Part shown: piece after piece, positions 1 through 64,000 of the stretch | How the letters are laid out: the number at the start of each line of letters is the position of its first letter | Numbering within the stretch: the stretch's first letter is position 1 | DNA from: a virus | Lineage: Duplodnaviria; Heunggongvirae; Uroviricota; Caudoviricetes | Length of the DNA stretch: 64,000 nt | Reading direction: 5' to 3' (one strand) | Virus record (IMG/VR): IMGVR_UViG_2925891887_000001 | Program-made: the position numbers and the translations under genes | Notes under the pieces: generated by a model | The model's input: only the letters and a program-made list of their open reading frames with translations | Told to the model about the DNA's origin: nothing | Databases searched by the model: none

Positions 1-2
1 TA

Positions 3-101
3 ACTGGTGTTGCGGCTGGTACTGCCACAATCGAGGTTACTACCCAAGATGGTAGCCACAAAGCGACAGCGACCGTAGAGGTCACTGCCGCACAGGAATA
101 A
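3..101 (+). CDS. 3' end of an upstream gene; C-terminal Ig-like (Big_2-type) segment, likely head or decoration protein
   Basis: Open frame from the window edge to TAA at 99-101; the translation (GVAAGTATIEVTTQDGSHKATATVEVTAAQE) resembles the C-terminal Ig-like tail of the protein at 2761..3507. Confidence 0.4.
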   Translation, partial: TGVAAGTATIEVTTQDGSHKATATVEVTAAQE

Positions 102-145
102 CCGATATTGGGCGGCGAAAGCCGCCCAAGAGGAGAGAAAGCGTT

Positions 146-580
146 ATGAAACCAGCAAAAATTGTTTTATTAGAACCGCAATTTTCCGGTTATTCGGGAA
201 TGCTGTGTGGCGTTCAGTTCGAGAACGGGGTATCCGTAGCGGAGTTGCCTTTTATCGATCAGCAAAGGATTTGTGCCTCAATGCGAGCATCAACAGTCGA
301 GGGCAAAAATGTTTCTCCGTCTGCCGCATACAGTGATCGTGGCGAGTTGACCGCAGACCTGATTACCGAGCCAGCAGCACCTGGCATTGTGCCAATGAAA
401 CGTGGGACACCAGATGAACCGGCCAAACAGATCCAGACTTTCACACGAGAAGAGTTGGAGTCAATTGCAGACAATGAAGGCATTGCCGGTCTACGTGTGA
501 TTGGTAATCAGGTTGGTGTCAAAGCGAAAGGAATTGTCGAGATGATTGAAGGCATCCTGAAAGCACAAGGCGGTGAGTAA
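146..580 (+). CDS. hypothetical phage structural/morphogenesis protein
   Basis: 144-aa ORF, ATG preceded by AGGAGAG, position in head-tail joining region. Confidence 0.6.
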   Translation: MKPAKIVLLEPQFSGYSGMLCGVQFENGVSVAELPFIDQQRICASMRASTVEGKNVSPSAAYSDRGELTADLITEPAAPGIVPMKRGTPDEPAKQIQTFTREELESIADNEGIAGLRVIGNQVGVKAKGIVEMIEGILKAQGGE

Positions 581-1413
581 TGGCGCAGATCGACTCGTAT
601 CGTAGCGGTGAAGCTGTTTCCCTTTCATTTGCCTTCAACGTGCTGGATATCGAATCTGCTACCTACACAGTAAAGGACAGCACCGGGGCTATTCTCGTTG
701 ATGGCGAGCCGCTAGAAATTACCAGCGGTCAAATGTCGATTCCGGTTGTCGTGTCGGCTGAATATAACCAGCTCTCTGAGAAAGAGCGAGATCTGCGGTA
801 CGTCATTGTGAAGGCTGTTGCATCGGGTCTGACGCATGAAGAGCGGCAAATGTATGTTCTGCTGAATAGTTTTGAACTGTCGATACCAGAACAGTCGTTT
901 GCAACTGTCGCTGATGCTCAAATGCAGGCGATCGATATGCTGAATGGGGACACTTTGCTGTCGGATGGTGAAGGCTTAATGCGCAAGCGTCTCATTGAGG
1001 CTACCAGACGAATTAAAACTTTACCGTTCTCAATCCGCAAAATTCTACGTATCGACTTTGACCGATACGATCGCCCTCAAAATATGCTGAATGTGTATGA
1101 CATTCCGTGGGGAGCAGATGGAGCGTACCGGCATGATTTAGTCGATTGGGAAAAGATGACGCAGGAGAAGTTTGAAGAGTTCCCTGACTACTTCAAAGAA
1201 GCGTTGATGCTTGCCGTTGTCAACGAAGCGTGTGAGATCGCAAATGGCAATGATGTAGCCGCAGCACGAGAGGATGGCATTTTGTCAGAGTCCATCGGTG
1301 AAACAACCAACATGTACCGTACCGGTAAAGCTGCAAACGTGCATGTGGCTCGTAGTACCTGGCGCTTGCTGGTCAGTTACATCAACAACCGTATGATTGT
1401 TCGCCGTGCGTAA
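580..1413 (+). CDS. hypothetical phage structural/morphogenesis protein
   Basis: 277-aa ORF, start overlaps upstream stop (TAATG), same strand as the morphogenesis operon. Confidence 0.6.
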   Translation: MAQIDSYRSGEAVSLSFAFNVLDIESATYTVKDSTGAILVDGEPLEITSGQMSIPVVVSAEYNQLSEKERDLRYVIVKAVASGLTHEERQMYVLLNSFELSIPEQSFATVADAQMQAIDMLNGDTLLSDGEGLMRKRLIEATRRIKTLPFSIRKILRIDFDRYDRPQNMLNVYDIPWGADGAYRHDLVDWEKMTQEKFEEFPDYFKEALMLAVVNEACEIANGNDVAAAREDGILSESIGETTNMYRTGKAANVHVARSTWRLLVSYINNRMIVRRA

Positions 1414-1492
1414 CGCCAGTCGCATTATTTACTTTTGGTCGAAAGGGTTTTTGGCCAGTAATGAGAGCGACCGACAACAACAGGGAGAGAGC

Positions 1493-1837
1493 ATGAATAT
1501 TTCATGGCAAACAGAAATTGCGATCTACCGCTTTGGCGCAAAGAACGTTTACGGTGAGGCGCAATTACAATTCGTCAGGAAGACGAATGTCGGCGTGGTT
1601 AAGTTCGAACAGAGTAATGAGAAATCGTCAGTTCGTGCTGATAGCTCTGGTAGTCGTGGTAAGGCGAGTCTGGAGCTGTTTGATGCTGTGTTAGTAGTCC
1701 CTTTAGAAGCGGCTGTACAACTTGATGATGTACTGATCCTTGAAGGTCAAAAATTAAAGGTGTCCAGTGTTCATCGCCGCTGGGGGCTACGAGGAAGACC
1801 TGGGCATCTTGAAGTAGGGGCGAATATATGGGTCTGA
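1493..1837 (+). CDS. hypothetical protein (head-tail joining region)
   Basis: Internal ATG (MNISWQTE) preceded by AGGGAGAG; the longer 1397 start would overlap the upstream gene. Confidence 0.5.
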   Translation: MNISWQTEIAIYRFGAKNVYGEAQLQFVRKTNVGVVKFEQSNEKSSVRADSSGSRGKASLELFDAVLVVPLEAAVQLDDVLILEGQKLKVSSVHRRWGLRGRPGHLEVGANIWV

Positions 1838-2301
1838 AATACGATGCGCATCAGTTCAAACGTGCGGGGAATAGACTCAACAACAGCCAGAAAGCATTTA
1901 AGCGATATCTTATTCGGGACATGGAAAAGCTGGCGCGTTTGGTTGAGCGCCTCAGCCGTGCAATGGCCCCGCTGGAAACCGGATCTCTGGAGACAGCCAT
2001 CTTTGCCAGGGTGATTAAAGAAGGTTATTCAGGGCTGCGCATTGAGCTTTCTGTGTCTGGAGCAAAACCACGTCAGGGGCATCCGGGCGTAGAAGTCGGT
2101 GACTATGCTAAGTACATGGAGCTGGGTAAATACCGACTCGGTTATCTTTCTCGAATGAAGAACGTGACAAACCCACCAATTGCCGGTGTTAAACCCCGTG
2201 TTGGGCCACACTTTCTGGAAAGAGCGGTGGAAATTAGCGAGAAGCAGTTCTCAGAAGCGATTCTTGAGGCTGCCAGAAAAGCCGGATTTACGAGAGGTTA
2301 A
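1828..2301 (+). CDS. hypothetical head-tail connector/tail completion candidate
   Basis: 157-aa ORF tightly packed in the operon upstream of the major tail gene. Confidence 0.55.
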   Translation: MGLKYDAHQFKRAGNRLNNSQKAFKRYLIRDMEKLARLVERLSRAMAPLETGSLETAIFARVIKEGYSGLRIELSVSGAKPRQGHPGVEVGDYAKYMELGKYRLGYLSRMKNVTNPPIAGVKPRVGPHFLERAVEISEKQFSEAILEAARKAGFTRG

Positions 2302-2302
2302 T

Positions 2303-2686
2303 GTGTTTATTGAAGCGTTTGCAAGTTTGATGCAGAAGGCAAAGATTGGCACGGTCGGGACTGACATTTTCTGTCACTACTTGCCTGCCAATGTGAAATC
2401 TGGCGTCCTGCTTATTAACCCAAATACCGGTATCAGCATCGATCATGAGCTACAGGGCTTTTACCACGAATCATTCACAATAATTGTGCGTGGTTCGTCA
2501 ATTACTACGACGGTTGAGAAAGCCAATAAAATCATTGAGATGTTTCCAGTAGAGGAAACGGAATCTGGTGGTGTTTATTTTCGACTGGTACGACCGATGG
2601 CGATGCCAATCATTTATCCCAAAAATGATGGGGCATTAATAGAAGCAGGCATTCCTATTGAATTTGCTGGCTATTTATTGAATTAA
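2303..2686 (+). CDS. hypothetical tail completion/terminator candidate
   Basis: ORF immediately upstream of the major tail gene; start uncertain (GTG 2303 after GAGAGG, or ATG 2330). Confidence 0.45.
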   Translation: MFIEAFASLMQKAKIGTVGTDIFCHYLPANVKSGVLLINPNTGISIDHELQGFYHESFTIIVRGSSITTTVEKANKIIEMFPVEETESGGVYFRLVRPMAMPIIYPKNDGALIEAGIPIEFAGYLLN

Positions 2687-2760
2687 CTCAATTGGTAAGT
2701 ATATACTTACTATTAGCGCAATGAATGCGTAGAATTAACGGAAAAAGGAGTTTTCCATCA

Positions 2761-3507
2761 ATGTCTAATACCCATGTAAAAAACATCAAACTTGGTGCCT
2801 GTAAGGTGTCGTTTGGTGGTGTGGATTTGGGTTACACCAAAGGTGGTGTTCAGGTTGAAATCGCAACCGAAACGCTGAAAGTGACCGTAGACCAGCTGGG
2901 CCAGACCACGATCTCCGAGCTGATCCAGGGCCGCAACATCACCATTACTGCGCCGCTGGCTGAATCCGTGTTGAAAAACATGGTCGATCTGATGCCAGGT
3001 TCCACGCTGAGTTCTGGCGAAGATACCGTAACCATCACGTCTGCGCAGGGAGTGAACCTGATCGACGTTGCGAAAGAGTTGGTGCTGACCCCGCAGGATG
3101 CGACGGATTATGTTCTGACCATCCCTAAAGCAGCAACCGCGGGTAACTTCACCATGACCTACCAGTCTGACGACGTTCGCGTGTTCTCAGTTGAGTTTTC
3201 CGCTTACCCGGACGACGCTGGCGTGTTGGGGAAAATGAGCCTCCCAAAGCCGGTTGAGAGCGTCACGCTGACCCCGTCTTCACCGACCGTAAAAGTGGGC
3301 ACTAAAGTTCAATTGAGCGCAACCTTCACCCCGGCCGATGCAACCAATAAGACTGGCGTGTGGAGCTCTGATGCGACTGATAAAGCGACCGTAGATCAGA
3401 ACGGACTGGTAACTGGTAAAGCTGTCGGTTCAGCCAATATCACCTTCACAACTAATGACGGTGCCAAGAAGGCGACCAAAGCCGTCTCTGTAACTGCCGC
3501 AAGCTAA
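2761..3507 (+). CDS. major tail protein with C-terminal Ig-like (Big_2-type) domain
   Basis: ATG after AAAGGAG; lies directly upstream of the chaperone/tape-measure genes (lambda gpV position); Ig-like C-terminal segment. Confidence 0.7.
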   Translation: MSNTHVKNIKLGACKVSFGGVDLGYTKGGVQVEIATETLKVTVDQLGQTTISELIQGRNITITAPLAESVLKNMVDLMPGSTLSSGEDTVTITSAQGVNLIDVAKELVLTPQDATDYVLTIPKAATAGNFTMTYQSDDVRVFSVEFSAYPDDAGVLGKMSLPKPVESVTLTPSSPTVKVGTKVQLSATFTPADATNKTGVWSSDATDKATVDQNGLVTGKAVGSANITFTTNDGAKKATKAVSVTAAS

Positions 3508-3569
3508 ATTGTGATAACCCAAGAGGCCCATGGATGGGCCTCTGTATGAGTTTAAAAGGATTTTAACCA

Positions 3570-3887
3570 ATGACCAAATTACTCGATCTCGATTCCATTC
3601 TGCCTCCGAAGAAAAGCATCAAATTTGGCGGTCAGGAATATCCCATCGTTGAAATGACGGTAGGTCTGTTCGTTTCCATCAAGCAGATGGAAGGCAAAGA
3701 TCTCATGAACATGTCTCCTGTTGAGCAAGTGACAGCTTATGCAGATCTGGTTCGTAAGGTTATCCCTTCAGTACCTGACGAAGTTCTTGAAAAACTGACT
3801 GTTCCGCAACTCCAGCAGATCTTCACCTTCGCTATGGAAGTGATTGATGAAGAAAACGAAAAAGCGGCTGGCGAAGGGGCAAAGTAA
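3570..3887 (+). CDS. tail assembly chaperone (gpG-like)
   Basis: 105-aa acidic protein between major tail and tape measure genes; AAGGA RBS. Confidence 0.65.
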   Translation: MTKLLDLDSILPPKKSIKFGGQEYPIVEMTVGLFVSIKQMEGKDLMNMSPVEQVTAYADLVRKVIPSVPDEVLEKLTVPQLQQIFTFAMEVIDEENEKAAGEGAK

Positions 3888-4237
3888 TTTCCCGCGATGA
3901 ATCCGGGACAAGGACCGTCTCAATAGATCTCGGATTCTATTTCAGTCGTGTAGTTGCTCACTACGCCGTGTCGCCATTAGAGCTACTGAACGTTCCTCTC
4001 ACGATGTTCTGGATGCTCAGTCGCAATATAGACCGTCTGCGTGCGGAAGAGGATGTCCGCAACTTACAAGTCGCTCGTGCGTCCCAGGCGGATGGCGAGG
4101 CTGTGAAGGCGTTCATGGAGGGTTTGCAACTCAGGATTGGAAGACCAGTCGTAACAGATAAAGTCTACGATCCAAGCCAGGATAAGGCAGACCCTGACGC
4201 CAAAGAGCAACTGATGCAAATATTTGGCAGAGGATGA
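3570..4237 (+). CDS. tail assembly chaperone frameshift product (gpGT-like), candidate -1 programmed frameshift near 3858-3863
   Basis: The -1 frame is open from 3851 (after TGA 3848-3850) to 4237 and overlaps the last 34 nt of the gpG-like gene; the A-run GAAAAAG at 3858-3864 allows a -1 slip on AAA. Confidence 0.45.
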
Positions 4238-4244
4238 CAAGGGA

Positions 4245-7200
4245 ATGTCACAAAACGTAGAGTTTATCCTGTCGCTGGAAGACAAACAGTTTACAGCGTC
4301 AATCGATCGTGCGGGGAAACTGCTTACTCGATTTGGTGAGCAGGTAACAAAGCCTGCTCAAAAAATCCAAACCTTTGAACGCTCTTTGGGTTCGGTCGCC
4401 CGTATCATTGGCGTTCTGGAAAGCAAGCTCGATTCTACGGCAGATAAACTACAGGATGTAGCTGCCGGTTTTGAGCTTGCTTCAGATGCTACGCGTAAAA
4501 TGCGTGGCAACATCACCAGCCTCAATTCTGGTCTTAAAGCCCTGATTGAGCGCGTCGATACGACAACTTCTTCAGTAGATAAACTCACCGCGTCATTACG
4601 TAAAGTGCAATCAGAGCTAAATGATTTCTCTGATTGGGCGACCTATGCAAGCAAAAGCGCAAGCCGCTTTGGTACGGAGGTCAAAGAAGCCTCTGCGTCC
4701 GTGAGTGGCATGAATACGCGCCTTAATACCACGACGAAGCGACTCAGTAATTGGGGTGTCTCAACGAGTCAGGCTGCCGAGGGACTGAAAAAGGTTCGTG
4801 AGCAGATGGACGAAGTTATCGGACGTCAGCAACTGATTAGCAAGCCGGTACGCGTTCGTACATCTGGAGGTAGCGATGGTGGCAGCGGGCGGCGTAGCGG
4901 CTCTGGCCATAGCGGTAAAAGTAACGAAGGAGGTATGTTCTCTGGCCTTCGTGGCAACATTTTCCTGCTTGGCGAGATCGGAGATGCAGCCAGAACGGTT
5001 ACTGACATCATGTTTGGGTGGCAGAAGCCTATTGTTGAAGCTGCGGCCGAAATGGAACGTATGCGGGTGATGCTTCGAGGGTTGAATAAGGAGAAGTCCA
5101 ACCCGGGCCAGGCTGCCGCTGATGATATGAAGTACATCGTAGACATGGCTCAAAATGCGCCGTTCGCGATGCAGGCGTTAACAGACTCCTTCGTGAAGTT
5201 TCGTTCTGCTGGCTTAGATCCAACCGATGGTTCTCTGAAGGCGCTGGTGGACTCCGTTGCTCGTTTTGGTGGTGATAGTGAGCTGTTGAAACGTGCGGCT
5301 GTGGCCGTTCAGCAGATGTCCGGTAAGGGCGTTGTGTCAATGGAAGAGCTACGTCAGCAATTAGGTGAAGCCGTTCCTAACGCGATGCAGGCAATGGCAG
5401 ACGCCGCAGGCATCACTATGGGGGAACTGACTAAAGCCGTTGCCAGCGGTACGGTTGAGGCAAAACAGGCGTTGTCTCTGATGTTTGTTGGTCTGCGTGC
5501 GGAGAATGAGAACGCAGCGAAAGACATGATGCAAACCTACACAGGTGCGCTGGCGCAACTTCAGACGTCATTCACGTTATTTGCTGATCGGGTTGGTCAG
5601 GCCGGATATCTGGATTCTCTATCGAAGGGGATGAAAGAACTGGCTTCAATCATGAATAGCGCCGAAGGGATTTCGTTTGCCAATTCTTTAGGTTCGGGGT
5701 TAACAACGGCAATCGATGGGTTGCGTCAGCTTGCTCAATGGTTAGCAAAGAACCAAGAGCTGGTAATTAATCTCGGTAAGGTCGTGGCCGCGATGGTTGC
5801 GTTCAAACTGATGCGAGCAGGGATCATGGGGGTAGTTGGCGCTGGGAGCCAGATGGTTAGCACCTTTGCCACGATGGCGACCGCCATACAGACTCCATTT
5901 AACCTCGGCGCTACAGCAGTAACTCGATTCAATCGTGCGGCACGTATGGGGCTGGCTCCGATCCCCTCTCTTATTTTCGCCATCCGTGGGGCGATTACGG
6001 GGCTTAAAGGCGCTTTTGCTGGATTAACGGCGTTCATTGCAGCAAACCCTATAGGGGCAGCATTTACAGTTGCCACAGTAGCTGTTGCTGGCCTAATCAC
6101 GTACATGACCATGCTCCGCAGCGAAACTTCAAAGGTCGTTGACGAGATTAGGAAAATACCAGAGGCGATGACGGCGGCCAAACGTGCACAGATGGCGGAG
6201 TATAAAGCGCGTCTTGAGCAACAAATCACGCAAAAGGAACAAGAGTTAAAATCTGGCGAAAAGGTGGTTTATGGGCCGGGTATGGCCGGAACTACAGTAA
6301 AGATTAATCAGGATGAACGTAAGCGTATAGAAAATGAGCTAAATGACCTTCGTGAGAAACGCGATAAAACTACTGGGGCAATTGAACGCGGAGACACTGC
6401 TGTAGCCAAACGTCTTGCAAAAGATGCGGCAGAATCACAGATAGAGAAAATACGGGAAGAGAATAGAGACTTTGCGGCAACATTCGCTAAAGCTCGTCAA
6501 GAGGCTCTGGATAAGATCCAGAAAATCAATGATGACGGTTCACTTTCAGATGACGAAAAGAACAAGCTATTGGCACCGTTACGTGAAACGGTAAACAAAA
6601 GCTATCTGGAGCCTGCGCAAAAACTGGTTGATTCACTTTCTTCTCGTAAGAATGCGACCGAGAAGCAAATTGCGACTCTTAATGATCAGCTTGAAAAAGC
6701 CAAAAAGGATGGAAATACCGAGCAGATCCAGAAACTGCAAGGCAGTATTCGTGGTTATCAGGAGCATTTGGAAGCCGTTGCTCAGGAGCTGACTCAGGCA
6801 GAGTTCGAGAGAGATAACGCGGCCAAAACTGGTAAGGGCGTAATGTCAAACCAGGGGACTGTTCTTGGGTTAGGTACAACTGATAAAGCTGCTCAGAAGG
6901 CGCTGGCGCAATATATGCGAAACCAGATGGATTCTGCGACTTATCAGCGTACTTTGCCTGACGGCACTCCGATGATGGACTTCGAAGGTAAGCCGATTAT
7001 TGGGCCTAAACAACTCAAGACGCAGCTTAATTTGCAGAAAGCATCCAGCGCCAGCTCTCTGGAGAAAATGAGCGATGAAGAGCGTGCCGCAGCCATTGCT
7101 GCACTGACTAAAGCTCGTGAACAGGATGCCGCAGCCGCCGAGAAAGCAGCCCAACGATCAGCTAACGCCTCGCAGCGTGCGGCCAAGAAGGAACAGGCAG

Positions 7201-8819
7201 CGCAACAGAAACTGGCAGCCGGATACCAGAAGGCTCTGGACAAAGCCGATCAGCTTATGGGGCAAATGGGTGAAAGCTCTAAGGCTACGGTATCGTTTGA
7301 TCAGTCTCTTCGCGATACAACGAAATCGCTGACAGATTTGGCTAATGCGGTTCCTAACGAGTTCATCACTCAAGAGATGATCGACAAGGCGAAAAAACGT
7401 CTTGAAGACCTCAAAAATGCGACACCTGAATATCGCGAGATGTTTAATCGCCGCAATGTTGAGCAGATGATCTCCACCTGGGCACCGGAGGCGGATTCCA
7501 TTATTAGTGCTGGCTATACGCCGTCTCGCGAAGAGAAAGTTGCTGATTTCGAAGACACCTACAACCGCAATCTCAAAGCGTTGATAGAACTTCGTGATAA
7601 GGCGTCTGATCCTAAAGTTGTGGCGCTTTATACAAAGAAAATCAATCAACTGATTGCTGCTGGCAATACCGCGCTTATTAAAGAGACGGGGACTGCGACG
7701 CAGAAGTTGGCACTGGAATACGAAAACCTGGCAGAGCAGATCGAAAGCACCTGGACTGATTTGTTTAGTGGCTTAACTGATGTCCTGACTGATTTCGTTA
7801 TTAACGGGAAGATGAGCTTCTCCAGCCTATCTCAGTCCATTTTGAAAGATATCACCAATATGGTCGTGAAGTCGCAAATCACGCTGCCTCTAATGAACAT
7901 GTTGGGGATGGGAACCACCGCAGCTGGTAGTTCACAGAGTGGCAATTTGCTCACTGGAGTTGCTTCTGCCGTTGCCAATCAAGGTGTACGAATGGGCAAC
8001 ACTGTTAATGGCGACAAGTCGGTAGGAGAAGCCACGAAGGAGACGTCCAGTTCGGTAACTGGATTGGGGCAAACAACACAGCAGACCACCAGCGCAATTG
8101 GCACAGCAACAAATGCGATTGGTAGCTGGGTATCGGGGCTATTTGATAGCACCGAAGCCAAAGATGCTGAGACAAAAGCAGTGAAGGACTCCATCTTCTC
8201 GATGCAGAACCTCAGCTCTGTTACCGGCGCTCTGTCTGCCGCGTTTGCAATGCTTGGAGCTAATGCTTCCGGCTCTGGTAATAAGTGGTTGAATTTCGGC
8301 GCGACAGTTGCATCTGGTTTGGTTTCAGTATGGGCTGGTGGTGGATTCGATGGATTGATGTCCGGTTCTTCTGGCTCAACTTCCGGGTTCAACAATCTGA
8401 CCAGTTCTGCTGCCGATGGCACGAATGGTATTCCTGCAATTCCGAAGTTTGCAAATGGTGGCATATTCGGAAAAGACGGCGTGATCCCGCTCCGGGCATA
8501 CCAGAAAGGCGGTATCGCCAACTCACCTCAATTGGCGTTGTTTGGGGAAGGCGATATGAATGAGGCGTATGTTCCATTGCCTGATGGCCGAACAATCCCT
8601 GTAACGCTCAGTACCGATGGTATGAGTGGAGGCGGAAATGTTCTTTCTCCTGTATCAATTGAGATCAACGTCCATAGTGACGGTAGCACGACAGAATCCG
8701 GCGATACAGAAAGCATATGGAACAATGCCGCTCAACGGATGAAAGCAATCGCGCTTGAGACTATCGCTCAAGAGAAACGCCCTGGCGGATCACTCAACCC
8801 AAACACTCAACGTAACTAA
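4245..8819 (+). CDS. tail tape measure protein
   Basis: about 1.5k-aa ORF directly after the chaperone pair; long helical segments, Gly/hydrophobic central region; start uncertain (TTG 4224 or ATG 4245). Confidence 0.85.
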   Translation: MSQNVEFILSLEDKQFTASIDRAGKLLTRFGEQVTKPAQKIQTFERSLGSVARIIGVLESKLDSTADKLQDVAAGFELASDATRKMRGNITSLNSGLKALIERVDTTTSSVDKLTASLRKVQSELNDFSDWATYASKSASRFGTEVKEASASVSGMNTRLNTTTKRLSNWGVSTSQAAEGLKKVREQMDEVIGRQQLISKPVRVRTSGGSDGGSGRRSGSGHSGKSNEGGMFSGLRGNIFLLGEIGDAARTVTDIMFGWQKPIVEAAAEMERMRVMLRGLNKEKSNPGQAAADDMKYIVDMAQNAPFAMQALTDSFVKFRSAGLDPTDGSLKALVDSVARFGGDSELLKRAAVAVQQMSGKGVVSMEELRQQLGEAVPNAMQAMADAAGITMGELTKAVASGTVEAKQALSLMFVGLRAENENAAKDMMQTYTGALAQLQTSFTLFADRVGQAGYLDSLSKGMKELASIMNSAEGISFANSLGSGLTTAIDGLRQLAQWLAKNQELVINLGKVVAAMVAFKLMRAGIMGVVGAGSQMVSTFATMATAIQTPFNLGATAVTRFNRAARMGLAPIPSLIFAIRGAITGLKGAFAGLTAFIAANPIGAAFTVATVAVAGLITYMTMLRSETSKVVDEIRKIPEAMTAAKRAQMAEYKARLEQQITQKEQELKSGEKVVYGPGMAGTTVKINQDERKRIENELNDLREKRDKTTGAIERGDTAVAKRLAKDAAESQIEKIREENRDFAATFAKARQEALDKIQKINDDGSLSDDEKNKLLAPLRETVNKSYLEPAQKLVDSLSSRKNATEKQIATLNDQLEKAKKDGNTEQIQKLQGSIRGYQEHLEAVAQELTQAEFERDNAAKTGKGVMSNQGTVLGLGTTDKAAQKALAQYMRNQMDSATYQRTLPDGTPMMDFEGKPIIGPKQLKTQLNLQKASSASSLEKMSDEERAAAIAALTKAREQDAAAAEKAAQRSANASQRAAKKEQAAQQKLAAGYQKALDKADQLMGQMGESSKATVSFDQSLRDTTKSLTDLANAVPNEFITQEMIDKAKKRLEDLKNATPEYREMFNRRNVEQMISTWAPEADSIISAGYTPSREEKVADFEDTYNRNLKALIELRDKASDPKVVALYTKKINQLIAAGNTALIKETGTATQKLALEYENLAEQIESTWTDLFSGLTDVLTDFVINGKMSFSSLSQSILKDITNMVVKSQITLPLMNMLGMGTTAAGSSQSGNLLTGVASAVANQGVRMGNTVNGDKSVGEATKETSSSVTGLGQTTQQTTSAIGTATNAIGSWVSGLFDSTEAKDAETKAVKDSIFSMQNLSSVTGALSAAFAMLGANASGSGNKWLNFGATVASGLVSVWAGGGFDGLMSGSSGSTSGFNNLTSSAADGTNGIPAIPKFANGGIFGKDGVIPLRAYQKGGIANSPQLALFGEGDMNEAYVPLPDGRTIPVTLSTDGMSGGGNVLSPVSIEINVHSDGSTTESGDTESIWNNAAQRMKAIALETIAQEKRPGGSLNPNTQRN

Positions 8820-8993
8820 CTATCGACTGCCCCGACCGGGGCAGTCTCACAAGGATGTGAGATGGAAAGACAAACGTTTAATTGGTATCCAGATTACGAA
8901 TCTGAAAAGAGCGTAAAACCGAATGTAACGGTACTTAATTTTGGTGATGACTACGAGCAGCGACAGGCTCAAGGTCTTAATCGTATTAAAGAA

Positions 8994-9002
8994 GAATGGT
9001 CG
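8994..9002. repeat. IS1 target site duplication, left copy (GAATGGTCG)
   Basis: Identical 9-mer directly flanks both IS1 ends. Confidence 0.9.
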
Positions 9003-9017
9003 GGTAATGACTCCAAC

Positions 9018-9521
9018 TTATTGATAGTGTTTTATGTTCAGATAATGCCCGATGACTTTGTCATGCAGCTCCACCGATTTTGAGAACGACAGCGACTTCC
9101 GTCCCAGCCGTGCCAGGTGCTGCCTCAGATTCAGGTTATGCCGCTCAATTCGCTGCGTATATCGCTTGCTGATTACGTGCAGCTTTCCCTTCAGGCGGGA
9201 TTCATACAGCGGCCAGCCATCCGTCATCCATATCACCACGTCAAAGGGTGACAGCAGGCTCATAAGACGCCCCAGCGTCGCCATAGTGCGTTCACCGAAT
9301 ACGTGCGCAACAACCGTCTTCCGGAGCCTGTCATACGCGTAAAACAGCCAGCGCTGGCGCGATTTAGCCCCGACATAGCCCCACTGTTCGTCCATTTCCG
9401 CGCAGACGATGACGTCACTGCCCGGCTGTATGCGCGAGGTTACCGACTGCGGCCTGAGTTTTTTAAGTGACGTAAAATCGTGTTGAGGCCAACGCCCATA
9501 ATGCGGGCAGTTGCCCGGCAT
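9018..9521 (-). CDS. insB: IS1 InsB (transposase part, expressed as InsAB by frameshift)
   Basis: 167-aa ORF recognised as IS1 InsB, overlapping insA in another frame. Confidence 0.9.
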
Positions 9522-9715
9522 CCAACGCCATTCATGGCCATATCAATGATTTTCTGGTGCGTACCGGGTTGAGAAGCGGTGTAAGTGAACTGCAGTTGCC
9601 ATGTTTTACGGCAGTGAGAGCAGAGATAGCGCTGATGTCCGGCGGTGCTTTTGCCGTTACGCACCACCCCGTCAGTAGCTGAACAGGAGGGACAGCTGAT
9701 AGAAACAGAAGCCAC
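9440..9715 (-). CDS. insA: IS1 InsA
   Basis: 91-aa ORF ([40 protein letters not shown]...) recognised as IS1 InsA. Confidence 0.9.
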
Positions 9716-9770
9716 TGGAGCACCTCAAAAACACCATCATACACTAAATCAGTAAGTTGGCAGCATCACC

Positions 9771-9779
9771 GAATGGTCG
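9771..9779. repeat. IS1 target site duplication, right copy (GAATGGTCG)
   Basis: Identical 9-mer directly flanks both IS1 ends. Confidence 0.9.
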
Positions 9780-10056
9780 TTAACCTTTACCAGATCATAC
9801 AACGAAATTAATGCAATCGATGACTTCCTGACTGAGCGAGCAGGCGTTGAGTCGTTCTATTGGGTTAATCCAAGAGGAAAACGGATTGTAGTTGTATGTG
9901 ACAGTCATACGGTCAAGCGATATCAGGGGTACTGTGTCTTAACTGCTACATTCAGACAAGTATTTGAGGCTTAAGTATCTGGATAAGTAAGTACTAATTT
10001 ACTATCATTGTGGCGCTGACAGGATGTTAGCGCCTACTTATTTCAAGGATGAAACA

Positions 10057-10755
10057 ATGGGAATTAAAGCTGATATTCAGAGCTTATCTCCCTCTGCACT
10101 CATTGAGTTGTTCGTACTGGATATGTCGAACACAACTTCAGGGGGGAAGTTATTCTTCCACGCCGGAACAAACGAACTGATGCAACCTGTCGTCTGGCAA
10201 GGAGTGACATACGAGCCGTGGCCAATCAAAGCATCAGGCTTTGACAAAACTGGCCAGGGAACGTTGCCACGTCCAAAAATTCAGGTATCGAACTTTGCCG
10301 GAACCGTCTCTGCGGAAGTTCAGGCGAACGACGATCTTGTTGGCTGCCGCATTATTCGCAAGATGACGCTGGCTCGCTTCCTCGATGCCGTTAATTTTAA
10401 AGACGGCAACCCAACAGCAGATCCAAACCAACATTTCCCGGATGAAATGTGGTTTATCGAACAGAAAACGCTCGAAACTCATCAGGTTGTCGAGTTTGAG
10501 TTGTCCAGTGTGTTCGATTTGATGGGGGTGCAACTGCCGTATCGTCAGATCATTAAAAACACCTGCCCGTGGAAATACCGAGGGCCAGAATGCGGCTATA
10601 CCGGTCCATATTTCGACAAAAATAACCAGCAGACGTCTATGTCTGGTGCTGATTACTGCACAAAACGTTATGACGCCTGTAATGCGCGTCGGAATTATTT
10701 TGCCAACGGAGTGATCCATTTTGGCGGGTTTATTGGAGCTACGCGATATGGGTAA
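10057..10755 (+). CDS. minor tail protein L-like
   Basis: C-terminal cysteine cluster (CPWKYRGPECGY, CTKRYDAC) as in lambda gpL; gene order M-L-K-I-J. Confidence 0.75.
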   Translation: MGIKADIQSLSPSALIELFVLDMSNTTSGGKLFFHAGTNELMQPVVWQGVTYEPWPIKASGFDKTGQGTLPRPKIQVSNFAGTVSAEVQANDDLVGCRIIRKMTLARFLDAVNFKDGNPTADPNQHFPDEMWFIEQKTLETHQVVEFELSSVFDLMGVQLPYRQIIKNTCPWKYRGPECGYTGPYFDKNNQQTSMSGADYCTKRYDACNARRNYFANGVIHFGGFIGATRYG

Positions 10756-11545
10756 TAAAGCAATCCCTGAGCTTGGCTCTGATGTTATGCAGCAAATCTA
10801 TCTCTGCGCCATAAATCGCTACCCTAATGAAGCGTGTGGCTTTCTGGTGAGAACTAATGGCGACAAATATCGCTTTATGGAAGCGCGAAATGTTTCGGAG
10901 AACCCGCAGAACACTTTTGTAATGCACGTTGACGACATTATAGCGGCAGAGGATGCAGGTGACGTAATCGCAATCTGGCATTCACATACTGATGAATCAG
11001 CAGAAGCATCTGATGCCGATCGTGCAGGCTGTGAAGCGACGGAAGTTCCGTGGATGATTCTGGCTATTCGCAAGAATGTTGAGGGAGATGCCCCTTTCCA
11101 TTTTAGCGAGATGAATGTGATCACACCTGATGGTTTCGAAATGCCATACCTGGGTAGACCGTATGTATTTGGCGTATTCGATTGCTGGATGTTGTGTCGG
11201 GACTATTTGAAGCGTGAGTTTAACGTCGAGCTTAACCCGAACGCACACCTGCATATTCCATCGTGGTACACCGGCGATAACGACATTCTCGACCAGAACT
11301 ACCGAAACGAAGGGTTGGTACGGCTTGCGCCTGGAACAGAGCCTCAACGTGGGGACGTCTTCTTTATTCAATACGGGAAAATGCCAGATCACTGCGCGGT
11401 TTATATCGGCGATGGAATGATTCTTCATCACCAGATCGACCGTCTTAGTTGTCGTGCTTATTACGGCGGAATGTATCAGAAACATACGACGCATCACTTG
11501 CGTCACAGAGACTTGCTCAAGGGAGATGAGACGTGTCTGAGTTAG
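10748..11545 (+). CDS. tail assembly protein K-like (MPN/JAB plus NlpC/P60 domains)
   Basis: JAB-type HSHT motif region followed by Cys/His of an NlpC/P60-like domain (DCWMLC); gpK position. Confidence 0.75.
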   Translation: MGNKAIPELGSDVMQQIYLCAINRYPNEACGFLVRTNGDKYRFMEARNVSENPQNTFVMHVDDIIAAEDAGDVIAIWHSHTDESAEASDADRAGCEATEVPWMILAIRKNVEGDAPFHFSEMNVITPDGFEMPYLGRPYVFGVFDCWMLCRDYLKREFNVELNPNAHLHIPSWYTGDNDILDQNYRNEGLVRLAPGTEPQRGDVFFIQYGKMPDHCAVYIGDGMILHHQIDRLSCRAYYGGMYQKHTTHHLRHRDLLKGDETCLS

Positions 11546-12126
11546 TTCATGTGCAGCTTGGCGGACCTATGGCTAAACATTTTGGTCGCCACTGGCATCT
11601 AAAGGTGCGCAATACAAAACAGGCTCTGGATTTAATTGAAGCCAACAAGCCTGGGTTTAAAGCATGGATGAAGCGCAATATCAAAACCTATGACAGTTAC
11701 CACATCCAGATCACCAATAAACAGGGCCACAAGTGGTCTGTTGACGAAAGTGAATATCAGATGATGGGGCAGTCTGACAACATTGCCAAAATCCGCATTA
11801 CACCTGTTCCGCGAGGAAGCGGTGGATCTGCTTTTGGGTGGTTTCAGACGGTAGTAGGGGCCGCTTTGTTGGTTGTATCGGCGGTAGTGATGCCTGCTTT
11901 AGCACCTCTCGGTTTGTCACTGATGATGGGCGGCATATCACAAATCATATCGCCGCAAGCCACTAACGAAAGTGTGAGACAGGCAGATAACTCGAACTCT
12001 TATTATTTCGACGGCCCTCAAAATACAGAAAACCAGGGCAACCCAGTACAACTTATCTATGGCGAGGAAATTCTGGTTGGCTCACAGGTTGTGAGTTCTT
12101 CAATCACGATTGACCAGCTAATGTAA
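11533..12126 (+). CDS. tail assembly protein I-like
   Basis: GTG start after GGGAG; hydrophobic C-terminal segment; gpI position between K and J. Confidence 0.6.
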   Translation: MSELVHVQLGGPMAKHFGRHWHLKVRNTKQALDLIEANKPGFKAWMKRNIKTYDSYHIQITNKQGHKWSVDESEYQMMGQSDNIAKIRITPVPRGSGGSAFGWFQTVVGAALLVVSAVVMPALAPLGLSLMMGGISQIISPQATNESVRQADNSNSYYFDGPQNTENQGNPVQLIYGEEILVGSQVVSSSITIDQLM

Positions 12127-12143
12127 ACAAGGATTTTTTGAAC

Positions 12144-15100
12144 ATGGAACAGTTCAAGAAGAAAAAGCTACCGCTGTTTATTGCCGGTGCGGGTGGTAAA
12201 AAAAGCAGCAAAAGCTCTAGTCGTACACCGGTTGAAGCCGACGATACCGTAAATTCTCGTGCAATGGCCGCTATCCTCGATCTTCTTGGGGAAGGGGTAA
12301 TTGGCGGCTTAGTAAATGGCGCAAGATCTATTTTTATCGACGATCTGCCGATTGTAAATGAAGACGGTTCCTCCAACTTCAGCGGAATCACATGGGATTT
12401 TCGCGACGGTTCACAAGACCAGACTCCAATGTCTGGCTTTGATTTCGTTGAAACGCCTAAATCCGTCAATATCCAGTTAAAAAAAACACATTATGTAACG
12501 GTTTCAATCGATAACGATGAAGCTGATCGGGTTCGTGTCATCATGAAGTTTCCTTCTTTGCGAAGCATAGATAAAAAAACTGGTGACACGAACGGTACGA
12601 CTGTTGAGTACAAGTTCCAGATAGCAAATGGCGACTCAACATTTGTAGATGTGGTCGCGGAAGGTGAAAAAAGCGTTGGCATTAAGCTAACAGCAAAGAA
12701 GACCGGCGTTTATTACCGTAGCTACGAGCTGAAGCTGCCTAAGCCTGGACGCGCATACAAGGTTCGTGTAGTCCGTATTACCGATGATAACAGTAGCCAG
12801 TATCTCTATAACGATACATGGGTGGATTCAATCGGGGAAATTGTCGATACACCGATGAACTATCCAAACTCTGTTTTGGTTGGATTGAAGGTAAACTCTG
12901 AGCAATTCGGCAGCACCATGCCATCTCGCTCTTATCTGGTGCGTGGCCTAAAAATTCGAGTACCTTCAAACTATAACGAGTCCAGTAACACTTACGCTGG
13001 GGTATGGGATGGCACTTTTAAGCTGTTGTCTTCTTCGAACCCCGCGTGGATTCTCTTTGATTTGCTGACCAATGCTCGATATGGCCTTGGTCAGTATGTG
13101 TCGGAATCTATGATTGACCTTGGCCAGTTGTACCAGATTGGTCGATATTGTGACGAAGAGGTCGATGATGGCTTTGGTGGCAAAGAGAAACGCTTTGCAA
13201 TCAATACGCAGATCACCAGTCGACAGGACGCATACCGGCTAATTCAGGATATTGCCGGAGCATTCCGCGGCATGGTGTTTTGGGCTGGTGGGATGGTTAA
13301 CATCATGCAGGATAGCCCATCAGATCCGGTAATGATGTTTACCAACTCTAACGTCAAAGATGGATTGTTTACCTATAAAGGTTCTGCGCGTAAAGATCGC
13401 CCATCCGTTGCGCTCGTAACCTACAACAACAAGGAGGACGGTTATAAGCAAAACATCGAGTACGTCGAAGATCAGGACGCAATGCGCCGTTATGGTGAGC
13501 GTAAAACAGAAGTCGTAGCATTTGGCTGTACAAGCCGAGGGCAGGCTCACCGAGTTGGTTTGTGGCTTTTATATACCGCCAGAATGGAGTCGGATGTAAT
13601 TACATTTACTGCCGGCTTAGACGCGTCATTTCTGATGCCTGGTGAAACCGTTCTGATTCAGAACAAATATCGCGCAGGCAAACGTAACTCAGGTCGAATT
13701 GTGGCGTTTACCAAAAACAGCGTCACACTCGATGCGCCTGTGTCGTTAGCCAAAGGCGGCTGCTTTATTCGAATACTGAATCAGGAAGGCAAAATCGTTG
13801 AACGCGATGTTCTTGAAACTGGCGAAAATATAACAAAAGTTACGTTTTCAAAAGCCCTGTCTTCGGCTGAAACGCCTGTTTTGAACGGCGTCTGGACTAT
13901 TACAGAACCAGACCTCGAACCTATGCGCGTTCGCATCGTTAACATCGCGCAGGGGGAAACGCCGGGTAGCTTTGACATCACCGCTGTTGAGAACAATCCG
14001 TCTAAATATGAGGCAATCGACAATGGTGCAACGCTGATCCCACAGAATACGACGGTATTGGACCCAACTTACTCCAAGCCATCTAATCTGCAAATCACTG
14101 AAGGGACTTATCTCTCAAGCCCGGGCAACCTGTCAGTAAAACTGACTGCAACATGGGAAGGGAAATCTCCAGAGTATTGGATCAGTTGGCGACGTTCTGA
14201 TGAAAACAATGTATCGAACTGGCAATCGGCGCGTGTAACCGAAGAGCAATACGAAATCGTTAATGTCGCGGAGAATGGACGCTACGACTTCCAGCTGTAT
14301 GCGGTTTCATTCAACGGTAAAAAAACAGAGATTATCAGTACCGTTTATCAGGTGTTGGGCACAATGACACCGCCGGATGCCCCAACGTCATTAACGGCCG
14401 TTGGAGACTATCGTAATGTGATACTGAATTGGGTTAATCCAGATTCGGTAGACCTTGATCACATTAATGTTTACGCATCCCAGACCAACAATCTGGATAC
14501 GGCGAAACTGATCGCAGAGTCTGCAAGCACCACCTTTACACATGCTGGTCTTGGGGATAGCGAAACGTGGTATTACTGGGTTCGAGCATCGAACAAGCGA
14601 GGTATGTTAAGTCCTCCGAACTCAAACTTGGGTACAGAGGCGACAACTCGCGATGTACTGTCGTTCCTGACTGGCAAAATTACATCTTCCGAGCTTGGTC
14701 AGGCTCTGCTTGAGGACATCAACAGCAAAGCCTCTCAAGAAGCAGTTGACGAGTTAAATGAGCATATCAACCAGAGCGTCGAATCTTTGGAGGGGGCGGT
14801 AAACGACGTTAAGGAAGATATAGCTGAATTAGATAAGCAGTTCAGCGATAACCTCGCGGATTTTGAAATAAAATTCAACGAGCGTAGCGATGCTTTGGAG
14901 AACGCACAAACCGAGCTTAAAGGTGAGGTTTCGGCAACGATCGACAAGGTCAATGAAGCGTTTGAAAAAATTGATGCTACTGATGCTGCAATTGTTGAAA
15001 TCGAAAACACCGTATCTGAACACGATAAAGCTCTCGCTAATACAGTCGAGGCAATAAAGGCTGCAAGAGATGAAGCGGCGGCTCTTATTGCTAAGGAAAG

Positions 15101-16871
15101 CGAGGCTCGTGTTGAAGGCGATGCTGCAAACGCTAAACAACTGGAAGTGTTGCAGTCAACGGTAGAGGAAAGCTCCGCTGCCGTTGAAGAAATGAAAAAG
15201 ACGGTTGCAGAGGTCGATCGTGCCAGTGCAGAACTGACTACGAACATTGAAGCGTTAGCTAAAACAAATATTGACCTGGCTCTTCGTCAAGATGAAGACC
15301 AGCACAAGCAGATGGTCAATAACGCGAAGATCGCAACAACACAGAAAACCTTTGCTGATGATATGTCCGCAATGGCCACGAAGGTTGAGGAAATTCGCGT
15401 AGAAATTGGCGAAGACATTAAGGCCAGTATTCTGGAAGAGTCCACCGCTCGTGCCGATGGCGATGAAGCGTTGGCAAAGCGTGTCACTCAGCTGCAATCT
15501 AAGTTTGAAGGAGATATCAGCGCGGCGATTAGTACAGAGCAGGAGGCTCGTACATCTGCCGATGAAGCTCTGACGACACAAATCACTCAGCTTGAGTCGA
15601 AAGTAAGCAACGATATCGTCGCAGCTATTAAGGAAGAGCAAGAAGCCCGAGCAACGGAAGATTCGGCTCTGGCAAGCCAGATCACCCAACTTCAGGCAAA
15701 AGTTGATGATGATATTTCTGCTGCAATACGCAGTGAGCAGGAGGCCCGAGCAAGCGGGGACTCTGCGTTAGCCAAACAAATAAACCAGCTTCAGTCAAAG
15801 GTTGACGGTGATATATCCGCTGCCATCACTCAGGAGCAGGAGGCCAGAGCAAGTGCTGACCAGGCGCTCTCACGAGAAATTAACAGCCTGCGAGCACAAA
15901 CCGGAACTGATATTGCCGCAGCGGTTGCTGTAGAGACAAAAGCAAGGACTGATGCCGATAGTGCATTGTCTACCCAGATTACGTCTCTTACAGCAAAAGC
16001 TAATGATCTCAAGGCGTCTCTTGCCAGAGAAACAACGGCTCGTGCAGATGGTGATACCGCTTTAACAAAAGAGGTTTCAAGTTTAAAAGCACAGACAGCG
16101 AAAGATATTAGTGCGGCCGTTGCAGTTGAAACGCAGGCTCGAACTGATGCTGACTCGGCGTTGTCGTCTCAGATCACCAAGCTGACCTCTCAATACAAAG
16201 AGGATATTAAAGCGGCTGTAGCAACCGAAACGAAAACGCGTACAGAGCAAGATGCTGCATTGGCGACTCAAATCACAAACTTAGAGTCTCAAACGGCAGC
16301 CAACATTTCCGCGGCGGTCACAACTGAAACGAAAGCGAGAACGCAGGCAGATAATGCTCTGAGTGGGCGAATCGATACTCTGAAAGCAGAGGTGAATGGA
16401 AATACCGCGACAATTCAACAGCAGGCAACAGCTATTGCTGATACCAACAAAAAAGTGTCAACCGCGTGGACGTTGAAAATGGAGACTTCAACGAGCGGAG
16501 GGCAGAAGTATGTTGCCGGTATTGCGCTTGGTATTGACACCACTGGGCTATCTCAGTTTTTGGTTCAGGCGGACAGGTTTGGTTTGGTCAACTCTGTTAA
16601 CGGGAAGATCACAACGCCATTTGTTATCGAAAACAGTATCGCCTATATGAATGGAGCGTATATCAAGGATGGCACAATCACCAATGCAAAAGTAGGCGAT
16701 CTGCAATCTACCAATTTTGTTAGCGGTAGATCTGGATGGCGGTTCGGCAAAAATGGAACGCTTGAGATCAACGGTAATAGCGGCGGCAATGGGCGATTGG
16801 TTATAAATGGTCAGCGGATTGACGTTTATGACGATAACAACGTCCTACGAGTAAGAATTGGCCGTCTGTGA
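12144..16871 (+). CDS. tail tip/host specificity protein J-like with long coiled-coil repeat shaft
   Basis: about 1575 aa; N-terminal region with gpJ-like features, then about 12 in-frame 31-32 aa repeats, C-terminal distal domain. Confidence 0.8.
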   Translation: MEQFKKKKLPLFIAGAGGKKSSKSSSRTPVEADDTVNSRAMAAILDLLGEGVIGGLVNGARSIFIDDLPIVNEDGSSNFSGITWDFRDGSQDQTPMSGFDFVETPKSVNIQLKKTHYVTVSIDNDEADRVRVIMKFPSLRSIDKKTGDTNGTTVEYKFQIANGDSTFVDVVAEGEKSVGIKLTAKKTGVYYRSYELKLPKPGRAYKVRVVRITDDNSSQYLYNDTWVDSIGEIVDTPMNYPNSVLVGLKVNSEQFGSTMPSRSYLVRGLKIRVPSNYNESSNTYAGVWDGTFKLLSSSNPAWILFDLLTNARYGLGQYVSESMIDLGQLYQIGRYCDEEVDDGFGGKEKRFAINTQITSRQDAYRLIQDIAGAFRGMVFWAGGMVNIMQDSPSDPVMMFTNSNVKDGLFTYKGSARKDRPSVALVTYNNKEDGYKQNIEYVEDQDAMRRYGERKTEVVAFGCTSRGQAHRVGLWLLYTARMESDVITFTAGLDASFLMPGETVLIQNKYRAGKRNSGRIVAFTKNSVTLDAPVSLAKGGCFIRILNQEGKIVERDVLETGENITKVTFSKALSSAETPVLNGVWTITEPDLEPMRVRIVNIAQGETPGSFDITAVENNPSKYEAIDNGATLIPQNTTVLDPTYSKPSNLQITEGTYLSSPGNLSVKLTATWEGKSPEYWISWRRSDENNVSNWQSARVTEEQYEIVNVAENGRYDFQLYAVSFNGKKTEIISTVYQVLGTMTPPDAPTSLTAVGDYRNVILNWVNPDSVDLDHINVYASQTNNLDTAKLIAESASTTFTHAGLGDSETWYYWVRASNKRGMLSPPNSNLGTEATTRDVLSFLTGKITSSELGQALLEDINSKASQEAVDELNEHINQSVESLEGAVNDVKEDIAELDKQFSDNLADFEIKFNERSDALENAQTELKGEVSATIDKVNEAFEKIDATDAAIVEIENTVSEHDKALANTVEAIKAARDEAAALIAKESEARVEGDAANAKQLEVLQSTVEESSAAVEEMKKTVAEVDRASAELTTNIEALAKTNIDLALRQDEDQHKQMVNNAKIATTQKTFADDMSAMATKVEEIRVEIGEDIKASILEESTARADGDEALAKRVTQLQSKFEGDISAAISTEQEARTSADEALTTQITQLESKVSNDIVAAIKEEQEARATEDSALASQITQLQAKVDDDISAAIRSEQEARASGDSALAKQINQLQSKVDGDISAAITQEQEARASADQALSREINSLRAQTGTDIAAAVAVETKARTDADSALSTQITSLTAKANDLKASLARETTARADGDTALTKEVSSLKAQTAKDISAAVAVETQARTDADSALSSQITKLTSQYKEDIKAAVATETKTRTEQDAALATQITNLESQTAANISAAVTTETKARTQADNALSGRIDTLKAEVNGNTATIQQQATAIADTNKKVSTAWTLKMETSTSGGQKYVAGIALGIDTTGLSQFLVQADRFGLVNSVNGKITTPFVIENSIAYMNGAYIKDGTITNAKVGDLQSTNFVSGRSGWRFGKNGTLEINGNSGGNGRLVINGQRIDVYDDNNVLRVRIGRL
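15440..16390 (+). repeat. in-frame tandem repeat region (about 12 x 31-32 aa units, EQEAR..D.AL..QI.QL.SKV..DISAAI) within the J-like gene
   Basis: Periodic repeat visible in the translation; nucleotide copies are diverged. Confidence 0.6.
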
Positions 16872-16964
16872 TGGTGGAAAAAAAATTTTATATCGGTAAA
16901 AATAGGTAGGTATATACTTAATGGCGGGCAAGGATAGCCCGCCAAATCAAGGAGCATATTCAAC

Positions 16965-19900
16965 ATGTGGTACAGGGAAGGTACTATCACATTTACACAG
17001 GGCAGCAATACTCTGGTTGGGGCAGGGACAGCCTGGAACGTAACAGCTAATGGTGTGTTGCCGGGGATGATCGTCATTGGCCCCGACAATAAGCTGTATG
17101 AGATCAAGCGCGTAACCAGTGATACGAACATTGTTCTCTCAGAACCTTATACCGGCGAAACTCAGTCTGAAGTTCCGTGCCGAATCATTACGACCTATGA
17201 AGGCGACTTAACACAGTTTAGCGCGCGCTTTACTGCGCTAATGTCGCGTATGTCGGCTGATTCCAAGTCCATACGCAGTTGGTTGACTGCGCTGGATGAG
17301 GTGACAATCGAGCGTGAAGACGGTACAGAAGTGACCGTTAAGCCGCTAATGCAGATCGTCAACGAGCACAACGAAAACGTTGAGTGGTATAAAAATAACA
17401 CTGACGCGATTGATGCTGCTGGCGACAAAGCTCGTGAGGCGGCGGCCAGTGCTGCCGCAGCAGCAAAAAGCGCCAATGCCGCTGGAGAAAAAGCCTCTCA
17501 AGCGTCTCAAAGTGCATCCGCTGCGGCATCCTCACAAAGTGCCGCAAGTGCGAGTGCAACTGCTGCGAAAAAATCTGAAACGAATGCTGCAGCGTCACAA
17601 AAATCTGCAGCCACTTCTGCATCCACCGCGACCACGAAGGCGTCAGAAGCTGCCACCTCAGCCCGGGATGCGGCGGCCTCAAAAGAGGCAGCGAAATCAT
17701 CAGAAACGAGCGCAGCCTCGAGCGCCAGTAATGCCGCTTCCTCGGCAACGGCGGCAGGAAATTCCGCGAAGGCGGCAAAAACGTCCGAGACGAACGCCAG
17801 GTCTTCTGAAACGGCAGCGGGACAGAGCGCCTCGGCTGCGGCAGGCTCAAAAACAGCGGCTGCGTCGTCTGCCAGTGCCGCGTCAACAAGTGCCGGGCAG
17901 GCCTCAGCCAGTGCCACCGCCGCCGGAAAATCGGCAGAAAGTGCCGCATCGTCTGCTTCAACTGCCACAACGAAGGCTGGCCAAGCCACTGAACAGGCCA
18001 GCGCAGCAGCGAGGTCTGCTTCCGCAGCGAAGACATCCGAAACGAACGCGAAAGCGTCGGAAACCCGTGCAGAATCCTCAAAAACGGCAGCCGCATCGTC
18101 CGCCAGTTCGGCGGCGTCATCGGCATCATCGGCGTCTGCTTCAAAAGATGAGGCGACCAGACAGGCGTCAGCAGCGAAGGGCAGCGCCACGACGGCATCC
18201 ACGAAAGCAACAGAGGCGGCAGGCAGTGCGACGGCAGCATCTCAGAGCAAAACTGCTGCTGAATCCGCTGCGACCCGTGCGGAAGCTGCTGCTGATCGTG
18301 CTGAAGAGATTGCCGGTGCAGTTGCGATGGAAGACGCAAGCCTTACAACTAAAGGTGTTGTGAAACTTAGCAGTGCTGTCGACAGCACCAGTGAATCGCT
18401 GGCCGCAACGCCAAAAGCAGTTAAAGCAGCCAATGACAATGCGAATAGCAGGGTGCCATCTAACCGAAAAGTTAACGGTAAAGCACTGACTGCGGATATC
18501 AAATTAACGCCGAAAGATATTGGTACTTTAAATTCAGTAACGATGTCTTTCTCTGGCGGGGCAGGGTGGTTCAAACTGGCTACGGTTACCATGCCACAAG
18601 CGAGTTCCATCGTTTACATCGCATTGATTGGTGGCGCTGGTTACAACGTCGGCTCCCCACATCAGGCAGGCATTTCAGAACTGGTTCTACGAGCAGGCAA
18701 TGGAAACCCCAAAGGGATTACAGGTGCTTTGTGGAAGCGTACAGCTGTCGGATTAACGAATTTCGCCTGGATCAACACATCCGGCGATACATATGATATT
18801 TACGTTGAGATTGGCAATTATGCGACTCGTGTAAATATCCATTGGGATTGTACTGCAAATGCGACAGTTTCTATTTATACCTCGCCAACATATTCAGCGA
18901 GTAAGCCTTCCAGCGTTACCGATGGTGTTGTTTATACGATGTATAGCACACATCAGAAACCGACGCCGTTAGATATTGGAGCACTGCCAACAACCGGAGG
19001 AACAGTTTCAGGTCCGTTGTCTGTTACAGGTGGATTAACTGGTTCATTGAATGGTAATGCAAGTACAGCCACGAAATTGCAGACGGCAAGATCTATCGGT
19101 GGAGTTGTTTTCGACGGTTCTGCAAATATTAACCTTCCAGGTGTAAACACTACGGGTAATCAGAACACCACTGGTAATGCTGCAACTGCTACAAAACTTC
19201 AGACTGCAAGAAAAATATCCGGTGTTCCATTTGATGGTTCTACTGATATCACTTTAACCGCTGCGCATGTTGCCGCTTTCGCAAGAAGGGCAACAGGGTC
19301 ATATGCGGATGCTGATGGTGGCGTGCCGTGGAATGCTGAATCTGGTGCTTACAATGTAACTAGAACAGGCGACACCTATATTCTTGCCAACTTTTATACC
19401 GGTGTAGGTAGTTGCCGGACCCTGCAGATGAAGGCGCATTACAGAAATGGAGGTCTGTTCTACCGTTCCTCAAGAGATGGCTATGGTTTTGAAAGTGGTT
19501 GGGAGCAGGTTTACACGACTGGATTTATGCCTCAGCCGGCTGATATAAACGCGCCAACCGCTGCCGCTGGATGGTTAAATAGTGGTAACGGAACGGCATT
19601 TACGACTGCTCAATTTATAACTTGGCTAAATAATCAGGGGGCATTTACAAACAAACATTGGATCGCACGGTGCTCATGGACTTACGCCAACAATAATTAT
19701 ATAGACGACACTGGTTGCGGTAGGATCGATCTATCTGGTTCCGTGATTGAGGTGTTTAGTAATAAGGCAACAAGCCACTACACTATTCGTGTTACAACGA
19801 CAACAACATCGGGTCATGGTGGTGTTAACAATGCGGAATTTATTTATGTGTACAATGGAAGTGATTATGCACCAGGCTGGCGTCGTTCTTATAACACTAG

Positions 19901-21263
19901 AAACAAACCAACAGCTTCTGATGTAGGAGCATTACCGCTTTCAGGTGGCACATTATCTGGAGGGTTAACATCTTCTGGTGAGATCATTTCAAAATATGCA
20001 AATGGTTTCCGCATTGCTTACGGTAAGTTTGGGTTCTTTATCCGTAATGATGGGGTGAACACATATTTCCTGCTAACAGCATCAGGAGACACATTAGGTT
20101 CATGGAACGGTTTGCGACCTATTACAATTAATAATACCAGCGGTGCTGTATCAATTGGTAATGGACTAAATGTGACTGGTGGCGTAAATGGTAGTTTGAA
20201 CGGTAATGCTTCAACAGCTACGAAGTTGCAAACAGCGAGAAACATCAATGGTGTTAAGTTTGATGGTTCAGGCGATATCAATATTAATACATTGGTATCT
20301 CGTGGCCGAGTTACGGCGTTAAGCGGCTCTACTCAAGGCACTGCTGGCATTCAAATGTATGAGGCGTACAACAATAGCTACCCGACCACGTATGGCAACG
20401 TATTGCACATGAAAGGTGCGAGTGCTGCTGGTGAGGGCGAGTTGCTTATTGGCTGGAGTGGTACGAGCGGTGCACATGCGCCAGTTTTCATTCGCTCACG
20501 AAGAGATAACACAGGTGCAGCATGGTCAGCGTGGGCGCAGGTATATACCGCTAAGGATTCAATCCCTGGTGTGAATACAACTGGTAATCAGAACACTACT
20601 GGTAATGCCGCAACCGCCACAAAATTGCAGACAGCAAGGAAAATTGCTGGTGTGGCGTTTGATGGCTCTGCCGATATAACTTTGACTGCGGCTAACCTTA
20701 ATGCTTACACGAAAACAGAGGTAGCAAACCTTCTAAGTTCCTATGCAAGCAGATCATCACTGACAGGCTATAGTGGCAACCTGGATATTGTTGCTGAAAC
20801 ACTGGTTGTCAAATCAGGCGGTAGTGGAGGGTTTGCTATATGGGATATTGGCACAACTACTAGCGGTGCCAATATGTACATTGATCCAAACCCAGGTATC
20901 AATACAGTTTGGCGTTCAACGTCTTCAAGGCGCTATAAAAAGGATATTGAAACATTACAAGATCGATATGCTGATGAACTTTTGTCATTAAGACCTGTTT
21001 GGTATCGTTCAATTTGTCGAGGTGACCGAAAGGATTGGGGGTATTACGGCCTTATTGCTGAAGAGGTTGGTGAGATTGCCCCGCAATATGTCCATTGGCG
21101 TGAACCAACAAATAATGATTCTCCAGAAGATATTTCCTCAAATGGTATGGTCGCTGAAGGAGTGATGTATGAGCGTTTGGTTGTACCACTCATTTATCAT
21201 ATTCAGCAATTGACCAAAAGGGTTGAGGAGCTTGAAACGAAGTTAAATTCACCTAAAGAATAA
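16965..21263 (+). CDS. tail fibre protein with Ala/Ser-rich low-complexity region, four phage-fibre repeat modules and C-terminal S74-type intramolecular chaperone domain
   Basis: AAGGAG RBS; repeated ATKLQTAR.I.GV.FDGS.DI.L modules; C-terminal segment containing SRRYKKDIE typical of the auto-cleaving chaperone domain. Confidence 0.85.
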   Translation: MWYREGTITFTQGSNTLVGAGTAWNVTANGVLPGMIVIGPDNKLYEIKRVTSDTNIVLSEPYTGETQSEVPCRIITTYEGDLTQFSARFTALMSRMSADSKSIRSWLTALDEVTIEREDGTEVTVKPLMQIVNEHNENVEWYKNNTDAIDAAGDKAREAAASAAAAAKSANAAGEKASQASQSASAAASSQSAASASATAAKKSETNAAASQKSAATSASTATTKASEAATSARDAAASKEAAKSSETSAASSASNAASSATAAGNSAKAAKTSETNARSSETAAGQSASAAAGSKTAAASSASAASTSAGQASASATAAGKSAESAASSASTATTKAGQATEQASAAARSASAAKTSETNAKASETRAESSKTAAASSASSAASSASSASASKDEATRQASAAKGSATTASTKATEAAGSATAASQSKTAAESAATRAEAAADRAEEIAGAVAMEDASLTTKGVVKLSSAVDSTSESLAATPKAVKAANDNANSRVPSNRKVNGKALTADIKLTPKDIGTLNSVTMSFSGGAGWFKLATVTMPQASSIVYIALIGGAGYNVGSPHQAGISELVLRAGNGNPKGITGALWKRTAVGLTNFAWINTSGDTYDIYVEIGNYATRVNIHWDCTANATVSIYTSPTYSASKPSSVTDGVVYTMYSTHQKPTPLDIGALPTTGGTVSGPLSVTGGLTGSLNGNASTATKLQTARSIGGVVFDGSANINLPGVNTTGNQNTTGNAATATKLQTARKISGVPFDGSTDITLTAAHVAAFARRATGSYADADGGVPWNAESGAYNVTRTGDTYILANFYTGVGSCRTLQMKAHYRNGGLFYRSSRDGYGFESGWEQVYTTGFMPQPADINAPTAAAGWLNSGNGTAFTTAQFITWLNNQGAFTNKHWIARCSWTYANNNYIDDTGCGRIDLSGSVIEVFSNKATSHYTIRVTTTTTSGHGGVNNAEFIYVYNGSDYAPGWRRSYNTRNKPTASDVGALPLSGGTLSGGLTSSGEIISKYANGFRIAYGKFGFFIRNDGVNTYFLLTASGDTLGSWNGLRPITINNTSGAVSIGNGLNVTGGVNGSLNGNASTATKLQTARNINGVKFDGSGDININTLVSRGRVTALSGSTQGTAGIQMYEAYNNSYPTTYGNVLHMKGASAAGEGELLIGWSGTSGAHAPVFIRSRRDNTGAAWSAWAQVYTAKDSIPGVNTTGNQNTTGNAATATKLQTARKIAGVAFDGSADITLTAANLNAYTKTEVANLLSSYASRSSLTGYSGNLDIVAETLVVKSGGSGGFAIWDIGTTTSGANMYIDPNPGINTVWRSTSSRRYKKDIETLQDRYADELLSLRPVWYRSICRGDRKDWGYYGLIAEEVGEIAPQYVHWREPTNNDSPEDISSNGMVAEGVMYERLVVPLIYHIQQLTKRVEELETKLNSPKE

Positions 21264-21323
21264 ACAACTTCAATCGGGGCTGGAGCTAAACCAGCCCCTG
21301 CTTAAAAGTATAAGGATATATTT

Positions 21324-21578
21324 ATGAGCTATGGTGCACAGGTTTGGTCGCCATCAAGACAGGAGATGGTCAATGCGTTGGCCCCTGTTTATTACCTCGA
21401 TTATTTTACTCCCTCTGGTTCAGGAAGTAGAACATATGAGGTTGAGGCGGGATTGGGAATCGACTATTACATAATGGACGTAACCAATGGAAAGTACACA
21501 AGTCTTACGGTTTCTGGAAATACCATTTCGTGGTCTGGAGCTAGTGGTAATTTAAACATATTGGTTTTTCAAAAATAA
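21324..21578 (+). CDS. hypothetical protein (tail fibre-associated)
   Basis: 84-aa ORF after the tail fibre gene; lower GC than flanking genes. Confidence 0.5.
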   Translation: MSYGAQVWSPSRQEMVNALAPVYYLDYFTPSGSGSRTYEVEAGLGIDYYIMDVTNGKYTSLTVSGNTISWSGASGNLNILVFQK

Positions 21579-22186
21579 TGTACGGAAGCAAGATATATCG
21601 ATCTGACGGGAAGGTCTGGATGTCTCCTTCTTTGTCTCCTATCGTTTTTCAGAGAAAGCAGGTTGTTTCTTTGTCCGGCGGGACAGAGTTTAACACCAAA
21701 ATATCTCCAGATCGTTCACCGATTATTTTTGTTGCCTATTCGAAAGCTGTTTCATTAATAGCCAACAGAATAGTGCGTAACAACCAGGTGATTTACAGTT
21801 TCGGAGGTCAGGGTAGCGACTCTAGTGCCACGATATACGTATTTTCGAAAGGTATAGCCAAAAAAGAAACTTGGGGCATGAGTTTTTTCAATGCACAAGG
21901 GGAGGAAATCTATAATACGGCAAATATCCCACTTTCATTTACCTTTCTTAATAATACGGAGTGGAACAGCTCTGGAGGGCATGTTTTTGATTACCCTCCA
22001 GCGATAATCCCAACATATGCGAATGTGTTCGCTGTTCCAGTACCGGGCGGAGCCATGACAATGGTTTATGGATATGCGGCATATGGAAATACTGTTAGCT
22101 CGATATTCGTAAACCAACTTAATGGCGGCCATAGTTTTAGCGTAAATGGCAGAGTACCGGTAATAAATAGAAATCTGTATAACTGA
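21578..22186 (+). CDS. hypothetical protein (tail fibre-associated)
   Basis: 202-aa ORF with start/stop overlap to the upstream gene. Confidence 0.5.
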   Translation: MYGSKIYRSDGKVWMSPSLSPIVFQRKQVVSLSGGTEFNTKISPDRSPIIFVAYSKAVSLIANRIVRNNQVIYSFGGQGSDSSATIYVFSKGIAKKETWGMSFFNAQGEEIYNTANIPLSFTFLNNTEWNSSGGHVFDYPPAIIPTYANVFAVPVPGGAMTMVYGYAAYGNTVSSIFVNQLNGGHSFSVNGRVPVINRNLYN

Positions 22187-22193
22187 TGAGTAG

Positions 22194-22427
22194 ATGATGA
22201 AAAGATTATTTCTAACAATAGCTGTTGTTCTCTCTCTTACTGGCTGCCAGAAATTGCCGACACCTATATGTTACGGTGAGGCTATCATTGGTGGACAGGA
22301 GACAGTCATACCCATATATGCTGTTAAAAAAGTGAACGACTATACCTTATACAAAGCGGGTAGCATCTATAACTGGCGATGGGTAGGAGTAGGTGCTTTC
22401 TCATCAGTCCGTTGCAATGCTGAATGA
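22194..22427 (+). CDS. small lipoprotein, candidate Cor-like superinfection exclusion protein
   Basis: Signal peptide with lipobox LTGC; 77 aa; located between tail fibre genes and the lysis cassette. Confidence 0.45.
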   Translation: MMKRLFLTIAVVLSLTGCQKLPTPICYGEAIIGGQETVIPIYAVKKVNDYTLYKAGSIYNWRWVGVGAFSSVRCNAE

Positions 22428-22508
22428 TAGGTAAGTACACACCTACAACAAAAGGGTGAAATGTGATATAAATCCGCCATCCCGATTTGACTTTTCATGG
22501 AGGAAAAC

Positions 22509-22832
22509 ATGTCGAACGAGATGGCGGGCGTTACAACAGAGCAAGTTGAGCGTATTGCCGCGATCGTTGCTCGGGAGGTTGTTGGCAAATTAGGTAAAGA
22601 GCTACGTGAAGAAATTGGCCAGGAGGTCAACGATCAGCTGAAAACCTACTTTGGTGATATGACCCCGGCGCAACATAGTATTCAACACTCCAACCTGGAC
22701 AAACTCCTTAACCGGTTAGATTCCATCTCAAGTGGGTTCTTTGGCGGCATTGTTTCTAAAATAACGTCGTTCATTATTACCGCACTGCTTTTGGGGTTAG
22801 CCGCGTATGGCGTAAAAAATGGACTGCAATAA
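22509..22832 (+). CDS. membrane protein, holin candidate
   Basis: GGAGG RBS; single C-terminal hydrophobic helix; first gene of the putative lysis cassette. Confidence 0.4.
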   Translation: MSNEMAGVTTEQVERIAAIVAREVVGKLGKELREEIGQEVNDQLKTYFGDMTPAQHSIQHSNLDKLLNRLDSISSGFFGGIVSKITSFIITALLLGLAAYGVKNGLQ

Positions 22833-22845
22833 CAGGAGATCAAGG

Positions 22846-23538
22846 ATGAAGACTCCGAGAGGTATTCGTAATAATAACCCCGGTAATCTTGATAAAGGAT
22901 CACCGTGGCAAGGTCTGGTTGCGAATCCAGACGAACCGCGCTTTTGCACGTTTAAAGACCCTGTTTGGGGGATTCGTGCACTGGCGGTGACTCTAATTAC
23001 CTACCACGACAAGCGTCGCGCAAAAGACGGCTCAAGTATCGATACCATTCGTGAAGTTATTGAACGTTGGGCACCGCCGAATGAAAACAACACTGACGCC
23101 TACATTAATGAGGTGTCTAAAGCCGTTGGTGTAACCGCAGACATGATTATCGATCTGCATGATTACGACATTCTTCGACCTTTGGTTGAGGCAATCATTC
23201 GCCATGAGAATGGGCGAGGTCCGCTAAAAACGCTGAACACCTGGTATGCGGCAGAAGTTATTGAGGAAGGTCTGCGTCGAGCTGGCGTCGTTAAGCCGGT
23301 GAAAACCGTGAAGGCTGTTCCTGTAACTAAAGAAACAGCAGGCGCAACTGTTACAGCAGGTATTGGTCTGGCGCAGCTGGCCGATGTTATGCCGCAGGTT
23401 TCCGCTGCTATGGATAAAGCACAAGGTCATATCTCTAGCGGGGATACAGTACGCATCATCTTCGGTATTGCCACTATTGTTGTGGCTGGATTTATCGCCT
23501 GGTCGCAGGTAAGAAGACACCAGAAAGGGATGGTCTAA
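22846..23538 (+). CDS. lysis cassette protein, candidate endolysin with C-terminal membrane anchor
   Basis: CAGGAG RBS; conserved-looking RGIRNNNPGN N-terminal motif; sits between holin candidate and spanins; C-terminal hydrophobic helix. Confidence 0.35.
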   Translation: MKTPRGIRNNNPGNLDKGSPWQGLVANPDEPRFCTFKDPVWGIRALAVTLITYHDKRRAKDGSSIDTIREVIERWAPPNENNTDAYINEVSKAVGVTADMIIDLHDYDILRPLVEAIIRHENGRGPLKTLNTWYAAEVIEEGLRRAGVVKPVKTVKAVPVTKETAGATVTAGIGLAQLADVMPQVSAAMDKAQGHISSGDTVRIIFGIATIVVAGFIAWSQVRRHQKGMV

Positions 23539-23539
23539 T

Positions 23540-23791
23540 ATGCTAGGCAGCCTGATGACAAAGCTAAAAGTTGCTTTGATTACGCTGGCTGCCGTTCTTT
23601 TCGTTCTGGTCGGCGCTTACACGATGGGCGGAAATGCGGCGCGACGAGCAATGGAAGAGAAGGCAAAACAGGAAGACAGAAAACGACTTCAAAGCACAGT
23701 GGATGTCAAAAATGAAACGGTTAATGAAGTGCGGCAAAAAGATGCCTCTGGTGTTCATCGCGAGCTGTTTGATAAATGGGTGCGTGATTAA
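23540..23791 (+). CDS. i-spanin (Rz-like)
   Basis: N-terminal transmembrane anchor followed by a charged helical periplasmic region; an o-spanin candidate is embedded in the +1 frame. Confidence 0.6.
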   Translation: MLGSLMTKLKVALITLAAVLFVLVGAYTMGGNAARRAMEEKAKQEDRKRLQSTVDVKNETVNEVRQKDASGVHRELFDKWVRD

Positions 23792-23939
23792 GACGCAGGC
23801 TCCAGGCGTGCTATTCTGCGATGCTGCAAATCCTATCTATGTGAGTAGAGAGGATTTTATGACTGAGGAAACGGAGCGACAGTTGCTTATCCACAATACG
23901 ATAGGTGAAAGGCTGTGTGAGTGGGGGCACCTGAACTGA
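23703..23939 (+). CDS. o-spanin (Rz1-like lipoprotein), partly nested in the i-spanin gene
   Basis: Short signal peptide with lipobox (FIASC) in an ORF that begins inside the i-spanin gene in another frame; start uncertain (ATG 23703 or 23712). Confidence 0.5.
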   Translation: MSKMKRLMKCGKKMPLVFIASCLINGCVIKTQAPGVLFCDAANPIYVSREDFMTEETERQLLIHNTIGERLCEWGHLN

Positions 23940-24163
23940 GTCGATGATTGATGAGTGGTCTCAGTTTACCTTTTATCCTAAAGATGGCATCTTCACTCAT
24001 ATACACGCCTGTTCACTCAAGCTCATGTTGAATCATTTAGTAATTTGATGTAGATTTATTAGGCATCCACGTAAGTGGGCACATACAGGCTACGCATCCT
24101 CGTAGCCTTCAACCCCGAGAGGGGTGCCGCAATGACACTTGTGTTAACGGCTAAGGTGGATAT

Positions 24164-24583
24164 ATGCTAAATTATCATGACAATACGCGTTCTATGCAGA
24201 CGATCCGCACCAATACTGCGGTCATCGACAGCTTTCCTATGCGTATTCACAACAGTGAAGACGCAGTAGAAGTGCGACGTATGTTGTGCCGTGAATCAGC
24301 TAACCGCCAGCACTTCATCGTCACTTTTAAGAGCGATGTGGCGCGTGCCGAAAAGATCTCTAATTCTACGTCACTGGTTAAACCGTTGGCCGAGGTTGTC
24401 GCTAACGGTAAACGAACCTCTTTTGTTTTAGATGTTGCTGAACAATATCCTGACTTGAAGTGTTTAGATCGTGATATTTCTTCACGAATCAAACAAGTTG
24501 TAGAGTCTTTTATGAAGAAATTCTGTAAAATCGATGATATGGAACCATCAACGGCACAGAATACTTCATGGCACCATCTCTAA
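24164..24583 (+). CDS. hypothetical protein
   Basis: 139-aa ORF, first gene after a 220-bp non-coding gap following the lysis genes. Confidence 0.5.
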   Translation: MLNYHDNTRSMQTIRTNTAVIDSFPMRIHNSEDAVEVRRMLCRESANRQHFIVTFKSDVARAEKISNSTSLVKPLAEVVANGKRTSFVLDVAEQYPDLKCLDRDISSRIKQVVESFMKKFCKIDDMEPSTAQNTSWHHL

Positions 24584-25341
24584 TTGGTCAGGCGAACAGA
24601 TTAATCCCTGAAATAGAAGACTACAGCAAGGTCTTGTCTGAAATGCCGAGAGCGACGAGAATTATCGCTCTCGGTGAGTTCTATTTTATCTCCCGAGGTT
24701 TCGATCTAATTCGATTTACCGAATACGAGCTTGTTGATTCGGCCTATGAACGCTGTATTGTTGGCGAGTGTCTTGAGTCATGTGATCCTGATTACCAAGA
24801 GCAGGAAGTTAAGCGACTCAAACGTGCTGGTTACACACCTCTTGAGATAGGAGCAGAAATTGAATCCTACAAGTTGCATGTGGGGCAGCCAGTCCAAACA
24901 GTCTTCCGCGTGGCCTACTGCGAGTTTCCAATCAAGGATAAATCTGGAGTAAAAGTCAGCGCCAAGCAGATTAGAGGGGTTTTTACTCATGCTGATTATA
25001 TGGGATTAGGCATCGCAAGTTTTGCTTACCTTTATCTCGTAGATAAGTATCAGTACTTGGTTTGCGATACGTTACAGACGGTAAAAGGCGCAACTCTTTG
25101 GGCTGTGAGTATGCGCAAACATGGACTGGTCGAAATTTACGATACGAAGAACGAAAATTTTATAGAGGAATTGGGTGAGGATGCCTGTGGCGTAAGTGGT
25201 TTTATTCCGTGGGATATCGGTAAGTCTGACGGAGGCCAGATGCGAAGACGTGAAGAGTGGGGGACTAATAAAATCAATCTCACCCCAGGTGCTTGTACTC
25301 ATATAGTGAACATTCTGACTAAACGATCTATGAATCAATAA
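24568..25341 (+). CDS. hypothetical protein
   Basis: 257-aa ORF followed by a hairpin plus T-run terminator. Confidence 0.55.
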   Translation: MAPSLIGQANRLIPEIEDYSKVLSEMPRATRIIALGEFYFISRGFDLIRFTEYELVDSAYERCIVGECLESCDPDYQEQEVKRLKRAGYTPLEIGAEIESYKLHVGQPVQTVFRVAYCEFPIKDKSGVKVSAKQIRGVFTHADYMGLGIASFAYLYLVDKYQYLVCDTLQTVKGATLWAVSMRKHGLVEIYDTKNENFIEELGEDACGVSGFIPWDIGKSDGGQMRRREEWGTNKINLTPGACTHIVNILTKRSMNQ

Positions 25342-25342
25342 A

Positions 25343-25366
25343 CCCGCTACGGCGGGTTTTTTGTTA
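25343..25366 (+). terminator. Rho-independent terminator
   Basis: CCCGCTACGGCGGG hairpin followed by TTTTTTGTT. Confidence 0.7.
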
Positions 25367-25490
25367 TTAAGCCCCCCCTATGTACCTATCATTAAACCTT
25401 TACACCGCAGCCGTAGGCATTTAGGCTATATCACATATAAGAAAACAAGTTGTTTCAGACGATAATTATATACGCAAAGGGAACTCTCCA

Positions 25491-26159
25491 ATGACCAAGA
25501 TCTTTGTGGTTGGCGGCACAAAGGGCGGGCCTGGCAAATCCACCGTTGCCCAGCAAATTGCCGTTTGCCTGAAAGTCAAAAAGAAGAAGAAGGTTTATAT
25601 TACCGATATAGATATTCAGCGCACGACAACGAGCTGGTGTGAAGACCGTCGACAGAACGAAGACCTTGAGCTGATTCCTTTCGCATACGTTCAGGATGAC
25701 ATCATTAAGCACCTAAAATCGCTTCAGGGTAGAGCTGAGTTTGTAGTGGTAGATGCTGGTGGCTTCGACTCCGAAATTCAGCGACAAGCGATGCTGATGG
25801 CTGACGTTATCATTATCCCGCTGCGTCCTAAGCGTCGTGATTTGAAATCTTTACGTGACATCGATCCTATTATCGACAATGTTCGCAATGTAAACGATAA
25901 AGTGAAGGTCCGCGCGGTCATGAACCAGTGCCCGGCTTTGCCATCACAAGTGTCTCGCATTCTGGCGGCTAAAGAGATTGTTGAGACGTTTGGCATCGAG
26001 TCTGCGCCAGTCAATCTATATAACCGCAACGTCTATGATGATGCGGAAGAGTCTGGTCGTTCTATCTTTGAAATGACCGGTAGCGAGCGCGACAAAAAGG
26101 CGGAAGCCGAGTTTGAAGAATTTGTAGATTATCTGTTGAGTCTGGAGGAAGAAGAATAA
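25491..26159 (+). CDS. parA: ParA-family partition ATPase
   Basis: N-terminal deviant Walker A (GGTKGGPGKST), about 220 aa, followed by a small overlapping gene. Confidence 0.75.
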   Translation: MTKIFVVGGTKGGPGKSTVAQQIAVCLKVKKKKKVYITDIDIQRTTTSWCEDRRQNEDLELIPFAYVQDDIIKHLKSLQGRAEFVVVDAGGFDSEIQRQAMLMADVIIIPLRPKRRDLKSLRDIDPIIDNVRNVNDKVKVRAVMNQCPALPSQVSRILAAKEIVETFGIESAPVNLYNRNVYDDAEESGRSIFEMTGSERDKKAEAEFEEFVDYLLSLEEEE

Positions 26160-26518
26160 TGTCCATGAAAATGGGTGACCTAGCAAAGCGCAAAGAGCCT
26201 GATGCACCGGCTAAGAACACAACTCCTTTGCGCCAACCAGTCAGACCACAGGGACGCCCGACTCGTGGCAAAGAGAAAATTAAAAGCCGCACAATGTCAC
26301 TGGAGGACGAATACTTCGAACTGCTGGAGATGATGAAGTTCATCCCTCGCTTCGAGAAGTTCACTCGTTCTGACGTGATTCGTGCTGCTATTTTCCATCT
26401 TGCGGAGAAGACACCGCAGGAAATCGAGGACATCGTGAAACTTAACGAGGCGATCACAGCTGCCGATGTCACGATGCGTACCGATGAAATTAAACGCGAG
26501 TTGATGAAGAAAGGGTGA
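26159..26518 (+). CDS. small partition/centromere-binding protein candidate (ParG-like ribbon-helix-helix)
   Basis: 119 aa, basic N-terminus, RHH-like segment (RTMSLEDEYFELLEMM...SDVIRAAIFHL); start overlaps parA stop. Confidence 0.5.
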   Translation: MSMKMGDLAKRKEPDAPAKNTTPLRQPVRPQGRPTRGKEKIKSRTMSLEDEYFELLEMMKFIPRFEKFTRSDVIRAAIFHLAEKTPQEIEDIVKLNEAITAADVTMRTDEIKRELMKKG

Positions 26519-26569
26519 TTATATTGGGCGTTTGTTACGCCCAATATATGAGTTGAAGGATAGACACCA

Positions 26570-28276
26570 ATGGAATCGATAGAAGTATTTTTAAAAAATT
26601 TTTTGGACTCAGATCATCGGGTTGCTGTCATAAAAGGAAATTGGGGAGTAGGTAAAACGCATTATTGGAATAGCTTTTATACTAAACATTCTAAAAAATT
26701 AGATTTTAATGCATATTCATATGTTTCTTTGTTTGGAATAAATTCTATTGGAGACATTAAAAAAGCTCTTTATCATTGTGCCACACCAATTAATGAAAAG
26801 AAATATAAAGAACTGATTTTATCTGAAACGGATCGAACTATGATTCGTTATAGAAATGGGTTTTGGGGATGGTTGAAATACAACTCCTTGTCAAAATTTA
26901 TAATACATTTTGGAAAGAACGATTTTTTTGGGTTCAAAACTGATAATCTGCTGTCATCTCTTGAGTATAAATTTGTTAATAATTATTTGGTTTGCATTGA
27001 TGATATTGAACGAAAAGGTAGTGCGCTAGAAATTAAAGAGATTATGGGGGTAATTGATGAGTTGGCAAGAAGAAAAAATTGCAAGGTTGTTCTAATATTA
27101 AATGAAGATAACTTACATGAAGAAACTGCACAACAACAGTTTTTAGAGTATAGAGAAAAAATAATTGATGTGGAAATAAAATACGATCCCACGCCTGAGA
27201 AAAACTTAAGAAAAGTTTTTTATGAGACTGACCCTGATTTTCTTTTGTTAAAAAACCTAGCAAATGATTTAAACATCAAAAACATTAGAATATTAAATAA
27301 AATAAAATCATCTCTAGTTATATTTAGAGATGTGCTAAAGTTAGCAGAGGATAAGGTTAGAGAAAGTTTTATTAATAGATTGGTCTTATTTTCAGTGGTT
27401 TACTATTTTGGTGTTCCTAGCGTTGATTATGCTTCATTTAAGGAGTCAATCAAAAATATACATGCATTCGACTATATGTTAGATGATAAAGATGAAAAGG
27501 AAGAAGTTAACTCTGTATATTCATTTGTTAATAGCCTTGATGTTATTTATGAACGAGCAGAAAGTGCTTTCGATGATGATATAGATTTTTACCTTAAGAA
27601 CGGTTATGTTTCTTCTGAAAGCAATATTCTAAATATAATAAAAGAAAAAAATGAACAATATAGAGATAATAGGGTTTTATGTGAGGTTTATAAAATTTGG
27701 GATGTTTTTAGAAACTCTTTTAAAGATAATGAATCAGAGTTTATTTTTCAAATTGAGCGCGTAATTAACGATAGTCTGTTGCGTATACCAATTGGACAGT
27801 TCGTAGGTTTAATAAATGTCCTAATTAAATTGGATAGAGATTGTAATAATATTATAGAGGCATATGCAGATGCTTTTGTTAATAAAGACAATGCGTATGC
27901 TACATTTAATTCTTTGCGAGTAGAGATCTTCGGAAATGAAGAATTAGGTTTCAGAATTGAAAAAAAATTGAAAGATAGAAATCCAGATGACTATAACTTA
28001 GATAAAATTATAAAAAAAATAGCTGGTGGAAGATTTAACCATAGTGATGTGAATATTCTTAACAGTTTTTCTAAAGATGATTACGTAAACTGGATATTAT
28101 CCTGTGATCAGGATGCTTTGAATTTAGTAGAAGAGACTATGCTCAAGTTCAAGGGTATGCAACACCCGACAGACGAACAGAAGAGCATCACTGATAAAGC
28201 AATAGAAGCTTTGGAGGAAGTTGCTTCAAAATCAACACTTAATAAGCTGCGTGTTAATAAAATACTCAATCATTAA
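26570..28276 (+). CDS. KAP-family-like P-loop NTPase, strongly AT-rich cargo gene
   Basis: Walker A in KAP style (GNWGVGKTHYW), Walker B (LVCIDDIER); codon usage and base composition differ sharply from neighbours. Confidence 0.6.
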   Translation: MESIEVFLKNFLDSDHRVAVIKGNWGVGKTHYWNSFYTKHSKKLDFNAYSYVSLFGINSIGDIKKALYHCATPINEKKYKELILSETDRTMIRYRNGFWGWLKYNSLSKFIIHFGKNDFFGFKTDNLLSSLEYKFVNNYLVCIDDIERKGSALEIKEIMGVIDELARRKNCKVVLILNEDNLHEETAQQQFLEYREKIIDVEIKYDPTPEKNLRKVFYETDPDFLLLKNLANDLNIKNIRILNKIKSSLVIFRDVLKLAEDKVRESFINRLVLFSVVYYFGVPSVDYASFKESIKNIHAFDYMLDDKDEKEEVNSVYSFVNSLDVIYERAESAFDDDIDFYLKNGYVSSESNILNIIKEKNEQYRDNRVLCEVYKIWDVFRNSFKDNESEFIFQIERVINDSLLRIPIGQFVGLINVLIKLDRDCNNIIEAYADAFVNKDNAYATFNSLRVEIFGNEELGFRIEKKLKDRNPDDYNLDKIIKKIAGGRFNHSDVNILNSFSKDDYVNWILSCDQDALNLVEETMLKFKGMQHPTDEQKSITDKAIEALEEVASKSTLNKLRVNKILNH

Positions 28277-28448
28277 TAGATTATGACCTGCTTCCGTATG
28301 TATTTAATAAGTTACTTATTATTTGTATATACAGAAGCAGGTCTTTTAAAGACGCCCACCAGAACAAGTCCCTTCCGTTTCCACTTCCAAAAACTGCCAC
28401 CAGTCGCTATCATCCGCTCATTGTGATAAGTAAGTAACTACCTACCAG

Positions 28449-29198
28449 GTGAGCCACATGAGCCAAATCTTTTTCGATACCATCGACAACGACCAGTACG
28501 ACTTCATGACAGAGTGGAATACCGCTGTTATGGACAAGTGGGTTGCTGAAAACATTGGTTTGTCGCGCTGCAAAGACGAGGCTGAACTGTTTGAGACGAA
28601 GTGGTTTGATTACCGCGATATGCATCCTCTCATGGCCACCTGTCTGTTTACGGAGGCATACAAACGTCAGTACTCAAATATCATGCTGACGCACGGTCGT
28701 GAACACTTTGAAACAGCTCCGTTCACCACCGGGTTAAAACGCTTGCCTTATCAGGAGTTGTCGACTGCTAATAAAACGTCGCTATGGAAAGCACGCCAGT
28801 TTGCGGATCGCTATTGCTGCTCATACGACTACTTTATCTCCACTGTTCTTTCCGCAGCTGCACGACGTCTGTGGGACAAGCTGCCTCGCCCACAGCATTT
28901 GTGGCAGCCAGAACTGATTGAGATATTTGAAGAGAAATTAGCCAGACGCGCAACAACCCGTCTGGATGACTCTCTGGTTAGCTTTAAGCATATGGGAGAC
29001 ATGCAGTTCAACCCGATTCAGGAAAGCTATTTTGAGTGGATTCTGGAGCGTTTGCGCACCATCCCTCGCAGTAAGCGCATACGCGCAATTTTCTCCGCTA
29101 TCTGGCTAATGGAAATCGTTCCAGAGCGCCTTATTTCCGCCCACTTTCCAGAAGAACTGGAAGAAGCACGGCGGTTTATTGATCCCCTATCTAATTAA
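28449..29198 (+). CDS. hypothetical protein (upstream of replicative helicase)
   Basis: 249-aa ORF; GATAAGTAAGTA motif upstream. Confidence 0.5.
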   Translation: MSHMSQIFFDTIDNDQYDFMTEWNTAVMDKWVAENIGLSRCKDEAELFETKWFDYRDMHPLMATCLFTEAYKRQYSNIMLTHGREHFETAPFTTGLKRLPYQELSTANKTSLWKARQFADRYCCSYDYFISTVLSAAARRLWDKLPRPQHLWQPELIEIFEEKLARRATTRLDDSLVSFKHMGDMQFNPIQESYFEWILERLRTIPRSKRIRAIFSAIWLMEIVPERLISAHFPEELEEARRFIDPLSN

Positions 29199-29219
29199 CT
29201 AATACTAGAAAACAATTTG

Positions 29220-29232
29220 TTTAAAAAACAAA
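29220..29232. promoter_or_regulatory. AAACAATTTGTTT palindrome upstream of the helicase gene
   Basis: 13-bp perfect palindrome; near-identical copies at 48876-48888, 57309-57321, 42839-42852 and 25442-25455, each 20-45 bp upstream of a start codon. Confidence 0.5.
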
Positions 29233-29241
29233 GGAAAGCAC

Positions 29242-30582
29242 ATGACCGAACTTTGCCATACAGGACGCGGGCTGTCCGAAGAGTTTGATGAAGATTTCCA
29301 GAACAGACTGACGGCATATTTTTGTCGTGATCACGAGTTTCTTACTCGTGCGGGAGATCTGGTTGTGCCTAGCCAATTTGCCAATGCGGCCAATGCCATA
29401 TTGGTTAATATGGTTTCGGGCTATTACCGTATGTACAAGAGCGCGCCCTCTTCATCTGCAATTCTGGATATGCTTAAGCGTGCGAAACGCGATAAGACTA
29501 TCCGTGAGGAACTATTCGCCGATGTTGTTGTTGCGTTTAAGCGCATCCTTGCAGAAAAATTGTCCGATACCTCGTACATGGTTGACCAGGTATCAACCTT
29601 CGCAAAAAGCGTAGCGTTTGATGATGCTCTGATTAAGGCTGCTGAACTGAAAGAGAAGGGCGACTTTCAGGGGGCGATGGCAATCATGGCCAAGGTTCAG
29701 CAGATTGGATCGAACGAAGCGACCGGAATCTATGACTACTACACCTCCGCAAGTGAGCGATTGAAAGCGCGTGAATATGAGGCTTCAGAGGAGTATGTAC
29801 CAAACAGTATTACAACTGGACTCCCTCTTCTCGATAGGTTGCTGTACCAAAAAGGCTGGGCAAAGCGCGAAATGGTGCTCTTCATGGGGTTCGCTAAATC
29901 CGGTAAATCGACCGCAATGGGTGAGTTTTCCATAAACGCAACGCTTGCTGGCTACAATGTTCTGTATCTCTCGCTGGAGGTTCACACCAACATTTTGTCC
30001 GACCGTTTTGATGCAAGATTGTCGGAGACGGAAATGTCCAAGTTGGTGGAACGGCGCGATGAAGTTCATCGTAAGTTGGCAGAGTTGGGAGCCTCTAAGG
30101 GGATTGGTAGTTTGTGGGTTGTTGAGCGTCCGTCAGGAAGTATGTCACCGGCAGATCTGGACCGTATGCTTAACAGCATGAAAGCCAACGGCATGGTGCC
30201 TGACATGGTTGTTGTCGACTACGCAGATTTGATGCGTGCCAGTTATGACCTTCGTGATGATCGCGCCAACATTCGTAGTATCTACACCGATTTACGTGCT
30301 CTTTATGACAAGCATAACGTTGCTGGGATCACGGCATCGCAGACAAACCGTGAAGGTGGCGCGTCAGAAGTTGCCACAATGATGCACGCTGCCGACAACA
30401 TCGAAAAAGTACGTATTGCTGACCTGGTAATAACGATCAACAAAACCGAAGAAGAAGAAGCGAAAGGAGAGGCTCGTCTCTACTTTGCCGGTTCACGTAA
30501 CCAGCAGGGAGGGATCAGCATTCGCGTTAAACAAAACCTCGAACAAATGCGCTTCATTGAGCGAATCTTAGACGTTACCTAA
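29242..30582 (+). CDS. DnaB-like replicative helicase
   Basis: Walker A (GFAKSGKST), DnaB-type Walker B (VVVDYADLM), about 446 aa. Confidence 0.75.
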   Translation: MTELCHTGRGLSEEFDEDFQNRLTAYFCRDHEFLTRAGDLVVPSQFANAANAILVNMVSGYYRMYKSAPSSSAILDMLKRAKRDKTIREELFADVVVAFKRILAEKLSDTSYMVDQVSTFAKSVAFDDALIKAAELKEKGDFQGAMAIMAKVQQIGSNEATGIYDYYTSASERLKAREYEASEEYVPNSITTGLPLLDRLLYQKGWAKREMVLFMGFAKSGKSTAMGEFSINATLAGYNVLYLSLEVHTNILSDRFDARLSETEMSKLVERRDEVHRKLAELGASKGIGSLWVVERPSGSMSPADLDRMLNSMKANGMVPDMVVVDYADLMRASYDLRDDRANIRSIYTDLRALYDKHNVAGITASQTNREGGASEVATMMHAADNIEKVRIADLVITINKTEEEEAKGEARLYFAGSRNQQGGISIRVKQNLEQMRFIERILDVT

Positions 30583-30591
30583 AAAATAAGC

Positions 30592-31845
30592 GTGGAGAAC
30601 ACCTCCACGCTTGATTCATTGGTGAAACAACTTTTCTTTTGCCAAACCACAAAAGAAAAACACATGAGCCTTTATGTTATATCAACATTTAGGTTGGTCA
30701 CAATATTGCCTGTTAAAAGTGGAATTATCGTGAGCGAGCTGAAAGAGCTAATTGCCGAATTAGATTTTGAACAATGGTTGGATACTGAAGGTATCGTTTA
30801 TCGACGTGGAGGCGTGAGTGCTCGCGGTCGTGAAGTGAATATCAAAGAGTGTCCGGTATGCGGCAGCTCCAACTGGAAGGTATATTTCAATCTGACCAGT
30901 GGCGTCGGCAAATGCTTCGCTGGTGATCATCCCGAAGAGATTCAGTTCAATAAGCTGGTCTTCCTCAAGCACTACAGCGGTAAATCACGACGACAGTTCG
31001 AGGAATATGTGCAGAACGCTCTTCTTTCCCAGGGGTGGACACCAAAGAAAGAAGAGCTAGTGCTTGCAAGCACAGTCGAGTTAGAGGGGCCAGTTGCACT
31101 CCCTCGTCATTACGAGCTTCCTATAGATGGCCGTCTTCCAGACTATCTGGTTGAACGAAACATATCACCTGAAATGGCAAAGTATTTTGACCTACGATAC
31201 TGCGTCGAAGGCAAGCACGCTTATGTAGATCCGTATACAGATCAGGTAAAAGGGCAGATATTCGATATGCGAATACTGATACCGGTTTACGATCTGGATG
31301 GGGTAATGAAGACATTTCAGGGACGAGACATTACCGGTACAGCAGAACGCCGCTACCTCTTTCCTATGCAGCTTCCAGCTTCAGGTAAATTTCTCTACAA
31401 CGGCCATAATGCAGTCGGCAAACAGACTGTAGTTGTCTGTGAGGGTTCGTTCGATGTTATGGGGGTCAAACGAGCTATTTTCGACGAAGAAACATTACGT
31501 GATTACGTGGAGCCAATAGGAACGTTCGGGATGCATCTATCTGGCAACACCACTCAGGATGCAGAAGATCAGTTGGGCGCGTTCCTGACGCTCAAGGCGC
31601 GTGGATTACGTAATGTGATCATGATGTGGGATAGTGAAAAGCAAGCTATACGAAACACGATGGCCGCAGCCAGGCGACTGACCAGTATTGGTCTTAATGT
31701 CAAAGTTGCGTGTTTGGGCGAGGAAGGACTCGACCCCGGCGATGCGACACCGGGGCAGATTATCAAAGCCTACTATTGCGCAAAACCTTATTCACGACAG
31801 CTTGAACTTTTAAGCAAGGTAAAAGGTATAGCAGCATTAGTTTGA
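30592..31845 (+). CDS. DNA primase (zinc ribbon plus TOPRIM)
   Basis: CPVCGSSNW...CFAGDH zinc-binding motif and TOPRIM-like acidic motifs (VVVCEGSFD); start uncertain. Confidence 0.65.
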   Translation: MENTSTLDSLVKQLFFCQTTKEKHMSLYVISTFRLVTILPVKSGIIVSELKELIAELDFEQWLDTEGIVYRRGGVSARGREVNIKECPVCGSSNWKVYFNLTSGVGKCFAGDHPEEIQFNKLVFLKHYSGKSRRQFEEYVQNALLSQGWTPKKEELVLASTVELEGPVALPRHYELPIDGRLPDYLVERNISPEMAKYFDLRYCVEGKHAYVDPYTDQVKGQIFDMRILIPVYDLDGVMKTFQGRDITGTAERRYLFPMQLPASGKFLYNGHNAVGKQTVVVCEGSFDVMGVKRAIFDEETLRDYVEPIGTFGMHLSGNTTQDAEDQLGAFLTLKARGLRNVIMMWDSEKQAIRNTMAAARRLTSIGLNVKVACLGEEGLDPGDATPGQIIKAYYCAKPYSRQLELLSKVKGIAALV

Positions 31846-33090
31846 ACCAGTATTAGTCACGTAAACATTGACCGAAAATGATTTAACTTCTGTGTTGAAG
31901 TTGTCAGTCATTACCGCGAGGTAGGCATTCTTGGTATCTCTGAATTGCTTCAGGATGATTTGAACGTTATCGGTGCAAACAAACGAGGTAGCCAGATTGC
32001 CTCCTTTCTCTGAAAAATCCTTCAAGAAGGTGCAGTCAACTTTGCCATCATTAGCGGTGAAGACGGCATCATCACCCTGCCAGGTAAATGTTGCGTTAAC
32101 GCCTTTATCAATGGATTTAGCAATAAGTCGCTGAGTGTCAGATTTGGCATTTTGCTGTTTTGAAGGCGAACGGAACGTACCTTTTGCTTTCATTGCAGCA
32201 ACGTTTTCGCAGCCCGTTTCGTCATCTTTATCGCAAGCAGCTTGGTAAAGCTCTGATGCTTTCCGATAATCCTGTTTGACGCCCAATCCCTTAAGATACA
32301 TGTAACCAAGGTGGTTCATGGCATAATCATTTCCTAAGCTGATTGCTTGTTCTAAAAGACTTCTGGCCTTCGAATAGTCTTTTTTTATACCTTCTCCATG
32401 CATCAACTTGTATCCAAGCGCGCTCATGGCGTTATTATTTCCTAATTCAGCTGCTTTCAAGTACCACTTAATTGCCTCTTTATTGTTGCGCTTAACAGCA
32501 ACACCATCGTCGTACATAGAGCCTAGCCCATACATTCCTGCGGCATTTCCACTATCCGCAGCCTTTTTATAAGATTTAAATGCTTTCTTGTAATCTTTCG
32601 GAACTCCCTTACCGTATTGATATAAATATCCCATATAGGCAAGCGAAGGTATATCACCAGCTTCTACTGCTAGTTTGTGATATTTTAAAGCAGCTTCTGG
32701 GTCCTCCTTTCCAGTCCAACCTCGTTCGTATATAACGGCAAGATTATGGTAAGCACTGCCGTTGCGAGCATTTCCTGCTAGTTTGTAGTACTCAACGGCC
32801 TTATTTAGATCTTTATCTACTCCCTTCCCAATTGTGTACATAACCCCAAGCGCATAATATGCTACTTTATCTCCCTTTTCTGCGGCGAGATCGATCCACT
32901 TCTTGGCCTCTACTAAATCCTCATCAAAGCCATTAGCCCCATCCAAATAATTTGTCCCTAACGCACTTTGTGCTGTGGTATCTCCTGCGGTGGCGGCGTC
33001 GATCAGCGTTTGTTTATTATCTGCGTTAACGTATCCAGGGCCGAAAAGCAAAGCTAATGCCAGCAACGATGAAGGTTTTATGAGTTTCAT
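31837..33090 (-). CDS. secreted Sel1-like repeat (TPR-like) protein
   Basis: Signal peptide then multiple about 36-aa repeats of Sel1 type (A..YYKLAA..G...A...LG.MY..G.GV..D); only large minus-strand gene in the replication block. Confidence 0.7.
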   Translation of the reverse strand: MKLIKPSSLLALALLFGPGYVNADNKQTLIDAATAGDTTAQSALGTNYLDGANGFDEDLVEAKKWIDLAAEKGDKVAYYALGVMYTIGKGVDKDLNKAVEYYKLAGNARNGSAYHNLAVIYERGWTGKEDPEAALKYHKLAVEAGDIPSLAYMGYLYQYGKGVPKDYKKAFKSYKKAADSGNAAGMYGLGSMYDDGVAVKRNNKEAIKWYLKAAELGNNNAMSALGYKLMHGEGIKKDYSKARSLLEQAISLGNDYAMNHLGYMYLKGLGVKQDYRKASELYQAACDKDDETGCENVAAMKAKGTFRSPSKQQNAKSDTQRLIAKSIDKGVNATFTWQGDDAVFTANDGKVDCTFLKDFSEKGGNLATSFVCTDNVQIILKQFRDTKNAYLAVMTDNFNTEVKSFSVNVYVTNTGSN

Positions 33091-33317
33091 ATTTTATGTT
33101 CTGTTGATATAGGATGAACAGTTTAGACGCGGCAAGCGTCAAGTGTGCGAAAAGGGTACTTAAATTTAGTTAATCTGTCAGCTTTGATAATTTATGAACT
33201 GTAAAGTTGATGTGATATTAATCACTGATGGAAATAATGAGCTATGGAATTATTGTGACACGGCTCGTGTTTTGGTTAACTAATACCTACGATAAATATA
33301 AATAAAGGGAAGTCAAA

Positions 33318-33731
33318 ATGAGCAAAAAGAAGTTGATTTTAACAGGTGCTTTATTGTCGTTGTTTGCATTAGTTGGGTGTAAGCCTACAGACGAGAAGGC
33401 TATTACTCTGGGCCAACAGGCAATTGCGGATGATATGAAAGATCCCACGTCGGTGATGTTTAGGAAAGATAAGTTTGTCAGGACTGATCATGATGATGGG
33501 AGTGTGACAGGCTTTGTGTGTGGTGAATTAAACGCCAAAAATGGCTTTGGTGCATACGTGGGCTATCACTCATATGTTGTTGAACTCGAAATGAAGCCAA
33601 AGGGCATGTTTTCAAAAGGGGTGGTATACAAAATCCTATCGAAGTCGTTGGCACCTAATGATCCTCATGATTTACAGCGTTATAAGCAGGTCTACAGAAA
33701 GATGTGCAACAGTGAGGCTGTAGCTCATTAA
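33318..33731 (+). CDS. lipoprotein, function unknown
   Basis: Signal peptide with lipobox LVGC; AGGGA RBS. Confidence 0.55.
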   Translation: MSKKKLILTGALLSLFALVGCKPTDEKAITLGQQAIADDMKDPTSVMFRKDKFVRTDHDDGSVTGFVCGELNAKNGFGAYVGYHSYVVELEMKPKGMFSKGVVYKILSKSLAPNDPHDLQRYKQVYRKMCNSEAVAH

Positions 33732-33856
33732 AGGTGAATGCTGGGCTGAGGATATGCCCGGCATCTTAGTATAAAGAACTATTGCACCTAAAATGATAAG
33801 TAGATACATACTTAAGTTTTTGTAAGAATACTTTCATCCGTTAGCTAGGAGTTGGT

Positions 33857-34639
33857 ATGAAAGAAGAAATTAAGAGATTAGCCTGCAACATCATTGATAA
33901 AACTGGTTTAGAAATCAGCGAGAGCAATCGGCTAGACATCATTGAAAAAGCCGTCAATACGGCAATGGATCATATCGCCACTCGTTTGGTCGAGATCCCT
34001 CTACCGGGGCTACCTTATCTGAAGGTTAAGTTGTGCGTATGGGACGAACCTGCACATGCACGACGTTCTGCATTAGTTGTTTTTGTACGCAAAGAAAACT
34101 TACGAACTCTAAAAGTGCAGGTTGGGGCGTGGTTTGATGGCAGAGTCATCTATACAGATACCATTATCTGTCCTCCAGGTGACGAACATATTGAAGCCGT
34201 TATTCGAGAATCAATTCGAGCTATGCGTAGTTTAGCTTTGCTGGAAGACAAGCAAAACTTTGAAGATTACTTGCTGTCGGTAAAAGCTGAACCAACATTG
34301 TCTCTGAAAGCCGATTTCGTCACCCCGACAAATCTGTTGGAGGTTTTGATTAATAAAGGGGCTAATGATGCTGTAAACCTAATCAGGGAGAGCGAATATT
34401 CGACTCTTTGGGACATGTGCAAAAGCCAGTTGGATCTTGTGCATATCATTGTTGATGCGGGTAAGGCGTGTGATGGCGTAATGGCGGAATTTGCTGGGAA
34501 GATGGTCAGGATTGCTAACGAATTACCGATGATAGAGCAAGAGGCCAAATCATACGCCACCAATCATGTCACAGAGCTTCTTGCCCCCTATCGCTTAGAA
34601 AGCGATCAGCGCAAGATGATTAGCTGGGGAAGTTGGTAA
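33857..34639 (+). CDS. hypothetical protein
   Basis: 260-aa ORF with AGGAG RBS. Confidence 0.55.
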   Translation: MKEEIKRLACNIIDKTGLEISESNRLDIIEKAVNTAMDHIATRLVEIPLPGLPYLKVKLCVWDEPAHARRSALVVFVRKENLRTLKVQVGAWFDGRVIYTDTIICPPGDEHIEAVIRESIRAMRSLALLEDKQNFEDYLLSVKAEPTLSLKADFVTPTNLLEVLINKGANDAVNLIRESEYSTLWDMCKSQLDLVHIIVDAGKACDGVMAEFAGKMVRIANELPMIEQEAKSYATNHVTELLAPYRLESDQRKMISWGSW

Positions 34640-34706
34640 GCTCTCTGTGTGTCGTTTTTTACGCAAATAATGATAAGTAAGCACAAGATTATTTCTGGCG
34701 GTAATT

Positions 34707-35177
34707 GTGAAAGCTGATTTGTCAAAAGTCCCTTCTATTTCAGGAAATAACGGTTATTCACTTCGTTGTGAGGAAGTAAAGATAAACGGTGAGTCGGCAT
34801 ATTGCAGCTACTCCGTTTGCCAGCACACCATTCTTGCCTTCAAAGAAAACCGTCTTCCTCGAACGTCTTTCCAGTCGTGCGCAACCGCTATTAAAGCAGG
34901 CAAATGCAAGGCGTTAAAAATGATGGTTGAAGAGATTCGTAAAGGAGAATCTCTGTATTTCGAAGATATGACCGCACTCATTAAGGAGGTTGAAGAACGG
35001 AATAAACAAGCCAGAACTATAAAACGAAAACGTGACAGTGTAACGATTAATAGCATGGTTAAGAAGAGCGCCACATCACAAACAGCGATCACTGACGTGT
35101 ATGCGGCGTTGATTGAAGAAACAACAAAAGAAACACATGAGCAAATCGATCAACATATGGAGGCAAAACAACAATGA
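34707..35177 (+). CDS. hypothetical protein
   Basis: 156-aa ORF; start uncertain; stop overlaps ligase start. Confidence 0.45.
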   Translation: MKADLSKVPSISGNNGYSLRCEEVKINGESAYCSYSVCQHTILAFKENRLPRTSFQSCATAIKAGKCKALKMMVEEIRKGESLYFEDMTALIKEVEERNKQARTIKRKRDSVTINSMVKKSATSQTAITDVYAALIEETTKETHEQIDQHMEAKQQ

Positions 35178-36496
35178 AAAAGTTGATCGCACTTAAGCAT
35201 AAGCTGGACGAAATGAAAGCTATAGGAACCAATGCAAAAAAAGAGGCATTGGCCAACATGGATGACTTTGAACAAAGCATGGTTTCATTGATGCTCAACC
35301 CTTTCATCCGTTTTGGGGTAAAGAAATACAAAGTGGCAGAGCCGCTTAGTGAGTCCATCCCAAGTGACGTAAAAGCCATTGATGTACTGAATAAGCTGGC
35401 CTCTCGCGAGCTAACGGGGAACGCAGCAATAGCAGCTGTTGAGTCTATCGTGGCGTCAATGTGCGCCGATGGGCAGGACGTGTTCCGTCGTTTCCTCTTA
35501 AAAGACCCGAAAGCAGGTGTTGGGATTAGCCTATGCAACAAGGTTTTTGAAAATCCCATTCCGAAATTCGAGGTGCAGCTGGCGTCACCGTATAAAGAAA
35601 AAGGCGACAAATACCCCTTCAAGCCAAATCCTAAAGCAAAATGGCCGATGATTGGCAGTCTTAAGCTCGATGGTTTGCGAGTAATTTGCGAGGTTATTGT
35701 TGACGAGGAAGAGGTTAACTTCCTTTCTCGTACTGGTAATCCAATCACGTCTCTCGATCACCTAAAGCCAGCAATGCTCGAATTAGGCAAACTTTCAGGC
35801 CACAAACACATCTTCTTCGATGGTGAAGGAACAGCCGGTTCATTTAACCAGTCCGTATCTGCATTGCGCAAAAAGAACGTGCAGGCAATTGGCGCTATTT
35901 ATCATGTTTTCGACTTCTTCCTACCGGAATGGCGAGCACAGGCTAAATCCAAAGAGTATGCAAAGACAGGTATGAAGCTGAAAGAGCGCCTGGCTATTCT
36001 CGTGGCGTTGTTCAAAAACGATCGCAGTGAAGGCTACACACAAGACATTCACCTGCATCCGTTCTATATCATCCATAGCCACGAAGACTTCATCGAACGC
36101 TTCATGAAACGCCTGGACGATAATGAAGAAGGGGAGATGGGCAAAGATCCGAACTCTGTTTACGAGTTTAAACGTACCCGCAGCTGGTGGAAGTTAAAAG
36201 ACGAAGATTCAGAAGATGGTGAAATTATCGATTTTGAGCCGGGCGATCCGGACTCTGGTTTTGCCAACACGCTTGGAAAAATTGTTATTCGTCTTGAAAA
36301 CGGCGTCATCGTTCGTGCGAGCGGTATTAAGCATAAATATCTGGACGAGATCTGGAACAACAAAGAGAAGTACCGTGGTCGTATTGTTGAGGTTCATTGT
36401 CACGAGAAAACACCGGATGGCAGCTTACGCCACCCCCGACTGAAATGGCCGCGTTGCTTACGCGATACAGAAGATCGAATCGGAGATAAAGAATGA
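35174..36496 (+). CDS. ATP-dependent DNA ligase
   Basis: Adenylation motif I KxDG (SLKLDGLRV) and ligase-size ORF. Confidence 0.8.
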   Translation: MKKLIALKHKLDEMKAIGTNAKKEALANMDDFEQSMVSLMLNPFIRFGVKKYKVAEPLSESIPSDVKAIDVLNKLASRELTGNAAIAAVESIVASMCADGQDVFRRFLLKDPKAGVGISLCNKVFENPIPKFEVQLASPYKEKGDKYPFKPNPKAKWPMIGSLKLDGLRVICEVIVDEEEVNFLSRTGNPITSLDHLKPAMLELGKLSGHKHIFFDGEGTAGSFNQSVSALRKKNVQAIGAIYHVFDFFLPEWRAQAKSKEYAKTGMKLKERLAILVALFKNDRSEGYTQDIHLHPFYIIHSHEDFIERFMKRLDDNEEGEMGKDPNSVYEFKRTRSWWKLKDEDSEDGEIIDFEPGDPDSGFANTLGKIVIRLENGVIVRASGIKHKYLDEIWNNKEKYRGRIVEVHCHEKTPDGSLRHPRLKWPRCLRDTEDRIGDKE

Positions 36497-36672
36497 TGCT
36501 CGGCTGGATGATTGCATTTTTAGCAGTTGGTTTTTTCATAGGTATTGTGGTGATGTCCAGTTGCATCAATGACTACATTAAAAGCGGTGTTATAGAAAGA
36601 CGCGGTCGTATTTATCGCATTGTAGAAATAACCAACACCCTGAAGGAGATTAAGGATGATCGTATTAAGTAA
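36493..36672 (+). CDS. small membrane protein (59 aa)
   Basis: Not in the ORF track (below 60 aa); ATG overlaps ligase stop; one TM helix; paralogous to 36868..37020. Confidence 0.4.
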   Translation: MMLGWMIAFLAVGFFIGIVVMSSCINDYIKSGVIERRGRIYRIVEITNTLKEIKDDRIK

Positions 36673-36871
36673 ACGGGAGAAGGAAACGCTTCATGAAATC
36701 AGTAAGTGGCCGGAGTTCCCTGAGTACTGGAAGCCTAAAACGCGAGCTAAGTTAGAGCGTTTAGGGTTGGTTGCAAACGTTTCTGAAACGTGGTGTTCGG
36801 CCAACTACCAGTTAACTGATAAAGGGAAAGTATTGCTACAGCAATTAGTAGAATCAGGAGTGTTAAAATGA
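36656..36871 (+). CDS. hypothetical small protein
   Basis: 71-aa ORF with AAGGAG RBS. Confidence 0.5.
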   Translation: MIVLSKREKETLHEISKWPEFPEYWKPKTRAKLERLGLVANVSETWCSANYQLTDKGKVLLQQLVESGVLK

Positions 36872-37020
36872 TTCCATACATCTCATTAGCTTTTATGGGT
36901 GGCTTCCTTATCGGCTTCGGCATCTGTCGTGATTTAGTTAAGCAGGAACTTAAAACCAAAACACTGTGCATCGGAAAGCGTGTGTATCGGGTAGTTCATG
37001 AAACAAAGGTGAAAAAATGA
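36868..37020 (+). CDS. small membrane protein (50 aa), paralogue of 36493..36672
   Basis: ATG overlapping upstream stop; TM helix followed by a shared basic motif (RVYRVVHETK versus RIYRIVEITN). Confidence 0.4.
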   Translation: MIPYISLAFMGGFLIGFGICRDLVKQELKTKTLCIGKRVYRVVHETKVKK

Positions 37021-37307
37021 GCAATTTAACTTCTTGGGAATGGTGGTTGGCCACCTATTTCTTAGCGGCCGGAGTCGCATTCGCCTTTTACGTAGGTCAG
37101 TTAGTCGTAAAACTGTTGCTGATTAAATTTGCTAGTCATAAACGTATCGATGATGGTCTGTGGCGTCTTGGCGCCCTGGTGGAAACTCGCTACGGGCAAC
37201 TTAAGGAGAACGAAACCATTACTATCCAAGCGAAACGATTCACTGCCACCATTACAAGAACACCTAGTCGTAGAGTGGCCTTGATCAAAAAAGTCACAAC
37301 CGAATAA
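37017..37307 (+). CDS. small membrane protein
   Basis: 96-aa ORF, N-terminal TM helix, ATGA start/stop overlap. Confidence 0.5.
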   Translation: MSNLTSWEWWLATYFLAAGVAFAFYVGQLVVKLLLIKFASHKRIDDGLWRLGALVETRYGQLKENETITIQAKRFTATITRTPSRRVALIKKVTTE

Positions 37308-37316
37308 AAACATATT

Positions 37317-37338
37317 GATAAGTATTTACTTACTTATC
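37317..37338. promoter_or_regulatory. perfect inverted repeat GATAAGTA-N6-TACTTATC, member of the recurrent GTAAGTA motif family
   Basis: Read directly from the sequence; related palindromes recur in many intergenic regions. Confidence 0.5.
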
Positions 37339-38085
37339 TTTTGTGTATAAGATGACTTTGTTTTCGTTGAGACGCGACTGTTTGAACTTAAATACAAGTG
37401 CAAACGAAGAAGTCTATCTGGCAGTAGCCTAATAAGCCAAACACCAGCGAGGTCAGTTTCCAGCCTCGTTACCGAAATGGGACACACTGAGCGAGTGTGA
37501 TTGCAGAACGCAGGAGGGAACATTCATGTTCCCTCCGATGAAGTAACAGAATGGGCGGTTGGTATATTTTCAACTCCATATGACTCCCGGATTCTTAGCC
37601 ACTGACCGCCCATCCTGTTACGTCATTTTGTTCAATTATGTCGTTTATACTGGGTTAAAAAGCGGCGACGTAGCCCGGCTGGTATGGTTAGCCAGCACAC
37701 AACGTTGAGGCCATTACATTTTTATCAATTCTAAGGTTCTATTCACAGAGATACCGGCGAGCGTTGATATGTAACATGTTGGGCAAACATTCAATCGGAG
37801 TAGTGGCCTCAACGTTGTGAAGACGGGATTGTTGTGTAGGTTTAACCACTGTTGCCATTGGTGCCTGTTTTCACAACAAATGATTCCATACATCACATTG
37901 TATAAATTACAAAGTAGGTGCTGTCCTCAGAAACATCATCTACTTAAAGATTTTGCCTTCTACTATTGAGCGAAGTCGAAAGCGTCTGGCACTAACGAAA
38001 AGTGCAAGTAGCGGTGCGTTTCCTGGCAGAAACTAAACCGTCGCGATTGGCACTGTTGAGTAATAAATACTGGCAGTGCTGAATT

Positions 38086-38160
38086 GATGGTGTAGCTCAG
38101 CGGTAGAGCAGTTGGCTGTTAACCAACTGGTCGGTGGTTCGAATCCACCCACCATCGCCA
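38086..38160 (+). tRNA. tRNA-Asn (anticodon GTT)
   Basis: Cloverleaf read by eye: acceptor GATGGTG/CACCATC, anticodon loop CTGTTAA, T-loop GGTTCGAATCC, encoded CCA. Confidence 0.8.
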
Positions 38161-38165
38161 ATTTA

Positions 38166-38252
38166 GGGGAGTTAGTCCGTAGAGGTAGCGGTGTAGACTG
38201 TAAATCTACTGTCATGGCGACTCGGGTGGTTCGACTCCATCACTCCCCACCA
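38166..38252 (+). tRNA. tRNA-Tyr (anticodon GTA), long variable arm
   Basis: Acceptor GGGGAGT/ACTCCCC, anticodon loop CTGTAAA, T-loop GGTTCGACTCC, encoded CCA. Confidence 0.75.
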
Positions 38253-38256
38253 AATT

Positions 38257-38332
38257 GCCGGTTTAGCTCAGTTGGTAGAGCAGTCGCTTTGTAAGCGAAT
38301 GGCCAGCGGTTCAAGTCCGTTAACCGGCACCA
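38257..38332 (+). tRNA. tRNA-Thr (anticodon TGT)
   Basis: Acceptor GCCGGTT/AACCGGC, D-arm AGCTCAGTTGGTAGAGC, anticodon loop TTTGTAA, T-loop GGTTCAAGTCC, encoded CCA. Confidence 0.75.
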
Positions 38333-38652
38333 ACACAACAGGTAAGAGCATTGGGCGAATCGGCGATACTGACCCACAAGGCCGTAAATCGATAGAGTCA
38401 GACCAGTGCTCTTACCGTTGTGAGGAAGTGCAGCTCTTTGAAGCAACCAGAAGATAAGCATCTGGCTTCACAACACAACGATAATATCATTACGGTTAAT
38501 CGTCGTTCATGTGCACAATGACTGGTCGAAAGGTAGTGATCTTACCGTTGTGATGAATGCACAGGCTGATGTGCCGCAACTACAGTAGTGCGCGCTTTGC
38601 GGGGCTTGCTACAACCCTGTGTCGGAGTTCAGCACCGACCATCACAATAGCT

Positions 38653-38739
38653 GGAGAGTAGGGAGCATGGTGCTCAAGCGGTCTTGAAAACCGTCCCATT
38701 GTGCAAACGATGATGGTTCGATTCCATTACTCTCCGCCA
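38653..38739 (+). tRNA. tRNA-Ser (anticodon TGA), long variable arm
   Basis: Acceptor GGAGAGT/ACTCTCC, anticodon loop CTTGAAA, T-loop GGTTCGATTCC, encoded CCA. Confidence 0.7.
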
Positions 38740-38894
38740 GACACAGCGTTGAGCGGTTTGGCCTTTTAATCAACTCGATTAAGACTCCGCTAACATAAAC
38801 CAGACCGCTCAACGCTGTGATAGATAATTACGGCAGACGTTCTTAACCATAGCTTGCTAACATCCTAGCAACACTTTTTTCAGCGCAAAATTCA

Positions 38895-38918
38895 AAGGGG
38901 CTTCGGCCCCTTTTTTGT
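38895..38918 (+). terminator. Rho-independent terminator closing the tRNA cluster
   Basis: AAAGGGGC-TTCG-GCCCC hairpin followed by TTTTTTGTT. Confidence 0.75.
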
Positions 38919-38931
38919 TGAACAGTGCAAT

Positions 38932-40194
38932 TTACTTTGCATAGTCGCCCAATTTTAATATTTCGCGCTTATATTCATTAACCATGCTACTGGATTCAGT
39001 ATAAATTCGATTTAAAAGATTATCGTTATCTTTATTTTCATTTATCTTAATTAGTGCTAATTTATATTCATAGTCATCAAATGCCACAATTAAATGGTGG
39101 CCTGGGATTATATCTTCGTCACTCTTAAAGTATATATCTTCAAGTATGTAATCTAGTTGATTAGATTTTCTTTTCTCGATGTAATCTTCAGCCATAGCTA
39201 TTACATCATTCCTGTCATTTAACCTGTTTTTTTCGGAAGGCACATCTTCGTAATGTTGCACGATTGAACAACCAATAAGGCGTGGGATGTAAACGTCAAA
39301 ATGAGTAACTCTATCATTCGCGGTTTTAAGTAGTTCCTCAAAGTAGTTTCTTACATGTAAAGGCAACTTCTCAAAGTAATCATTAATTATAGGAGAACAA
39401 GGAGTTTTATAATTCATAAGAACCGACGGTACGAGCTTTGGGTGTCGAAACATCCAGTCCCTTTTAACGTCCGATGGAACATAATAACTTTTAATGATAT
39501 TATCAAAATAATTTATCATTCGAGATTTGAATATTTTGTTGAATCTAAGGTTTATGAATGTATCCAGATAAGGCATATTTGAATAAGCATCATCAAAAAA
39601 TATTTCATCATTGAAAAAATCATATTTATTCAATAAACAACACAGTTTTTCCGAATTAATATGTTCACAATAATCGATTTTTAATCCAAAGATAGCAATG
39701 ATCAACTTCATCTGAGGTGGGATTTTAAAAATTAATTGTGACACATACGCTCTTTTTTCCTTGAGACATTCCCCATCAATATAAAATGAACCATCCACAT
39801 ACTCAAATATATTAATAATATGCTTCACATACTGTATTACCTCATGCTGTCTTACCAATGGATAATATAGTCTATGTAACTCATCGCTGTTTAAATTAAT
39901 TTTGTGTTTATCGATAATTTGTTTTGCAAGAAGACATAACTCATCATGTTGATTTAATAAGGAATCAAACCATTGTTTAAATGCACTCTTTCGCATTTCG
40001 AACAATGATTCAGTTGTTAATTGAAGGGCTGAAAAAGCTGCTTTTGCACTTTTTCTCGCTTCGTAGGCATTCCATGCTGTTGCTATAAAAGCAAATGCTG
40101 TAGCCAATGTTCCAACAGTTTGACCATTTAAAACAACCCAATCCCAAAAAATGACGGTGAGCAGTAGTATAATAATGAAAATTAAAAAAGGCAT
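38932..40194 (-). CDS. AT-rich membrane-anchored protein of unknown function (cargo gene)
   Basis: 420-aa ORF, two N-terminal hydrophobic helices, strongly AT-rich, adjacent to tRNAs and an integrase. Confidence 0.55.
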   Translation of the reverse strand: MPFLIFIIILLLTVIFWDWVVLNGQTVGTLATAFAFIATAWNAYEARKSAKAAFSALQLTTESLFEMRKSAFKQWFDSLLNQHDELCLLAKQIIDKHKINLNSDELHRLYYPLVRQHEVIQYVKHIINIFEYVDGSFYIDGECLKEKRAYVSQLIFKIPPQMKLIIAIFGLKIDYCEHINSEKLCCLLNKYDFFNDEIFFDDAYSNMPYLDTFINLRFNKIFKSRMINYFDNIIKSYYVPSDVKRDWMFRHPKLVPSVLMNYKTPCSPIINDYFEKLPLHVRNYFEELLKTANDRVTHFDVYIPRLIGCSIVQHYEDVPSEKNRLNDRNDVIAMAEDYIEKRKSNQLDYILEDIYFKSDEDIIPGHHLIVAFDDYEYKLALIKINENKDNDNLLNRIYTESSSMVNEYKREILKLGDYAK

Positions 40195-40368
40195 GTATGT
40201 ATTTCACTCTACTAACTATAAAATATTAGGCTAATGTTAACCAAACAATGCCTTAATTAATAGATTGATCGAGGCTTTAATAGCTTTATAATGCAGACTT
40301 TAAAGATAAGTATGCACATACCTATCTTCTTTGTAAGTAAAGTTGCATATCAATTCTATGAGGTAACA

Positions 40369-40614
40369 ATGACGATCACTATCTACGGACGAGATAACTG
40401 CTCATACTGCAAACGTGCGGTCGAGCTGGCGAAGCAACTAAAGGGACATGGCTACGGTGATTATGAGTACATCGACATCACCACTGCCGGTATCGACAAG
40501 GAAAAACTAAGTGAAATTGTTGGTAAACCGGTAGAGACTATCCCCCAAGTGCTGATCGATGGCCAACCGATTGGCGGATACACAGAACTGGCTGCATACG
40601 TCAGCACCCTCTGA
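40369..40614 (+). CDS. glutaredoxin-like protein (NrdH/NrdC-like, CxxC)
   Basis: MTITIYGRDNCSYCKRA... with GAGGT RBS; about 81 aa; followed by a terminator. Confidence 0.7.
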   Translation: MTITIYGRDNCSYCKRAVELAKQLKGHGYGDYEYIDITTAGIDKEKLSEIVGKPVETIPQVLIDGQPIGGYTELAAYVSTL

Positions 40615-40632
40615 TTTTAACGGCTCACAGGA
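40611..40632 (+). terminator. Rho-independent terminator
   Basis: CGGCTC-ACAG-GAGCCG hairpin followed by TTTTTA. Confidence 0.65.
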
Positions 40633-40824
40633 GCCGTTTTTATTCCCACCAAACTCACTCCCGTTTCCCTTAAAATTCAAAAAACAACGTCAAAATGATT
40701 CCATACCTACTATGTATGGAATCATTACTGAAAATGAGTTACTTTTACTCTTGATCCTATAAGAATCTATGCCTAATATACTGTTTACTTATACAGTAAA
40801 TCGGCGTAACTCGGTGATTGTCAT

Positions 40825-41928
40825 ATGAAAAATAGCTTTGACAGAGCACGCGCTGCGGAGAACACCTCAAAAGAGGCGATTGAGTATCTCGAAAGAGCAT
40901 CTCAAATGCAGGCCGTTATGATCTCGCAGGTCAGCAATGACATGAGATTCTCGGACGCATTCATGTTATTCACTCGCTTATCTCTGCTGATAACAAGACG
41001 TCGGCCAGAGATCGCTGTTCATTGTATTTTGATACATGTTTTGCCGCACATTGCCGATGTAAAAGTAAGTGACATTAATAGGTTCATGGTGAACCAACTG
41101 GTCAACCCACTAATACTGGATGGCAAAATTGTTATGGGCCGCCGCGTTTTCTCTCTGATGAAGCAGTTCCTTAGCTGGTGCGCCTTCCAGGGGATGATAG
41201 ACGTGTCACCGTTAAACGATATGTCACTAAACAAAGTTGCCGGTGGCGCAAAGCCCACACCTCGCGAGCGGAAGCTGACCGACGCAGAGGTATGGGTGTT
41301 CTGGAATATATGGGACTACTTCAATGTGTGCGCTGGTACAAAATGGGCGGCCAGGCTGTGTCTTGTATCCGCAAGACGACCTGACGAAGTACTGCGGGCT
41401 AAAAAAAGTGAGTTCAATCTTAAGCGTGGGGTTTGGAATCAAGGCAAGAGGAACAAATCTGCCCGTGAGCATTCGCTGCCTTTAAGCACATTAATGCGCA
41501 CATGTATTGAAGAGTTGTTCGAATACGGTAAAGGCAGCCAGTGGCTCGTGCCTTCGAATAAAAAAATCGGGAAAGACCTTCCTATGTCTAAAGTGGCAAT
41601 AGCCCAGGCATTACGTCGTATCCTGGAACGACCAGAACTGATGGAGCTTGAGCCATTTACACCCCGAGACTTGCGCCGTACTGCGCGTAGTTACTTCCCA
41701 GCATTAGGCATAAGCCAGGAGGTCTCACGCAAAATCATGAACCACAGTCTTGAGGGGATAGATCGAGTCTACGACCGGCACGATTATATGGACGAGATGC
41801 GAGACGCCTTAGAAAGTTTCTCGACGTACATCGCATCAATCGTAGAGCAACCGGATTTAGACGAAATTGACCACAAATTCAAGGGAGATCGTCTATCAAC
41901 AGAGCTTATTCGTGTAAATTTTTCATAG
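40825..41928 (+). CDS. tyrosine recombinase/integrase
   Basis: C-terminal catalytic signature (RDLRRTARSY ... HS..G.DRVYDRHDY); 367 aa. Confidence 0.75.
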   Translation: MKNSFDRARAAENTSKEAIEYLERASQMQAVMISQVSNDMRFSDAFMLFTRLSLLITRRRPEIAVHCILIHVLPHIADVKVSDINRFMVNQLVNPLILDGKIVMGRRVFSLMKQFLSWCAFQGMIDVSPLNDMSLNKVAGGAKPTPRERKLTDAEVWVFWNIWDYFNVCAGTKWAARLCLVSARRPDEVLRAKKSEFNLKRGVWNQGKRNKSAREHSLPLSTLMRTCIEELFEYGKGSQWLVPSNKKIGKDLPMSKVAIAQALRRILERPELMELEPFTPRDLRRTARSYFPALGISQEVSRKIMNHSLEGIDRVYDRHDYMDEMRDALESFSTYIASIVEQPDLDEIDHKFKGDRLSTELIRVNFS

Positions 41929-42309
41929 AGACTTTATGGCCTCAACAACCTTTTGTGATGCGCCTTTCTCTTTACCGAATCGCTCGTTATATGCAGCAAG
42001 AACCTGTTTTTCGTCCTCGTTAAGAGGAGCGGTGCCTTCTTTGTATAAAAATGCTGCGAGTTCAGGTTGGCGTTCTTCCAGCACCATCATCATAAGACGA
42101 CTTGGCTCAATACCCAGCGCCAGCGCCAACGGACGAACCTTATCGATAGGCAAAGGAATTTTGCCACTTTTAATTAAAGAAAGGTTGTTGGCATTTTTAT
42201 AACCAATAAGTCTGGCTATTTGGGCCTGACTCATAGGTGAGGATTCAATCAGCCCTGCGATAAAAGCGGCATAGCGACTTTCTATAAATTCAATCTTGTT
42301 GTCAGACAT
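41923..42309 (-). CDS. HTH (XRE-family) transcriptional regulator
   Basis: Helix-turn-helix segment QAQIARLIGYKNANNLSLIKSGK; divergent from 42560..42772 across an AT-rich intergenic region. Confidence 0.65.
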   Translation of the reverse strand: MSDNKIEFIESRYAAFIAGLIESSPMSQAQIARLIGYKNANNLSLIKSGKIPLPIDKVRPLALALGIEPSRLMMMVLEERQPELAAFLYKEGTAPLNEDEKQVLAAYNERFGKEKGASQKVVEAIKSL

Positions 42310-42559
42310 TGTTACAACCTTTGCGCGTTCAATTCTCTCTGGTAAGTGCTTACCGATATTACATCAAAGGTTAGGGTTGTAAAGCTATTATCATTTTTTC
42401 GATAGGCACTTAAAAGACCGGTTAAAGGCCATTGCACGGAGAAAAATTAGCCCAAAACAGGTAAGAAAATTAACTTGCATATGATATGAATGTATTCAGT
42501 ATTGATATAAATTTTAGTAGTATTCCTTACCATAGTATAAGTTAGAATGGATTGATTGA

Positions 42560-42772
42560 ATGAACACCACTATTTCCAGCCTAATCGCTCTTGAGATCGG
42601 ACACGTACAGAAATTAGCTGATGAGTGTGTAGCTGACATCCTCACCGATCTACCGAATGAGCAGATTCAGGTTGGTGTGAATGACACAACTGGCTTTATA
42701 TTCGAACTTAACAACAAACGCTTCACGCTTCTCAATATCGGCTCCGGGTCTTTAGCCGTCAGAATCTGTTAA
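42560..42772 (+). CDS. hypothetical small protein
   Basis: 70-aa ORF divergent from the HTH regulator gene. Confidence 0.4.
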   Translation: MNTTISSLIALEIGHVQKLADECVADILTDLPNEQIQVGVNDTTGFIFELNNKRFTLLNIGSGSLAVRIC

Positions 42773-42870
42773 CCCCTCTTCTCCCTGCGCGAATGGCTTA
42801 GTTCCCTGTTCGCGCAGTGCTACATTAAACACACTAGTAAATAATTTGTTTTCATAACAAAGGATTAGCC

Positions 42871-44979
42871 ATGTCTAAAAAACGTTCCATCAAAGAGGTT
42901 CAGGACTTCCGTGACAGTGTAAAACGAGTAGTCGCTCTCCTTTCAGGTAAAAACATCCCTGTTGCAGAACGAGGGGACGACGCTTATGTACGCTATAACG
43001 ATGATGGAGAGCCAATTCTCGTAAACATCCCATCAATCCCGGATAACGCAACACCGGCATTGATGAATGCTGTGCGCGGATTTCTCGATCATGAGGTTGC
43101 TCACATTTTGTTTACCGATATTCGTGTGTCCAACAAAATGAGAGAAAAAGGACGCGTTCCTTCCTGGTCGCTATGGAATGCCTTAGAAGACGTGTTCATC
43201 GAGCGAAAAATGGGTCAGGTCTTTAACGGAACAAGACGTAATCTGATGGCAACTCAGCGCCTTATAATCGAAAAAGTCTTTAAACCAAAGGCTTCAGAGG
43301 CTATTGCTTATTGTGGCAAAGATCAGCGCGCGCTTTTTCTAAACTTCTTTCTCTGTCCGGTTGTAAGAGCCTGGGATGGCCAAGCACCGTTCGTAGATTT
43401 CATGGATGAACATTGGCCTGTCATTGAGAAACCAATTTCATTATTAAAAGAACATGGTATCGATGTGGCCGTGCGTAACATGTCTTGCACCGAGGATTGT
43501 GTAAAGGTGGCTGCGACCATAGCTAAGATCCTCAAAGACACTGAAAGTGAAAGCAAAGGTAAGGAGTCAGCTCCGGGAAAAACTTCCGATCCTTCAGACG
43601 CTGACCAGACGGATGCCTCTGGAGAAAACAATGAAGACAACGAAGATCATGAGACTCCCTCAGTGTTAGATAATCACAAATCTATCAAATCAGAATCACA
43701 TAGTAAGTACAAACATGATAATAACAACAGTGATGATTCAGATAATTCTGAATCATCAGAAACAATATTCGATGATACAGAAAATGATAAAGAGGTATCA
43801 GATTCTGATGCTTCTGATAACGCGGCGTCAGAATCATTAACCGCTGACCACGAAAAAAGAAAAACGACAGAAGACGGCTCTTCAGATATCCCAACTCCGT
43901 CAAAAATGAGTCTGGAAGAGGCTTTAGAGGAGCTGGATAGCATAGAAGATGAAGTCGGAGGCATGACAGAAGATGCTCTATCCGAAACGATTAAAAGCGA
44001 GTTAACAGAAAGCTCGAAAAGCGAATACAGGCCATACAATCGCTCATACGACTTCATCGGCTCGATTGATCAGGCAGAAGCCCATATCAAACGGCTTATT
44101 AAAACATTCTCCGATATTGATTTGGGAGGATATCCAATCAGCCGCTATCGCATCGTTCCTGAAGGCAACCAGCTCTTCGACAAATATATTGAAAAGCATC
44201 TTTCGTCAGGTGTTTCGTCGACGCTGGCAAAAGACCTGGAGCGAGCAATAGCAAGCAGAAACAGAGTTCAGTTTATACCGGGCCAGCGTCGGGGGCGCAT
44301 TCATGGTTCTAGTATCTACAGATTAGCAATGAATGATGCTCGCGTGTTTCGTAAAAAAGAAGAATCTAAAGCCGTTAACGCCTGTGTTCAACAAGTGATT
44401 GATTTATCAGGTTCAATGAGTGGTATAACGATTAAACTGGCTCTTGCAAGTGCATATACCATCGCCGATGCCCTTGATCGAATAAATGTTCCCAACATTA
44501 TCACTGGCTTCACTACATTTGGTAGTCATATGGCGGCAGGAGAACTTAAGGCTGTCAAGTATGAGTTCTCTCGCTTTGAATCTTTAATGCTACCTATCAT
44601 CAAAAATTGGAATGAAAAGGTAAATTCTCGCGAAGTTCGCTCACGTATGGGGTGCGTAGGCTACACATTCCCACTTCTTAATAACGTGGATGGTGAAAGC
44701 ATAGCCAGCCTTGCATCGTTATTTTCCGGTCGCATGGAGGACAGGAAGATCATGCTTGTTCTGAGTGATGGCGCGCCGTGGGCTGTTGGGAGAGGTTTTG
44801 ACGCTCATTTGCGTTCAGTTGCGAAGCAAATTGAAACGCAGACTGATATTGATTTGATGGCAATTGGCATCATGACTGACGCACCGGAGAGATTTTACTC
44901 AAATCATGCCCTGGTAACGAGCGTTGATAGTCTTGGTTCATCTGTAGTTACTGAACTATCTCGTATCATTTTAAAGTGA
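42871..44979 (+). CDS. von Willebrand factor A (vWA) domain protein with acidic Asp/Glu/Ser-rich linker (CobT-like)
   Basis: MIDAS motif DLSGSMSG in the C-terminal part; long acidic low-complexity segment; paired with the downstream AAA+ gene. Confidence 0.65.
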   Translation: MSKKRSIKEVQDFRDSVKRVVALLSGKNIPVAERGDDAYVRYNDDGEPILVNIPSIPDNATPALMNAVRGFLDHEVAHILFTDIRVSNKMREKGRVPSWSLWNALEDVFIERKMGQVFNGTRRNLMATQRLIIEKVFKPKASEAIAYCGKDQRALFLNFFLCPVVRAWDGQAPFVDFMDEHWPVIEKPISLLKEHGIDVAVRNMSCTEDCVKVAATIAKILKDTESESKGKESAPGKTSDPSDADQTDASGENNEDNEDHETPSVLDNHKSIKSESHSKYKHDNNNSDDSDNSESSETIFDDTENDKEVSDSDASDNAASESLTADHEKRKTTEDGSSDIPTPSKMSLEEALEELDSIEDEVGGMTEDALSETIKSELTESSKSEYRPYNRSYDFIGSIDQAEAHIKRLIKTFSDIDLGGYPISRYRIVPEGNQLFDKYIEKHLSSGVSSTLAKDLERAIASRNRVQFIPGQRRGRIHGSSIYRLAMNDARVFRKKEESKAVNACVQQVIDLSGSMSGITIKLALASAYTIADALDRINVPNIITGFTTFGSHMAAGELKAVKYEFSRFESLMLPIIKNWNEKVNSREVRSRMGCVGYTFPLLNNVDGESIASLASLFSGRMEDRKIMLVLSDGAPWAVGRGFDAHLRSVAKQIETQTDIDLMAIGIMTDAPERFYSNHALVTSVDSLGSSVVTELSRIILK

Positions 44980-45074
44980 ACAAAACAGCCTTAACGATAA
45001 GTAACCACTTACGATATATAATGATATATTTATATAAGAAGTTGAACGCTCATTAGAGAACAAAGGAAAAACGC

Positions 45075-46310
45075 ATGACGACTACTGCACTGCAAAATGA
45101 AAAAAATCCTTCTGATTACCTTGTTTGCAAGTGGTGCGGCAAATCATTTCACTATTTTAAGTCCCATGTAGCCAATGGTAATTGCGAGGGCATTCCTGAG
45201 TCAGTAAAAGATGCCGATCCTGACACCGTACTGAAAATGTACACAACGCAGTTTCCAGATGAACCAACGCTATCGAAAAAGGCACTTGATGCAATTCAAG
45301 CTAAACGTGCCGAGCAAAAAAGCGAAATGGCCAAATCTTCTGGCTTGACCAGTAGCCCTGGCTACACAGGCACAGTTGAGTACAAGACAGATCTGGTCGC
45401 AGCTCACGAACTGCTAAACGTAACAGTGGAAGAACTCGGAACAAAACGTGGGACGCCGCTCATGGTTAGCGTCAACGTCAATACGCCGTATCCAGAGTTC
45501 GTTCCCGAAGTGAAGAAAGGCTACGTATATGGCGACTTCGAACTGATCAAAGATATTTTCATGATGCTTGAACTTGGCATACCTGGCTATTTGTGGGGTC
45601 ATGCAGGAACAGGCAAATCGTCATTGCCTACACAGCTATGTGCTTTGCTCAATCGTCCGTTGATCCGTGCCCAACATACAGCATCAATGGAAGAGGCACA
45701 TGTTACGGGGCAAATTCTGGCGCGTGATGGCTCTACGTATTTCGAACCTGGCTTGCTTGCGCTCGCAATGAAGCATGGCTGGGTTTACCTCGCGGATGAA
45801 TACGACTTTGCGTTTCCACAAATTCTTGGCGTGTATCAGCCAGTGCTGGAAGGTGAAGCGTTGGTCATCAAAGAGGCAACTCCAGAATGGCGTCGCATTA
45901 CTCCGCATGAACGGTTTGCTTTCATTGGCACTGGCAACACGAACGGATCTGGTGATGAAACCGGCTTGTACCAGGGTACAAACATCCAGAACGCCGCGAA
46001 CTTTTCGCGTTTTGGCATCGTTTCGAATGTGAAATACATGAGCAAAGACGCAGAGATCAACATGTTGACAAATGCAGGCATCGTGGATGAATACGCTGAA
46101 AAGATGGTTAAGTTTGCCGGTATCGTTCGCGATGGATACGAAGAACACCTCATTAGTCAGCCAATTGGCCCTCGTGAACTTTTGTTGTCGGCCAAGATTG
46201 GAATGATGCGAGGCGACTTTGTGACAGGTATTGAGCGTTCTTTCATTAACAAACTCCCTTCAGCTTCTGCACAAGCGGCTCGTGAAGTTGTTCAAAAAAT
46301 ATTTGGTTAA
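45075..46310 (+). CDS. MoxR/CobS-like AAA+ ATPase
   Basis: Walker A GHAGTGKSSL, Walker B-like VYLADEYD; 411 aa. Confidence 0.65.
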   Translation: MTTTALQNEKNPSDYLVCKWCGKSFHYFKSHVANGNCEGIPESVKDADPDTVLKMYTTQFPDEPTLSKKALDAIQAKRAEQKSEMAKSSGLTSSPGYTGTVEYKTDLVAAHELLNVTVEELGTKRGTPLMVSVNVNTPYPEFVPEVKKGYVYGDFELIKDIFMMLELGIPGYLWGHAGTGKSSLPTQLCALLNRPLIRAQHTASMEEAHVTGQILARDGSTYFEPGLLALAMKHGWVYLADEYDFAFPQILGVYQPVLEGEALVIKEATPEWRRITPHERFAFIGTGNTNGSGDETGLYQGTNIQNAANFSRFGIVSNVKYMSKDAEINMLTNAGIVDEYAEKMVKFAGIVRDGYEEHLISQPIGPRELLLSAKIGMMRGDFVTGIERSFINKLPSASAQAAREVVQKIFG

Positions 46311-46490
46311 TCGTGCGTAAAGGATGTTTCGGCTCTCTTATCGCTGCTTCTGAAACTGGTAAGGCTTGTCTGGTGTGTCCAGACAAGCCCGATTGTCACC
46401 AATCAGCAAAAGAAGTTGCGATTTCGATGCATGGGAAGTTCGTAGGCTTCCCCAATGACAAAATCAAAAAAACCAGAAAGGTAAAAACAC

Positions 46491-48854
46491 ATGAAGGCAC
46501 TGATGGTTCGAACTGACTTCTCACTTGGGGAGTCGGCTCTAAAAGCAGAAAACGCGGTGAAGATTGCCAGAGAAGCTGGCTACACCGCTGTAATTTCAGC
46601 AGATAGCATGAATATTGCGAGCGTTATTCCACTACAACGTGCCGCTGGTGACGACATGGCGGTTATTTGTGGTGTGAAACTAAACATTGTTGATGATCCC
46701 ACATACGAGCACCGGGCTAAACTTGCTAAAGAATCTATGAGATGTATGGAATCATTAGAGCGAGGACGTAACTACTCGTTTACCGCTCTAATTAAAAATG
46801 AGAAAGGATATCGCGACATCTGCGAACTAATGACGGCGGCCAACACACGAGAACAGTTCTACTTTGTACCGCGTCTCTCGCTCGAACAGTTGGTTTCTAC
46901 ATATGCCAAAGGCAACATCATCCTGCTTACTTCCGACATCGGTAGCGTGTTCCAACGCAACGATTTTGCAAAAATCATAAGCACACTGATTACAGCGGGT
47001 GGAAAAGACAACTTCTATAGTGTGGTTTATCCGCACCCTACCCCATTCTACGACCAGATTAACGTCCGGGCGATGAAAGTCGCCAGCGCATTGAAAATAG
47101 AGCCAGTGGCGTTCTATCCCGCTTATTACGAATCGATCGACGATGCAGACATTAAAGACATTGCGCACATGGTTACGAACAACATCAAAATCGACCAGCC
47201 GCATCGTCTGCGTATCCCCCACCAGCGAGATAACGCCGTCAATGGTCGCCGCCATCTCCTTGAGGCGCTTAAAGCCTTCTCCGTTCGCATGGATGTGCCG
47301 GTAACAGCTGCAATGGCCTCAACAACGCAGGATACCATTATCGATGCCTGCACATGGCGCTGGCATGAATTGCCGCCAGCACTGCCAAAGATGGCAGACG
47401 ACGAGCCTGCAACGCTGATGAAACTGGCTGTTGCAGGGCTGCGTAAACGTCTTACCACAAAAGAGTTTGGCTACACACCACCTGCTTCTGAGAACAGGGT
47501 TTATGTTGAGCGGCTAAAGTACGAAATGGACACGCTGACTCGCCTGGGATTCTGTGGTTACTTCCTGATGGTGCGCGATCTGATGAATCATAGTCGTGAA
47601 ACTGGCATTCCCGTTGGGCCTGGTCGTGGTTCCTCTGCCGGTTCTCTGGTGGCGTGGTGCATAGGCATAACCAACGTCGACCCAATCCGTCACGGTCTTC
47701 TGTTTGAGCGTTTCATCAACCCTGAGCGTCTCGACTTGCCGGATGCGGACTTGGACTTCAGCCAGGCACGTCGCCATGAGGTGATCGAGTATCTGAATGA
47801 ACGCTACGGCGAAGATTACGTTGCAGGCATTCCGAACTTCACCTACCTGGGCGCAGCCTCTGCACTACGTGATACCGCTCGTATTTATGGTGTGGAGTCC
47901 GCAGATATGGCGGTATCAAAAGAGCTGAAGAACGTCGAGGATGATAGCCTTCCATTGGAGGAGCTGCGCGAACAACTGGCAAGTCTCGACAAATACGCAA
48001 CAAAATATCCTGATGCATTCAATGCAGCCTGCAAGTTACAAAGCCTTATGCGTGGCTTTGGTAGACATGCGGCAGGGATGATCGTAGCAGGTGTTCCTCT
48101 GACAGAACGTACACCGGTTGAACGCCGTGGTGACGCGCGTTGTATCGCATTTGACAAGCGTTACTGCGAGGCTATGGGCCTAATTAAGCTGGACGTGCTT
48201 GGCCTGGCAACTCTCGATTTGCTCGATAGTGCAAAACGCTACATAAAAGAGAACACAGGTGAAGATATCAATCTTGATGCCATTTCTCTTGAAGATCGCA
48301 AGGTGCTGGATGGTTTTGCTGCAGGGTATACACAGGGCGTATTCCAGCTTGAATCAGGCCCAATGCGCAAGCTGCTTAAAGATTTAGGTGGTGGAATTGA
48401 GCCAATGAGCTTTAAAACGGTCGTCGCTACAACTGCGCTCTTCCGACCTGGCCCGATTCAATCCGGCATGTTGGACGATTATGTGTCCGTGGCCAAAGGC
48501 TTCATGGCCCCACATTCCTTACACCCAATGCTGGACGACATCTCTCGCGACACAAACGGAGTTCTGATTTATCAGGAACAGATCATGGCTGCTACGCGAA
48601 TCTTGGCGGGGTTCTCAATGGCGGAAGCAGACTCGGTCAGGAAAGCGATCGGGAAAAAAGATATGGAGAAAATGAAATCCATTGGCGGCGACTTCATTAA
48701 GCGAGCGGAGGAAGGCTGGGTGACAGTGTCACTGGATGATGGTTCTACGAGAAAAATCCATAAAGCAGCACGCCTACTTTGTGCTGATGGTGAGCGTCGC
48801 ACTTATGCCGAAGCAATGGCAATAAATGCCGACATAACGAGCTTCGATATTTGA
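46491..48854 (+). CDS. DNA polymerase III alpha-type (DnaE-like) replicative polymerase, N-terminal part
   Basis: Polymerase core block GRGSSAGSLVAWCIGITNVDPIRHGLLFERFINPER; ORF ends in non-conserved sequence just before the finger-domain motif. Confidence 0.75.
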   Translation: MKALMVRTDFSLGESALKAENAVKIAREAGYTAVISADSMNIASVIPLQRAAGDDMAVICGVKLNIVDDPTYEHRAKLAKESMRCMESLERGRNYSFTALIKNEKGYRDICELMTAANTREQFYFVPRLSLEQLVSTYAKGNIILLTSDIGSVFQRNDFAKIISTLITAGGKDNFYSVVYPHPTPFYDQINVRAMKVASALKIEPVAFYPAYYESIDDADIKDIAHMVTNNIKIDQPHRLRIPHQRDNAVNGRRHLLEALKAFSVRMDVPVTAAMASTTQDTIIDACTWRWHELPPALPKMADDEPATLMKLAVAGLRKRLTTKEFGYTPPASENRVYVERLKYEMDTLTRLGFCGYFLMVRDLMNHSRETGIPVGPGRGSSAGSLVAWCIGITNVDPIRHGLLFERFINPERLDLPDADLDFSQARRHEVIEYLNERYGEDYVAGIPNFTYLGAASALRDTARIYGVESADMAVSKELKNVEDDSLPLEELREQLASLDKYATKYPDAFNAACKLQSLMRGFGRHAAGMIVAGVPLTERTPVERRGDARCIAFDKRYCEAMGLIKLDVLGLATLDLLDSAKRYIKENTGEDINLDAISLEDRKVLDGFAAGYTQGVFQLESGPMRKLLKDLGGGIEPMSFKTVVATTALFRPGPIQSGMLDDYVSVAKGFMAPHSLHPMLDDISRDTNGVLIYQEQIMAATRILAGFSMAEADSVRKAIGKKDMEKMKSIGGDFIKRAEEGWVTVSLDDGSTRKIHKAARLLCADGERRTYAEAMAINADITSFDI

Positions 48855-48902
48855 GAATTAATTTATAAGATAAGAAAACAATTTGTTTAGTGAGTCTTAG
48901 AA

Positions 48903-49637
48903 ATGCCGAGTACGAAGTACAAAATCACAGAAGAATGGTTACGTCAGCGTTACATGGTTGACCTGATGAGAAAAGAAGACATTGCCGCCGAAGCTGGTTG
49001 CAGCAAGGCAAATATTGACCGCTTATTAGCCAAATGGGGGATCAGGCGCGGAAGCGCGCGGATCTCCGCTACCCCAGCCTGGAATCGTGGCAAAAACAAA
49101 AATAATGACGAACGTATGAAGCGTCTCTCCGAAGCCCGGACTGGCACTGGCAACCCTATGTATGGGAAAACCTCGTGGAATGCCGGTCTGCGTGCTGATA
49201 TCGATGAGCGAGTGGCCACCGTTTCGAAAAAGCTAACCGGCAGAACAATCCGCGCGGAGACGAAGGAAAAGCTGGCGGCTGCCAAACGCGGAAAGATCGG
49301 AGAAGAAGCGAACAACTACAAAGGTGGCATCATCGTAAAAACCAACGGCTACATGATGCAGCTGGTTGGTAACAATGGCGTTTCGCAATACGAATACGTT
49401 CATCGATTGATAGCGAAAGAACGTCTCGGTCGGGAGCTACGTGACGATGAACATGTCCACCATATTAACCGCGATACGATAGATAACGCCCCTGGGAATC
49501 TTGTAGCACTTCCAGAAGACGCCCACATTCGCCTGCATAGTGAAATGCGTGAAGAGATATGGAGCTGGGAGCGCCAACGGAACTGGCTGGCCTCCAATGG
49601 GTATGAGTTCGTGAAGATTGATGAGGTGACTGCATGA
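48903..49637 (+). CDS. HNH homing endonuclease inserted within the split DnaE gene
   Basis: HNH motif (HHINRDTIDNAPGNLVALPEDAHIRLH) and repeated basic NUMOD-like motifs (WNRGKNK, MYGKTSWNAGL). Confidence 0.75.
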   Translation: MPSTKYKITEEWLRQRYMVDLMRKEDIAAEAGCSKANIDRLLAKWGIRRGSARISATPAWNRGKNKNNDERMKRLSEARTGTGNPMYGKTSWNAGLRADIDERVATVSKKLTGRTIRAETKEKLAAAKRGKIGEEANNYKGGIIVKTNGYMMQLVGNNGVSQYEYVHRLIAKERLGRELRDDEHVHHINRDTIDNAPGNLVALPEDAHIRLHSEMREEIWSWERQRNWLASNGYEFVKIDEVTA

Positions 49638-50803
49638 AAATTACCGGTGTTGTCGAAGAGAGCAATGGCCTGACGCACGAACGAGCCGAAGAAATCTGGA
49701 ATATGTTTGAGAAATCCGGCGCGTATGCCTTCAACAAATCACACTCTGTTGCTTACTCCTTAATCAGTTATCAATCTATGTGGTTGAAAACTCATTATCC
49801 CGCAGAGTTTTTCGCTGCTGCTCTCACTATTCTTGGCGAAGATAAACACCAGGGGCTGGTTAAAGATGCGCTGACCTATGGCATTCGCGTATTGCCACCA
49901 GACGTTAACGTGTCATCTAACCGAATCGAGATCCGCACGCTTGAAGATGGCAGCCAGGTGCTGTATGCGCCCTTCTCTGCTGTGAAGGGGTGTTCTGAGA
50001 ATGGCTGCCAAGCCATCATGAGAGCGCGAGAAAAAGTTGGCGGCAAATTCGAGTCACTGGCGCAATTCGAAGAAGCTGTCGAGAAACGTGCCTGTAATAG
50101 TCGAGTGCGCGAATCGCTGCAAAAAGTAGGGGCGTTTGCATCCATCGAGCCAGGCAGTCTGCCAGCAACTGATCCAGAGCGCCTACGCGACCAGGCTGAA
50201 TTGATGGGAAACCTTGTCATAGACGCAGTTAAAGCCTCACGTCCGTTTGAGATGAACCCCAAACGTTCGGCTGAAATTAACGTACTCATGACGCGGATGG
50301 CGGCTGAAATGGGCTTAGGTGATGAACTAATCCGCCCCAGCATTGGTATTAAGCCGAAAATCATGATCATTCTGGACAATGCGAACGGCAATGATGCTCG
50401 AACCGGTTACTTTATGGAGAACGGATACGACGACTTTAAGGCCAAGCTATTGACGGCTGGAGATTTACGCATGGGCGATCTCTATGTCACAGGTGTTTGC
50501 AAGAAGGTTAAAGACAAAGAAAAAGACTACACCAAAGACGAGATCGGCCAGTTCACCGACTTTATGCGTGAAGAGATCAATCTGGTGCGTCCGACCTATG
50601 TGCTGACGTGTGGCAGCCGGGCAACTTCATTGTTTAACAACAAAAACAAGCCATCCGATTTGGTCGGCAGGAAGGAGTATCTTCCAGACCTTGACGTTAC
50701 TGTCTTTTACGGGTTTAACCCCAACATTCTTTACTTCAGACCTGAAGAGGGAGAACGACTAGAAGCGATATTAGCCGACGTAGCAGAAACTATTAAGACG
50801 TGA
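49634..50803 (+). CDS. DnaE-like polymerase, C-terminal part
   Basis: Begins with the conserved finger motif region (GAYAFNKSHSVAYSLISYQSMWLKTHYPAEF); own ATG overlapping the HNH stop. Confidence 0.75.
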   Translation: MKITGVVEESNGLTHERAEEIWNMFEKSGAYAFNKSHSVAYSLISYQSMWLKTHYPAEFFAAALTILGEDKHQGLVKDALTYGIRVLPPDVNVSSNRIEIRTLEDGSQVLYAPFSAVKGCSENGCQAIMRAREKVGGKFESLAQFEEAVEKRACNSRVRESLQKVGAFASIEPGSLPATDPERLRDQAELMGNLVIDAVKASRPFEMNPKRSAEINVLMTRMAAEMGLGDELIRPSIGIKPKIMIILDNANGNDARTGYFMENGYDDFKAKLLTAGDLRMGDLYVTGVCKKVKDKEKDYTKDEIGQFTDFMREEINLVRPTYVLTCGSRATSLFNNKNKPSDLVGRKEYLPDLDVTVFYGFNPNILYFRPEEGERLEAILADVAETIKT

Positions 50804-50810
50804 TCCAATA

Positions 50811-50836
50811 AACATGGCCATAAAGGCCATGTTTTC
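50811..50836 (+). terminator. Rho-independent terminator
   Basis: ACATGGCC-ATAAA-GGCCATGT hairpin followed by TTTT. Confidence 0.65.
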
Positions 50837-50905
50837 CCTTATCCCCTCACCCCCCCTATCTTCAAGCTCATTGCCTCATCATTACAATGATATAATCAAT
50901 ACAAA

Positions 50906-51361
50906 ATGATAAGTGATAAGGAAATGTGCATGATCGCCGATATTTACGAGAAAATAATGTCTGATCTCGAGTTTGACCGAGACAATCTGGAGGAAGTCTG
51001 GCGTAGACAACCCCGCCTTTTAATGGAGTATGGCTCAAAACTCGCTCATGCAGAAAGAAGTGTCGCAGAGGCAAAACTTAACCTTGAAGCTGTTGAAGCA
51101 AAGCTATACGACACAGAGCGTAAGAACTTGAGTATGAACGGCATTAAGTTCAACGAATCTGTACTGGACGCTAAGGTTAAAACAAACCCACAGTATCTGT
51201 CTAAAAGGCAGAAGTTGGATGAAGCACGGCACATCGCAGACATATACAAACATGCTGTCGCCGCCTTTTCGCATCGCCGAGACATGATCGTTCAGGCGTC
51301 AAAGATGGCCATCGTTGAATTAGAGCGATTAGGCTCTGAACGCTTTATTACTCCCCGTTGA
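50906..51361 (+). CDS. hypothetical protein (possible recombination mediator)
   Basis: 151-aa helical ORF immediately upstream of the SSB gene; function not supported by motif. Confidence 0.45.
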   Translation: MISDKEMCMIADIYEKIMSDLEFDRDNLEEVWRRQPRLLMEYGSKLAHAERSVAEAKLNLEAVEAKLYDTERKNLSMNGIKFNESVLDAKVKTNPQYLSKRQKLDEARHIADIYKHAVAAFSHRRDMIVQASKMAIVELERLGSERFITPR

Positions 51362-51478
51362 TTTTTGATAGATAATAAGTAAGTACTGATCTATCATTTA
51401 ACAGCTCGAAAGAGCCACGAATGAACGAAAGCCCAACGCGCATAGCGCCATCGGCCAAATCACAACAAGGAGAAACAC

Positions 51479-52507
51479 ATGTCTAAGACATTACTTGATT
51501 TGCTTAACAAAACTCGTGAAGACATTGCCGCCAAACGTGGTAACAACGTTGATCTGACTCGCTTAAAAGACGGCGTCAACTATATCCGCATCTTCCCGAA
51601 TAAAGACGACCCAAACGGTAAGTTCTTCCAGACTTTCGGTATGCACTACGTTAAGTATCAGAACGAGGAAGGTAAAGAAGCAACCAACGCTTATATTTGT
51701 GAGCAACATACTCACGGTCGCGCTTGTCAGCTATGCGAAATGGTGATGGAAGGTCGCGCTCGTCACAAGGGTAACAAAGCAATGGAAGAACGCATCGGTC
51801 AAATGCGTGCCACTCCTCGCTACCTGGTCAACGGCATTCTTTCTGCTCGTGAGGATTTCGCAGATGCTGAGAAATGCCAGTTAATCGAGCTGCCGTCTAC
51901 TGTATTCGATGATATCTGCAAAGCAATCACCGAAGACATCGCTGATGATATCGGCAATCCACTGAGCAAAGAGGAAGGCTACGCATTCCTGATTAAACGT
52001 ACTGGCTCTGGTCGCGATACCAAATATGACGTCTCGCCTAAGCGTAAAGTCTACAAAGGCGATATCGAAGATAAATTCTGGAATACCCAGCATGATCTGA
52101 TCGCATACGCAAATCAGGCTGATGAAACTCGTCTTCTGTCGACAGTTCGCACTATGGGTCGTCTGATTGGCATCGCTGCACCAACTGCCGCAGCATCTGC
52201 ACCAGCAATTTCCTCAACCGCGAAAACATCGGCTGCGGCACTACCTGGATTTGGCTCTGTCACTGGTCATACGGAGGGTGCGACTGCTGTAGCTACCGCT
52301 CATACCCCAGCTTCTGAACCAACCAGTCTGGTTGATGAAGAAATCCTCCGTGCCGTTGAAACTGAATTTAAACCAGAAGCAAGTCCCGCTGCCGTTGCAG
52401 TATCAGTCAAAGAGTCTGAAGCAGTCGCAACGACATCTGTAGCAGCCGCATCTGCGACGGAAGATGAAGGTCTGGATGACCTACTGAGAGAGCTGGACTC
52501 TCTGTAA
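51479..52507 (+). CDS. single-stranded DNA-binding protein (T4 gp32-like)
   Basis: Zn-binding His/Cys cluster (HTHGRACQLCE), Ala/Ser-rich linker and acidic C-terminal tail (EDEGLDDLLRELDSL). Confidence 0.6.
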   Translation: MSKTLLDLLNKTREDIAAKRGNNVDLTRLKDGVNYIRIFPNKDDPNGKFFQTFGMHYVKYQNEEGKEATNAYICEQHTHGRACQLCEMVMEGRARHKGNKAMEERIGQMRATPRYLVNGILSAREDFADAEKCQLIELPSTVFDDICKAITEDIADDIGNPLSKEEGYAFLIKRTGSGRDTKYDVSPKRKVYKGDIEDKFWNTQHDLIAYANQADETRLLSTVRTMGRLIGIAAPTAAASAPAISSTAKTSAAALPGFGSVTGHTEGATAVATAHTPASEPTSLVDEEILRAVETEFKPEASPAAVAVSVKESEAVATTSVAAASATEDEGLDDLLRELDSL

Positions 52508-52523
52508 TCCCATTACGTGACCA

Positions 52524-52552
52524 GTAAGGCGTCTACGGACGCCTTACTTTTT
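52524..52552 (+). terminator. Rho-independent terminator
   Basis: GTAAGGCGTC-TACG-GACGCCTTAC hairpin followed by TTTTT. Confidence 0.7.
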
Positions 52553-52567
52553 GGAAGGAATGTACCG

Positions 52568-53512
52568 GTGAATTATCTCTTCGTAGATGGCAATAGCCTG
52601 GGTTATTACCACCAACAATCTGACAAATTGCACAACGGCGAAATGGAAGTACAGGCTGCTTTCGGCTTTGTTAAGAACGTCCGTCGTTATGCCTCCATCC
52701 TCCATGCCCGACCTATGATTCTTTGGGATGGATTTAGTGACAAGCGTCGCGACTTTTACCCGGACTACAAAGCAAATCGCGACGACGATCCTGATATGAA
52801 AAAGATGAAGGAAGGCTTTGCTATCCAGAAGCCATACATCCTCAAAATGATGACCGCGCTTGGAGTTACCCAACTCATTGCAAAAGATGCAGAAGCGGAT
52901 GATCTGGCCGGGCTGCTGGTATCCCGCATGGCACCGCAGCCAACCGTTGAACACATCTATCTGTTAACAGGCGATAGCGACTGGCTTCAGTTAGTTCGTG
53001 AAAACGTAAGCTGGGTAAGCCTGCGTGAAGACGCCAAAAACAAGCAGGTTAATTTTGAGCAATTTGCGGAGCTGACAGGATTCGCTACTCCTCGCGCATT
53101 TTTGGAAGCAAAAGCATTACAAGGCGATAAATCGGACAACATTAGCGGTGTTGGTGGCATTGGTGCTGGCGGTGCGAAAGAGCTGCTGCATGAATGGGGA
53201 AGTGTCGCAACGATGGTACGCGGCATCAACGACGGCTCAATCGTGGTTGACAAAGGACGCCATAAGACCGCCTTCAACAAACTAGCGAAGAATGCCTTCA
53301 ACGAGAAAACAGGCTGTCGAATGCTCGAAGCGTTCAAGAGAAACATCACGCTAATGAACCTGATTGAGACGAAGTTTCCGCCTACCGAAATCGAAACAAT
53401 CAAAGGCAATCGTGACGTGAAAGCATTCGAGCAACTGTGCTACGAGCTGAATTTCCGTTCGTTCCTTGAAGACCTTGAAGTGTATGTTCTTCCATTCGAA
53501 AGGTATTGCTAA
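52568..53512 (+). CDS. 5'-3' exonuclease/flap endonuclease (RNase H-like)
   Basis: N-terminal LFVDGNSLGYY and H3TH-type glycine-rich segment (GDKSDNISGVGGIGAGGAKELL); GTG start after GGAAGGA placed downstream of the terminator. Confidence 0.75.
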   Translation: MNYLFVDGNSLGYYHQQSDKLHNGEMEVQAAFGFVKNVRRYASILHARPMILWDGFSDKRRDFYPDYKANRDDDPDMKKMKEGFAIQKPYILKMMTALGVTQLIAKDAEADDLAGLLVSRMAPQPTVEHIYLLTGDSDWLQLVRENVSWVSLREDAKNKQVNFEQFAELTGFATPRAFLEAKALQGDKSDNISGVGGIGAGGAKELLHEWGSVATMVRGINDGSIVVDKGRHKTAFNKLAKNAFNEKTGCRMLEAFKRNITLMNLIETKFPPTEIETIKGNRDVKAFEQLCYELNFRSFLEDLEVYVLPFERYC

Positions 53513-53778
53513 TGCTTAAATCAATTATTAATGGCGCTACAACCACCCCTGCCCAACTGGCAAAAGAGATTGTCTTTTATCACGGTGAGTACGCTGTCAT
53601 CGCACTGCCGTCAATTCTAGGCGCTGCCGGAATGAAAGCGACAGATCGCGAGTTTGGATTAGTCAGCGAGCAGGTCGTAAAAATCCTCGCTCGTGTATCC
53701 AGACTCCTTAACCACGATGCGATTGTATTCGATGAATCCGCCGCTTTAAAACGAATCAACGAAACAAAAGGAGCCTGA
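53506..53778 (+). CDS. hypothetical protein
   Basis: 90-aa ORF between the exonuclease and recA. Confidence 0.45.
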   Translation: MLMLKSIINGATTTPAQLAKEIVFYHGEYAVIALPSILGAAGMKATDREFGLVSEQVVKILARVSRLLNHDAIVFDESAALKRINETKGA

Positions 53779-53780
53779 TC

Positions 53781-56120
53781 ATGGCAAAAGGAAAATCCGC
53801 ACTGGCACTTGCTCTGAAAAAGAAAATCGGTAGCAACGACGAAATTCAGAAAGTAACTCATTGGATTGATACAGGCTTTCCACCGTTAAACAAAGCTATT
53901 TCTGGTCGTTACGATGGCGGCTTCCCATGTGGTCGTATCGTCGAAGTATTCGGTCCTCCAAGTGCAGGGAAATGTGTTACCGCAGACACCATGCTGCTGA
54001 CGGAGCGTGGAATGGTAACAGTGAAAGAGTTGTTTGAGATTGAAGGGTACAAAGCGACATGCACTACTCGCGATGTAGAGCATAACGTTGGACTCATCAA
54101 TGAAAATGGCGTGATAGAGAAGACCTCACACCTGACATGGAACAACCGTCGCAAATTCAAGCGTATTAAGCTGGCATCAGGCGGTTATATCGAGGCTACG
54201 TTCCGTCACCCAATCCGTGTGGTTGACGACTTAGGTAATGTCGTCTGGCGACATGCTGAAAAAATCAGTGTAGGCGACACGATTCCTTCAATGGTTGGCA
54301 CACATCAATTCGGCGATCAGCACCTGGATGCCAATATCGCAAAACTGATGGGCTATTTAATTGCTGACGGATACGTCGCCTCTGAAAATTCAGTGAATTT
54401 TTCTAACACAGATCCTTTCATCAAGGATGAGTACTACCGCCTCATTTCGCTGGTATCAGACAAGATGCCAGTTACGAGAAAACATAACGGCTCGGAAGAC
54501 CATGTGCTGTTTAGCAAAGAGGTGCGTTCGCTGCTTTTTAAAGAATATGGTCTGGAGTATGAGAAAGCTGCTGGCAAGCAGGTTCCGTTGAGTGTGCGTC
54601 GCGCCAATAGCGAGGCTCAAATTGCATTCCTTCGCGGCTACTTTGAGCTGGAATGCCACGTCAATGATGGTCGCTGCATTGAGGTTGTGAGCGCGAGTGG
54701 GCTGCTGCTACAGCAAATTCGCCTCATGCTCCTGAATCTGGGGATTACGTCAACTATCTCTGAAAAACACGTCGCGGGTTATGAAAATACATATTACCGG
54801 CTGTCATTCAGTGGCTCTAATTACGACCTTTTTCTGTCAACGATTGGTTTCGAATCTCCGGCACGTTTATCAGTGGCAACCAAACGGGACATTGGTTTTG
54901 ACCGCACTTACTCAGGCTATGTTCCGCACATCAGCGGCTTAGTGAAATCACTCTACGAGTCGCTCACCAAGACCACCCGTGAAGACTACGCTCTGGTAGA
55001 CCACGTTATTGGCCGCGGCGATCGTGTCGGAATAGACAAACTGCGAGAAATCTATGTCTCCTTCATTGGCAGAAAGAATCGTTTTAACGAGCATCTGTTT
55101 GCACAACTGGCAGCGGTAATTGGCTCTAACTTGTTCTACGACGAAGTCGTGGCTATTGAGGAAGGTGAAGCACCAACGTTCGACGTAGCGATGCCGGAAA
55201 CACACTCTTTCTGGTCTAACGGGATTATCAGCCACAACACATTCCTTGCAACAGCAGCGATGATCTCCGCTCAAAAACAAGATGGTCTGGCGGTATTCCT
55301 CGATCATGAAAACAGTTTTGACGTTGGCCTGGCTGTAGCCAATGGCCTGAACGCAGATGAGGATGACGGTCAGTGGGTCTACAAACAGCCGGATACCTTC
55401 GAAGACTCCGTAGAGCTGATCGGCACAATCCTCAAGCTGGTGCGCGACGAAGAGCTTATTCCGGAAACAGCCCCTATCTGCATCGTAGCCGACTCTCTGG
55501 CGTCGATGGTTCCGAACTCGAAGGCTGAGAAGTTCGACAAGATGGCAGAAGGCACTGCGAAAGACAAAGATCAGCTGAACATGAACGACAACACGGCGCT
55601 GGCGCGCGCGACAAGTGCGAACTTCCCTACTCTGGCGCTTTGGGCGCGTAAGTACAACGCGTGCATCATCTTCTTGAACCAGGTGCGTACCAAAATTGGT
55701 GTGATGTTTGGCGATCCGACTACGTCTCCGGGTGGCGACTCTCCGAAGTTCTACGCTTCTGTACGTATCCGTCTTGGTGCATCGGTGATGAAGGATGGTA
55801 AAGAGAAGATCGGCCAGGACGTAGGCGCAGAATGCATCAAAAACAAAGTTGCACCACCGTATGGCAAATGCACCTGGAAATTCTACTTCGATCCTACTCG
55901 TGGCCTCGACGTTATCGAATCGCTCGTCGAGTACATGCTGGAAGAAGGATACCTGCCAAAGAACGCCAGCGGGCGAGTTGAAATTGGTGACAAGAAATAC
56001 ACCAAATCGCAGATCGTCGAGATGTATCGGGAGAAGCCACTGGCTGAAATCATTGCGGCTTTGCAGGCAATCGACGACCGAAGAGCAAAAGACAACCCCA
56101 CCGAGTCAGTAGAAGAGTAA
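53781..56120 (+). CDS. recA: RecA recombinase precursor containing an intein
   Basis: Exteins (64 + 293 aa) align to bacterial RecA (GRIVEVFGPPSAGK | TFLATAA..., IIFLNQVRTKIGVMFGDPTTSPGG, KFYASVRIRLG); intein residues begin with Cys and end HN before Thr. Confidence 0.85.
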   Translation: MAKGKSALALALKKKIGSNDEIQKVTHWIDTGFPPLNKAISGRYDGGFPCGRIVEVFGPPSAGKCVTADTMLLTERGMVTVKELFEIEGYKATCTTRDVEHNVGLINENGVIEKTSHLTWNNRRKFKRIKLASGGYIEATFRHPIRVVDDLGNVVWRHAEKISVGDTIPSMVGTHQFGDQHLDANIAKLMGYLIADGYVASENSVNFSNTDPFIKDEYYRLISLVSDKMPVTRKHNGSEDHVLFSKEVRSLLFKEYGLEYEKAAGKQVPLSVRRANSEAQIAFLRGYFELECHVNDGRCIEVVSASGLLLQQIRLMLLNLGITSTISEKHVAGYENTYYRLSFSGSNYDLFLSTIGFESPARLSVATKRDIGFDRTYSGYVPHISGLVKSLYESLTKTTREDYALVDHVIGRGDRVGIDKLREIYVSFIGRKNRFNEHLFAQLAAVIGSNLFYDEVVAIEEGEAPTFDVAMPETHSFWSNGIISHNTFLATAAMISAQKQDGLAVFLDHENSFDVGLAVANGLNADEDDGQWVYKQPDTFEDSVELIGTILKLVRDEELIPETAPICIVADSLASMVPNSKAEKFDKMAEGTAKDKDQLNMNDNTALARATSANFPTLALWARKYNACIIFLNQVRTKIGVMFGDPTTSPGGDSPKFYASVRIRLGASVMKDGKEKIGQDVGAECIKNKVAPPYGKCTWKFYFDPTRGLDVIESLVEYMLEEGYLPKNASGRVEIGDKKYTKSQIVEMYREKPLAEIIAALQAIDDRRAKDNPTESVEE
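53973..55238 (+). mobile_element. intein (422 aa) with LAGLIDADG homing endonuclease domain, inserted in the RecA Walker A motif between K and T
   Basis: In-frame element CVTADTMLL...IISHN followed by +1 Thr; LAGLIDADG-like motifs LMGYLIADGYV and FLRGYFELECHV. Confidence 0.8.
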
Positions 56121-56124
56121 ACAC

Positions 56125-56148
56125 AAGGCGTCCACAGGACGCCTTTTT
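56125..56148 (+). terminator. Rho-independent terminator
   Basis: AAGGCGTCC-ACA-GGACGCCTT hairpin with TTTTT. Confidence 0.7.
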
Positions 56149-56211
56149 ATCTCTTGAAAATATATAAGTACTTACTTATTATTTTCGCATAACAACCACA
56201 TAGGAAAACAC

Positions 56212-56412
56212 ATGATCAAAATCTATCTATTGGCAGTAGCCACAGGCGTTTCAGTGGCTCTCATCTACGGTTTACTGGTTCCGTCGCTGATTTCTACCAA
56301 GAGTGATTTAGCCGTCATGTTTGGAGTTATCGTTGGTTTTGGTGCTCCTGTAATCGGTCTTATTGCTGGTCGTAAGTTTATCAACTCATTAATCAAAGCA
56401 AAGGGGAAATAA
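56212..56412 (+). CDS. small two-helix membrane protein (partner of the SPFH protein)
   Basis: 66 aa, two hydrophobic helices, 4 nt upstream of the SPFH gene. Confidence 0.5.
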   Translation: MIKIYLLAVATGVSVALIYGLLVPSLISTKSDLAVMFGVIVGFGAPVIGLIAGRKFINSLIKAKGK

Positions 56413-56415
56413 GTA

Positions 56416-57246
56416 ATGAAGAAAGGTTTACTTGCAGTTGCTCTGGCGGCTATTTGCACAATGGGTCTTACTGGCTGTGATCGCGTGGAGCCTGGATACG
56501 TTGGCATCAAAGTAAACAAATTAGGTGAAGACAAAGGGATCGGTGAAGTGGTTGGCGTTGGTCGCCAATGGACAGGTCTTAACACCGAACTTTACGTATT
56601 CCCGACCTTCAAACAAATGAAGACCTACGACGAACCGTTCACATTCCAGATGAGTGACGGTACTGCTATTGGTCACAAAATTGGCGTTGCGTATCTGGTT
56701 AATCGTGACAAGGTAACGACGGTGTTCCAGACCTATCGCAAAGGCGTAGACGATATCACCGAATCAGATCTGCGTCAGAAAATTGCCGACTCTCTAAACC
56801 GTTTGGCCAGCCGTATGACCACTGACTCATTTATCGACGGTGGTAAGGCGCAATTGCTGGACAACGCACTGAAAGATATTCAGAAAGAGATGTCTCCGGT
56901 TGGTATTGAGGTACTGAGCCTGTCATGGGTTGGAAAGCCTGATTACCCAAAAACCGTCATTGAATCTATCAACGCCAAAGTAACGGCTAACCAGCGTACT
57001 CTGCAACGTCAGCAGGAAGTTGAACAACGTAAAGCTGAGGCGAATATGCTACGTGAACAGGCTAATGGTGAAGCTGATGCTATCCGTGCTCGTGCGCAAG
57101 CAGAAGCAGACGCCATTCGTCTGCGCGGTGAAGCTCTGCGTCAAAACCCGAACGTTATGGAACTGGAAGCCATCAATAAATGGAATGGCCAGTTACCGCA
57201 GTACATGACTCAAGGGGCTAACACTCCTTTCATTACAGTGAAATAA
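56416..57246 (+). CDS. SPFH/Band-7 (stomatin/HflC-like) domain lipoprotein
   Basis: Lipobox LTGC; SPFH-like core followed by Ala/Glu/Arg-rich helical segment (EADAIRARAQAEADAIRLRGEA). Confidence 0.6.
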   Translation: MKKGLLAVALAAICTMGLTGCDRVEPGYVGIKVNKLGEDKGIGEVVGVGRQWTGLNTELYVFPTFKQMKTYDEPFTFQMSDGTAIGHKIGVAYLVNRDKVTTVFQTYRKGVDDITESDLRQKIADSLNRLASRMTTDSFIDGGKAQLLDNALKDIQKEMSPVGIEVLSLSWVGKPDYPKTVIESINAKVTANQRTLQRQQEVEQRKAEANMLREQANGEADAIRARAQAEADAIRLRGEALRQNPNVMELEAINKWNGQLPQYMTQGANTPFITVK

Positions 57247-57262
57247 CTCCCCTAAAAAGTTC

Positions 57263-57288
57263 AGGCGTCCAGTTGGACGCCTTTTTTA
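57263..57288 (+). terminator. Rho-independent terminator
   Basis: AGGCGTCC-AGTT-GGACGCCT hairpin followed by TTTTTTAT. Confidence 0.7.
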
Positions 57289-57337
57289 TCGCAATTATCT
57301 TATTAAGAAAATAATTTGTTTAAAAGGATAAGAAAAC

Positions 57338-57763
57338 ATGACAGCTATTAAGAAACTCTACGATGCCGCAAACGTGGCTCTGGATGTTATTGATGATGAA
57401 GCAGCAAAAGGCTTTCCTGAACCTGATTGGGCGCATCAGCTACGAAACGCTATCGCAGAAATGACCCCACCAGATCCAACCCCCGAGGAGACAGACTGGC
57501 AGCGATTCATCCGTATGTACGCTCAGGAAATAGGTCCAACGCCAACGGCAGAGCAGGCAATGCTGCTGAAATACTTCAAAGAGGCGGGAGAGGATTTACC
57601 AATTGATGACTCAGCATATTGGTTCCACTGCGCATGGCGTAAGTATGACGTGATATTCACACAAGGCATGGGAAGCAAAGATATGGTTGTGTGGCATCTA
57701 CTCCATATAGACACAGCCGTTGACAGAGTTATTGAACAGTTTTTCCCTAAACAAGAAGATTGA
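57338..57763 (+). CDS. hypothetical protein
   Basis: 141-aa ORF preceded by the AATAATTTGTTT palindrome. Confidence 0.5.
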   Translation: MTAIKKLYDAANVALDVIDDEAAKGFPEPDWAHQLRNAIAEMTPPDPTPEETDWQRFIRMYAQEIGPTPTAEQAMLLKYFKEAGEDLPIDDSAYWFHCAWRKYDVIFTQGMGSKDMVVWHLLHIDTAVDRVIEQFFPKQED

Positions 57764-57818
57764 TCGCCTATTCATAACTAACAAAATAAGTAAACACTAA
57801 CCACAAAAGGAAAAACAC

Positions 57819-58094
57819 ATGAGAGTTTTAGTTCGAATCGTTACCAGCACTGTCTATGACGTGTTTCCGCTTTTTATGGTCAAAGTCGATGGCCTTAACG
57901 ATGAAGAAACTGACGCGCTGATCCAGCGTACTCTTGTTGAATATACAGGTCATGACGCTGATTCAGTGATGGTTGATGACGATGGTGTTTGTTGGCATAA
58001 CGGCAACTGTTGGTACGTAGAAGAGACTCAACAAATCAGTAATGAAGATGCTGAACATCTTGAGCGTATTTTAAGCATCAGCACTTTTGAGTGA
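57819..58094 (+). CDS. hypothetical protein
   Basis: 91-aa acidic ORF with the conserved AAAGGAAAAACAC leader. Confidence 0.5.
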   Translation: MRVLVRIVTSTVYDVFPLFMVKVDGLNDEETDALIQRTLVEYTGHDADSVMVDDDGVCWHNGNCWYVEETQQISNEDAEHLERILSISTFE

Positions 58095-58309
58095 GTTTAC
58101 AGTAAAGTTTATATAAGTTAGTATCTACCTATCATGAAGATTTTTATTGAATACTTGTTACTCATCGTTTCAATAGCTTTTGTCATCGACTGCATTTTCA
58201 CTGGTGTCATTCGTAAAGTCTTTTCCCCGGTGCACGACGTAGTCATAAACGCTTTGGCTATCGTGCTCGTATTTAATTCAGCATTTGATGTAATCAAAGA
58301 GGTGGCAGC

Positions 58310-58645
58310 ATGAAGACCATCCCATTCGCGCTGTTGTTTCTTTCTTCGATCGTTGTGGCCGACACCACTGTTTATCAGTGTGAAATGTCTGTAGCCGACG
58401 TTAAGAATGGCGCTCTTACCGACGTCATAAAAGCACCATATGGAGCGATGGTCGTAGACAGCGGCGACCAGTTCTATGTTGTGCGTGACGATCGAGTGTT
58501 GTCATCCCCATATCTCACAAATCGTAATGGCAAATTAACCGGCGTCGGAGAAGACCACTTCGTATACAACAAATACAAGGGCTTCTATGGCGTTCACGCT
58601 TCTCAGCAAAGCTACCTTTTCGATGACTGCAAGGAGGTTGGGTAA
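58310..58645 (+). CDS. secreted protein with signal peptide, function unknown
   Basis: 111 aa, N-terminal signal peptide (MKTIPFALLFLSSIVVA). Confidence 0.5.
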   Translation: MKTIPFALLFLSSIVVADTTVYQCEMSVADVKNGALTDVIKAPYGAMVVDSGDQFYVVRDDRVLSSPYLTNRNGKLTGVGEDHFVYNKYKGFYGVHASQQSYLFDDCKEVG

Positions 58646-58857
58646 TGGCATTAACACTGGCAGGTCTGGAAATCGAGAAAACAAGCGGCTACTGGCGTGC
58701 TAAGGGTTTCAAGCAGCCTGGCATTCTTGAGCGTCTGGAACGTGAAGATGGGTATATCGTCCACCAGCGGCGTGAATGGCGTATGTACGATCCAGAAACA
58801 GGAAAACTGACTACAAAAGCCGGAACACTTTGGGGTCTGTTAAAGAAAATACACTAA
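58645..58857 (+). CDS. hypothetical small protein
   Basis: 70-aa ORF with ATGA overlap; followed by hairpin 58867..58888. Confidence 0.45.
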   Translation: MALTLAGLEIEKTSGYWRAKGFKQPGILERLEREDGYIVHQRREWRMYDPETGKLTTKAGTLWGLLKKIH

Positions 58858-58904
58858 ATGCAAACTGACTGCGGCACGTTCCGCAGTCATATTTCATAGT
58901 CGTC

Positions 58905-59437
58905 ACCGCTGACAGCATACACAATCAACTACCGCTGATAGCATATCGAGAGTCTATCTCACCGCTCACAGCATACTTTACTCGATTCTTTACCGCTGAC
59001 AGCATACTTAAGAAATTGCATGAATAATGTGTCCCGGTATGGGTATAACCAGAACAAAATTACCGCTGGCAGCATACGAATGTCTGACATATACCATTAA
59101 TTACCGCTGATAGCATATCCAAACAAAAATTCCTCAATAACACACCGCTGACAGCATACGTTCTATCAGGGAGTAGCAGGCAATAAATGCCTTTCACTAC
59201 AAGCAACCAGCGCAATAGCAATAGAATGTTAGTGAGCGCAAACCTATATGGAATGCACTCTTCGAGGTTAGTAACCACTGGGGAGGTATGACAGAGCATT
59301 GAGTGGTGATAGATGATTTACCGCTCACAGCATACGTTCATCTCACTATACCGCTGGTAGCATATCTTTAACCGTTCACAGCAAACTTTTCAGAAAAATA
59401 GCCGCTGATAGCATACATTTCACCGCTGACAGCATAT
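58905..59437 (+). repeat. iteron array downstream of rep: about 12 direct copies of a 16-bp unit (consensus ACCGCTGACAGCATAC), incA-like
   Basis: Copies read at 58905, 58931, 58961, 58992, 59062, 59103, 59144, 59320, 59350, 59371 (degenerate), 59401, 59422, all in the same orientation. Confidence 0.85.
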
Positions 59438-60531
59438 CAAAGCAGTTTGAGACTATTGGAAAGGATCTCAATCATCTTGATATTTTCAGGCGTCAAATTC
59501 TGCGAAAGTTCGGTTATCTTGTTGATAATGTTCTGTTTGGCATCAATTTCCCCAGCTTTCTCATCTGGTTTTTTGGGTTCGATGTCTTCAGGTTTTGGCG
59601 GTGCGACTTTGAGTTTTGGATTGCGGCTGTGAATCTGGATATAGATCGACCGCCCACGCTTAATCTCGCTGTATTCGAGATAGCCCAAATCTTGGAGAGC
59701 TTTTAAGCCGTTACGTATAGTCTGATTCTGCGAGCTGACATTCCTGCTACTCAAATTGAGTCGCGCACGCAATCGAGCAAGCGATACCGGCGCAGGCTTG
59801 GTTGGAAGACTTTCGATGAAGGTGTACAGAGCCTGTGCTGTTTCTTTGCGTGGTAGCTTATTGATAACCTTTAACTGCAAAAGAACCTTATGGTCAAAGC
59901 GATATAGTTCGGCCAGCTTCGGTTCTGCATAGAACACCACCGTATCTTTCTGCTCGTTGTAGTCCACGCTATTGATGAGGTGCACCATCAGAAGCGAGAT
60001 CTTGTTAGAGCCGTCGACGTTCTTTTCTTCATACGTTCTCTGGAAAGACAGAGTTGTACGCATGATCTTCAAAAGACTGTTTGTAAGCCGGTCGCGGAGT
60101 GTTTTGCGGATCTGTGACGATGGATAGCCACAAAACTTAGCAAATTTCGTGATGCTTAACTCGACACGACCGTTAGGTTCGCCGTATTCTGCCAGCGAAC
60201 GCACAACGCCCACCCACGTTTTGAAATCATGATCCATGTCGAGACGAGGACCGGTTATCTTGATATCGGAATAGCCTTCAGAACGGGCTACTTCGAGCTG
60301 GACAAGCTCCTTTGAAGCATCGATCTCATTTGGCTTGTTACGTTTACTGTATTTTGTTCCCTTAAGCGTGGGGACGAACAACCCCAGTCGCATCAACGCA
60401 ATTGGTTGGACTGTATTGTTGCTATTAGGGACAAGTTCCCCTGTGTACAATTCAAGGGAACCTTCTTCAAAGTTGTCGATGTTATCTTCTACTTCTTTGT
60501 TATTTTTACCTTTTTTATTTTTTGTGGACAT
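59437..60531 (-). CDS. replication initiator (iteron-binding Rep protein) candidate
   Basis: 364-aa ORF flanked on both sides by the same 16-bp iterons; basic N-terminus; start MSTKNKKG at the DnaA-box-like TGTGGACA pair; assignment from replicon architecture, not from a protein motif. Confidence 0.6.
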   Translation of the reverse strand: MSTKNKKGKNNKEVEDNIDNFEEGSLELYTGELVPNSNNTVQPIALMRLGLFVPTLKGTKYSKRNKPNEIDASKELVQLEVARSEGYSDIKITGPRLDMDHDFKTWVGVVRSLAEYGEPNGRVELSITKFAKFCGYPSSQIRKTLRDRLTNSLLKIMRTTLSFQRTYEEKNVDGSNKISLLMVHLINSVDYNEQKDTVVFYAEPKLAELYRFDHKVLLQLKVINKLPRKETAQALYTFIESLPTKPAPVSLARLRARLNLSSRNVSSQNQTIRNGLKALQDLGYLEYSEIKRGRSIYIQIHSRNPKLKVAPPKPEDIEPKKPDEKAGEIDAKQNIINKITELSQNLTPENIKMIEILSNSLKLL

Positions 60532-60551
60532 GTGGACACCTTTGTCATTCA

Positions 60552-60653
60552 ACCGCTGACAGCATACTTGATTTGCCGCTGACAGAATACCAAAAACAGT
60601 TGGCAGCATACGGTGAACCGCTGACAGACTATCAATTACCGCTGACAGCATAC
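60552..60653 (+). repeat. iteron array upstream of rep (origin-proximal, about 5 copies at roughly 21-bp spacing)
   Basis: Copies at 60552, 60575, 60596 (degenerate), 60617, 60638 of the same 16-bp unit. Confidence 0.8.
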
Positions 60654-60693
60654 ATGAACATGACTTCAGACCAGTCGTGGCGCGGCTTACAGC

Positions 60694-60766
60694 GATCGGG
60701 GATCTTATTTGATCTATATAAGGATCTATCTATGGATCTCTTTATTAGGATCTATCCTGTGGATAT
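60694..60766. promoter_or_regulatory. origin-associated AT-rich region with six GATC sites and a DnaA-box-like 9-mer (TGTGGATAT)
   Basis: GATC at 60694, 60701, 60711, 60723, 60735, 60749 within GGATCT-type repeats; TGTGGATAT at 60758-60766. Confidence 0.6.
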
Positions 60767-60852
60767 GTGAATAATTAAAACAGGCATTTACTACCTTCGG
60801 CGCACCTGGTGGGTTATCGTTGCCTCGGCTAACAATCACAGAAAAATGACAT

Positions 60853-61497
60853 ATGGATCTAAAACGCACGCGCTGGGTTCGTCGTCTTGAAGACGGCTCC
60901 TACACTATCGAATCAAATTCCAACCTGAATAAGCAGAAGTTGCTTTGTGACATCTGCGGTATAGCGGCGAAGTGCCCGATCTACGAAACCAGAATTAAAC
61001 TTGATAAGGCTGGTGTGAATTTTCATTTAAACAGTTGCATCAGGTACGTTCCATTACTCGCATTTCGTAAACCGATCATCGGATTGGATGCTCCCTACTT
61101 CAACACACTCCGTTCAGGTGTGACGTGGCGAGATCGTTTATCACCAGACAAGCTGATTTGCCTCGTATCCGCAGACACAGGGAAAATCATCCGTTTTGGG
61201 AAAGTAGACAAGGTTTACTCAGGCCCAGTAGACGAAATGTTGCGGAAACACAGCCGGTTTAATCATCTCTGTATGGGTGGTGAGAAAATCGAGAAGGTAG
61301 AAGAAGTGATCCGCAAATCCTACGGACACTTTCTGACCAAAGATAGCCTGCTCACCGCAATCTACATCAGACATGTAAAACGTGAGTTCGACCTCGAATA
61401 CCACAGCGAAGAAGAGCTTAACCTTGTTGACCCACGTCCAAAAGCTGGCGTCATAAGCATAAACGCAGCGCGTAAAAAGCCCACTGACGCGCTGTAA
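60853..61497 (+). CDS. hypothetical protein
   Basis: 214-aa ORF downstream of the origin region. Confidence 0.5.
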   Translation: MDLKRTRWVRRLEDGSYTIESNSNLNKQKLLCDICGIAAKCPIYETRIKLDKAGVNFHLNSCIRYVPLLAFRKPIIGLDAPYFNTLRSGVTWRDRLSPDKLICLVSADTGKIIRFGKVDKVYSGPVDEMLRKHSRFNHLCMGGEKIEKVEEVIRKSYGHFLTKDSLLTAIYIRHVKREFDLEYHSEEELNLVDPRPKAGVISINAARKKPTDAL

Positions 61498-61751
61498 CCC
61501 TCCAGATCGTATATTGGCGTAGATAGAATCTACGCCCCCTCAAAATAGCTCTCATAGCGTTCTACAGTGATCCTGTCTTATTTTTAGTCATACAGACAAG
61601 CAAAGTTGCGCCACAACAAATAGGTATATACTTACTTATAAATTTTGTATATTAAGGCGCTCGTTTCATTCCTAACATACCGTTATGCATAGTTGTTTAC
61701 CTTCTCATTGCTCTTAGAATTTGTATCAAAATAATCACAAAGGAAAAACAC

Positions 61752-62837
61752 ATGACTTTGCCATACGGCGTCATTTCTGACTGCCACTACCACAAATGGG
61801 ATGCGTTCTCCACGACGAACGCAGAGGGGCTTAACTCCAGACTTGAAATACAGTTGGAAGCAACGAAAGAAGCAGCCATCGCCATGAAGAAGGCCGGTTG
61901 TAAGTACATGTTGGTTGCCGGTGATACATTTCACGTCCGAGGAACTGTGTCCCCTTCTGTTTTGCATTACGTAACTGAAACGTACAAGTGGATTATCAAC
62001 GAGCTTGATCTGACAGTAGTAATGCTGGCCGGTAATCACGATCTTGAAACCAACGATTCAGTATATAGCGCCAACGCAGCAGCATCGCTGAGTTCTATCG
62101 GCGTGGTAATCGTATGTGGCAAACGCCCACACTCAATAAAAATTGGTGATGTGACTGTCCACCTGATTAGCTGGCGTAACAATCATGCGGAGCTTATCAG
62201 CGATCTGAAAGCATTACGTAAGAGCGTAGAAGGTGACAATCATGACGTTGTTATCCATACATCCATTAACAAAGCCATTCCAACAATGCCTGACGTCGGT
62301 ATCGATGCGCAGGAGTTAAAGGATATCGGCTTTCGTCTCGTGCTTAGTGGGCATTACCACAACCACAAAGAGGTCATTCCTGGAGTTATCAGTGTCGGTG
62401 CACTGACTCATCAAAATTGGGGAGATGTTGGATCTCTGGCTGGCTACATGATCGTAAACCCGGACGGCAGTTTCAGTCACTACGAAACCAGTGCGCCTAA
62501 ATTCATTAACCTGGAAGATGATGTTGCTGATGACCAAATTCGCGGCAACTACGTGCGTTTCCGCGCCGTAATTGAGAACGATGAAGAAGGCATTAAGTAC
62601 CAGAACATCCTCAAAACAATGGGTGCAAAAGGTGTCGTGTGCAACTTCATCCGTAAGTCATCAATGATGGAAGGGACAGCCAGCACAACTGAAACCAGCA
62701 AAATCGATAGCCTGGGAGAGTCGGTATCTGCTTATTGCAAGATTGTCCACGATACTGACGGCGGATTTGATCTGAGCAAATTGGATATTTTGTGTCAGGA
62801 AATCCTCACCGAAGCGGAGAGTTCGGAGGCTGTGTGA
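61752..62837 (+). CDS. sbcD: SbcD/Mre11-like metallophosphoesterase nuclease
   Basis: Phosphoesterase motifs (SDCHYH, AGDTFH, LAGNHD, SGHYHNH); conserved AAAGGAAAAACAC leader. Confidence 0.75.
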   Translation: MTLPYGVISDCHYHKWDAFSTTNAEGLNSRLEIQLEATKEAAIAMKKAGCKYMLVAGDTFHVRGTVSPSVLHYVTETYKWIINELDLTVVMLAGNHDLETNDSVYSANAAASLSSIGVVIVCGKRPHSIKIGDVTVHLISWRNNHAELISDLKALRKSVEGDNHDVVIHTSINKAIPTMPDVGIDAQELKDIGFRLVLSGHYHNHKEVIPGVISVGALTHQNWGDVGSLAGYMIVNPDGSFSHYETSAPKFINLEDDVADDQIRGNYVRFRAVIENDEEGIKYQNILKTMGAKGVVCNFIRKSSMMEGTASTTETSKIDSLGESVSAYCKIVHDTDGGFDLSKLDILCQEILTEAESSEAV

Positions 62838-63070
62838 AGCAAAGTCGTTATGGGAGCTTTCGAGACTTTGCCATCACGATGAAAAGACTTGAACGAGGCC
62901 AGACGGTGATGTTTCACAAGCCCTACCCGCCACAAGGAAATCCCGTAGCGTTTTATCTTGGAAGGTTAACAAGAAAAGGCGTATTGAGGCGCAGATCCTT
63001 CCCGGCGCATACGGAGTTCAGATTGAAAGAAGGTCAAAAGCTAACACACGGTATCAAAGGTGTTATATGA
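62792..63070 (+). CDS. hypothetical small protein (uncertain)
   Basis: 92-aa ORF overlapping the end of the sbcD-like gene; may not be expressed. Confidence 0.3.
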   Translation: MSGNPHRSGEFGGCVKQSRYGSFRDFAITMKRLERGQTVMFHKPYPPQGNPVAFYLGRLTRKGVLRRRSFPAHTEFRLKEGQKLTHGIKGVI

Positions 63071-64000
63071 AGTTTTTAAAGCTCCAGGTTGAGAATTTTA
63101 TGGCTATCGCCAGCGCGGAGGTCGAGTTAGATCAGCGTGGTTTAGTGCTCATTCAGGGTGTTAATAGTGATGATAGTTCCGCATCAAGTAATGGCTCTGG
63201 AAAGTCAACGCTAATGAATAGCCTGATGTGGTGTCTTTATGGCGAAACAGCTCATGGTGTGAAGGGTGACGATGTGTTGTCTACCGACCATGAAAAGAAC
63301 TGTCGTGTTGCAGTAACCATCGAGGATGAAGGCAAAAGATATGCGATCATTCGTCACCGTAAACACAAAGAGTTCAAAAATCGGCTTATCGTTCGTGGTG
63401 AAGACGGCGATATGACGAAAGGCAAAGATGCGCTGACGCAAGAGTTCGTCGAGCGTCTGATCGGTGCATCTAAAGAGGTTTTCATGGCTTCCATCTATGC
63501 AAGCCAAGAAGCTATGCCAGATTTACCTGGAATGTCCGACAAAAACCTCAAAACCATCGTAGAAGAAGCCGCTGGCGTTGACAGACTGACACGCGCCTAC
63601 GCTATTGCTCGTGAGCGAGCTAATGCAGCTGCCGCACGTATGGATGTGGTTAAAACCAAATTGGAGTCGACAATCTCGACCATTGAGGCAACACAGTCAG
63701 AAATTGAGTCAGCGAAAGCCTCCTCTGAATCATGGGAGCAAGAGCGTTCTAAACGTTATGACGATGCCCTGGCTGGGCTGGCCAGTGCCGAAGTTGAGTT
63801 AACGGAAGTTGAACTTGAGATCCGCACTCTTCCCGAACAGATCCGTGATACCGAGAAGGCAATCGAAAGTGAGCGCAAAAAGTTAGCCTCAAAAGAAGAA
63901 CATGACGCCAAGTTGCTCAAAGTTCGTGGTGCGATAACTGATATTCGGGCAAGCATCAAAGCTACAGAAAATAGTCAGGCTGATGCAATGAACCGCGCGC
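63067..64000 (+). CDS. sbcC: SbcC/Rad50-like ATPase, 5' part (truncated by the window end)
   Basis: N-terminal Rad50-type Walker A (LIQGVNSDDSSASSNGSGKSTLMNSL) followed by coiled-coil sequence; ORF runs to the window edge. Confidence 0.7.
   Translation, partial: MKFLKLQVENFMAIASAEVELDQRGLVLIQGVNSDDSSASSNGSGKSTLMNSLMWCLYGETAHGVKGDDVLSTDHEKNCRVAVTIEDEGKRYAIIRHRKHKEFKNRLIVRGEDGDMTKGKDALTQEFVERLIGASKEVFMASIYASQEAMPDLPGMSDKNLKTIVEEAAGVDRLTRAYAIARERANAAAARMDVVKTKLESTISTIEATQSEIESAKASSESWEQERSKRYDDALAGLASAEVELTEVELEIRTLPEQIRDTEKAIESERKKLASKEEHDAKLLKVRGAITDIRASIKATENSQADAMNRA

Follow-up and report, generated by a model that had tools for sequence, protein, structure and literature searches.

Type Ib partition systems carry a centromere/operator upstream of parA, and the small RHH protein that binds it has a flexible tail at its N-terminus (PMC3074162). 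Two described systems are compared most closely here. ParF-ParG-parH of TP228 uses parH, an array of ACTC tetramer boxes. In pCXC100, the centromere lies within the ~90 bp upstream of parA and consists of nine contiguous 9-bp direct repeats, and the ParB was shown to be an RHH protein only by crystallography (PMC3074162).

The DNA analysed here, called the window, is a stretch of 64,000 nucleotides and is an E. coli SSU5/pHCM2-like phage-plasmid. The iteron replicon proposed in the sequence-only reading was recovered as a Rep_3-type initiator (59437-60651, minus strand) together with about five ACCGCTGACAGCATAC-like repeats at 21-23 bp spacing (60552-60657). The partition module proposed in the same reading also holds. 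Positions 25384-26518 form a conserved cassette consisting of a leader, a ParF-like Walker ATPase and a small, translationally coupled partner (Table 1). This cassette is self-contained and ends at the partner stop codon. Its limits, drawn from homology across relatives, lie at ~25384 and ~26520: to the left homology is lost in most relatives, and in ~770 related plasmids it ends at the stop codon of the small gene. As a plasmid-partition pair, the two genes are genuine but unremarkable. The terminator reported upstream of parA is present as a stem at 25340-25359 (-15.8 kcal/mol, z -4.6) followed by a T-run, and lies outside the conserved par module. An Rfam search of 24000-29300 returned chance-level matches only.

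Table 1. Coordinates of the features of the window discussed in the text.
Feature	Start	End	Strand	Description
Intrinsic terminator of upstream gene (24568-25341)	25340	25365	+	Stem AAACCCGC/GCGGGTTT, then T-run
par leader	25384	25490	+	Sole non-coding DNA always accompanying parAB
Palindrome in par leader	25443	25455	.	13 bp, AAACAA-G-TTGTTT
parA	25491	26159	+	222-aa small Walker-type partition ATPase, ParF-like
Small partner gene	26159	26518	+	119 aa, putative centromere-binding protein
Inverted repeat	26520	26548	+	Perfect 12-bp stem, 5-nt loop
Cargo gene	26570	28276	+	568-aa KAP-family P-loop NTPase, candidate anti-phage defence gene
Long backbone palindrome	28285	28343	+	Then TTTT; terminator-like, follows par in cargo-free relatives
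Second exact palindrome copy	29210	29222	.	AAACAA-T-TTGTTT, 20 nt upstream of DnaB-like helicase start
One-mismatch palindrome copy	42839	42851	.	AAATAA-T-TTGTTT, 19 nt upstream of CobT-like gene at 42871
Third exact palindrome copy	48876	48888	.	15 nt upstream of HNH/NUMOD3 endonuclease ORF 48903-49637
One-mismatch palindrome copy	57309	57321	.	AAATAA-T-TTGTTT, 17 nt upstream of DUF7238 gene at 57338

The earlier assignment of the first gene as a ParA-type ATPase was confirmed by Pfam, PDB and PHROG matches. The protein contains the deviant Walker A motif GGTKGGPGKST (residues 8-18), which conforms to KGGxxK[ST], and it matches MipZ, AAA_31, CbiA and ParA of Pfam as well as the ParA-like phrog_164 (4e-51). 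The PDB matches were ParF (4dzz) and ParA (5u1g), with E 1.2e-10 over residues 9-199, which align to ParF residues 8-189. The NCBIfam model ParA_partition scored 115.7 bits, under its 180-bit cut-off. Walker A starts at residue 8, and the N-terminal DNA-binding (HTH) domain of type Ia is absent. Like TP228, the locus has a small ParA of the Walker type, to which ParF is the nearest relative of solved structure, and as in type Ib systems the gene for a small protein lies directly downstream in the same operon.

The partner ORF is present as described earlier and overlaps the parA stop codon (TAATG); the RefSeq start is at 26165, giving 117 aa. In every relative examined, down to 25-31% identity, a small ParA is encoded directly upstream of it. 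The partner is built from a conserved N-terminal MGDLAKR, a low-confidence basic linker, an RHH-like segment with a strand-helix-helix pattern (IKSRTMSLEDEY ... FTRSDVIRAAI) and two further C-terminal helices. Residues I41, R44, S47, E49, R70, D72 and R75 are invariant, and the predicted DNA-reading strand, I-K-S-R-T-x-S-[LM]-E, is constant down to 25-31% overall identity. The protein belongs to phrog_5111, a family of unknown function that is tiny (25 clusters, 18 representatives); an HMM searched exhaustively against 1.84 billion representatives found only 18 proteins, which offered no link to any known family. The model aCcr1, which we take to represent an RHH family, matched the partner with E 2.3e-4 (21 bits, cut-off 60), and Pfam RHH_1 hit two distant family members at E 0.005 and 0.11, both below cut-off. 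A Pfam search with the window partner and every family member gave no match (E up to 10), and neither did phmmer and profile searches of the partner against the PDB. AlphaFold monomer models of the partner (pLDDT 65-67) gave no fold match; this structural test is weak because a monomer cannot form the RHH ribbon. Comparison by hhalign with ParG and Arc was negative (ParG probability 0.1), and by sequence the partner is not a member of the ParG family of TP228. From its sequence pattern and the weak HMM hits, an RHH fold of the partner is plausible. The likeness to TP228 lies in the small protein encoded downstream, with its low-confidence and probably flexible N-terminus and its RHH-like C-terminal part, whereas the lack of detectable ParG similarity, the two extra C-terminal helices and the phage-plasmid host set the locus apart. 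An orphan partner family is shared with pCXC100.

The core of the leader (25396-25460, 65 bp) is nearly invariant, with a mean pairwise identity of 97.6%, compared with 83% for parA and 62% for parA third codon positions. Among 71 viral loci, variation in the core was almost confined to positions 11-14, 38 and 63, and four single-locus variants hit other positions. A candidate sigma-70 promoter was inferred at TTTACA (25399-25404) and TAGGCT (25422-25427) with a 17-nt spacer; TAGGCA-N16-TATAAG is an alternative candidate. The conservation of the leader may in part be just that of promoter sequence. As in TP228, the candidate cis site lies in the promoter region upstream of the genes, which would fit autoregulation, but ACTC tetramer boxes arrayed as in parH are absent. 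As in pCXC100, the sole conserved non-coding DNA is upstream, but the leader holds a 13-bp palindrome and short TAGGC-type boxes instead of contiguous direct repeats. Searches near par for tandem or direct repeats of a classical iterated centromere found nothing convincing, and a literature search on a centromere, operator or palindrome motif of SSU5/pHCM2 yielded nothing relevant. The leader is more likely to be the operator and centromere region, for which it appears to be the best candidate.

The inverted repeat downstream of the partner gene, reported as ATATTGGGCG-N7-CGCCCAATAT at 26521-26547, was found and is larger than reported. Its perfect 12-nt arms, TATATTGGGCGT (26520-26531) and ACGCCCAATATA (26537-26548), enclose the loop TTGTT. 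It starts 2 nt past the partner stop codon and ends 21 nt before the start codon of the KAP NTPase. As RNA it folds with -17.9 kcal/mol (z = -3.9 versus shuffles), with 5 G-C pairs in the stem. Perfect hairpins with a stem of at least 12 bp and a loop of 3-10 nt occur at 3 sites of the window (4 rows), versus 0.13 rows per mononucleotide shuffle, and stems of at least 10 bp at 10 distinct sites (17 rows), versus 0.6 rows. Because these counts exceed those of the shuffles, the repeat is not a product of chance, yet several hairpins of this kind exist in the window. A number of them directly follow stop codons, including perfect ones without a T-run at 30588 and 50810. The repeat resembles Rho-independent terminators and stabiliser hairpins in being a perfect stem-loop right after a stop codon, and it has the GC-rich stem-loop of an intrinsic terminator. 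However, no U-tract follows, the stem being succeeded by TGAGTTGAAGG (TGAGTTG), so that it falls outside the definition of an intrinsic terminator; the terminator scan did not list it.

The distribution of the repeat differs from that of the par genes. The exact repeat was found in 3 of 72 viral loci and in ~22 of 796 plasmids carrying the partner gene, so that ~97% of replicons with near-identical parA and partner genes lack it, including relatives whose par DNA is 98-99.6% identical. It is not co-inherited with the par genes across relatives. The 72 viral loci have 33 different junction sequences, and relatives show unrelated hairpins, canonical terminators or nothing at the position of the repeat. 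For example, pA98_p4, whose par DNA is 99.6% identical, carries another hairpin, in other E. coli relatives with near-identical par genes homology ends at the stop codon, and in SSU5 (86%) and pJN2-26 (80%) the next gene overlaps the stop codon (TGATATG). On the other hand, the repeat always accompanies the E. coli alleles of the KAP gene, and it belongs to this cargo and not to the par cassette. Between KAP alleles with 83% overall identity the repeat is unchanged (29/29), whereas the 21 nt that follow it contain 5 differences, which indicates that it is under constraint.

We give a probability of about two in three to the reading that best fits these comparisons, in which the cassette is the conserved unit and follows a type Ib scheme with its site in the leader, and the KAP-associated repeat would be an RNA-level hairpin at a gene end or between cistrons. 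In this scheme, partner dimers would bind one or more sites in the near-invariant leader, repressing the par promoter and forming the partition complex. The N-terminal MGDLAKR of the partner would then stimulate the ATPase of nucleoid-bound ParA-ATP, and plasmid copies would be separated. The repeat, as a gene-end or intercistronic RNA hairpin in the cargo cassette, would shield the par mRNA at its 3′ end, weaken read-through into the cargo gene, or do both. The loop is as perfectly conserved as the stem, in two allele groups only, which would also fit a protein-binding DNA site.

A DNA or RNA element that controls the KAP gene, and not the par mRNA, such as an operator bound by a KAP regulator or a structure modulating KAP translation, would account for the strict co-occurrence with the E. 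coli KAP alleles, for the 21-nt distance to the KAP start and for the identity of stem and loop beside diverged flanking bases. However, the more distant KAP versions of Klebsiella (GAAGGCGC-GTTAG-GCGCCTTTTTCTT) and Citrobacter (AAAAGGCGC...GCGCCTTTTA) have unrelated, canonical terminators at the same place, no regulator gene travels with the cassette, and no properly spaced promoter-like hexamers surround the repeat. We consider such an element rather unlikely.

The chances are smaller still that the repeat has no function and was left behind by cassette exchange at the hotspot, for instance as a terminator remnant without a U-tract or as a quasi-palindrome made by template switching. The hotspot is highly mosaic, and another hairpin class at the same position carries its loop in both orientations between otherwise identical arms, which indicates palindrome dynamics at the DNA level. 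But identity at 29 of 29 positions, at 17% divergence, has P ~0.005 if the repeat evolved like its surroundings, and a strong hairpin is kept by almost every cargo variant (63/72 viral loci with some hairpin of -12 kcal/mol or lower).

It is very improbable that the true partner of ParA is a protein with a ParB/Srx N-terminal domain encoded elsewhere and acting on a conventional parS. A complete relative does encode two such proteins (17853-19201), Moellerella pW18-2-b encodes them too, and a preprint uses an SSU5 gene called 'parB', the gene not being specified, as a screening marker (10.1101/2025.09.12.675607). However, these genes lie ~35 kb from parA, beside genes for a DEAD-box helicase, an ABC-type ATPase and terminase, a context of phage packaging or DNA modification. 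Moreover, ParF-like ParAs pair with small adjacent proteins, and the 119-aa gene is coupled to parA and syntenic with it everywhere examined. A downstream centromere has a precedent in pB171, where parC2 lies downstream of par2. Yet the view of the sequence-only reading, in which the small protein would bind the repeat itself as centromere or as a second operator, is the least credible of all and was not upheld. In its favour are the non-random perfect palindrome 2 nt after the operon and the perfect conservation of this palindrome in two diverged cargo alleles. Against it stand the absence of the repeat from most relatives with near-identical par DNA, the unrelated hairpins or missing spacer found in its place, the lack of any motif shared with the conserved leader or of any further arm copy in the window beyond chance, and the upstream position of type Ib centromeres (PMC3074162).

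The palindrome that had been reported upstream of parA (AAAACAAGTTGTTT, 25442-25455) was verified, its symmetric core being 25443-25455, and it begins ~8 nt and ends ~20 nt past the inferred start of transcription. The palindrome is likely a protein-binding operator. Exact copies number 3 in the window versus 0.09 expected; at least 5 copies are present in the window and 19 in a complete relative, each just upstream of a gene. The sites include those upstream of parA, the helicase, the cobT-like gene, nrdB, the terminase region and a small-gene cluster. At the helicase, the arms are conserved in 71 viral loci and the central base is T, A or C. The distant relatives L012, L013 and L101, from three diverged clades, keep AAACA-N3-TGTTT upstream of parA. 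The palindrome is the clearest operator-like site in the leader, yet it is not par-specific. As an RNA hairpin, the AAACAAGTTGTTT palindrome was tried and rejected, its folding energy (-0.5 kcal/mol) being no better than that of shuffles.

Dispersed sites are used by several other systems: RK2 KorB-IncC has 12 OB palindromes, N15 SopB has four dispersed inverted repeats, and pSM19035 omega-delta and the P1 C1 operators are further cases. KorB, too, recognises a palindrome of 13 bp, and the RHH protein omega acts in regulation as well as in partition. The phage-plasmids resemble these systems in having a short palindrome at many promoters around the replicon, 19 in a complete relative, with one in the par promoter. 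This likeness is one of layout, not of homology. The ParA is ParF-like and not IncC-like, and the partner has no HTH/ParB fold. It is possible, although we lean against it, that the partner is a KorB- or omega-like dual-function protein, and that the palindrome or AACAA(G) half-sites are its dispersed centromere and operators. With the same reserve, the ~19 copies might serve both as a centromere for a ParF-type ATPase and as operators tying phage expression to plasmid maintenance. The genome comparison bearing on the binder of the palindrome is suggestive, not decisive. In the Acinetobacter AB-group relative the promoter palindrome is another one, and the syntenic site upstream of the helicase gene holds no par of this kind. 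In Moellerella pW18-2-b the partner protein is present and the dispersed motif was not found in the 50 kb examined. Two exact direct repeats, AAATAACAAGGC, lie in the parA leader of this plasmid; they share the AACAAG core and occur nowhere else in those 50 kb. The constant reading strand of the partner, the motif kept in three clades and the Moellerella repeats were recorded as hints of a dual function.

The position after the par operon was also compared across relatives. The KAP gene sits as an insertion in a hotspot that is bounded by the par operon and the long terminator palindrome. In 64 viral loci the hotspot contains from 0 to about 2.1 kb, and other relatives have different cargo there, such as DUF2971. 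The cargo gene of the window matches Pfam KAP_NTPase and PADLOC PDC-S49 (2e-21), and on reading of its sequence is AT-rich; it has a ribosome-binding site and no recognisable promoter of its own. The long palindrome (-28.3 kcal/mol, z -7.8) is conserved in Escherichia, Salmonella and Klebsiella, and in AnCo3 it lies ~35 nt after the stop codon. It was also considered as a centromere and rejected in favour of a terminator on account of its T-run, the paired substitutions in pJN2-26 and the failure to align it in the distant K. quasipneumoniae relative.

A search of the literature found no published stabilisation or incompatibility test of this cassette. The analysis gives a likely role to phrog_5111, a family annotated everywhere as hypothetical that is carried on ~800 sequenced plasmids of Enterobacteriaceae, among them pHCM2 of S. 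Typhi. The likely cis-acting site is placed in the 65-bp invariant leader, which could serve as a typing or incompatibility marker. The position after the par operon is a cargo hotspot with candidate defence genes, which seem to be transcribed by read-through that starts at the par promoter. If it is true that the partition protein binds the palindrome, segregation and the control of phage genes would be coupled in this family.

The par genes, the inverted repeat 3' of them, the upstream terminator and the palindrome described in the sequence-only reading are all present at the positions it gave, and the partition module is genuine and of a known kind. ParA (222 aa) carries a deviant Walker A motif (GGTKGGPGKST) close to the N-terminus and no additional N-terminal domain. 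Its best solved relatives were ParF of TP228 and ParA of PDB entry 5u1g (E 1.2e-10, near full length), which together with the motif upholds the proposed ParA-type ATPase; the score against NCBIfam ParA_partition was 116 bits, under the 180-bit cut-off. Small size, Walker A motif, absence of an N-terminal domain and relatedness to ParF therefore indicate a type Ib-style ParA.

The partner ORF (119 aa) overlaps the parA stop codon in TAATG, and its RefSeq start lies two codons further downstream. The family (phrog_5111, function unknown) is very narrow, with 25 clusters in 5.8 billion proteins and 18 representatives in 1.84 billion. In all loci examined the gene lies directly 3' of a 221-229-aa ParA in SSU5-like synteny, and this order is kept even for partners that share only 25-40% identity with the window protein. 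The deep alignment showed three parts: an N-terminal peptide (M-G-D-L-A-K-R/K), a variable linker and a conserved block (I-K-S-R-T-M-S-L-E-D-E-Y ... F-T-R-S-D-V-I-R-A-A-I) with invariant I41, R44, S47, E49, R70, D72 and R75. In its residue pattern the block resembles the strand plus helices A and B of a ribbon-helix-helix (RHH) protein. The partner matched the aCcr1 family (E 2.3e-4), and two distant members gave sub-threshold Pfam RHH_1 matches precisely over the block (E 0.005 and 0.11). The earlier RHH-like label thus retains weak but convergent HMM signals, whereas all stronger tests of the fold were negative or uninformative; an RHH fold is probable. The same situation was described for the pCXC100 partner in its paper. 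The conserved basic N-terminal peptide would likely be the ParA-stimulating element, as other ParB and ParG-type proteins suggest. ParG and omega also provide a basis for this analogy (PMC3074162). Two adjacent ParB/Srx N-terminal-domain proteins are encoded outside the window, in the complete relative NZ_CP020118.1 (locus L105, 17853-19201) and in Moellerella pW18-2-b (locus L108, 44125-45500), adjoining DEAD-box helicase, ABC-type ATPase and terminase genes. These may correspond to the gene that a preprint names SSU5 'parB'; judged from gene context, they are unlikely partners of the window ParA.

The 1.3-kb par region matched SSU5, PhiR41_1, Cyrano and other SSU5-like phages, and also 773 plasmids of Klebsiella, Escherichia, Enterobacter, Salmonella (including pHCM2 of S. 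Typhi), Citrobacter and others, nearly all ~105-115 kb and non-mobilisable. The gene content of the window is consistent with this family; neighbours encode tail fibre, lysis proteins, DnaB-like helicase, primase, ligase, integrase, CobT/CobS-like proteins, DnaE, a gp32-like protein, RecA and a Rep_3 initiator. The proposed iteron replicon was recovered, with the Rep_3-type gene flanked by ~5 ACCGCTGACAGCATAC-like repeats at 21-23 bp spacing. These overlap the 5' end of the ORF as called, and translation of rep probably starts at a codon downstream of 60651. A free-standing HNH/NUMOD3 endonuclease ORF with its own palindrome copy divides the DnaE (Pol III alpha) coding region in two; dnaE is unbroken in NZ_CP020118.1. 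An intein that includes a LAGLIDADG homing-endonuclease domain lies within the RecA-like protein (Pfam RecA, Intein_splicing and LAGLIDADG_3).

Coordinates of the features in the window
Feature	Position	Strand	Remark
Terminator upstream of parA	25340-25359		with T-run
Leader	25384-25490		107 bp
Leader core	25396-25460		65 bp
Palindrome upstream of parA	25442-25455		AAACAA-N-TTGTTT copy at 25443-25455
parA	25491-26159	+
Partner gene	26159-26518	+
Inverted repeat arms	26520-26531, 26537-26548
Hotspot interval	26519-28343		cargo in relatives 0 to ~2.1 kb
KAP gene	26570-28276	+
Long palindrome	28285-28343		59 bp, near-perfect, then TTTT; conserved family-wide
Conserved stretch	28344-28448		5' of 249-aa gene (phrog_2500)
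Palindrome copy	29210-29222		before helicase gene
Hairpin	30588		after helicase gene
Region with 128-aa ORF	41923-42870	- (ORF)	adjoins integrase gene
Palindrome copy	42839-42851		before cobT-like gene
dnaE ORFs	46491-48854, 49634-50803
Palindrome copy	48876-48888		before HNH endonuclease ORF
HNH/NUMOD3 ORF	48903-49637
Hairpin	50810		after dnaE
RecA-like gene	53781-56120
Palindrome copy	57309-57321		before DUF7238 gene
Rep_3-type gene	59437-60651	-
Iteron-like repeats	60552-60657
GATC-containing repeats (12-14 bp)	60713-60756		just past the 5' end of the Rep_3 ORF as called

The inverted repeat is bigger than first stated, with 12-nt perfect arms and a 5-nt loop (-17.9 kcal/mol as RNA, z = -3.9). 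Perfect stems of at least 12 bp gave four rows (three distinct sites) in the window versus 0.13 per mononucleotide shuffle, indicating that the repeat is not due to chance. Nor is it the only one: at a stem length of at least 10 bp the window has 10 distinct perfect hairpins versus 0.6 rows expected, and those after the helicase gene and dnaE likewise lie directly 3' of stop codons and have no T-run.

The suggestion that this repeat is a candidate centromere or operator did not hold. The repeat was found in only 3 of the 72 IMG/VR loci in which the partner gene is complete, and ~22 plasmids carry it together with a full-length KAP gene of the E. coli type, versus 796 with the partner gene. Homology among relatives starts at ~25384 and ends at 26514-26530, at the partner stop codon. 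In SSU5 and Klebsiella pJN2-26 this codon is overlapped by the next gene (TGATATG) with zero spacer, and pA98_p4, with par DNA 99.6% identical to the window, has another terminator-like hairpin (GAGGTGC...GCACCTC-TTTCT). Other junctions read AGAGGCGTC-GAAA-GACGCCTTT, TAGGCGC...GCGCCTTTTATT or further variants. The 72 IMG/VR loci show 33 distinct junction sequences; a hairpin of -12 kcal/mol or better lies within 45 nt of the stop in 63 of them. Because the partner is 98-100% identical across E. coli elements, 97% of them without the repeat, it cannot depend on the repeat. The commonest hairpin in the first 45 nt past the partner stop, ATGCATTGGCGC...GCGCCAATGCAT (IMG/VR loci among L018-L097), has arms similar to the window repeat (ATTGG(G)CG). 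Its loop occurs in both orientations (GTACATT, AATGTAC) with identical arms and flanks, which points to inversion of the loop at a perfect palindrome via template switching or recombination.

Type Ib centromeres and operators are located upstream of parA (PMC3074162), and on comparative grounds the par cis site is probably in the leader, the sole non-coding DNA constantly accompanying the par genes. In eight relatives, mean pairwise identity was 97.6% for the leader core, 81% for the 30 nt adjoining the parA start codon and 83% for parA (62% at third codon positions). Among 71 viral loci, core variation was nearly limited to positions 11-14, 38 and 63, with four single-locus variants elsewhere. 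The core holds a candidate promoter (TTTACA-N17-TAGGCT) with AAACAA-G-TTGTTT just 3' of it; repeat searches found no tandem-repeat array in the leader. The region 5' of the leader varies: some relatives have GNAT/DUF1778 toxin-antitoxin genes there, the window two unknown genes.

The distance from the partner stop codon to a conserved backbone motif ranges from ~116 nt to ~2.1 kb (64 loci). The interval is a cargo hotspot, and the cargo segment begins on its left side with the inverted repeat. In the window the cargo encodes a KAP-family P-loop NTPase with a match to PDC-S49, a candidate defence family in PADLOC; DUF2971 or unknown genes take its place in other relatives. Where relatives have no cargo, the par operon almost abuts a long palindrome that is conserved and has a T-run behind it (-28.3 kcal/mol, z -7.8 in the window; paired substitutions in pJN2-26), which we read as the ancestral operon terminator. 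The conserved stretch 3' of this palindrome, with three tandem TTCCNN units (TTCCGTTTCCACTTCC) and TAAGTAAGTAAC, may serve the replication-gene block as promoter or binding site. The inverted repeat is 29/29 identical between KAP alleles only 83% identical, while 5 of the 21 following nt differ, and is therefore under constraint. The KAP genes of Klebsiella and Citrobacter, which are more distant, are preceded at the equivalent position by ordinary terminators whose sequences are unrelated to the repeat. An intrinsic terminator was rejected for the repeat, which has no U-tract 3' of it; terminator scan and inspection found no promoter before the KAP start codon. Most economically, the repeat reads as an intercistronic RNA hairpin that would define or protect the par message 3' end and control how much read-through reaches the cargo. 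We infer an ordinary cargo-associated gene-end hairpin.

The upstream palindrome recurs genome-wide. AAACA-N3-TGTTT has three exact copies in the window versus 0.09 expected, a one-mismatch search added two, and each of the five is located 15-36 nt before a start codon. NZ_CP020118.1 has 19 copies versus 0.25 expected, at sites including nrdB, the region preceding the terminase gene and a small-gene cluster; their common 5' context is a -10-like GATAAT or TCTAAT ~13 nt upstream, then (A/T)AGA. The arms are conserved, with no constraint on the central base, which is G at parA and T, A or C before the helicase gene. Both sites are kept even in the distant relatives K. quasipneumoniae pKqq_SB1124_3 and L101. 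No RNA folding of the palindrome was found, so it is predicted to be a protein-binding DNA site, and it resembles an operator or promoter motif serving an undescribed regulon. The partner protein, with its invariant predicted DNA-reading strand, is one candidate binder. The Moellerella parA leader has two exact AAATAACAAGGC repeats sharing an AACAAG core with the palindrome; the dispersed palindrome is absent from the 50 kb examined there. Another candidate is the HTH regulator adjoining the integrase. The 128-aa ORF there, annotated as a transcriptional regulator in relatives, faces a 560-bp intergenic region with a palindrome copy at its end; the stretch is a possible immunity region and could encode the palindrome-binding protein.

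The Acinetobacter relative has a different promoter palindrome, TAAGCGCTTA. In this distant A. pittii plasmid (NZ_CP069498.1, AB group), (A/T)AAGCGCTTA recurs 5' of several genes, and RepM lies upstream of the helicase gene, where the window has par. Phage-plasmids of the broad group thus each have their own promoter-associated palindrome. The dispersed AAACAA-N-TTGTTT palindrome is a lead worth experimental follow-up.

Follow-up and report, generated by a model that had tools for sequence, protein, structure and literature searches.

The palindrome that recurs in the window (the whole 64,000-nucleotide stretch of DNA analyzed here, which is an SSU5/Cyrano-like phage-plasmid) is probably the operator of a dispersed regulon, at which an element-encoded repressor silences genes in the plasmid state. 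Its core, AAACAA-N-TTGTTT (hereafter class B), occurs five times with at least 11 of 12 matches: in the parA promoter (25439-25456, plus strand, AAGA-AAACAAGTTGTTT-C, with the palindrome at 25443-25455), in the promoter of the dnaB-like helicase gene (29206-29223, plus strand, TAGA-AAACAATTTGTTT-A, palindrome 29210-29222), before the cobT/vWA gene (42835-42852, strand ambiguous, TAGT-AAATAATTTGTTT-T, palindrome 42839-42851), before an HNH homing-endonuclease gene (48872-48889, plus strand, AAGA-AAACAATTTGTTT-A, palindrome 48876-48888), and before a DUF7238 gene at 57338 (57305-57322, plus strand, AAGA-AAATAATTTGTTT-A, palindrome 57309-57321). A sequence-only reading had pointed to these five sites, and all of them are real, but the first perfect copy lies at 29210-29222 and not, 10 nt away, at 29220-29232. 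The gene labels it had given also held, since the downstream products are ParA, a DnaB_C helicase, a CobT protein with a VWA domain, an endonuclease with HNH_3 and NUMOD3 domains, and, for the gene at 57338, DUF7238.

All five sites are intergenic, while intergenic DNA makes up 8% of the window, and the palindromes end 35, 19, 19, 14, and 16 nt before the ATG of the parA, helicase, cobT/vWA, HNH, and DUF7238 genes, respectively. In 200 first-order Markov simulations, 0.43 sites with at least 11 of 12 matches were expected (5 observed) and 0.015 with 12 of 12 (3 observed); looser matching at 10 of 12 gave numbers near expectation (10 versus 5.9). A position weight matrix (PWM) derived from other genomes only scored the five sites at 23 to 28 bits, whereas the best score in simulated sequence averaged 12 bits and reached at most 20.7, and a scan of the window with this matrix revealed no credible class B site beyond the five. 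The top score was shared by the helicase and HNH sites. The cobT/vWA site scored 23.1 bits on the minus strand and 16.3 bits on the plus strand, and its orientation is ambiguous because its flanks have drifted. The case in which the palindrome would occur at a similar frequency at random positions, which had been named as one that would speak against an operator, was thus checked, and the palindrome proved to be far above the Markov expectation and in intergenic DNA at every copy.

Comparison with SSU5, Cyrano, Klebsiella pJN2-26, and 80 IMG/VR loci revealed that the family-wide motif is an asymmetric 17-nt sequence, AGA-AAACAA-N-TTGTTT-A, with AGA on one flank only and a free central base. 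Sites with at least 11 of 12 matches number 20 in SSU5, 18 in Cyrano, and 17 in pJN2-26 (one of the latter within a coding region), the motif set consisting of 55 non-redundant sites from these three genomes, and an SSU5-like phage-plasmid carries about 15 to 20 of them. In a blind k-mer census of Cyrano, AAGAAAACAA ranked first. One short sequence is therefore present at many unlinked promoters, far above chance, and no description of it was found in the literature that we searched on these elements.

The operator is conserved relative to its flanks, as expected under purifying selection. At parA, it is invariant over 25 haplotypes from 74 loci, the one exception being a change of the unconstrained central base, and it is kept in a divergent Klebsiella lineage (L209). 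Among 34 haplotypes of the helicase operator, AGA and the left half-site never vary and the right half-site has one or two bases changed in three, while no such constraint is seen at the central base or in the promoter spacer; around both near-invariant operators, the spacer and the leader are variable. Orthologous promoters keep their sites in Salmonella, in Klebsiella, and in one lineage of 48% identity. The cobT/vWA site has orthologs at SSU5 42729 and pJN2-26 91040, both plus-oriented, and the DUF7238 site at Cyrano 58595 (a perfect palindrome) and SSU5 56848, and the HNH operator is invariant in the Cronobacter and Enterobacter copies of the insertion, which are 91 to 95% identical overall. 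The conserved AGA always faces the promoter, and the orientation relative to the gene is constant. Furthermore, a second, inverted copy stands exactly 51 bp upstream at SSU5 88319/88370, SSU5 93662/93713, and Cyrano 93114/93165, and at SSU5 85602 a left half-site only is found 51 bp downstream; the inverted pairs fit cooperative binding to DNA.

Class B sites appear to lie on or just downstream of predicted sigma-70-type promoters, often with a TGn-extended -10 element. The predicted promoter of the operon of parA and the parG-like gene (25399-25427, plus strand; -35 TTTACA, 17-nt spacer, -10 TAGGCT) would place the palindrome at about +9 to +21; both hexamers are invariant across haplotypes, and L209, in which the rest of the spacer has diverged, shows TTGTCA-17-TAGGCT. 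For the helicase, a promoter is predicted at 29179-29206 (plus strand; -35 TTGATC, 16-nt spacer, -10 AATACT). TTGAT is invariant across haplotypes, and a TAnnnT-like hexamer is retained at the -10 position (TAGTAT or TACGAT in relatives). The operator begins at the last base of this -10 and so would cover the predicted start site. The cobT/vWA gene has an extended -10, TGcTACATT (42818-42826, plus strand), 12 nt upstream of the palindrome, with the orthologous TGaTAAATT in SSU5 and TGtTATTTT in pJN2-26. TATAAG or TAAGAT just upstream of the HNH operator is a putative promoter hexamer, and the DUF7238 operator stands 3' of a terminator hairpin with a T-run (57264-57281) and of a possible -10, AATTAT (57293-57298). 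Across the motif set, TG-extended -10 hexamers precede 18 of the 55 sites (3.2 expected), and the hexamer end peaks 14 to 15 nt before the palindrome, which puts the palindrome center near +14; in relatives, such extended -10 boxes are present in the early region too. Taken together, the conserved -35- and -10-like hexamers and the TGn enrichment place the sites at about -4 to +21. The proposal that the palindrome is a second recurrent regulatory class, apart from GTAAGTA, is therefore supported by its enrichment, intergenic placement, orthologous conservation, and position relative to the predicted -10 and -35 elements.

In this geometry the sites resemble downstream operators of the lac O1 type with auxiliary-operator looping, the main site being centered near +11 to +15 and the auxiliary copy of relatives standing upstream by an integral number of helical turns (51 bp); the analogy is geometric only, as there is neither a LacI-family protein nor a CG-centered operator here. 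We infer promoter activity, protein binding, repression, and the identity of the binder. Host sigma-70 RNA polymerase should recognize these promoters unaided; an element-encoded protein with two-fold symmetry would bind the palindrome and block polymerase binding or promoter escape. This would keep the genes off in the plasmid-prophage, and relief of binding would switch the whole set on together. A closely comparable case is the phage-plasmid P1, in which 17-bp C1 operators are scattered at unlinked promoters, including that of the dnaB-type helicase gene ban. Both are phage-plasmids with many dispersed operator copies at unlinked promoters, a dnaB-type helicase among them, and such a shared operator could allow one protein to silence unlinked genes together in the plasmid state. 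However, the C1 consensus, ATTGCTCTAATAAATTT, is asymmetric and bound by a monomer, whereas the core here is a 13-bp two-fold palindrome, and by eye the two sequences are unrelated.

Expression in a lysogen is consistent with repression. In RNA-seq of the LF82 lysogen, Cyrano genes behind class B sites gave values of 5.7 to 25 against a background of 9.8, and the par operon alone among the site-bearing genes was on, at 50 to 89 (PMC9928086, S1 table). The silent Cyrano genes have near-consensus promoters. This silence is not specific to the motif, as it extends to nearly all lytic genes in the lysogen. Against a simple early-gene operator stands the fact that a site precedes the lysogen-expressed parA, also in relatives, and in relatives the small terminase gene. 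Moreover, a promoter-proximal or RNA-level function could likewise account for the conservation of AGA on one side and for the unchanging sense orientation within 5' leaders.

The best surviving alternative, which we nevertheless regard as improbable, is that the motif belongs to the promoter proper and is recognized by an element-encoded activator or sigma-like factor for a temporal gene class. The constant orientation, with AGA toward the promoter, would suit such a factor, silence in the lysogen would be expected if it were missing, and the mobile HNH gene has a perfect copy as its sole obvious expression signal. A generic -35/-10 scan, moreover, called no promoters at the window's five sites, finding no canonical pairs. 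On the other hand, the distance to the -10-like hexamer varies from 0 to 1 nt at the helicase to 11 to 16 nt at the others, the motif lies 3' of good TGn-extended -10 boxes at which an activator should be unneeded, and activators rarely act from about +14. The two-fold symmetry of the motif and its inverted copies 51 bp upstream also speak against this alternative.

Which protein would bind the operator is a more tentative matter. Our first-ranked candidate, at odds well short of even, is the partner of ParA, a 119-aa protein whose gene (26159-26518, plus strand) belongs to the operon with the parA site. It is probably a ribbon-helix-helix (RHH) protein, as judged from its sequence pattern and a weak NCBIfam match to the aCcr1 family (E 2e-4, below the cut-off); no Pfam, PHROG-function, or PDB match was found, and the AlphaFold (AF2) monomer model is poor (mean pLDDT 63.5). 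The segments IKSRTMS and FTRSDVIRAAI are invariant in homologs down to 48% identity, and the Cyrano homolog is expressed in the lysogen (PMC9928086, S1 table). An XRE-type repressor (41923-42309, minus strand) ranks second and is a less likely choice; the remaining probability falls to another protein. SSU5 keeps class B sites and is without the Cyrano-type XRE repressor gene. The parA site is the one of the five (25443) that shows the type Ib layout of site, parA, and small partner gene. If the ParA partner reads the palindrome, the 15 to 20 dispersed copies may be partition sites and operators at once, an idea that we hold as a minority view.

Rather doubtful, in turn, is the narrower reading that the sites are primarily dispersed centromere-like partition sites for the ParA/ParG-like system, with only a secondary effect on transcription. 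It draws on the site at the par operon and on the lack of a conventional centromere array beside parA-parG, no repeat array having been found in 23900-29300. The putative DNA-reading strand of the ParA partner is also invariant wherever the motif is present, and in a Moellerella relative a class-B-like match is found in intergenic DNA just once, 113 nt upstream of parA (P about 0.001 to 0.002 for a chance match within 300 bp). However, a centromere needs neither strict spacing to -10 elements and start codons nor 51-bp pairs flanking promoters. RHH partition proteins such as ParG and omega usually bind arrays of short repeats, unlike single 13-bp palindromes, and the RHH fold of the partner is itself predicted from a sequence pattern.

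Dual use of a partition protein has parallels. The KorA/KorB system of the IncP plasmid RK2 and omega of pSM19035 likewise have a short palindrome repeated at many backbone promoters, one of them at the par operon; there the partition protein doubles as a global repressor, a role that is hypothetical here. Like the class B core, the KorB operator (TTTAGCSGCTAAA) is palindromic over 13 bp and leaves its center free, but it has no sequence similarity to class B, and the ParA partner here is small and RHH-like rather than a ParB/KorB helix-turn-helix protein. The sites of omega and ParG are arrays of 4- to 7-bp repeats, in contrast to single 17-bp sites. In the phage-plasmid N15, SopB centromere sites are similarly dispersed near phage promoters and reportedly influence phage gene expression (work of Ravin and Lane in 1999 and of Ravin and colleagues in 2008 is said to describe this); the N15 sites, however, number four, are related to F sopC, and go with a type Ia SopB, whereas here there are about 15 to 20 promoter-proximal sites of strict geometry and a type Ib-like ParA.

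Still less credible is an action in the mRNA, where the element would be a 5'-leader site for a translational repressor (an FljA homolog or a T4 RegA-like protein) or for processing. The gene-proximal copies are all in sense orientation, 4 to 35 nt before the start codon, and often abut the Shine-Dalgarno sequence. In addition, a full-length FljA homolog (PF03614, E 1e-80) is present in all class-B-positive genomes, while the Moellerella relative, which is without the regulon, lacks the gene for it. FljA is described in PMC2652032, which cites Bonifield and Hughes 2003 and Yamamoto and Kutsukake 2006, as acting post-transcriptionally on fliC mRNA. The leaders, however, give no sign of a structured RNA, with no stable predicted fold (z-scores -0.66 to +0.97) and no Rfam match; the variants AAACAA/TTATTT and AAACAA/TTGGTT break the pairing, and no compensatory changes were seen. 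Inverted copies upstream of promoters would lie outside the sense transcript, the phyletic pattern of FljA is common to about 25 other genes, and the homolog is more simply explained as a moron that targets host flagellin. Finally, an origin of the matches by chance in A+T-rich intergenic DNA, to which the A/T-rich motif, the near-expected 10/12 counts, and single exact matches in unrelated AT-rich viral contigs might lend color, is ruled out for practical purposes by 12/12 and 11/12 classes 10 to 200 times over expectation, PWM scores far above the null, and near-invariance amid variable flanks in dozens of haplotypes.

The palindrome had also been taken, together with a ribosome-binding leader, for one standardized expression cassette, and this did not hold. 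The leader itself, AAAGGAAAAACAC-ATG, was indeed found near-identical at the five genes proposed (29242, 45075, 51479, 57819, and 61752), as well as at 46491 and 56212; the helicase copy, AAAAACAAAGGAAAGCAC, occupies 29224-29241 (plus strand) before the ATG, and similar leaders lie at 45057-45074, 46473-46490, 51461-51478, 56194-56211, 57801-57818, and 61734-61751. With at most three mismatches, AAAGGAAAAACACATG matched six times (1.19 expected; none of 100 shuffles reached six), five of the matches ending on a called start codon and the sixth (30651-30666) on an in-frame ATG at 30664 within the primase ORF. In the Cyrano genome, AAAACACATG is among the top three over-represented 10-mers. An AGGA-type core lies 6 to 9 nt before the start codon of real genes, and the leader, a strong ribosome-binding site of the usual kind, occurs with both motif classes. 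Palindrome and leader are found together at the helicase gene only, and the genes with the leader at 45075, 51479, 56212, and 61752 have the GTAAGTA-class motif upstream; since the leader thus goes mostly with that motif, it does not form one cassette with the palindrome.

Dispersed operator regulons are already known from phage-plasmids and plasmids (P1, N15, and RK2), so the result extends a known kind; the class B motif is a new case of a well-known concept. Clinical and animal Enterobacteriaceae very commonly carry SSU5/pHCM2-like phage-plasmids, and about 800 to 900 PLSDB plasmids encode the ParA partner or the helicase; how these elements control lysogeny, plasmid maintenance, and induction is essentially uncharacterized. 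An operator common to roughly 15 to 20 promoters offers a probe with which to fish out the regulator, defines a gene set predicted to switch together, and could serve in reporters for the plasmid-to-lytic decision. If the ParA partner is indeed the binder, segregating the plasmid-prophage and keeping its lytic-cycle promoters closed would both fall to a single partition protein, and the switch to lytic growth would be aided when runaway replication titrates this protein or when it is lost.

A megablast search placed the window among the SSU5/pHCM2-like phage-plasmids, its closest annotated relative being Escherichia phage Cyrano, which is the plasmid carried by E. coli LF82 and matches the aligned parts of the window at about 97% identity. 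Identity to the window is about 80% for Salmonella phage SSU5 and, over parts, about 76-78% for Klebsiella phages such as pJN2-26. The gene order is tail, lysis, partition, then replication and recombination, ending at the plasmid replication gene. A sequence-only reading of this DNA had noted a recurrent palindrome, the core of the motif here called class B, ahead of the parA, helicase, vWA, HNH, and 57338 genes. We found it at all five: at 25443-25455 for parA (ParA), 29210-29222 for the DnaB-type helicase gene, 42839-42851 for cobT, whose CobT product has a VWA domain, 48876-48888 for the HNH_3/NUMOD3 endonuclease gene, and 57309-57321 for the DUF7238 gene, the palindrome ending 35, 19, 19, 14, and 16 nt before the respective start codons. 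The only correction concerns the perfect copy that had been put at 29220-29232, ten nucleotides off its position at the helicase gene. All five sites are intergenic, intergenic DNA making up 8% of the window. AAACAA-N-TTGTTT was found five times with at least 11 of 12 positions matching (0.43 expected) and three times in perfect form (0.015 expected). A weight matrix made solely from other genomes scored the five sites at 23-28 bits, compared with best scores in simulated sequence of 12 bits on average and 20.7 at most, and a scan with it returned no sixth class B site in the window. Two extra window copies of the half-site-only AGAAAACAA both lie within genes and look like chance. The palindrome is thus real and statistically solid.

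The motif is shared across the family. With at least 11 of 12 positions matching, SSU5 has 20 sites, Cyrano 18, and pJN2-26 17 (one of these in a coding region), and 55 pooled non-redundant sites gave the consensus AGA-AAACAA-N-TTGTTT-A, of which the core is two-fold symmetric with a free central base and the AGA extension is kept on one side only (44-51 of the 55 sites). A blind 10-mer census of the Cyrano genome ranked AAGAAAACAA first, AAAACACATG, a word of a ribosome-binding leader shared by several genes, joint first, and a word of the GTAAGTA class of palindromes third, so that the features picked out by eye are Cyrano's three most repeated words. In the relatives, class B sites are densest in a small-gene block at 80-98 kb and also stand ahead of nrdB, a tciA-like gene, and the small terminase gene. 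The terminase sites lie outside the window (Cyrano 57-134, SSU5 56-133, pJN2-26 38628-38682) and are followed on the 3' side by a GC-rich hairpin and a T-run (AGAGCGC...GCGCTCT GTGTGTTTT); the late operon may be read by antitermination from a repressible promoter.

Promoter regions were compared for parA (74 loci, 25 haplotypes) and for the helicase gene (82 loci, 34 haplotypes). Within the AAGA-palindrome block at parA, the sole change in 25 haplotypes fell on the free central base; at the helicase gene, AGA and the left half-site were invariant, and three of the 34 haplotypes differed in the right half-site, at one or two of its bases. Free variation was seen at the central base, in the region separating the promoter hexamers, and in the interval from the palindrome to the Shine-Dalgarno sequence. 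In a Klebsiella lineage whose ParA partner protein is just 48% identical (L209), class B is kept at the parA and helicase promoters, with the surrounding DNA diverged. The copy ahead of the HNH gene is identical in Cronobacter and Enterobacter versions of an insertion that is 91-95% identical overall. An exact-pattern scan of IMG/VR gave 80 loci for analysis among the matches listed, 44 of them SSU5-like contigs; the other 36 comprise some variable regions of such contigs and, for the rest, mostly single AT-rich or coding matches, and those outside SSU5-like contigs are mostly attributable to chance.

Promoters were inferred at class B sites. Ahead of parA, the hexamers TTTACA and TAGGCT, 17 nt apart, are invariant (TTGTCA-17-TAGGCT in the diverged Klebsiella lineage), so that the palindrome would span about +9 to +21 relative to the predicted start. 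The helicase gene has TTGATC, 16 nt, and AATACT (TAGTAT or TACGAT in relatives), the last base of AATACT being the first base of the class B site, and at cobT 12 nt separate the palindrome from an upstream extended -10, TGcTACATT (relatives have TGaTAAATT and TGtTATTTT). Overall, a TG-extended -10 was present upstream of 18 of the 55 sites, where shuffling predicts 3.2 (the highest of 200 shuffles reached 8), and in 18 cases among the 55 sites the -10 hexamer ended 14-15 nt ahead of the palindrome. A generic -35/-10 scan called no promoter at the window's own class B sites. Promoters of a T7/T3/SP6-like single-subunit polymerase were considered for a by-eye likeness (AATTAAC...ACTA, ATTTAGG) and rejected, as the spacing is not constant between sites. 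Several early promoters of the relatives, outside the window, carry a second, inverted copy upstream, the two copies starting exactly 51 bp apart (SSU5 88319/88370 and 93662/93713, Cyrano 93114/93165) with the AGA of each pointing toward the promoter; at SSU5 85602, the partner 51 bp downstream is a left half-site only. Mirrored copies at a constant spacing of about five turns fit cooperative binding of a protein to DNA.

In the lysogen, most genes behind class B sites are low in reads. The supplement of the LF82 study tabulates lysogen read counts for all Cyrano genes (PMC9928086). In that table, genes behind class B sites have 5.7-25 compared with a background median of 9.8 (terS 7.1, helicase 21, cobT 7.8, CYRAN_58 5.7, nrdB 12.9; early genes 6.3-25) and are low in all five conditions, with the exception of the par operon (50-89). 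Since promoters with near-consensus extended -10 boxes are silent, active repression is favored; nearly all lytic genes are silent in that table, so the observation is supportive and not specific to class B. We favor, with moderate confidence, class B as the dispersed operator of a putative element-encoded repressor acting at predicted sigma-70 promoters, comparable to the P1 C1 and RK2 Kor operators and to the dispersed N15 sites. Class B might also be an element of the promoter itself; judged by their hexamers, the predicted promoters should be usable by the host polymerase unaided, and we consider this reading unlikely.

For the favored operator, three DNA-binding candidates are expressed in the lysogen: an XRE-type repressor (window 41923-42309, minus strand), the 119-aa ParA partner (window 26159-26518), and CYRAN_117, a 92-aa ribbon-helix-helix (RHH)-like protein encoded outside the window, whose own promoter carries the other motif class, GTAAGTA. 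Two small winged-helix proteins (window 36656-36871 and the homologue of CYRAN_123) may also be considered as binders. The control region of the XRE-type repressor, in the window and in pJN2-26, carries GTAAGT-N-CTTACC, a palindrome of the other class, and SSU5 lacks the repressor gene, yet keeps its class B sites. The ParA partner alone has a class B site at its own operon. Its basic tail is followed by IKSRTMSLEDEY...FTRSDVIRAAI, an RHH pattern invariant across homologues as low as 48% identity, and it shows a weak, sub-threshold similarity (E 2e-4) to the archaeal aCcr1 regulator family. A Moellerella relative with a 45% identical partner (KSRTVS) has no dispersed regulon, and its only intergenic class-B-like match (AAGAAAACAATATATTT, 15.9 bits) lies 113 nt upstream of parA; the probability of such a match within 300 bp by chance is about 0.001-0.002. 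Because the AF2 model of the partner is poor (pLDDT 63.5 from an 11-sequence alignment), PDB gave no match by Foldseek and no real match by single-sequence or profile search, and the known partition proteins of the RHH kind recognize arrays of repeats, this putative RHH protein is a tentative candidate for the class B binder; Pfam and PHROGs assigned it no function. Operator-binder covariation was uninformative, since neither the motif nor the putative strand for reading DNA varies in any homologue found, and so, for the binder, was the Acinetobacter relative, where class B sites are lacking and the par system is unrelated. No conventional repeat array was found near the par operon, and class B, with its copy at parA, could be taken for the primary partition site, which we regard as distinctly unlikely beside a dispersed operator.

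The sequence-only reading had further joined the palindrome to the shared leader as one early or middle expression cassette. The leader at the five genes listed there was borne out: AAAGGAAAAACACATG with at most three mismatches occurs six times in the window (1.19 expected), five matches ending on a called start codon and the sixth on an in-frame ATG, 30664, within the primase ORF, and, besides the five genes listed, those at 46491 and 56212 have the leader as well. The cassette was not supported, as both elements occur together at the helicase gene only; leader genes 45075, 51479, 56212, and 61752 sit 3' of GTAAGTA-class palindromes. With its AAGGA core and A-rich 7-nt spacer ending in CAC, the leader is an ordinary ribosome-binding region, though a strong one. 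For the primase ORF, the listed start is GTG 30592, by a terminator-like hairpin at 30588-30612, and the leader AAAAGAAAAACAC at 30651-30666 marks what is probably the true start, 30664.

An RNA-level role might be suggested by a full-length FljA homologue (PF03614, E 1e-80), which tracks class B phyletically, as do about 25 other genes, and whose known relatives act on flagellin mRNA (PMC2652032), but it is very unlikely, since the class B leaders fold no better than shuffles (z -0.66 to +0.97), natural variants break base pairing instead of preserving it, and the 51-bp spacing of mirrored copies does not suit a transcript-acting element. A hairpin at the class B leaders was likewise rejected (z-scores near zero, no Rfam match), as was the FljA homologue as class B binder, the part of the Salmonella fliC leader covered by a primer in PMC2652032 being unlike the motif. 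The homologue is encoded by SSU5-like phage-plasmids of Escherichia, Salmonella, and Klebsiella, outside the window (CYRAN_114 of Cyrano; L005 40514-41035), and its C-terminus gives a weak Hfq-like signal. FljA represses phase-1 flagellin post-transcriptionally, and the homologue may silence host flagellin.

Several further features were observed. At 40751-40798, a near-consensus promoter (TTGATC, 17 nt, TAATAT) with a perfect LexA box (TACTGTTTACTTATACAGTA) directly 3' drives a tyrosine-recombinase gene (40825-41928, plus strand) that runs toward the XRE repressor gene and overlaps its end; antisense transcription of the latter under SOS induction could explain why Cyrano is, as reported, induced by ciprofloxacin (PMC9928086). 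An inverted repeat, AATGATTCCATAC...GTATGGAATCATT, lies at about 40695-40733, and the Cyrano genome has five occurrences of words from it. Two ORFs, 46491-48854 and 49634-50803, make up the DNA polymerase III alpha gene (46491-50803), which is interrupted by the free-standing HNH/NUMOD3 homing endonuclease gene (48903-49637). The HNH gene has its own perfect class B site and overlaps the second ORF by 4 nt; this insertion is present in only 24-25 of about 900 related PLSDB plasmids and in no phage-collection record. The RecA/UvsX-like product of 53781-56120 owes its length of 779 aa to an intein that bears a LAGLIDADG endonuclease domain (about residues 73-486), the SSU5 form being uninterrupted (358 aa). 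An iteron-like repeat, (C)ACCGCTGACAGCATA, is present in at least nine copies at 58858-59436 and around the Rep3-family initiator gene (59437-60651, minus strand), downstream of that gene and on both sides of a small ORF (59060-59299, minus strand). Outside the window, the 44-codon ORF CYRAN_81 (L005 18391-18525; Cyrano 78657-78791) shows 98% identity between Cyrano and SSU5, much more than adjoining genes do, and its expression in the lysogen is high (117, the background being 9.8; PMC9928086); since its translation looks non-protein-like, it may be a small regulatory RNA.

In the searchable literature, we found no prior description of the class B motif, and on the sequence, pHCM2/SSU5 promoters, and transcriptomes the LF82/Cyrano paper alone. 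GTAAGTA-N-TACTTAC palindromes outnumber class B in the window (2695-2712, 16906-16920, 22431, 28430-28445, 33797-33813, 37319, 42342-42355, 44998-45011, 51376-51390, 56165-56178, and 61621-61640) and lie in or adjoining the -10 regions of tail, lysis, and replication genes. A class-B-like match of 22 bits (GAGAAATCAACTTGTTTAA, minus strand) inside the tape-measure gene of the Moellerella plasmid pW18-2-b (L212 3910-3928), which lacks the regulon, may be due to chance. Among the lineages examined, class B was seen solely in those of Escherichia, Salmonella, Klebsiella, Enterobacter, and Cronobacter, the regulon being absent from the Moellerella and Acinetobacter relatives, whereas the GTAAGTA class is conserved in every one, including SSU5 and the phage-plasmids of Moellerella and Acinetobacter (in the latter as the analogue TAGTAAGCGCTTACTA). 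The GTAAGTA class looks like an ancient signal of the entire group, either core promoter or regulatory, and class B, being lineage-restricted, is the younger of the two systems.

What the first reader, a model, noticed from the sequence alone, without database searches (positions are those of the whole stretch)
26570..28276. Strongly AT-rich KAP-like P-loop NTPase directly after the partition genes: candidate defence or exclusion cargo
The 568-aa ORF has a KAP-style Walker A (GNWGVGKTHYW) and Walker B (LVCIDDIER) followed by a long, divergent Asn/Lys/Ile-rich region. Its composition is clearly foreign relative to flanking genes, and it is bounded by a large hairpin containing an AAGTTACTT palindrome. 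KAP NTPases are frequent in defence islands; a phage-plasmid carrying one next to parA is a plausible exclusion system against competing phages.
Basis: partly seen in the sequence, partly recalled or inferred. Interest (0 to 1): 0.7.

Follow-up and report, generated by a model that had tools for sequence, protein, structure and literature searches.

The report
Phage-plasmid hotspot carrying a KAP NTPase
A foreign, AT-rich gene for a soluble KAP-type ATPase sits in a swap-in slot of an E. coli phage-plasmid where close relatives carry known or candidate anti-phage genes, so it is most likely an untested anti-phage gene of an already recognised kind.

Summary
ORF 26570-28276 (+) encodes a 568-aa protein with intact Walker A and B motifs. 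It passes Pfam KAP_NTPase, and its GC is 0.295 against 0.465 for the rest of the window (z = -5.2).

The element is an SSU5-like E. coli phage-plasmid. The gene fills a precisely bounded slot (26520-28284) between the parA/119-aa operon and the replication module. In relatives whose flanking genes are 98-100% identical, the slot holds one of:
- a PD-T4-3-like GIY-YIG gene;
- a DUF2971 gene (PADLOC candidate PDC-S31);
- a 351-aa gene of unknown function;
- a KAP allele only 76% identical.

Homologues elsewhere are always stand-alone. In 14 of 31 non-redundant viral loci they lie next to a P2-type portal gene, i.e. at the cos-proximal gpA-gpQ locus where P2 carries old and tin.

The protein is soluble. 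It has an AAA+/STAND-like NTPase core and a conserved all-helical C-terminal domain with no enzyme fold. It is under purifying selection and diverges fastest at the C-terminus.

The 3' hairpin belongs to the conserved backbone, not to the cargo. The C-terminal half is a conserved domain, not a degenerate tail.

Verdict: a candidate single-gene defence or exclusion NTPase. It is related to PADLOC PDC-S49 and resembles PifA in architecture. It is a new member of a known kind, and its function is inferred, not shown.

The parts
25491..26159 (+). parA: a type-Ib-like partition ATPase of 222 aa. It is the conserved left flank of the slot.
   Evidence: NCBIfam ParA_partition E 1.9e-33, Pfam MipZ/AAA_31/CbiA, and phrog_164 ParA-like. 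It is 99.5-100% identical in Cyrano, PhiR41_1, CMS-2020a and p09EL50.
26159..26518 (+). A 119-aa gene that overlaps the parA stop. It is the presumed partition partner and the last conserved gene before the slot.
   Evidence: phrog_5111 E 1.5e-79, unknown function. The only other hit is a weak ribbon-helix-helix-type match to aCcr1_fam, E 2e-4. Homology with relatives that lack the KAP gene ends at 26514-26519, which is its stop codon.
26520..26548 (+). A perfect 12-bp stem with a 5-nt loop, starting just after the stop of the 119-aa gene, with no U-tract. It is the first feature on the cargo side of the left breakpoint.
   Evidence: dG -17.9, z -5.3. It is conserved in the 76% allele loci. 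Salmonella and Klebsiella KAP loci carry different GC-rich hairpins at this position.
26520..28284 (.). The exchangeable cargo segment, defined by the homology breakpoints against relatives that hold other cargo.
   Evidence: blastn breakpoints are 26514-26519 on the left and 28280-28286 on the right, against Cyrano, PhiR41_1 and SSU5.
26570..28276 (+). The KAP-clade P-loop NTPase gene: 568 aa, soluble, stand-alone. An AAGGA Shine-Dalgarno sequence lies at 26556-26560.
   Evidence: Pfam PF07693, PADLOC PDC-S49, and phrog_4740 E 1.6e-165 over the full length. No transmembrane segment: the highest KD-19 value is 1.6. dN/dS is 0.10-0.29.
26636..26659 (+). Walker A motif, GNWGVGKT (aa 23-30).
   Evidence: G23, W25, G26, G28, K29 and T30 are invariant in 41 sequences.
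26858..26944 (+). An aromatic-rich, low-confidence insert (aa 97-125) between Walker A and Walker B. It is not a transmembrane segment.
   Evidence: pLDDT is below 50 for aa 97-125. Hydropathy is below transmembrane level. Tmn carries two transmembrane helices inserted within its P-loop domain (PMC13001434). That this insert occupies the equivalent position is my inference.
26993..27013 (+). Walker B and the following motif, CIDDIER (aa 142-148).
   Evidence: C142, D144, D145, E147 and R148 are invariant. The motif aligns to VMDDLDR of PifA.
27344..28273 (+). C-terminal all-alpha domain (aa 259-568). It is specific to this family and is the fastest-diverging part between alleles.
28285..28343 (+). 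Conserved backbone hairpin followed by TTTT. It is the probable terminator that closes the slot and marks the right recombination boundary.
   Evidence: dG -28.3, z -7.2. The lower 15-bp stem is kept in all 7 backbones across E. coli, Salmonella and Klebsiella whatever the cargo. No Rfam family matches. The arm motif occurs nowhere else in the window.
28449..29198 (+). First gene of the conserved right flank (phrog_2500, 249 aa). A DnaB-like helicase (29242-30582) and a primase (30592-31845) follow.
   Evidence: It is 98-99.6% identical in the E. coli relatives.

Best explanation
The gene is accessory cargo in a recombination-delimited hotspot of an SSU5-like phage-plasmid. It most likely protects the carrier cell, and so the resident element, against competing phages.

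Shown by computation:
- It is a stand-alone, soluble, 568-aa KAP-clade P-loop NTPase with intact catalytic motifs.
- It has an AAA+/STAND-like core and a conserved helical C-terminal domain with no recognisable enzymatic effector.
- It is under purifying selection.
- Its alleles are far older than the surrounding backbone, and they differ most in the C-terminal domain.
- The same slot in near-identical backbones carries other defence-type genes.
- Homologues sit in other prophage hotspots.

Inferred:
- The gene is expressed in the plasmid state, mainly by read-through from the par operon. I base this on its own Shine-Dalgarno sequence, the lack of a convincing promoter, and an upstream hairpin with no U-tract. 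Transcription probably ends at the conserved hairpin plus TTTT at 28285-28343.
- The helical C-terminal domain acts as the specificity or sensor surface that binds a product of an infecting phage.
- Binding switches the NTPase into an NTP-dependent oligomeric state, as in STAND and AAA+ switches.
- The active assembly then halts the infection. With no effector domain present, the most likely route is direct sequestration or remodelling of a phage protein or DNA complex. A PifA-like abortive collapse is less likely.
- Cargo is exchanged between related phage-plasmids by homologous recombination in the conserved flanks, not by a dedicated recombinase.
For: Identity:
- Pfam KAP_NTPase scores 25.7 against a cut-off of 20.
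- PADLOC PDC-S49 gives E 2e-21, and the same model hits 10 further family members.
- phrog_4740 matches over the full length.
- Catalytic residues are invariant.
- No transmembrane helix is present.

Hotspot:
- Breakpoints fall at 26514-26519 and 28280-28286.
- The slot holds DUF2971/PDC-S31 in Cyrano and SSU5 (E 3e-41) and a GIY-YIG gene matching PD-T4-3 in PhiR41_1 (E 1.6e-23).
- A further occupant is a 351-aa gene of unknown function.
- In PLSDB, the PD-T4-3-like gene is present at 95% identity or more in 135 plasmids, the Cyrano-type DUF2971 in 26, and KAP in 22 E. coli or Shigella plasmids plus about 90 from Klebsiella, Salmonella and Citrobacter.
- In complete E. coli genomes, 27 of 259 carriers of this backbone have KAP in the slot.
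- DefenseFinder-based work independently reports PD-T4-3 in E. coli and Shigella SSU5-group elements (bioRxiv 10.1101/2025.09.12.675607).

Selection and exchange:
- Flanking genes are 98-100% identical while KAP is 76% identical.
- KAP dS is 0.57 against 0.007-0.14 in the flanks.
- dN/dS rises from 0.10 at the N-terminus to 0.29 at the C-terminus.
- Nucleotide identity falls gradually from the left and jumps back to 96% just past the right-hand hairpin.

Other contexts:
- 14 of 31 non-redundant viral loci have a P2-type portal next door, and 6 have gpA upstream. This is the old/tin hotspot described in PMC9122126.
- Other positions are repressor-adjacent moron sites in Pseudomonas prophages and a site next to an OLD-family nuclease in Shewanella.
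- The gene is AT-richer than its flanks in 31 of 31 viral loci.

Precedent:
- Single-gene KAP NTPases with uncharacterised C-terminal regions protect E. faecalis. Protection depends on Walker B and is not abortive (PMC12632615).
- PifA is a KAP protein without transmembrane helices that excludes T7 (PMC13001434).
Against: - No experiment exists for this protein or for its family. The PDC-S49 and PDC-S31 models carry PADLOC's candidate (PDC) label, and I found no paper that names PDC-S49.
- PDC-S49 models cover only the N-terminal 200-450 of about 620 profile positions.
- No effector domain is identifiable, so the step that stops infection is a guess.
- Several chromosomal homologues are lone insertions among housekeeping genes, with no defence neighbours.
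- The best structural neighbours are replication initiators and transposition ATPases, and the gene lies between the par and rep modules.
- Hotspots in mobile elements also carry anti-defence genes and other cargo.
- Expression by read-through is not demonstrated. The promoter scan found nothing above chance.
Confidence: 0.62

Rival explanations
1. It is an inter-element competition factor, not an anti-phage gene in the strict sense. On this reading the NTPase excludes or destabilises incoming related phage-plasmids or other plasmids, for instance by binding their replication or partition complexes, and so favours the resident element.
For: - The gene lies between the partition and replication modules.
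- The structural neighbours are DNA-bound AAA+ assemblies: Cdc6/ORC, TnsC, MuB and DnaA.
- QatA, another KAP NTPase, binds DNA and forms hepta- or octamers (PMC13279940).
- Curing an SSU5-like plasmid from K. pneumoniae raised both phage plaquing and plasmid transformation (PMC8969562).
- Alleles are diverse within one backbone.
Against: - Homologues sit in integrated P2-like and Pseudomonas prophages and in chromosomes, where plasmid incompatibility is irrelevant.
- The authors of the Klebsiella study attribute their phenotype to an RM system on the plasmid. I could not check whether that plasmid has the gene, because it is not in the local collections.
- The alternative slot occupants are of anti-phage type.
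Confidence: 0.14
2. It is an accessory partition or replication protein of the phage-plasmid. Possible roles are an initiator, loader or segregation helper that works with ParA or with the DnaB-like helicase and primase.
For: - The gene is immediately downstream of parA and the 119-aa gene, and upstream of the helicase and primase.
- In Klebsiella the annotated start overlaps the upstream gene.
- A Pseudomonas frederiksbergensis homologue lies near a ParA-like gene.
Against: - About 90% of E. coli backbones with 98-100% identical par and rep genes lack the gene and carry an unrelated gene in its place.
- Composition is foreign.
- Alleles are 39-76% identical where the backbone is 82-100% identical.
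- Most homologues are in contexts with no par or rep genes.
Confidence: 0.07
3. It is an anti-defence or establishment gene that protects the phage-plasmid from host immunity on entry.
For: Variable regions of mobile elements hold anti-defence genes as well as defence genes. SSU5-group elements carry the Rad anti-retron system. The gene has no recognisable effector domain.
Against: - The protein resembles sensor or switch NTPases of defence systems: a PDC-S49 hit and NLR and RdrA structural neighbours.
- It occurs as a lone chromosomal insertion and next to an OLD-family nuclease.
- In my experience known anti-defence proteins are mostly small and are not large NTPases (own knowledge).
- The alternative occupant of the slot is a defence nuclease family.
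Confidence: 0.07
4. It is a decaying or functionless foreign remnant that happens to keep NTPase motifs.
For: Extreme AT-richness, and no experimentally assigned function.
Against: - The reading frame is intact in all alleles.
- dN/dS is 0.10-0.29.
- 40 columns are invariant over the full length in 41 sequences.
- A profile of the C-terminal domain finds 1708 50%-identity cluster representatives at E 1e-3 or better. Almost all of the listed full-length ones share the same two-domain architecture.
Confidence: 0.02

Closest known systems
PADLOC candidate PDC-S49 (single-gene 'phage defence candidate')
   Same: It is the only PADLOC family hit, at E 2e-21 and 74 bits. All 10 other family members tested hit it as well, at 60-104 bits. 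Profile length (about 620 positions) and the single-gene status are similar.
   Different: Matches cover only profile positions from about 8 to 450, and the C-terminal third never aligns. The family here is therefore a relative, not a core member. The model carries PADLOC's candidate (PDC) label, and I found no paper that names PDC-S49.
PifA of the F plasmid (KAP NTPase that excludes phage T7)
   Same: It is a KAP-clade NTPase with no transmembrane helices, carried on a plasmid close to replication and partition genes, and followed by a long non-catalytic C-terminal region (PMC13001434). Its Walker B block VMDDLDR aligns to CIDDIER here.
   Different: - Similarity is restricted to the NTPase core: BLASTP E 0.13 at 23% identity, hhalign probability 44%.
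- PifA is 740 aa against 568 aa here.
- PifA sits in an operon with the repressor PifC, and no such partner exists here.
- PifA acts by membrane depolarisation and nucleotide leakage. Nothing here indicates membrane association.
EF_KAP and other KAP NTPase plus 'effector region' single-gene defences (RADS preprint, PMC12632615)
   Same: The architecture is the same: a KAP NTPase followed by about 300 aa with no known domain, in a single gene on mobile DNA. In that study Walker B is required and protection is not abortive.
   Different: EF_KAP has two N-terminal transmembrane helices and comes from Firmicutes. The protein here is soluble.
QatA of QatABCD
   Same: [quoted passage not shown] It binds DNA and forms hepta- or octamers (PMC13279940).
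   Different: QatA works in a four-gene operon. No QatB, QatC or QatD is next to this gene or its homologues. PADLOC gave no family other than PDC-S49 at E up to 0.1.
[quoted passage not shown]
   Same: It is a single-gene, plasmid-borne P-loop NTPase defence with variable sensor regions, and Walker A is essential.
   Different: Tmn has two transmembrane helices inserted within its P-loop domain and forms a decameric pore that exports Mg2+. Here the segment between Walker A and Walker B is a 29-aa non-membrane insert. There is no HMM hit to Tmn.
P2 old/tin hotspot and P4 hotspot (Rousset et al. 2022, PMC9122126)
   Same: The logic is the same: conserved flanks, mutually exclusive defence cargo, and cargo that is AT-rich. 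Homologues of this gene occupy the P2-type gpA-gpQ locus in 14 of 31 viral loci. That paper's hotspot table lists both KAP_NTPase and DUF2971 cargo.
   Different: The slot here lies in a phage-plasmid between the par and rep modules, not next to cos. I could not show that the E. coli P2 KAP_NTPase entries belong to this same family.

Membership tests
KAP family P-loop NTPases (Pfam PF07693; Aravind et al. 2004) | Profile match above the curated threshold | tested here: met
   25.7 bits against the gathering score of 20, over aa 18-258 and profile positions 22-282 of 293. PF07693 is precomputed on almost all homologues.
KAP family P-loop NTPases (Pfam PF07693; Aravind et al. 2004) | Walker A GxxGxGK[ST] and Walker B hhhhDDxDR-type block | tested here: met
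   GNWGVGKT at aa 23-30 and LVCIDDIER at aa 140-148, with E in place of the second-motif D. The residues are invariant in 41 sequences and align to PifA's VMDDLDR.
KAP family P-loop NTPases (Pfam PF07693; Aravind et al. 2004) | Transmembrane helices associated with the NTPase domain (typical of the family; PifA is a known exception) | tested here: not met
   The highest 19-residue Kyte-Doolittle value is 1.6, in a segment that contains R, Q and K. The insert at aa 97-125 is low-confidence and not hydrophobic. PifA also lacks transmembrane helices (PMC13001434).
KAP family P-loop NTPases (Pfam PF07693; Aravind et al. 2004) | Alpha-helical C-terminal extension | tested here: met
PADLOC PDC-S49 | Full-length match to the PDC-S49 profiles | tested here: inconclusive
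   The hits are significant (E 2e-21) but cover only profile positions 8-319 of 624. The other two models give partial matches. The same pattern holds for 10 relatives.
PHROG phrog_4740 | Full-length profile match | tested here: met
   E 1.6e-165, aa 1-567 against profile positions 3-625 of 627. The family's function is unknown.
Pif system (PifA/PifC) | Homology to PifA beyond the generic NTPase core, and an adjacent pifC repressor | tested here: not met
   BLASTP E 0.13. hhalign probability is 44% over the NTPase only. No pifC-like neighbour is present.
QatABCD | Operon with QatB, QueC-like QatC and TatD-like QatD | tested here: not met
   The neighbours are par and rep genes. No such partners appear in 9 chromosomal contexts or among the Pfam families most often matched by 120 viral neighbours. 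PADLOC gave no other family.
Tmn / YobI family | Two transmembrane helices inserted within the P-loop domain | tested here: not met
   No transmembrane segment and no PADLOC hit other than PDC-S49.
STAND NTPases (Avs-like) | STAND-type NTPase profile match, plus a C-terminal repeat sensor and an N-terminal effector | tested here: not met
Defence hotspot of a mobile element (sensu Rousset et al. 2022) | Conserved flanks with mutually exclusive, diverse cargo that includes a known defence system | tested here: met
   The breakpoints are sharp. The occupants are KAP, a PD-T4-3-like GIY-YIG gene, DUF2971/PDC-S31 and a 351-aa unknown gene.
Anti-phage defence gene (functional class) | Reduced phage propagation when expressed, dependent on the NTPase motifs | not testable with these tools
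   This needs plaque or EOP assays. Only analogies are available (PMC12632615).

The most novel reading that the evidence does not exclude
This fixed two-domain family, which a profile of its C-terminal domain finds in 1708 50%-identity cluster representatives, could be a soluble immune NTPase with no effector domain. On this reading it stops phages by a mechanism not yet described for KAP proteins. The helical C-terminal domain would recognise a phage replisome, partition or packaging component. The ORC/TnsC-like core would then assemble on that target or on DNA and block it directly, without killing the cell. The par-rep slot of SSU5-type phage-plasmids would then be an unrecognised defence hotspot. 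That would also explain why DefenseFinder reports no defence systems in the pWPMR2-like Shigella sonnei phage-plasmids, which probably carry the 76% allele.
Probability: 0.15. Interest if true: 0.65.

Novelty: new member of a known kind. Interest (0 to 1): 0.4.

Why it matters
SSU5-type phage-plasmids are common in clinical E. coli, Shigella sonnei, Salmonella and Klebsiella. Here 259 of 5426 complete E. coli genomes carry this backbone. The 76% allele cluster P0007, named by its source as S. sonnei, was seen on 928 contigs.

If the slot after the par operon is a defence hotspot, it is a compact and easily swapped determinant of which phages can infect the carrier strain. That matters for phage therapy and for understanding competition between mobile elements.

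It would also supply a tractable natural set of alternative cargos for side-by-side testing: KAP alleles, a PD-T4-3-like gene, DUF2971, and a 351-aa unknown gene.

The KAP family itself is large and has no assigned function. A phenotype would annotate more than a thousand protein clusters. It would also test whether KAP NTPases that lack both a membrane anchor and an effector domain can defend on their own.

Tried and rejected
- NCBIfam: no hit for the protein.
- PDB sequence search with the family profile: no hit at E up to 1.
- Pfam on the isolated C-terminal domain: nothing meaningful.
- Literature search for 'PDC-S49': no paper.
- The hairpin as a cassette-specific boundary, att-like site or repeated binding site: rejected. 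It is backbone-conserved, its arm motif is unique in the window, and it matches no Rfam family. A protein-binding palindrome cannot be fully excluded, because the stem is conserved mostly by sequence invariance.
- Positive selection as the cause of allele divergence: rejected. dN/dS is 0.10-0.29 and dS is far above that of the flanks, which points to allele replacement.
- Modular reuse of the C-terminal domain with other N-terminal domains: not seen. The shorter hits look like fragments.
- Linking the Klebsiella p2 curing phenotype to this gene: failed. CP085480 is not in the local collections, and the authors favour an RM system.
- Linking the E. coli P2-hotspot KAP_NTPase entries of Rousset et al. 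to this family: failed.
- Promoter scan: no signal above chance.
Full report
**1. The observation**

The ORF is as described: 26570..28276 on the + strand, 568 aa. An AAGGA ribosome-binding site lies 9 nt upstream of the ATG. Walker A (GNWGVGKT, aa 23-30) and Walker B (CIDDIER, aa 142-148) are present. Their key residues are invariant in an alignment of 41 family members that share only 28-77% identity with the query.

The composition anomaly is strong:

| Measure | KAP gene | Comparison |
|---|---|---|
| GC | 0.295 | flanking genes 0.47-0.50 |
| GC3 | 0.236 | flanking genes 0.46-0.57 |
| z of GC | -5.2 | all other 1707-bp windows of the 64-kb window |

The hairpin is real. It lies at 28285-28343 with an AAGTTACTT core, dG -28.3 kcal/mol, z -7.2, and is followed by TTTT.

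**2. The element and the slot**

The window comes from an SSU5-like phage-plasmid of E. coli. Megablast finds Escherichia phages Cyrano, PhiR41_1 and CMS-2020a, and Salmonella phage SSU5. It also finds 656 plasmids, mostly non-mobilizable, many of them around 110 kb. In complete E. coli genomes the segment occurs in 259 of 5426, always on plasmids.

The local gene order is:
- endolysin and spanins;
- a first variable region;
- parA (25491-26159);
- a 119-aa gene (26159-26518, phrog_5111);
- the KAP gene;
- phrog_2500;
- a DnaB-like helicase;
- a primase.

Against relatives that lack the KAP gene, homology stops at 26514-26519, the stop codon of the 119-aa gene. It resumes at 28280-28286, the first bases of the hairpin. 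The cargo segment is therefore 26520-28284.

The hairpin belongs to the backbone. Its lower 15-bp stem is present in all seven backbones examined, from E. coli, Salmonella and Klebsiella, whatever the slot contains. It is most simply a terminator that closes the slot. It matches no Rfam family, and its arm sequence occurs nowhere else in the window.

**3. What else occupies the slot**

| Backbone | Slot content | Evidence |
|---|---|---|
| Cyrano (same segment as pLF82) | 267-aa DUF2971 protein; PADLOC candidate PDC-S31, E 3e-41 | |
| SSU5 | two unknown genes plus a DUF2971/PDC-S31 gene | |
| PhiR41_1 and many plasmids | 255-aa GIY-YIG protein on the opposite strand; PADLOC PD-T4-3, E 1.6e-23 | |
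| pU_B2_3 | 351-aa protein with no PADLOC hit | |

PD-T4-3 is, to my knowledge, one of the systems validated by Vassallo et al. 2022. That paper's text confirms a validated GIY-YIG nuclease system. A DefenseFinder survey independently reports PD-T4-3 in E. coli and Shigella SSU5-group elements.

Rough frequencies in PLSDB:
- the PD-T4-3-like gene at 95% identity or more: 135 plasmids;
- the Cyrano-type DUF2971: 26 plasmids;
- KAP: 22 E. coli or Shigella plasmids, plus about 90 from Klebsiella, Salmonella and Citrobacter.

In Klebsiella, Salmonella and E. coli O104:H4 p09EL50 the KAP gene sits in exactly the same slot.

**4. Evolution of the gene**

| Comparison | Flanking proteins, % identity | KAP, % identity |
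|---|---|---|
| Other E. coli allele (L004, L007) | 98-100 | 76 |
| Salmonella (L006) | 88-93 | 44 |
| Klebsiella (L005) | 82-93 | 39 |

All alleles have GC of about 0.30.

Between the two E. coli alleles, identity falls from 93-100% (aa 1-140) to about 55% (aa 340-568). dS rises from 0.31 to 0.95, against 0.007-0.14 in the flanking genes. dN/dS stays below 1, at 0.10 at the N-terminus and 0.29 at the C-terminus.

At nucleotide level, identity declines gradually from the par side and jumps back to 96% just past the hairpin.

So the protein is functional and under purifying selection. The alleles are much older than the backbones they sit in. They have been exchanged by homologous recombination in the conserved flanks, and the C-terminal domain is the most diversified part.

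**5. The protein**

Family assignments:
- Pfam KAP_NTPase passes its threshold.
- PADLOC gives only PDC-S49.
- phrog_4740 matches at full length but has no assigned function.
- NCBIfam gives nothing, and no PDB sequence matches.

There is no transmembrane helix.

The AlphaFold2 model built on the 41-sequence alignment has mean pLDDT 84.3. It shows three parts:
- a five-stranded P-loop core (aa 1 to about 258);
- a disordered, aromatic-rich insert at aa 97-125, between Walker A and Walker B;
- an all-alpha region (aa 259-568).

A profile of the C-terminal domain finds 1708 representatives of 50%-identity clusters at E of 1e-3 or better (1245 at 1e-10 or better). Almost all of the full-length ones are 545-600 aa long, with the domain at about 250-570. 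The two-domain architecture is therefore fixed, and the family is large.

**6. Where homologues live**

In nine chromosomal or prophage contexts the gene is always alone:
- twice in Pseudomonas prophages, wedged between the S24 repressor and the leftward early genes;
- next to an OLD-family nuclease in Shewanella;
- next to IS66 and a T5orf172 gene in Oleispira;
- as single-gene or small islets elsewhere.

A scan of IMG/VR returned 80 loci. After removing SSU5-type and redundant loci, 31 remained. Among their immediate neighbours:

| Neighbour | Number of neighbours (of 120) |
|---|---|
| Phage_portal | 14 |
| gpP-type terminase domains | 7-10 |
| Phage_GPA | 6 |
| Peptidase_S24 | 3 |
| Integrase | 3 |

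In the ORF listing the portal-sized neighbours fall in 14 different loci, so about 45% of the loci lie next to a P2-type portal. Where gpA is also seen, the gene lies between replication gene A and portal gene Q. That is the cos-proximal locus where P2 carries old and tin, which Rousset et al. showed to be a defence hotspot (PMC9122126).

That paper's supplementary hotspot table lists both KAP_NTPase and DUF2971 genes as cargo in E. coli. I could not establish whether those KAP genes belong to this same family.

In all 31 viral loci the gene is AT-richer than its flanks, by 14 points on average.

**7. Interpretation**

Five independent lines point to accessory defence or exclusion cargo:
- alternation in one slot with a PD-T4-3-like gene and a PADLOC candidate gene;
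- recurrence in the P2-type hotspot and in repressor-adjacent moron sites;
- consistent foreign composition;
- old alleles exchanged between young backbones, with the C-terminus diversified;
- relatedness to PDC-S49.

Experimental precedents exist for the kind, though not for this family:
- PifA, a KAP protein without transmembrane helices that excludes T7;
- QatA;
- single-gene KAP NTPases with uncharacterised C-terminal regions that protect E. faecalis in a Walker-B-dependent, non-abortive way (PMC12632615).

The mechanism I favour is a sensor-switch NTPase. The helical C-terminal domain recognises a phage product, and NTP-dependent assembly then blocks the invader directly. This mechanism is inference. 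The absence of any effector fold is its main weakness.

A maintenance role is unlikely, because about 90% of E. coli backbones with identical par and rep genes lack the gene. Roles in plasmid or phage-plasmid competition, or in anti-defence, remain possible at low probability.

**8. Comparison and novelty**

The protein is a member of the KAP clade by profile and motifs, but it lacks the family's typical transmembrane helices, as does PifA. On the remaining comparisons:
- It is not a PifA homologue beyond the NTPase core.
- It is not part of a Qat operon.
- It is not a Tmn/YobI protein.
- It is not a STAND protein by profile.
- It is related to PDC-S49 but is not a core member, because matches are confined to the N-terminal part of the profiles.

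The DefenseFinder survey of SSU5-group elements reports no KAP-type gene among its defence systems. It also found no defence system in the pWPMR2-like S. sonnei clade. The 76% allele is abundant in S. sonnei: cluster P0007 was seen on 928 contigs. That the pWPMR2 lineage carries this allele is my inference from host and contig length (109,272 bp), not a tested fact.

Overall this is a new, untested member of a known kind, sitting in a hotspot that I did not find described as such in the papers I read. Interest is moderate.

Noticed in passing
window 38750-40250 (ORF 38932..40194, - strand): A second strongly AT-rich island, GC 0.30-0.33 against a window mean of 0.46. It encodes a 420-aa protein with no Pfam or PADLOC hit and lies just upstream of a tyrosine recombinase (40825..41928, +). 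It may be another cargo gene.
   Followed up: partly
window 24164-25341 (ORFs 24164..24583 and 24568..25341, +): A second variable slot, upstream of parA. Here it holds phrog_2594 and phrog_3307 genes, which have no PADLOC hit. Cyrano and p09EL50 carry a KacT-type GNAT toxin with a DUF1778 antitoxin on the opposite strand. The Klebsiella and Salmonella relatives carry a 183-185-aa unknown gene. Homology with the relatives resumes at 25338-25384, just after a terminator-like hairpin at 25340-25359.
   Followed up: partly
window 28344-28448: The non-coding stretch between the hairpin and the phrog_2500 start is highly conserved across the E. coli, Salmonella and Klebsiella backbones. Runs such as CCCTTCCGTTTCCACTTCCAAAAA, CAGTCGCTAT and TAAGTAAGT are nearly invariant, and the stretch looks at least as well conserved as the neighbouring coding DNA. 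It may be the promoter or operator of the replication module, or an origin element.
   Followed up: no
window 31837-33090 (- strand): A 417-aa protein with six Sel1 repeats and a signal-peptide-like N-terminus, convergent with the primase gene. This region differs between relatives: SSU5 has an unrelated 321-aa gene here, and Cyrano has + strand genes.
   Followed up: no
L101 1389-2447 (- strand; plasmid pU_B2_3, NZ_CP075058.1): A further alternative occupant of the same par-rep slot: a 351-aa hypothetical protein (WP_021512318.1) with no PADLOC hit. By position it is a candidate new defence gene.
   Followed up: partly
L020-L099 (IMG/VR loci), e.g. L039 2987-10470: In 31 of 31 non-redundant viral loci the KAP-family gene is AT-richer than its flanks, by 14 GC points on average. 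This holds even in high-GC hosts (for example L046: 0.535 against 0.631). The low GC travels with the family.
   Followed up: yes
P0007 and related clusters; L004 (CMS-2020a, CP054387.1): The 76% allele is very abundant in Shigella sonnei; one 90% cluster was seen on 928 contigs. It sits on elements of about 109,272 bp. A recent survey found no DefenseFinder-detectable defence system in the epidemic pWPMR2-like S. sonnei phage-plasmids, so this gene may be their unrecognised slot cargo.
   Followed up: partly
window 30592-31845 vs L001 6401-7516: The longest primase ORF in the window starts at a GTG (417 aa). Annotated relatives start the gene 45-50 codons later (371-393 aa). The N-terminal extension is probably not translated.
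   Followed up: no
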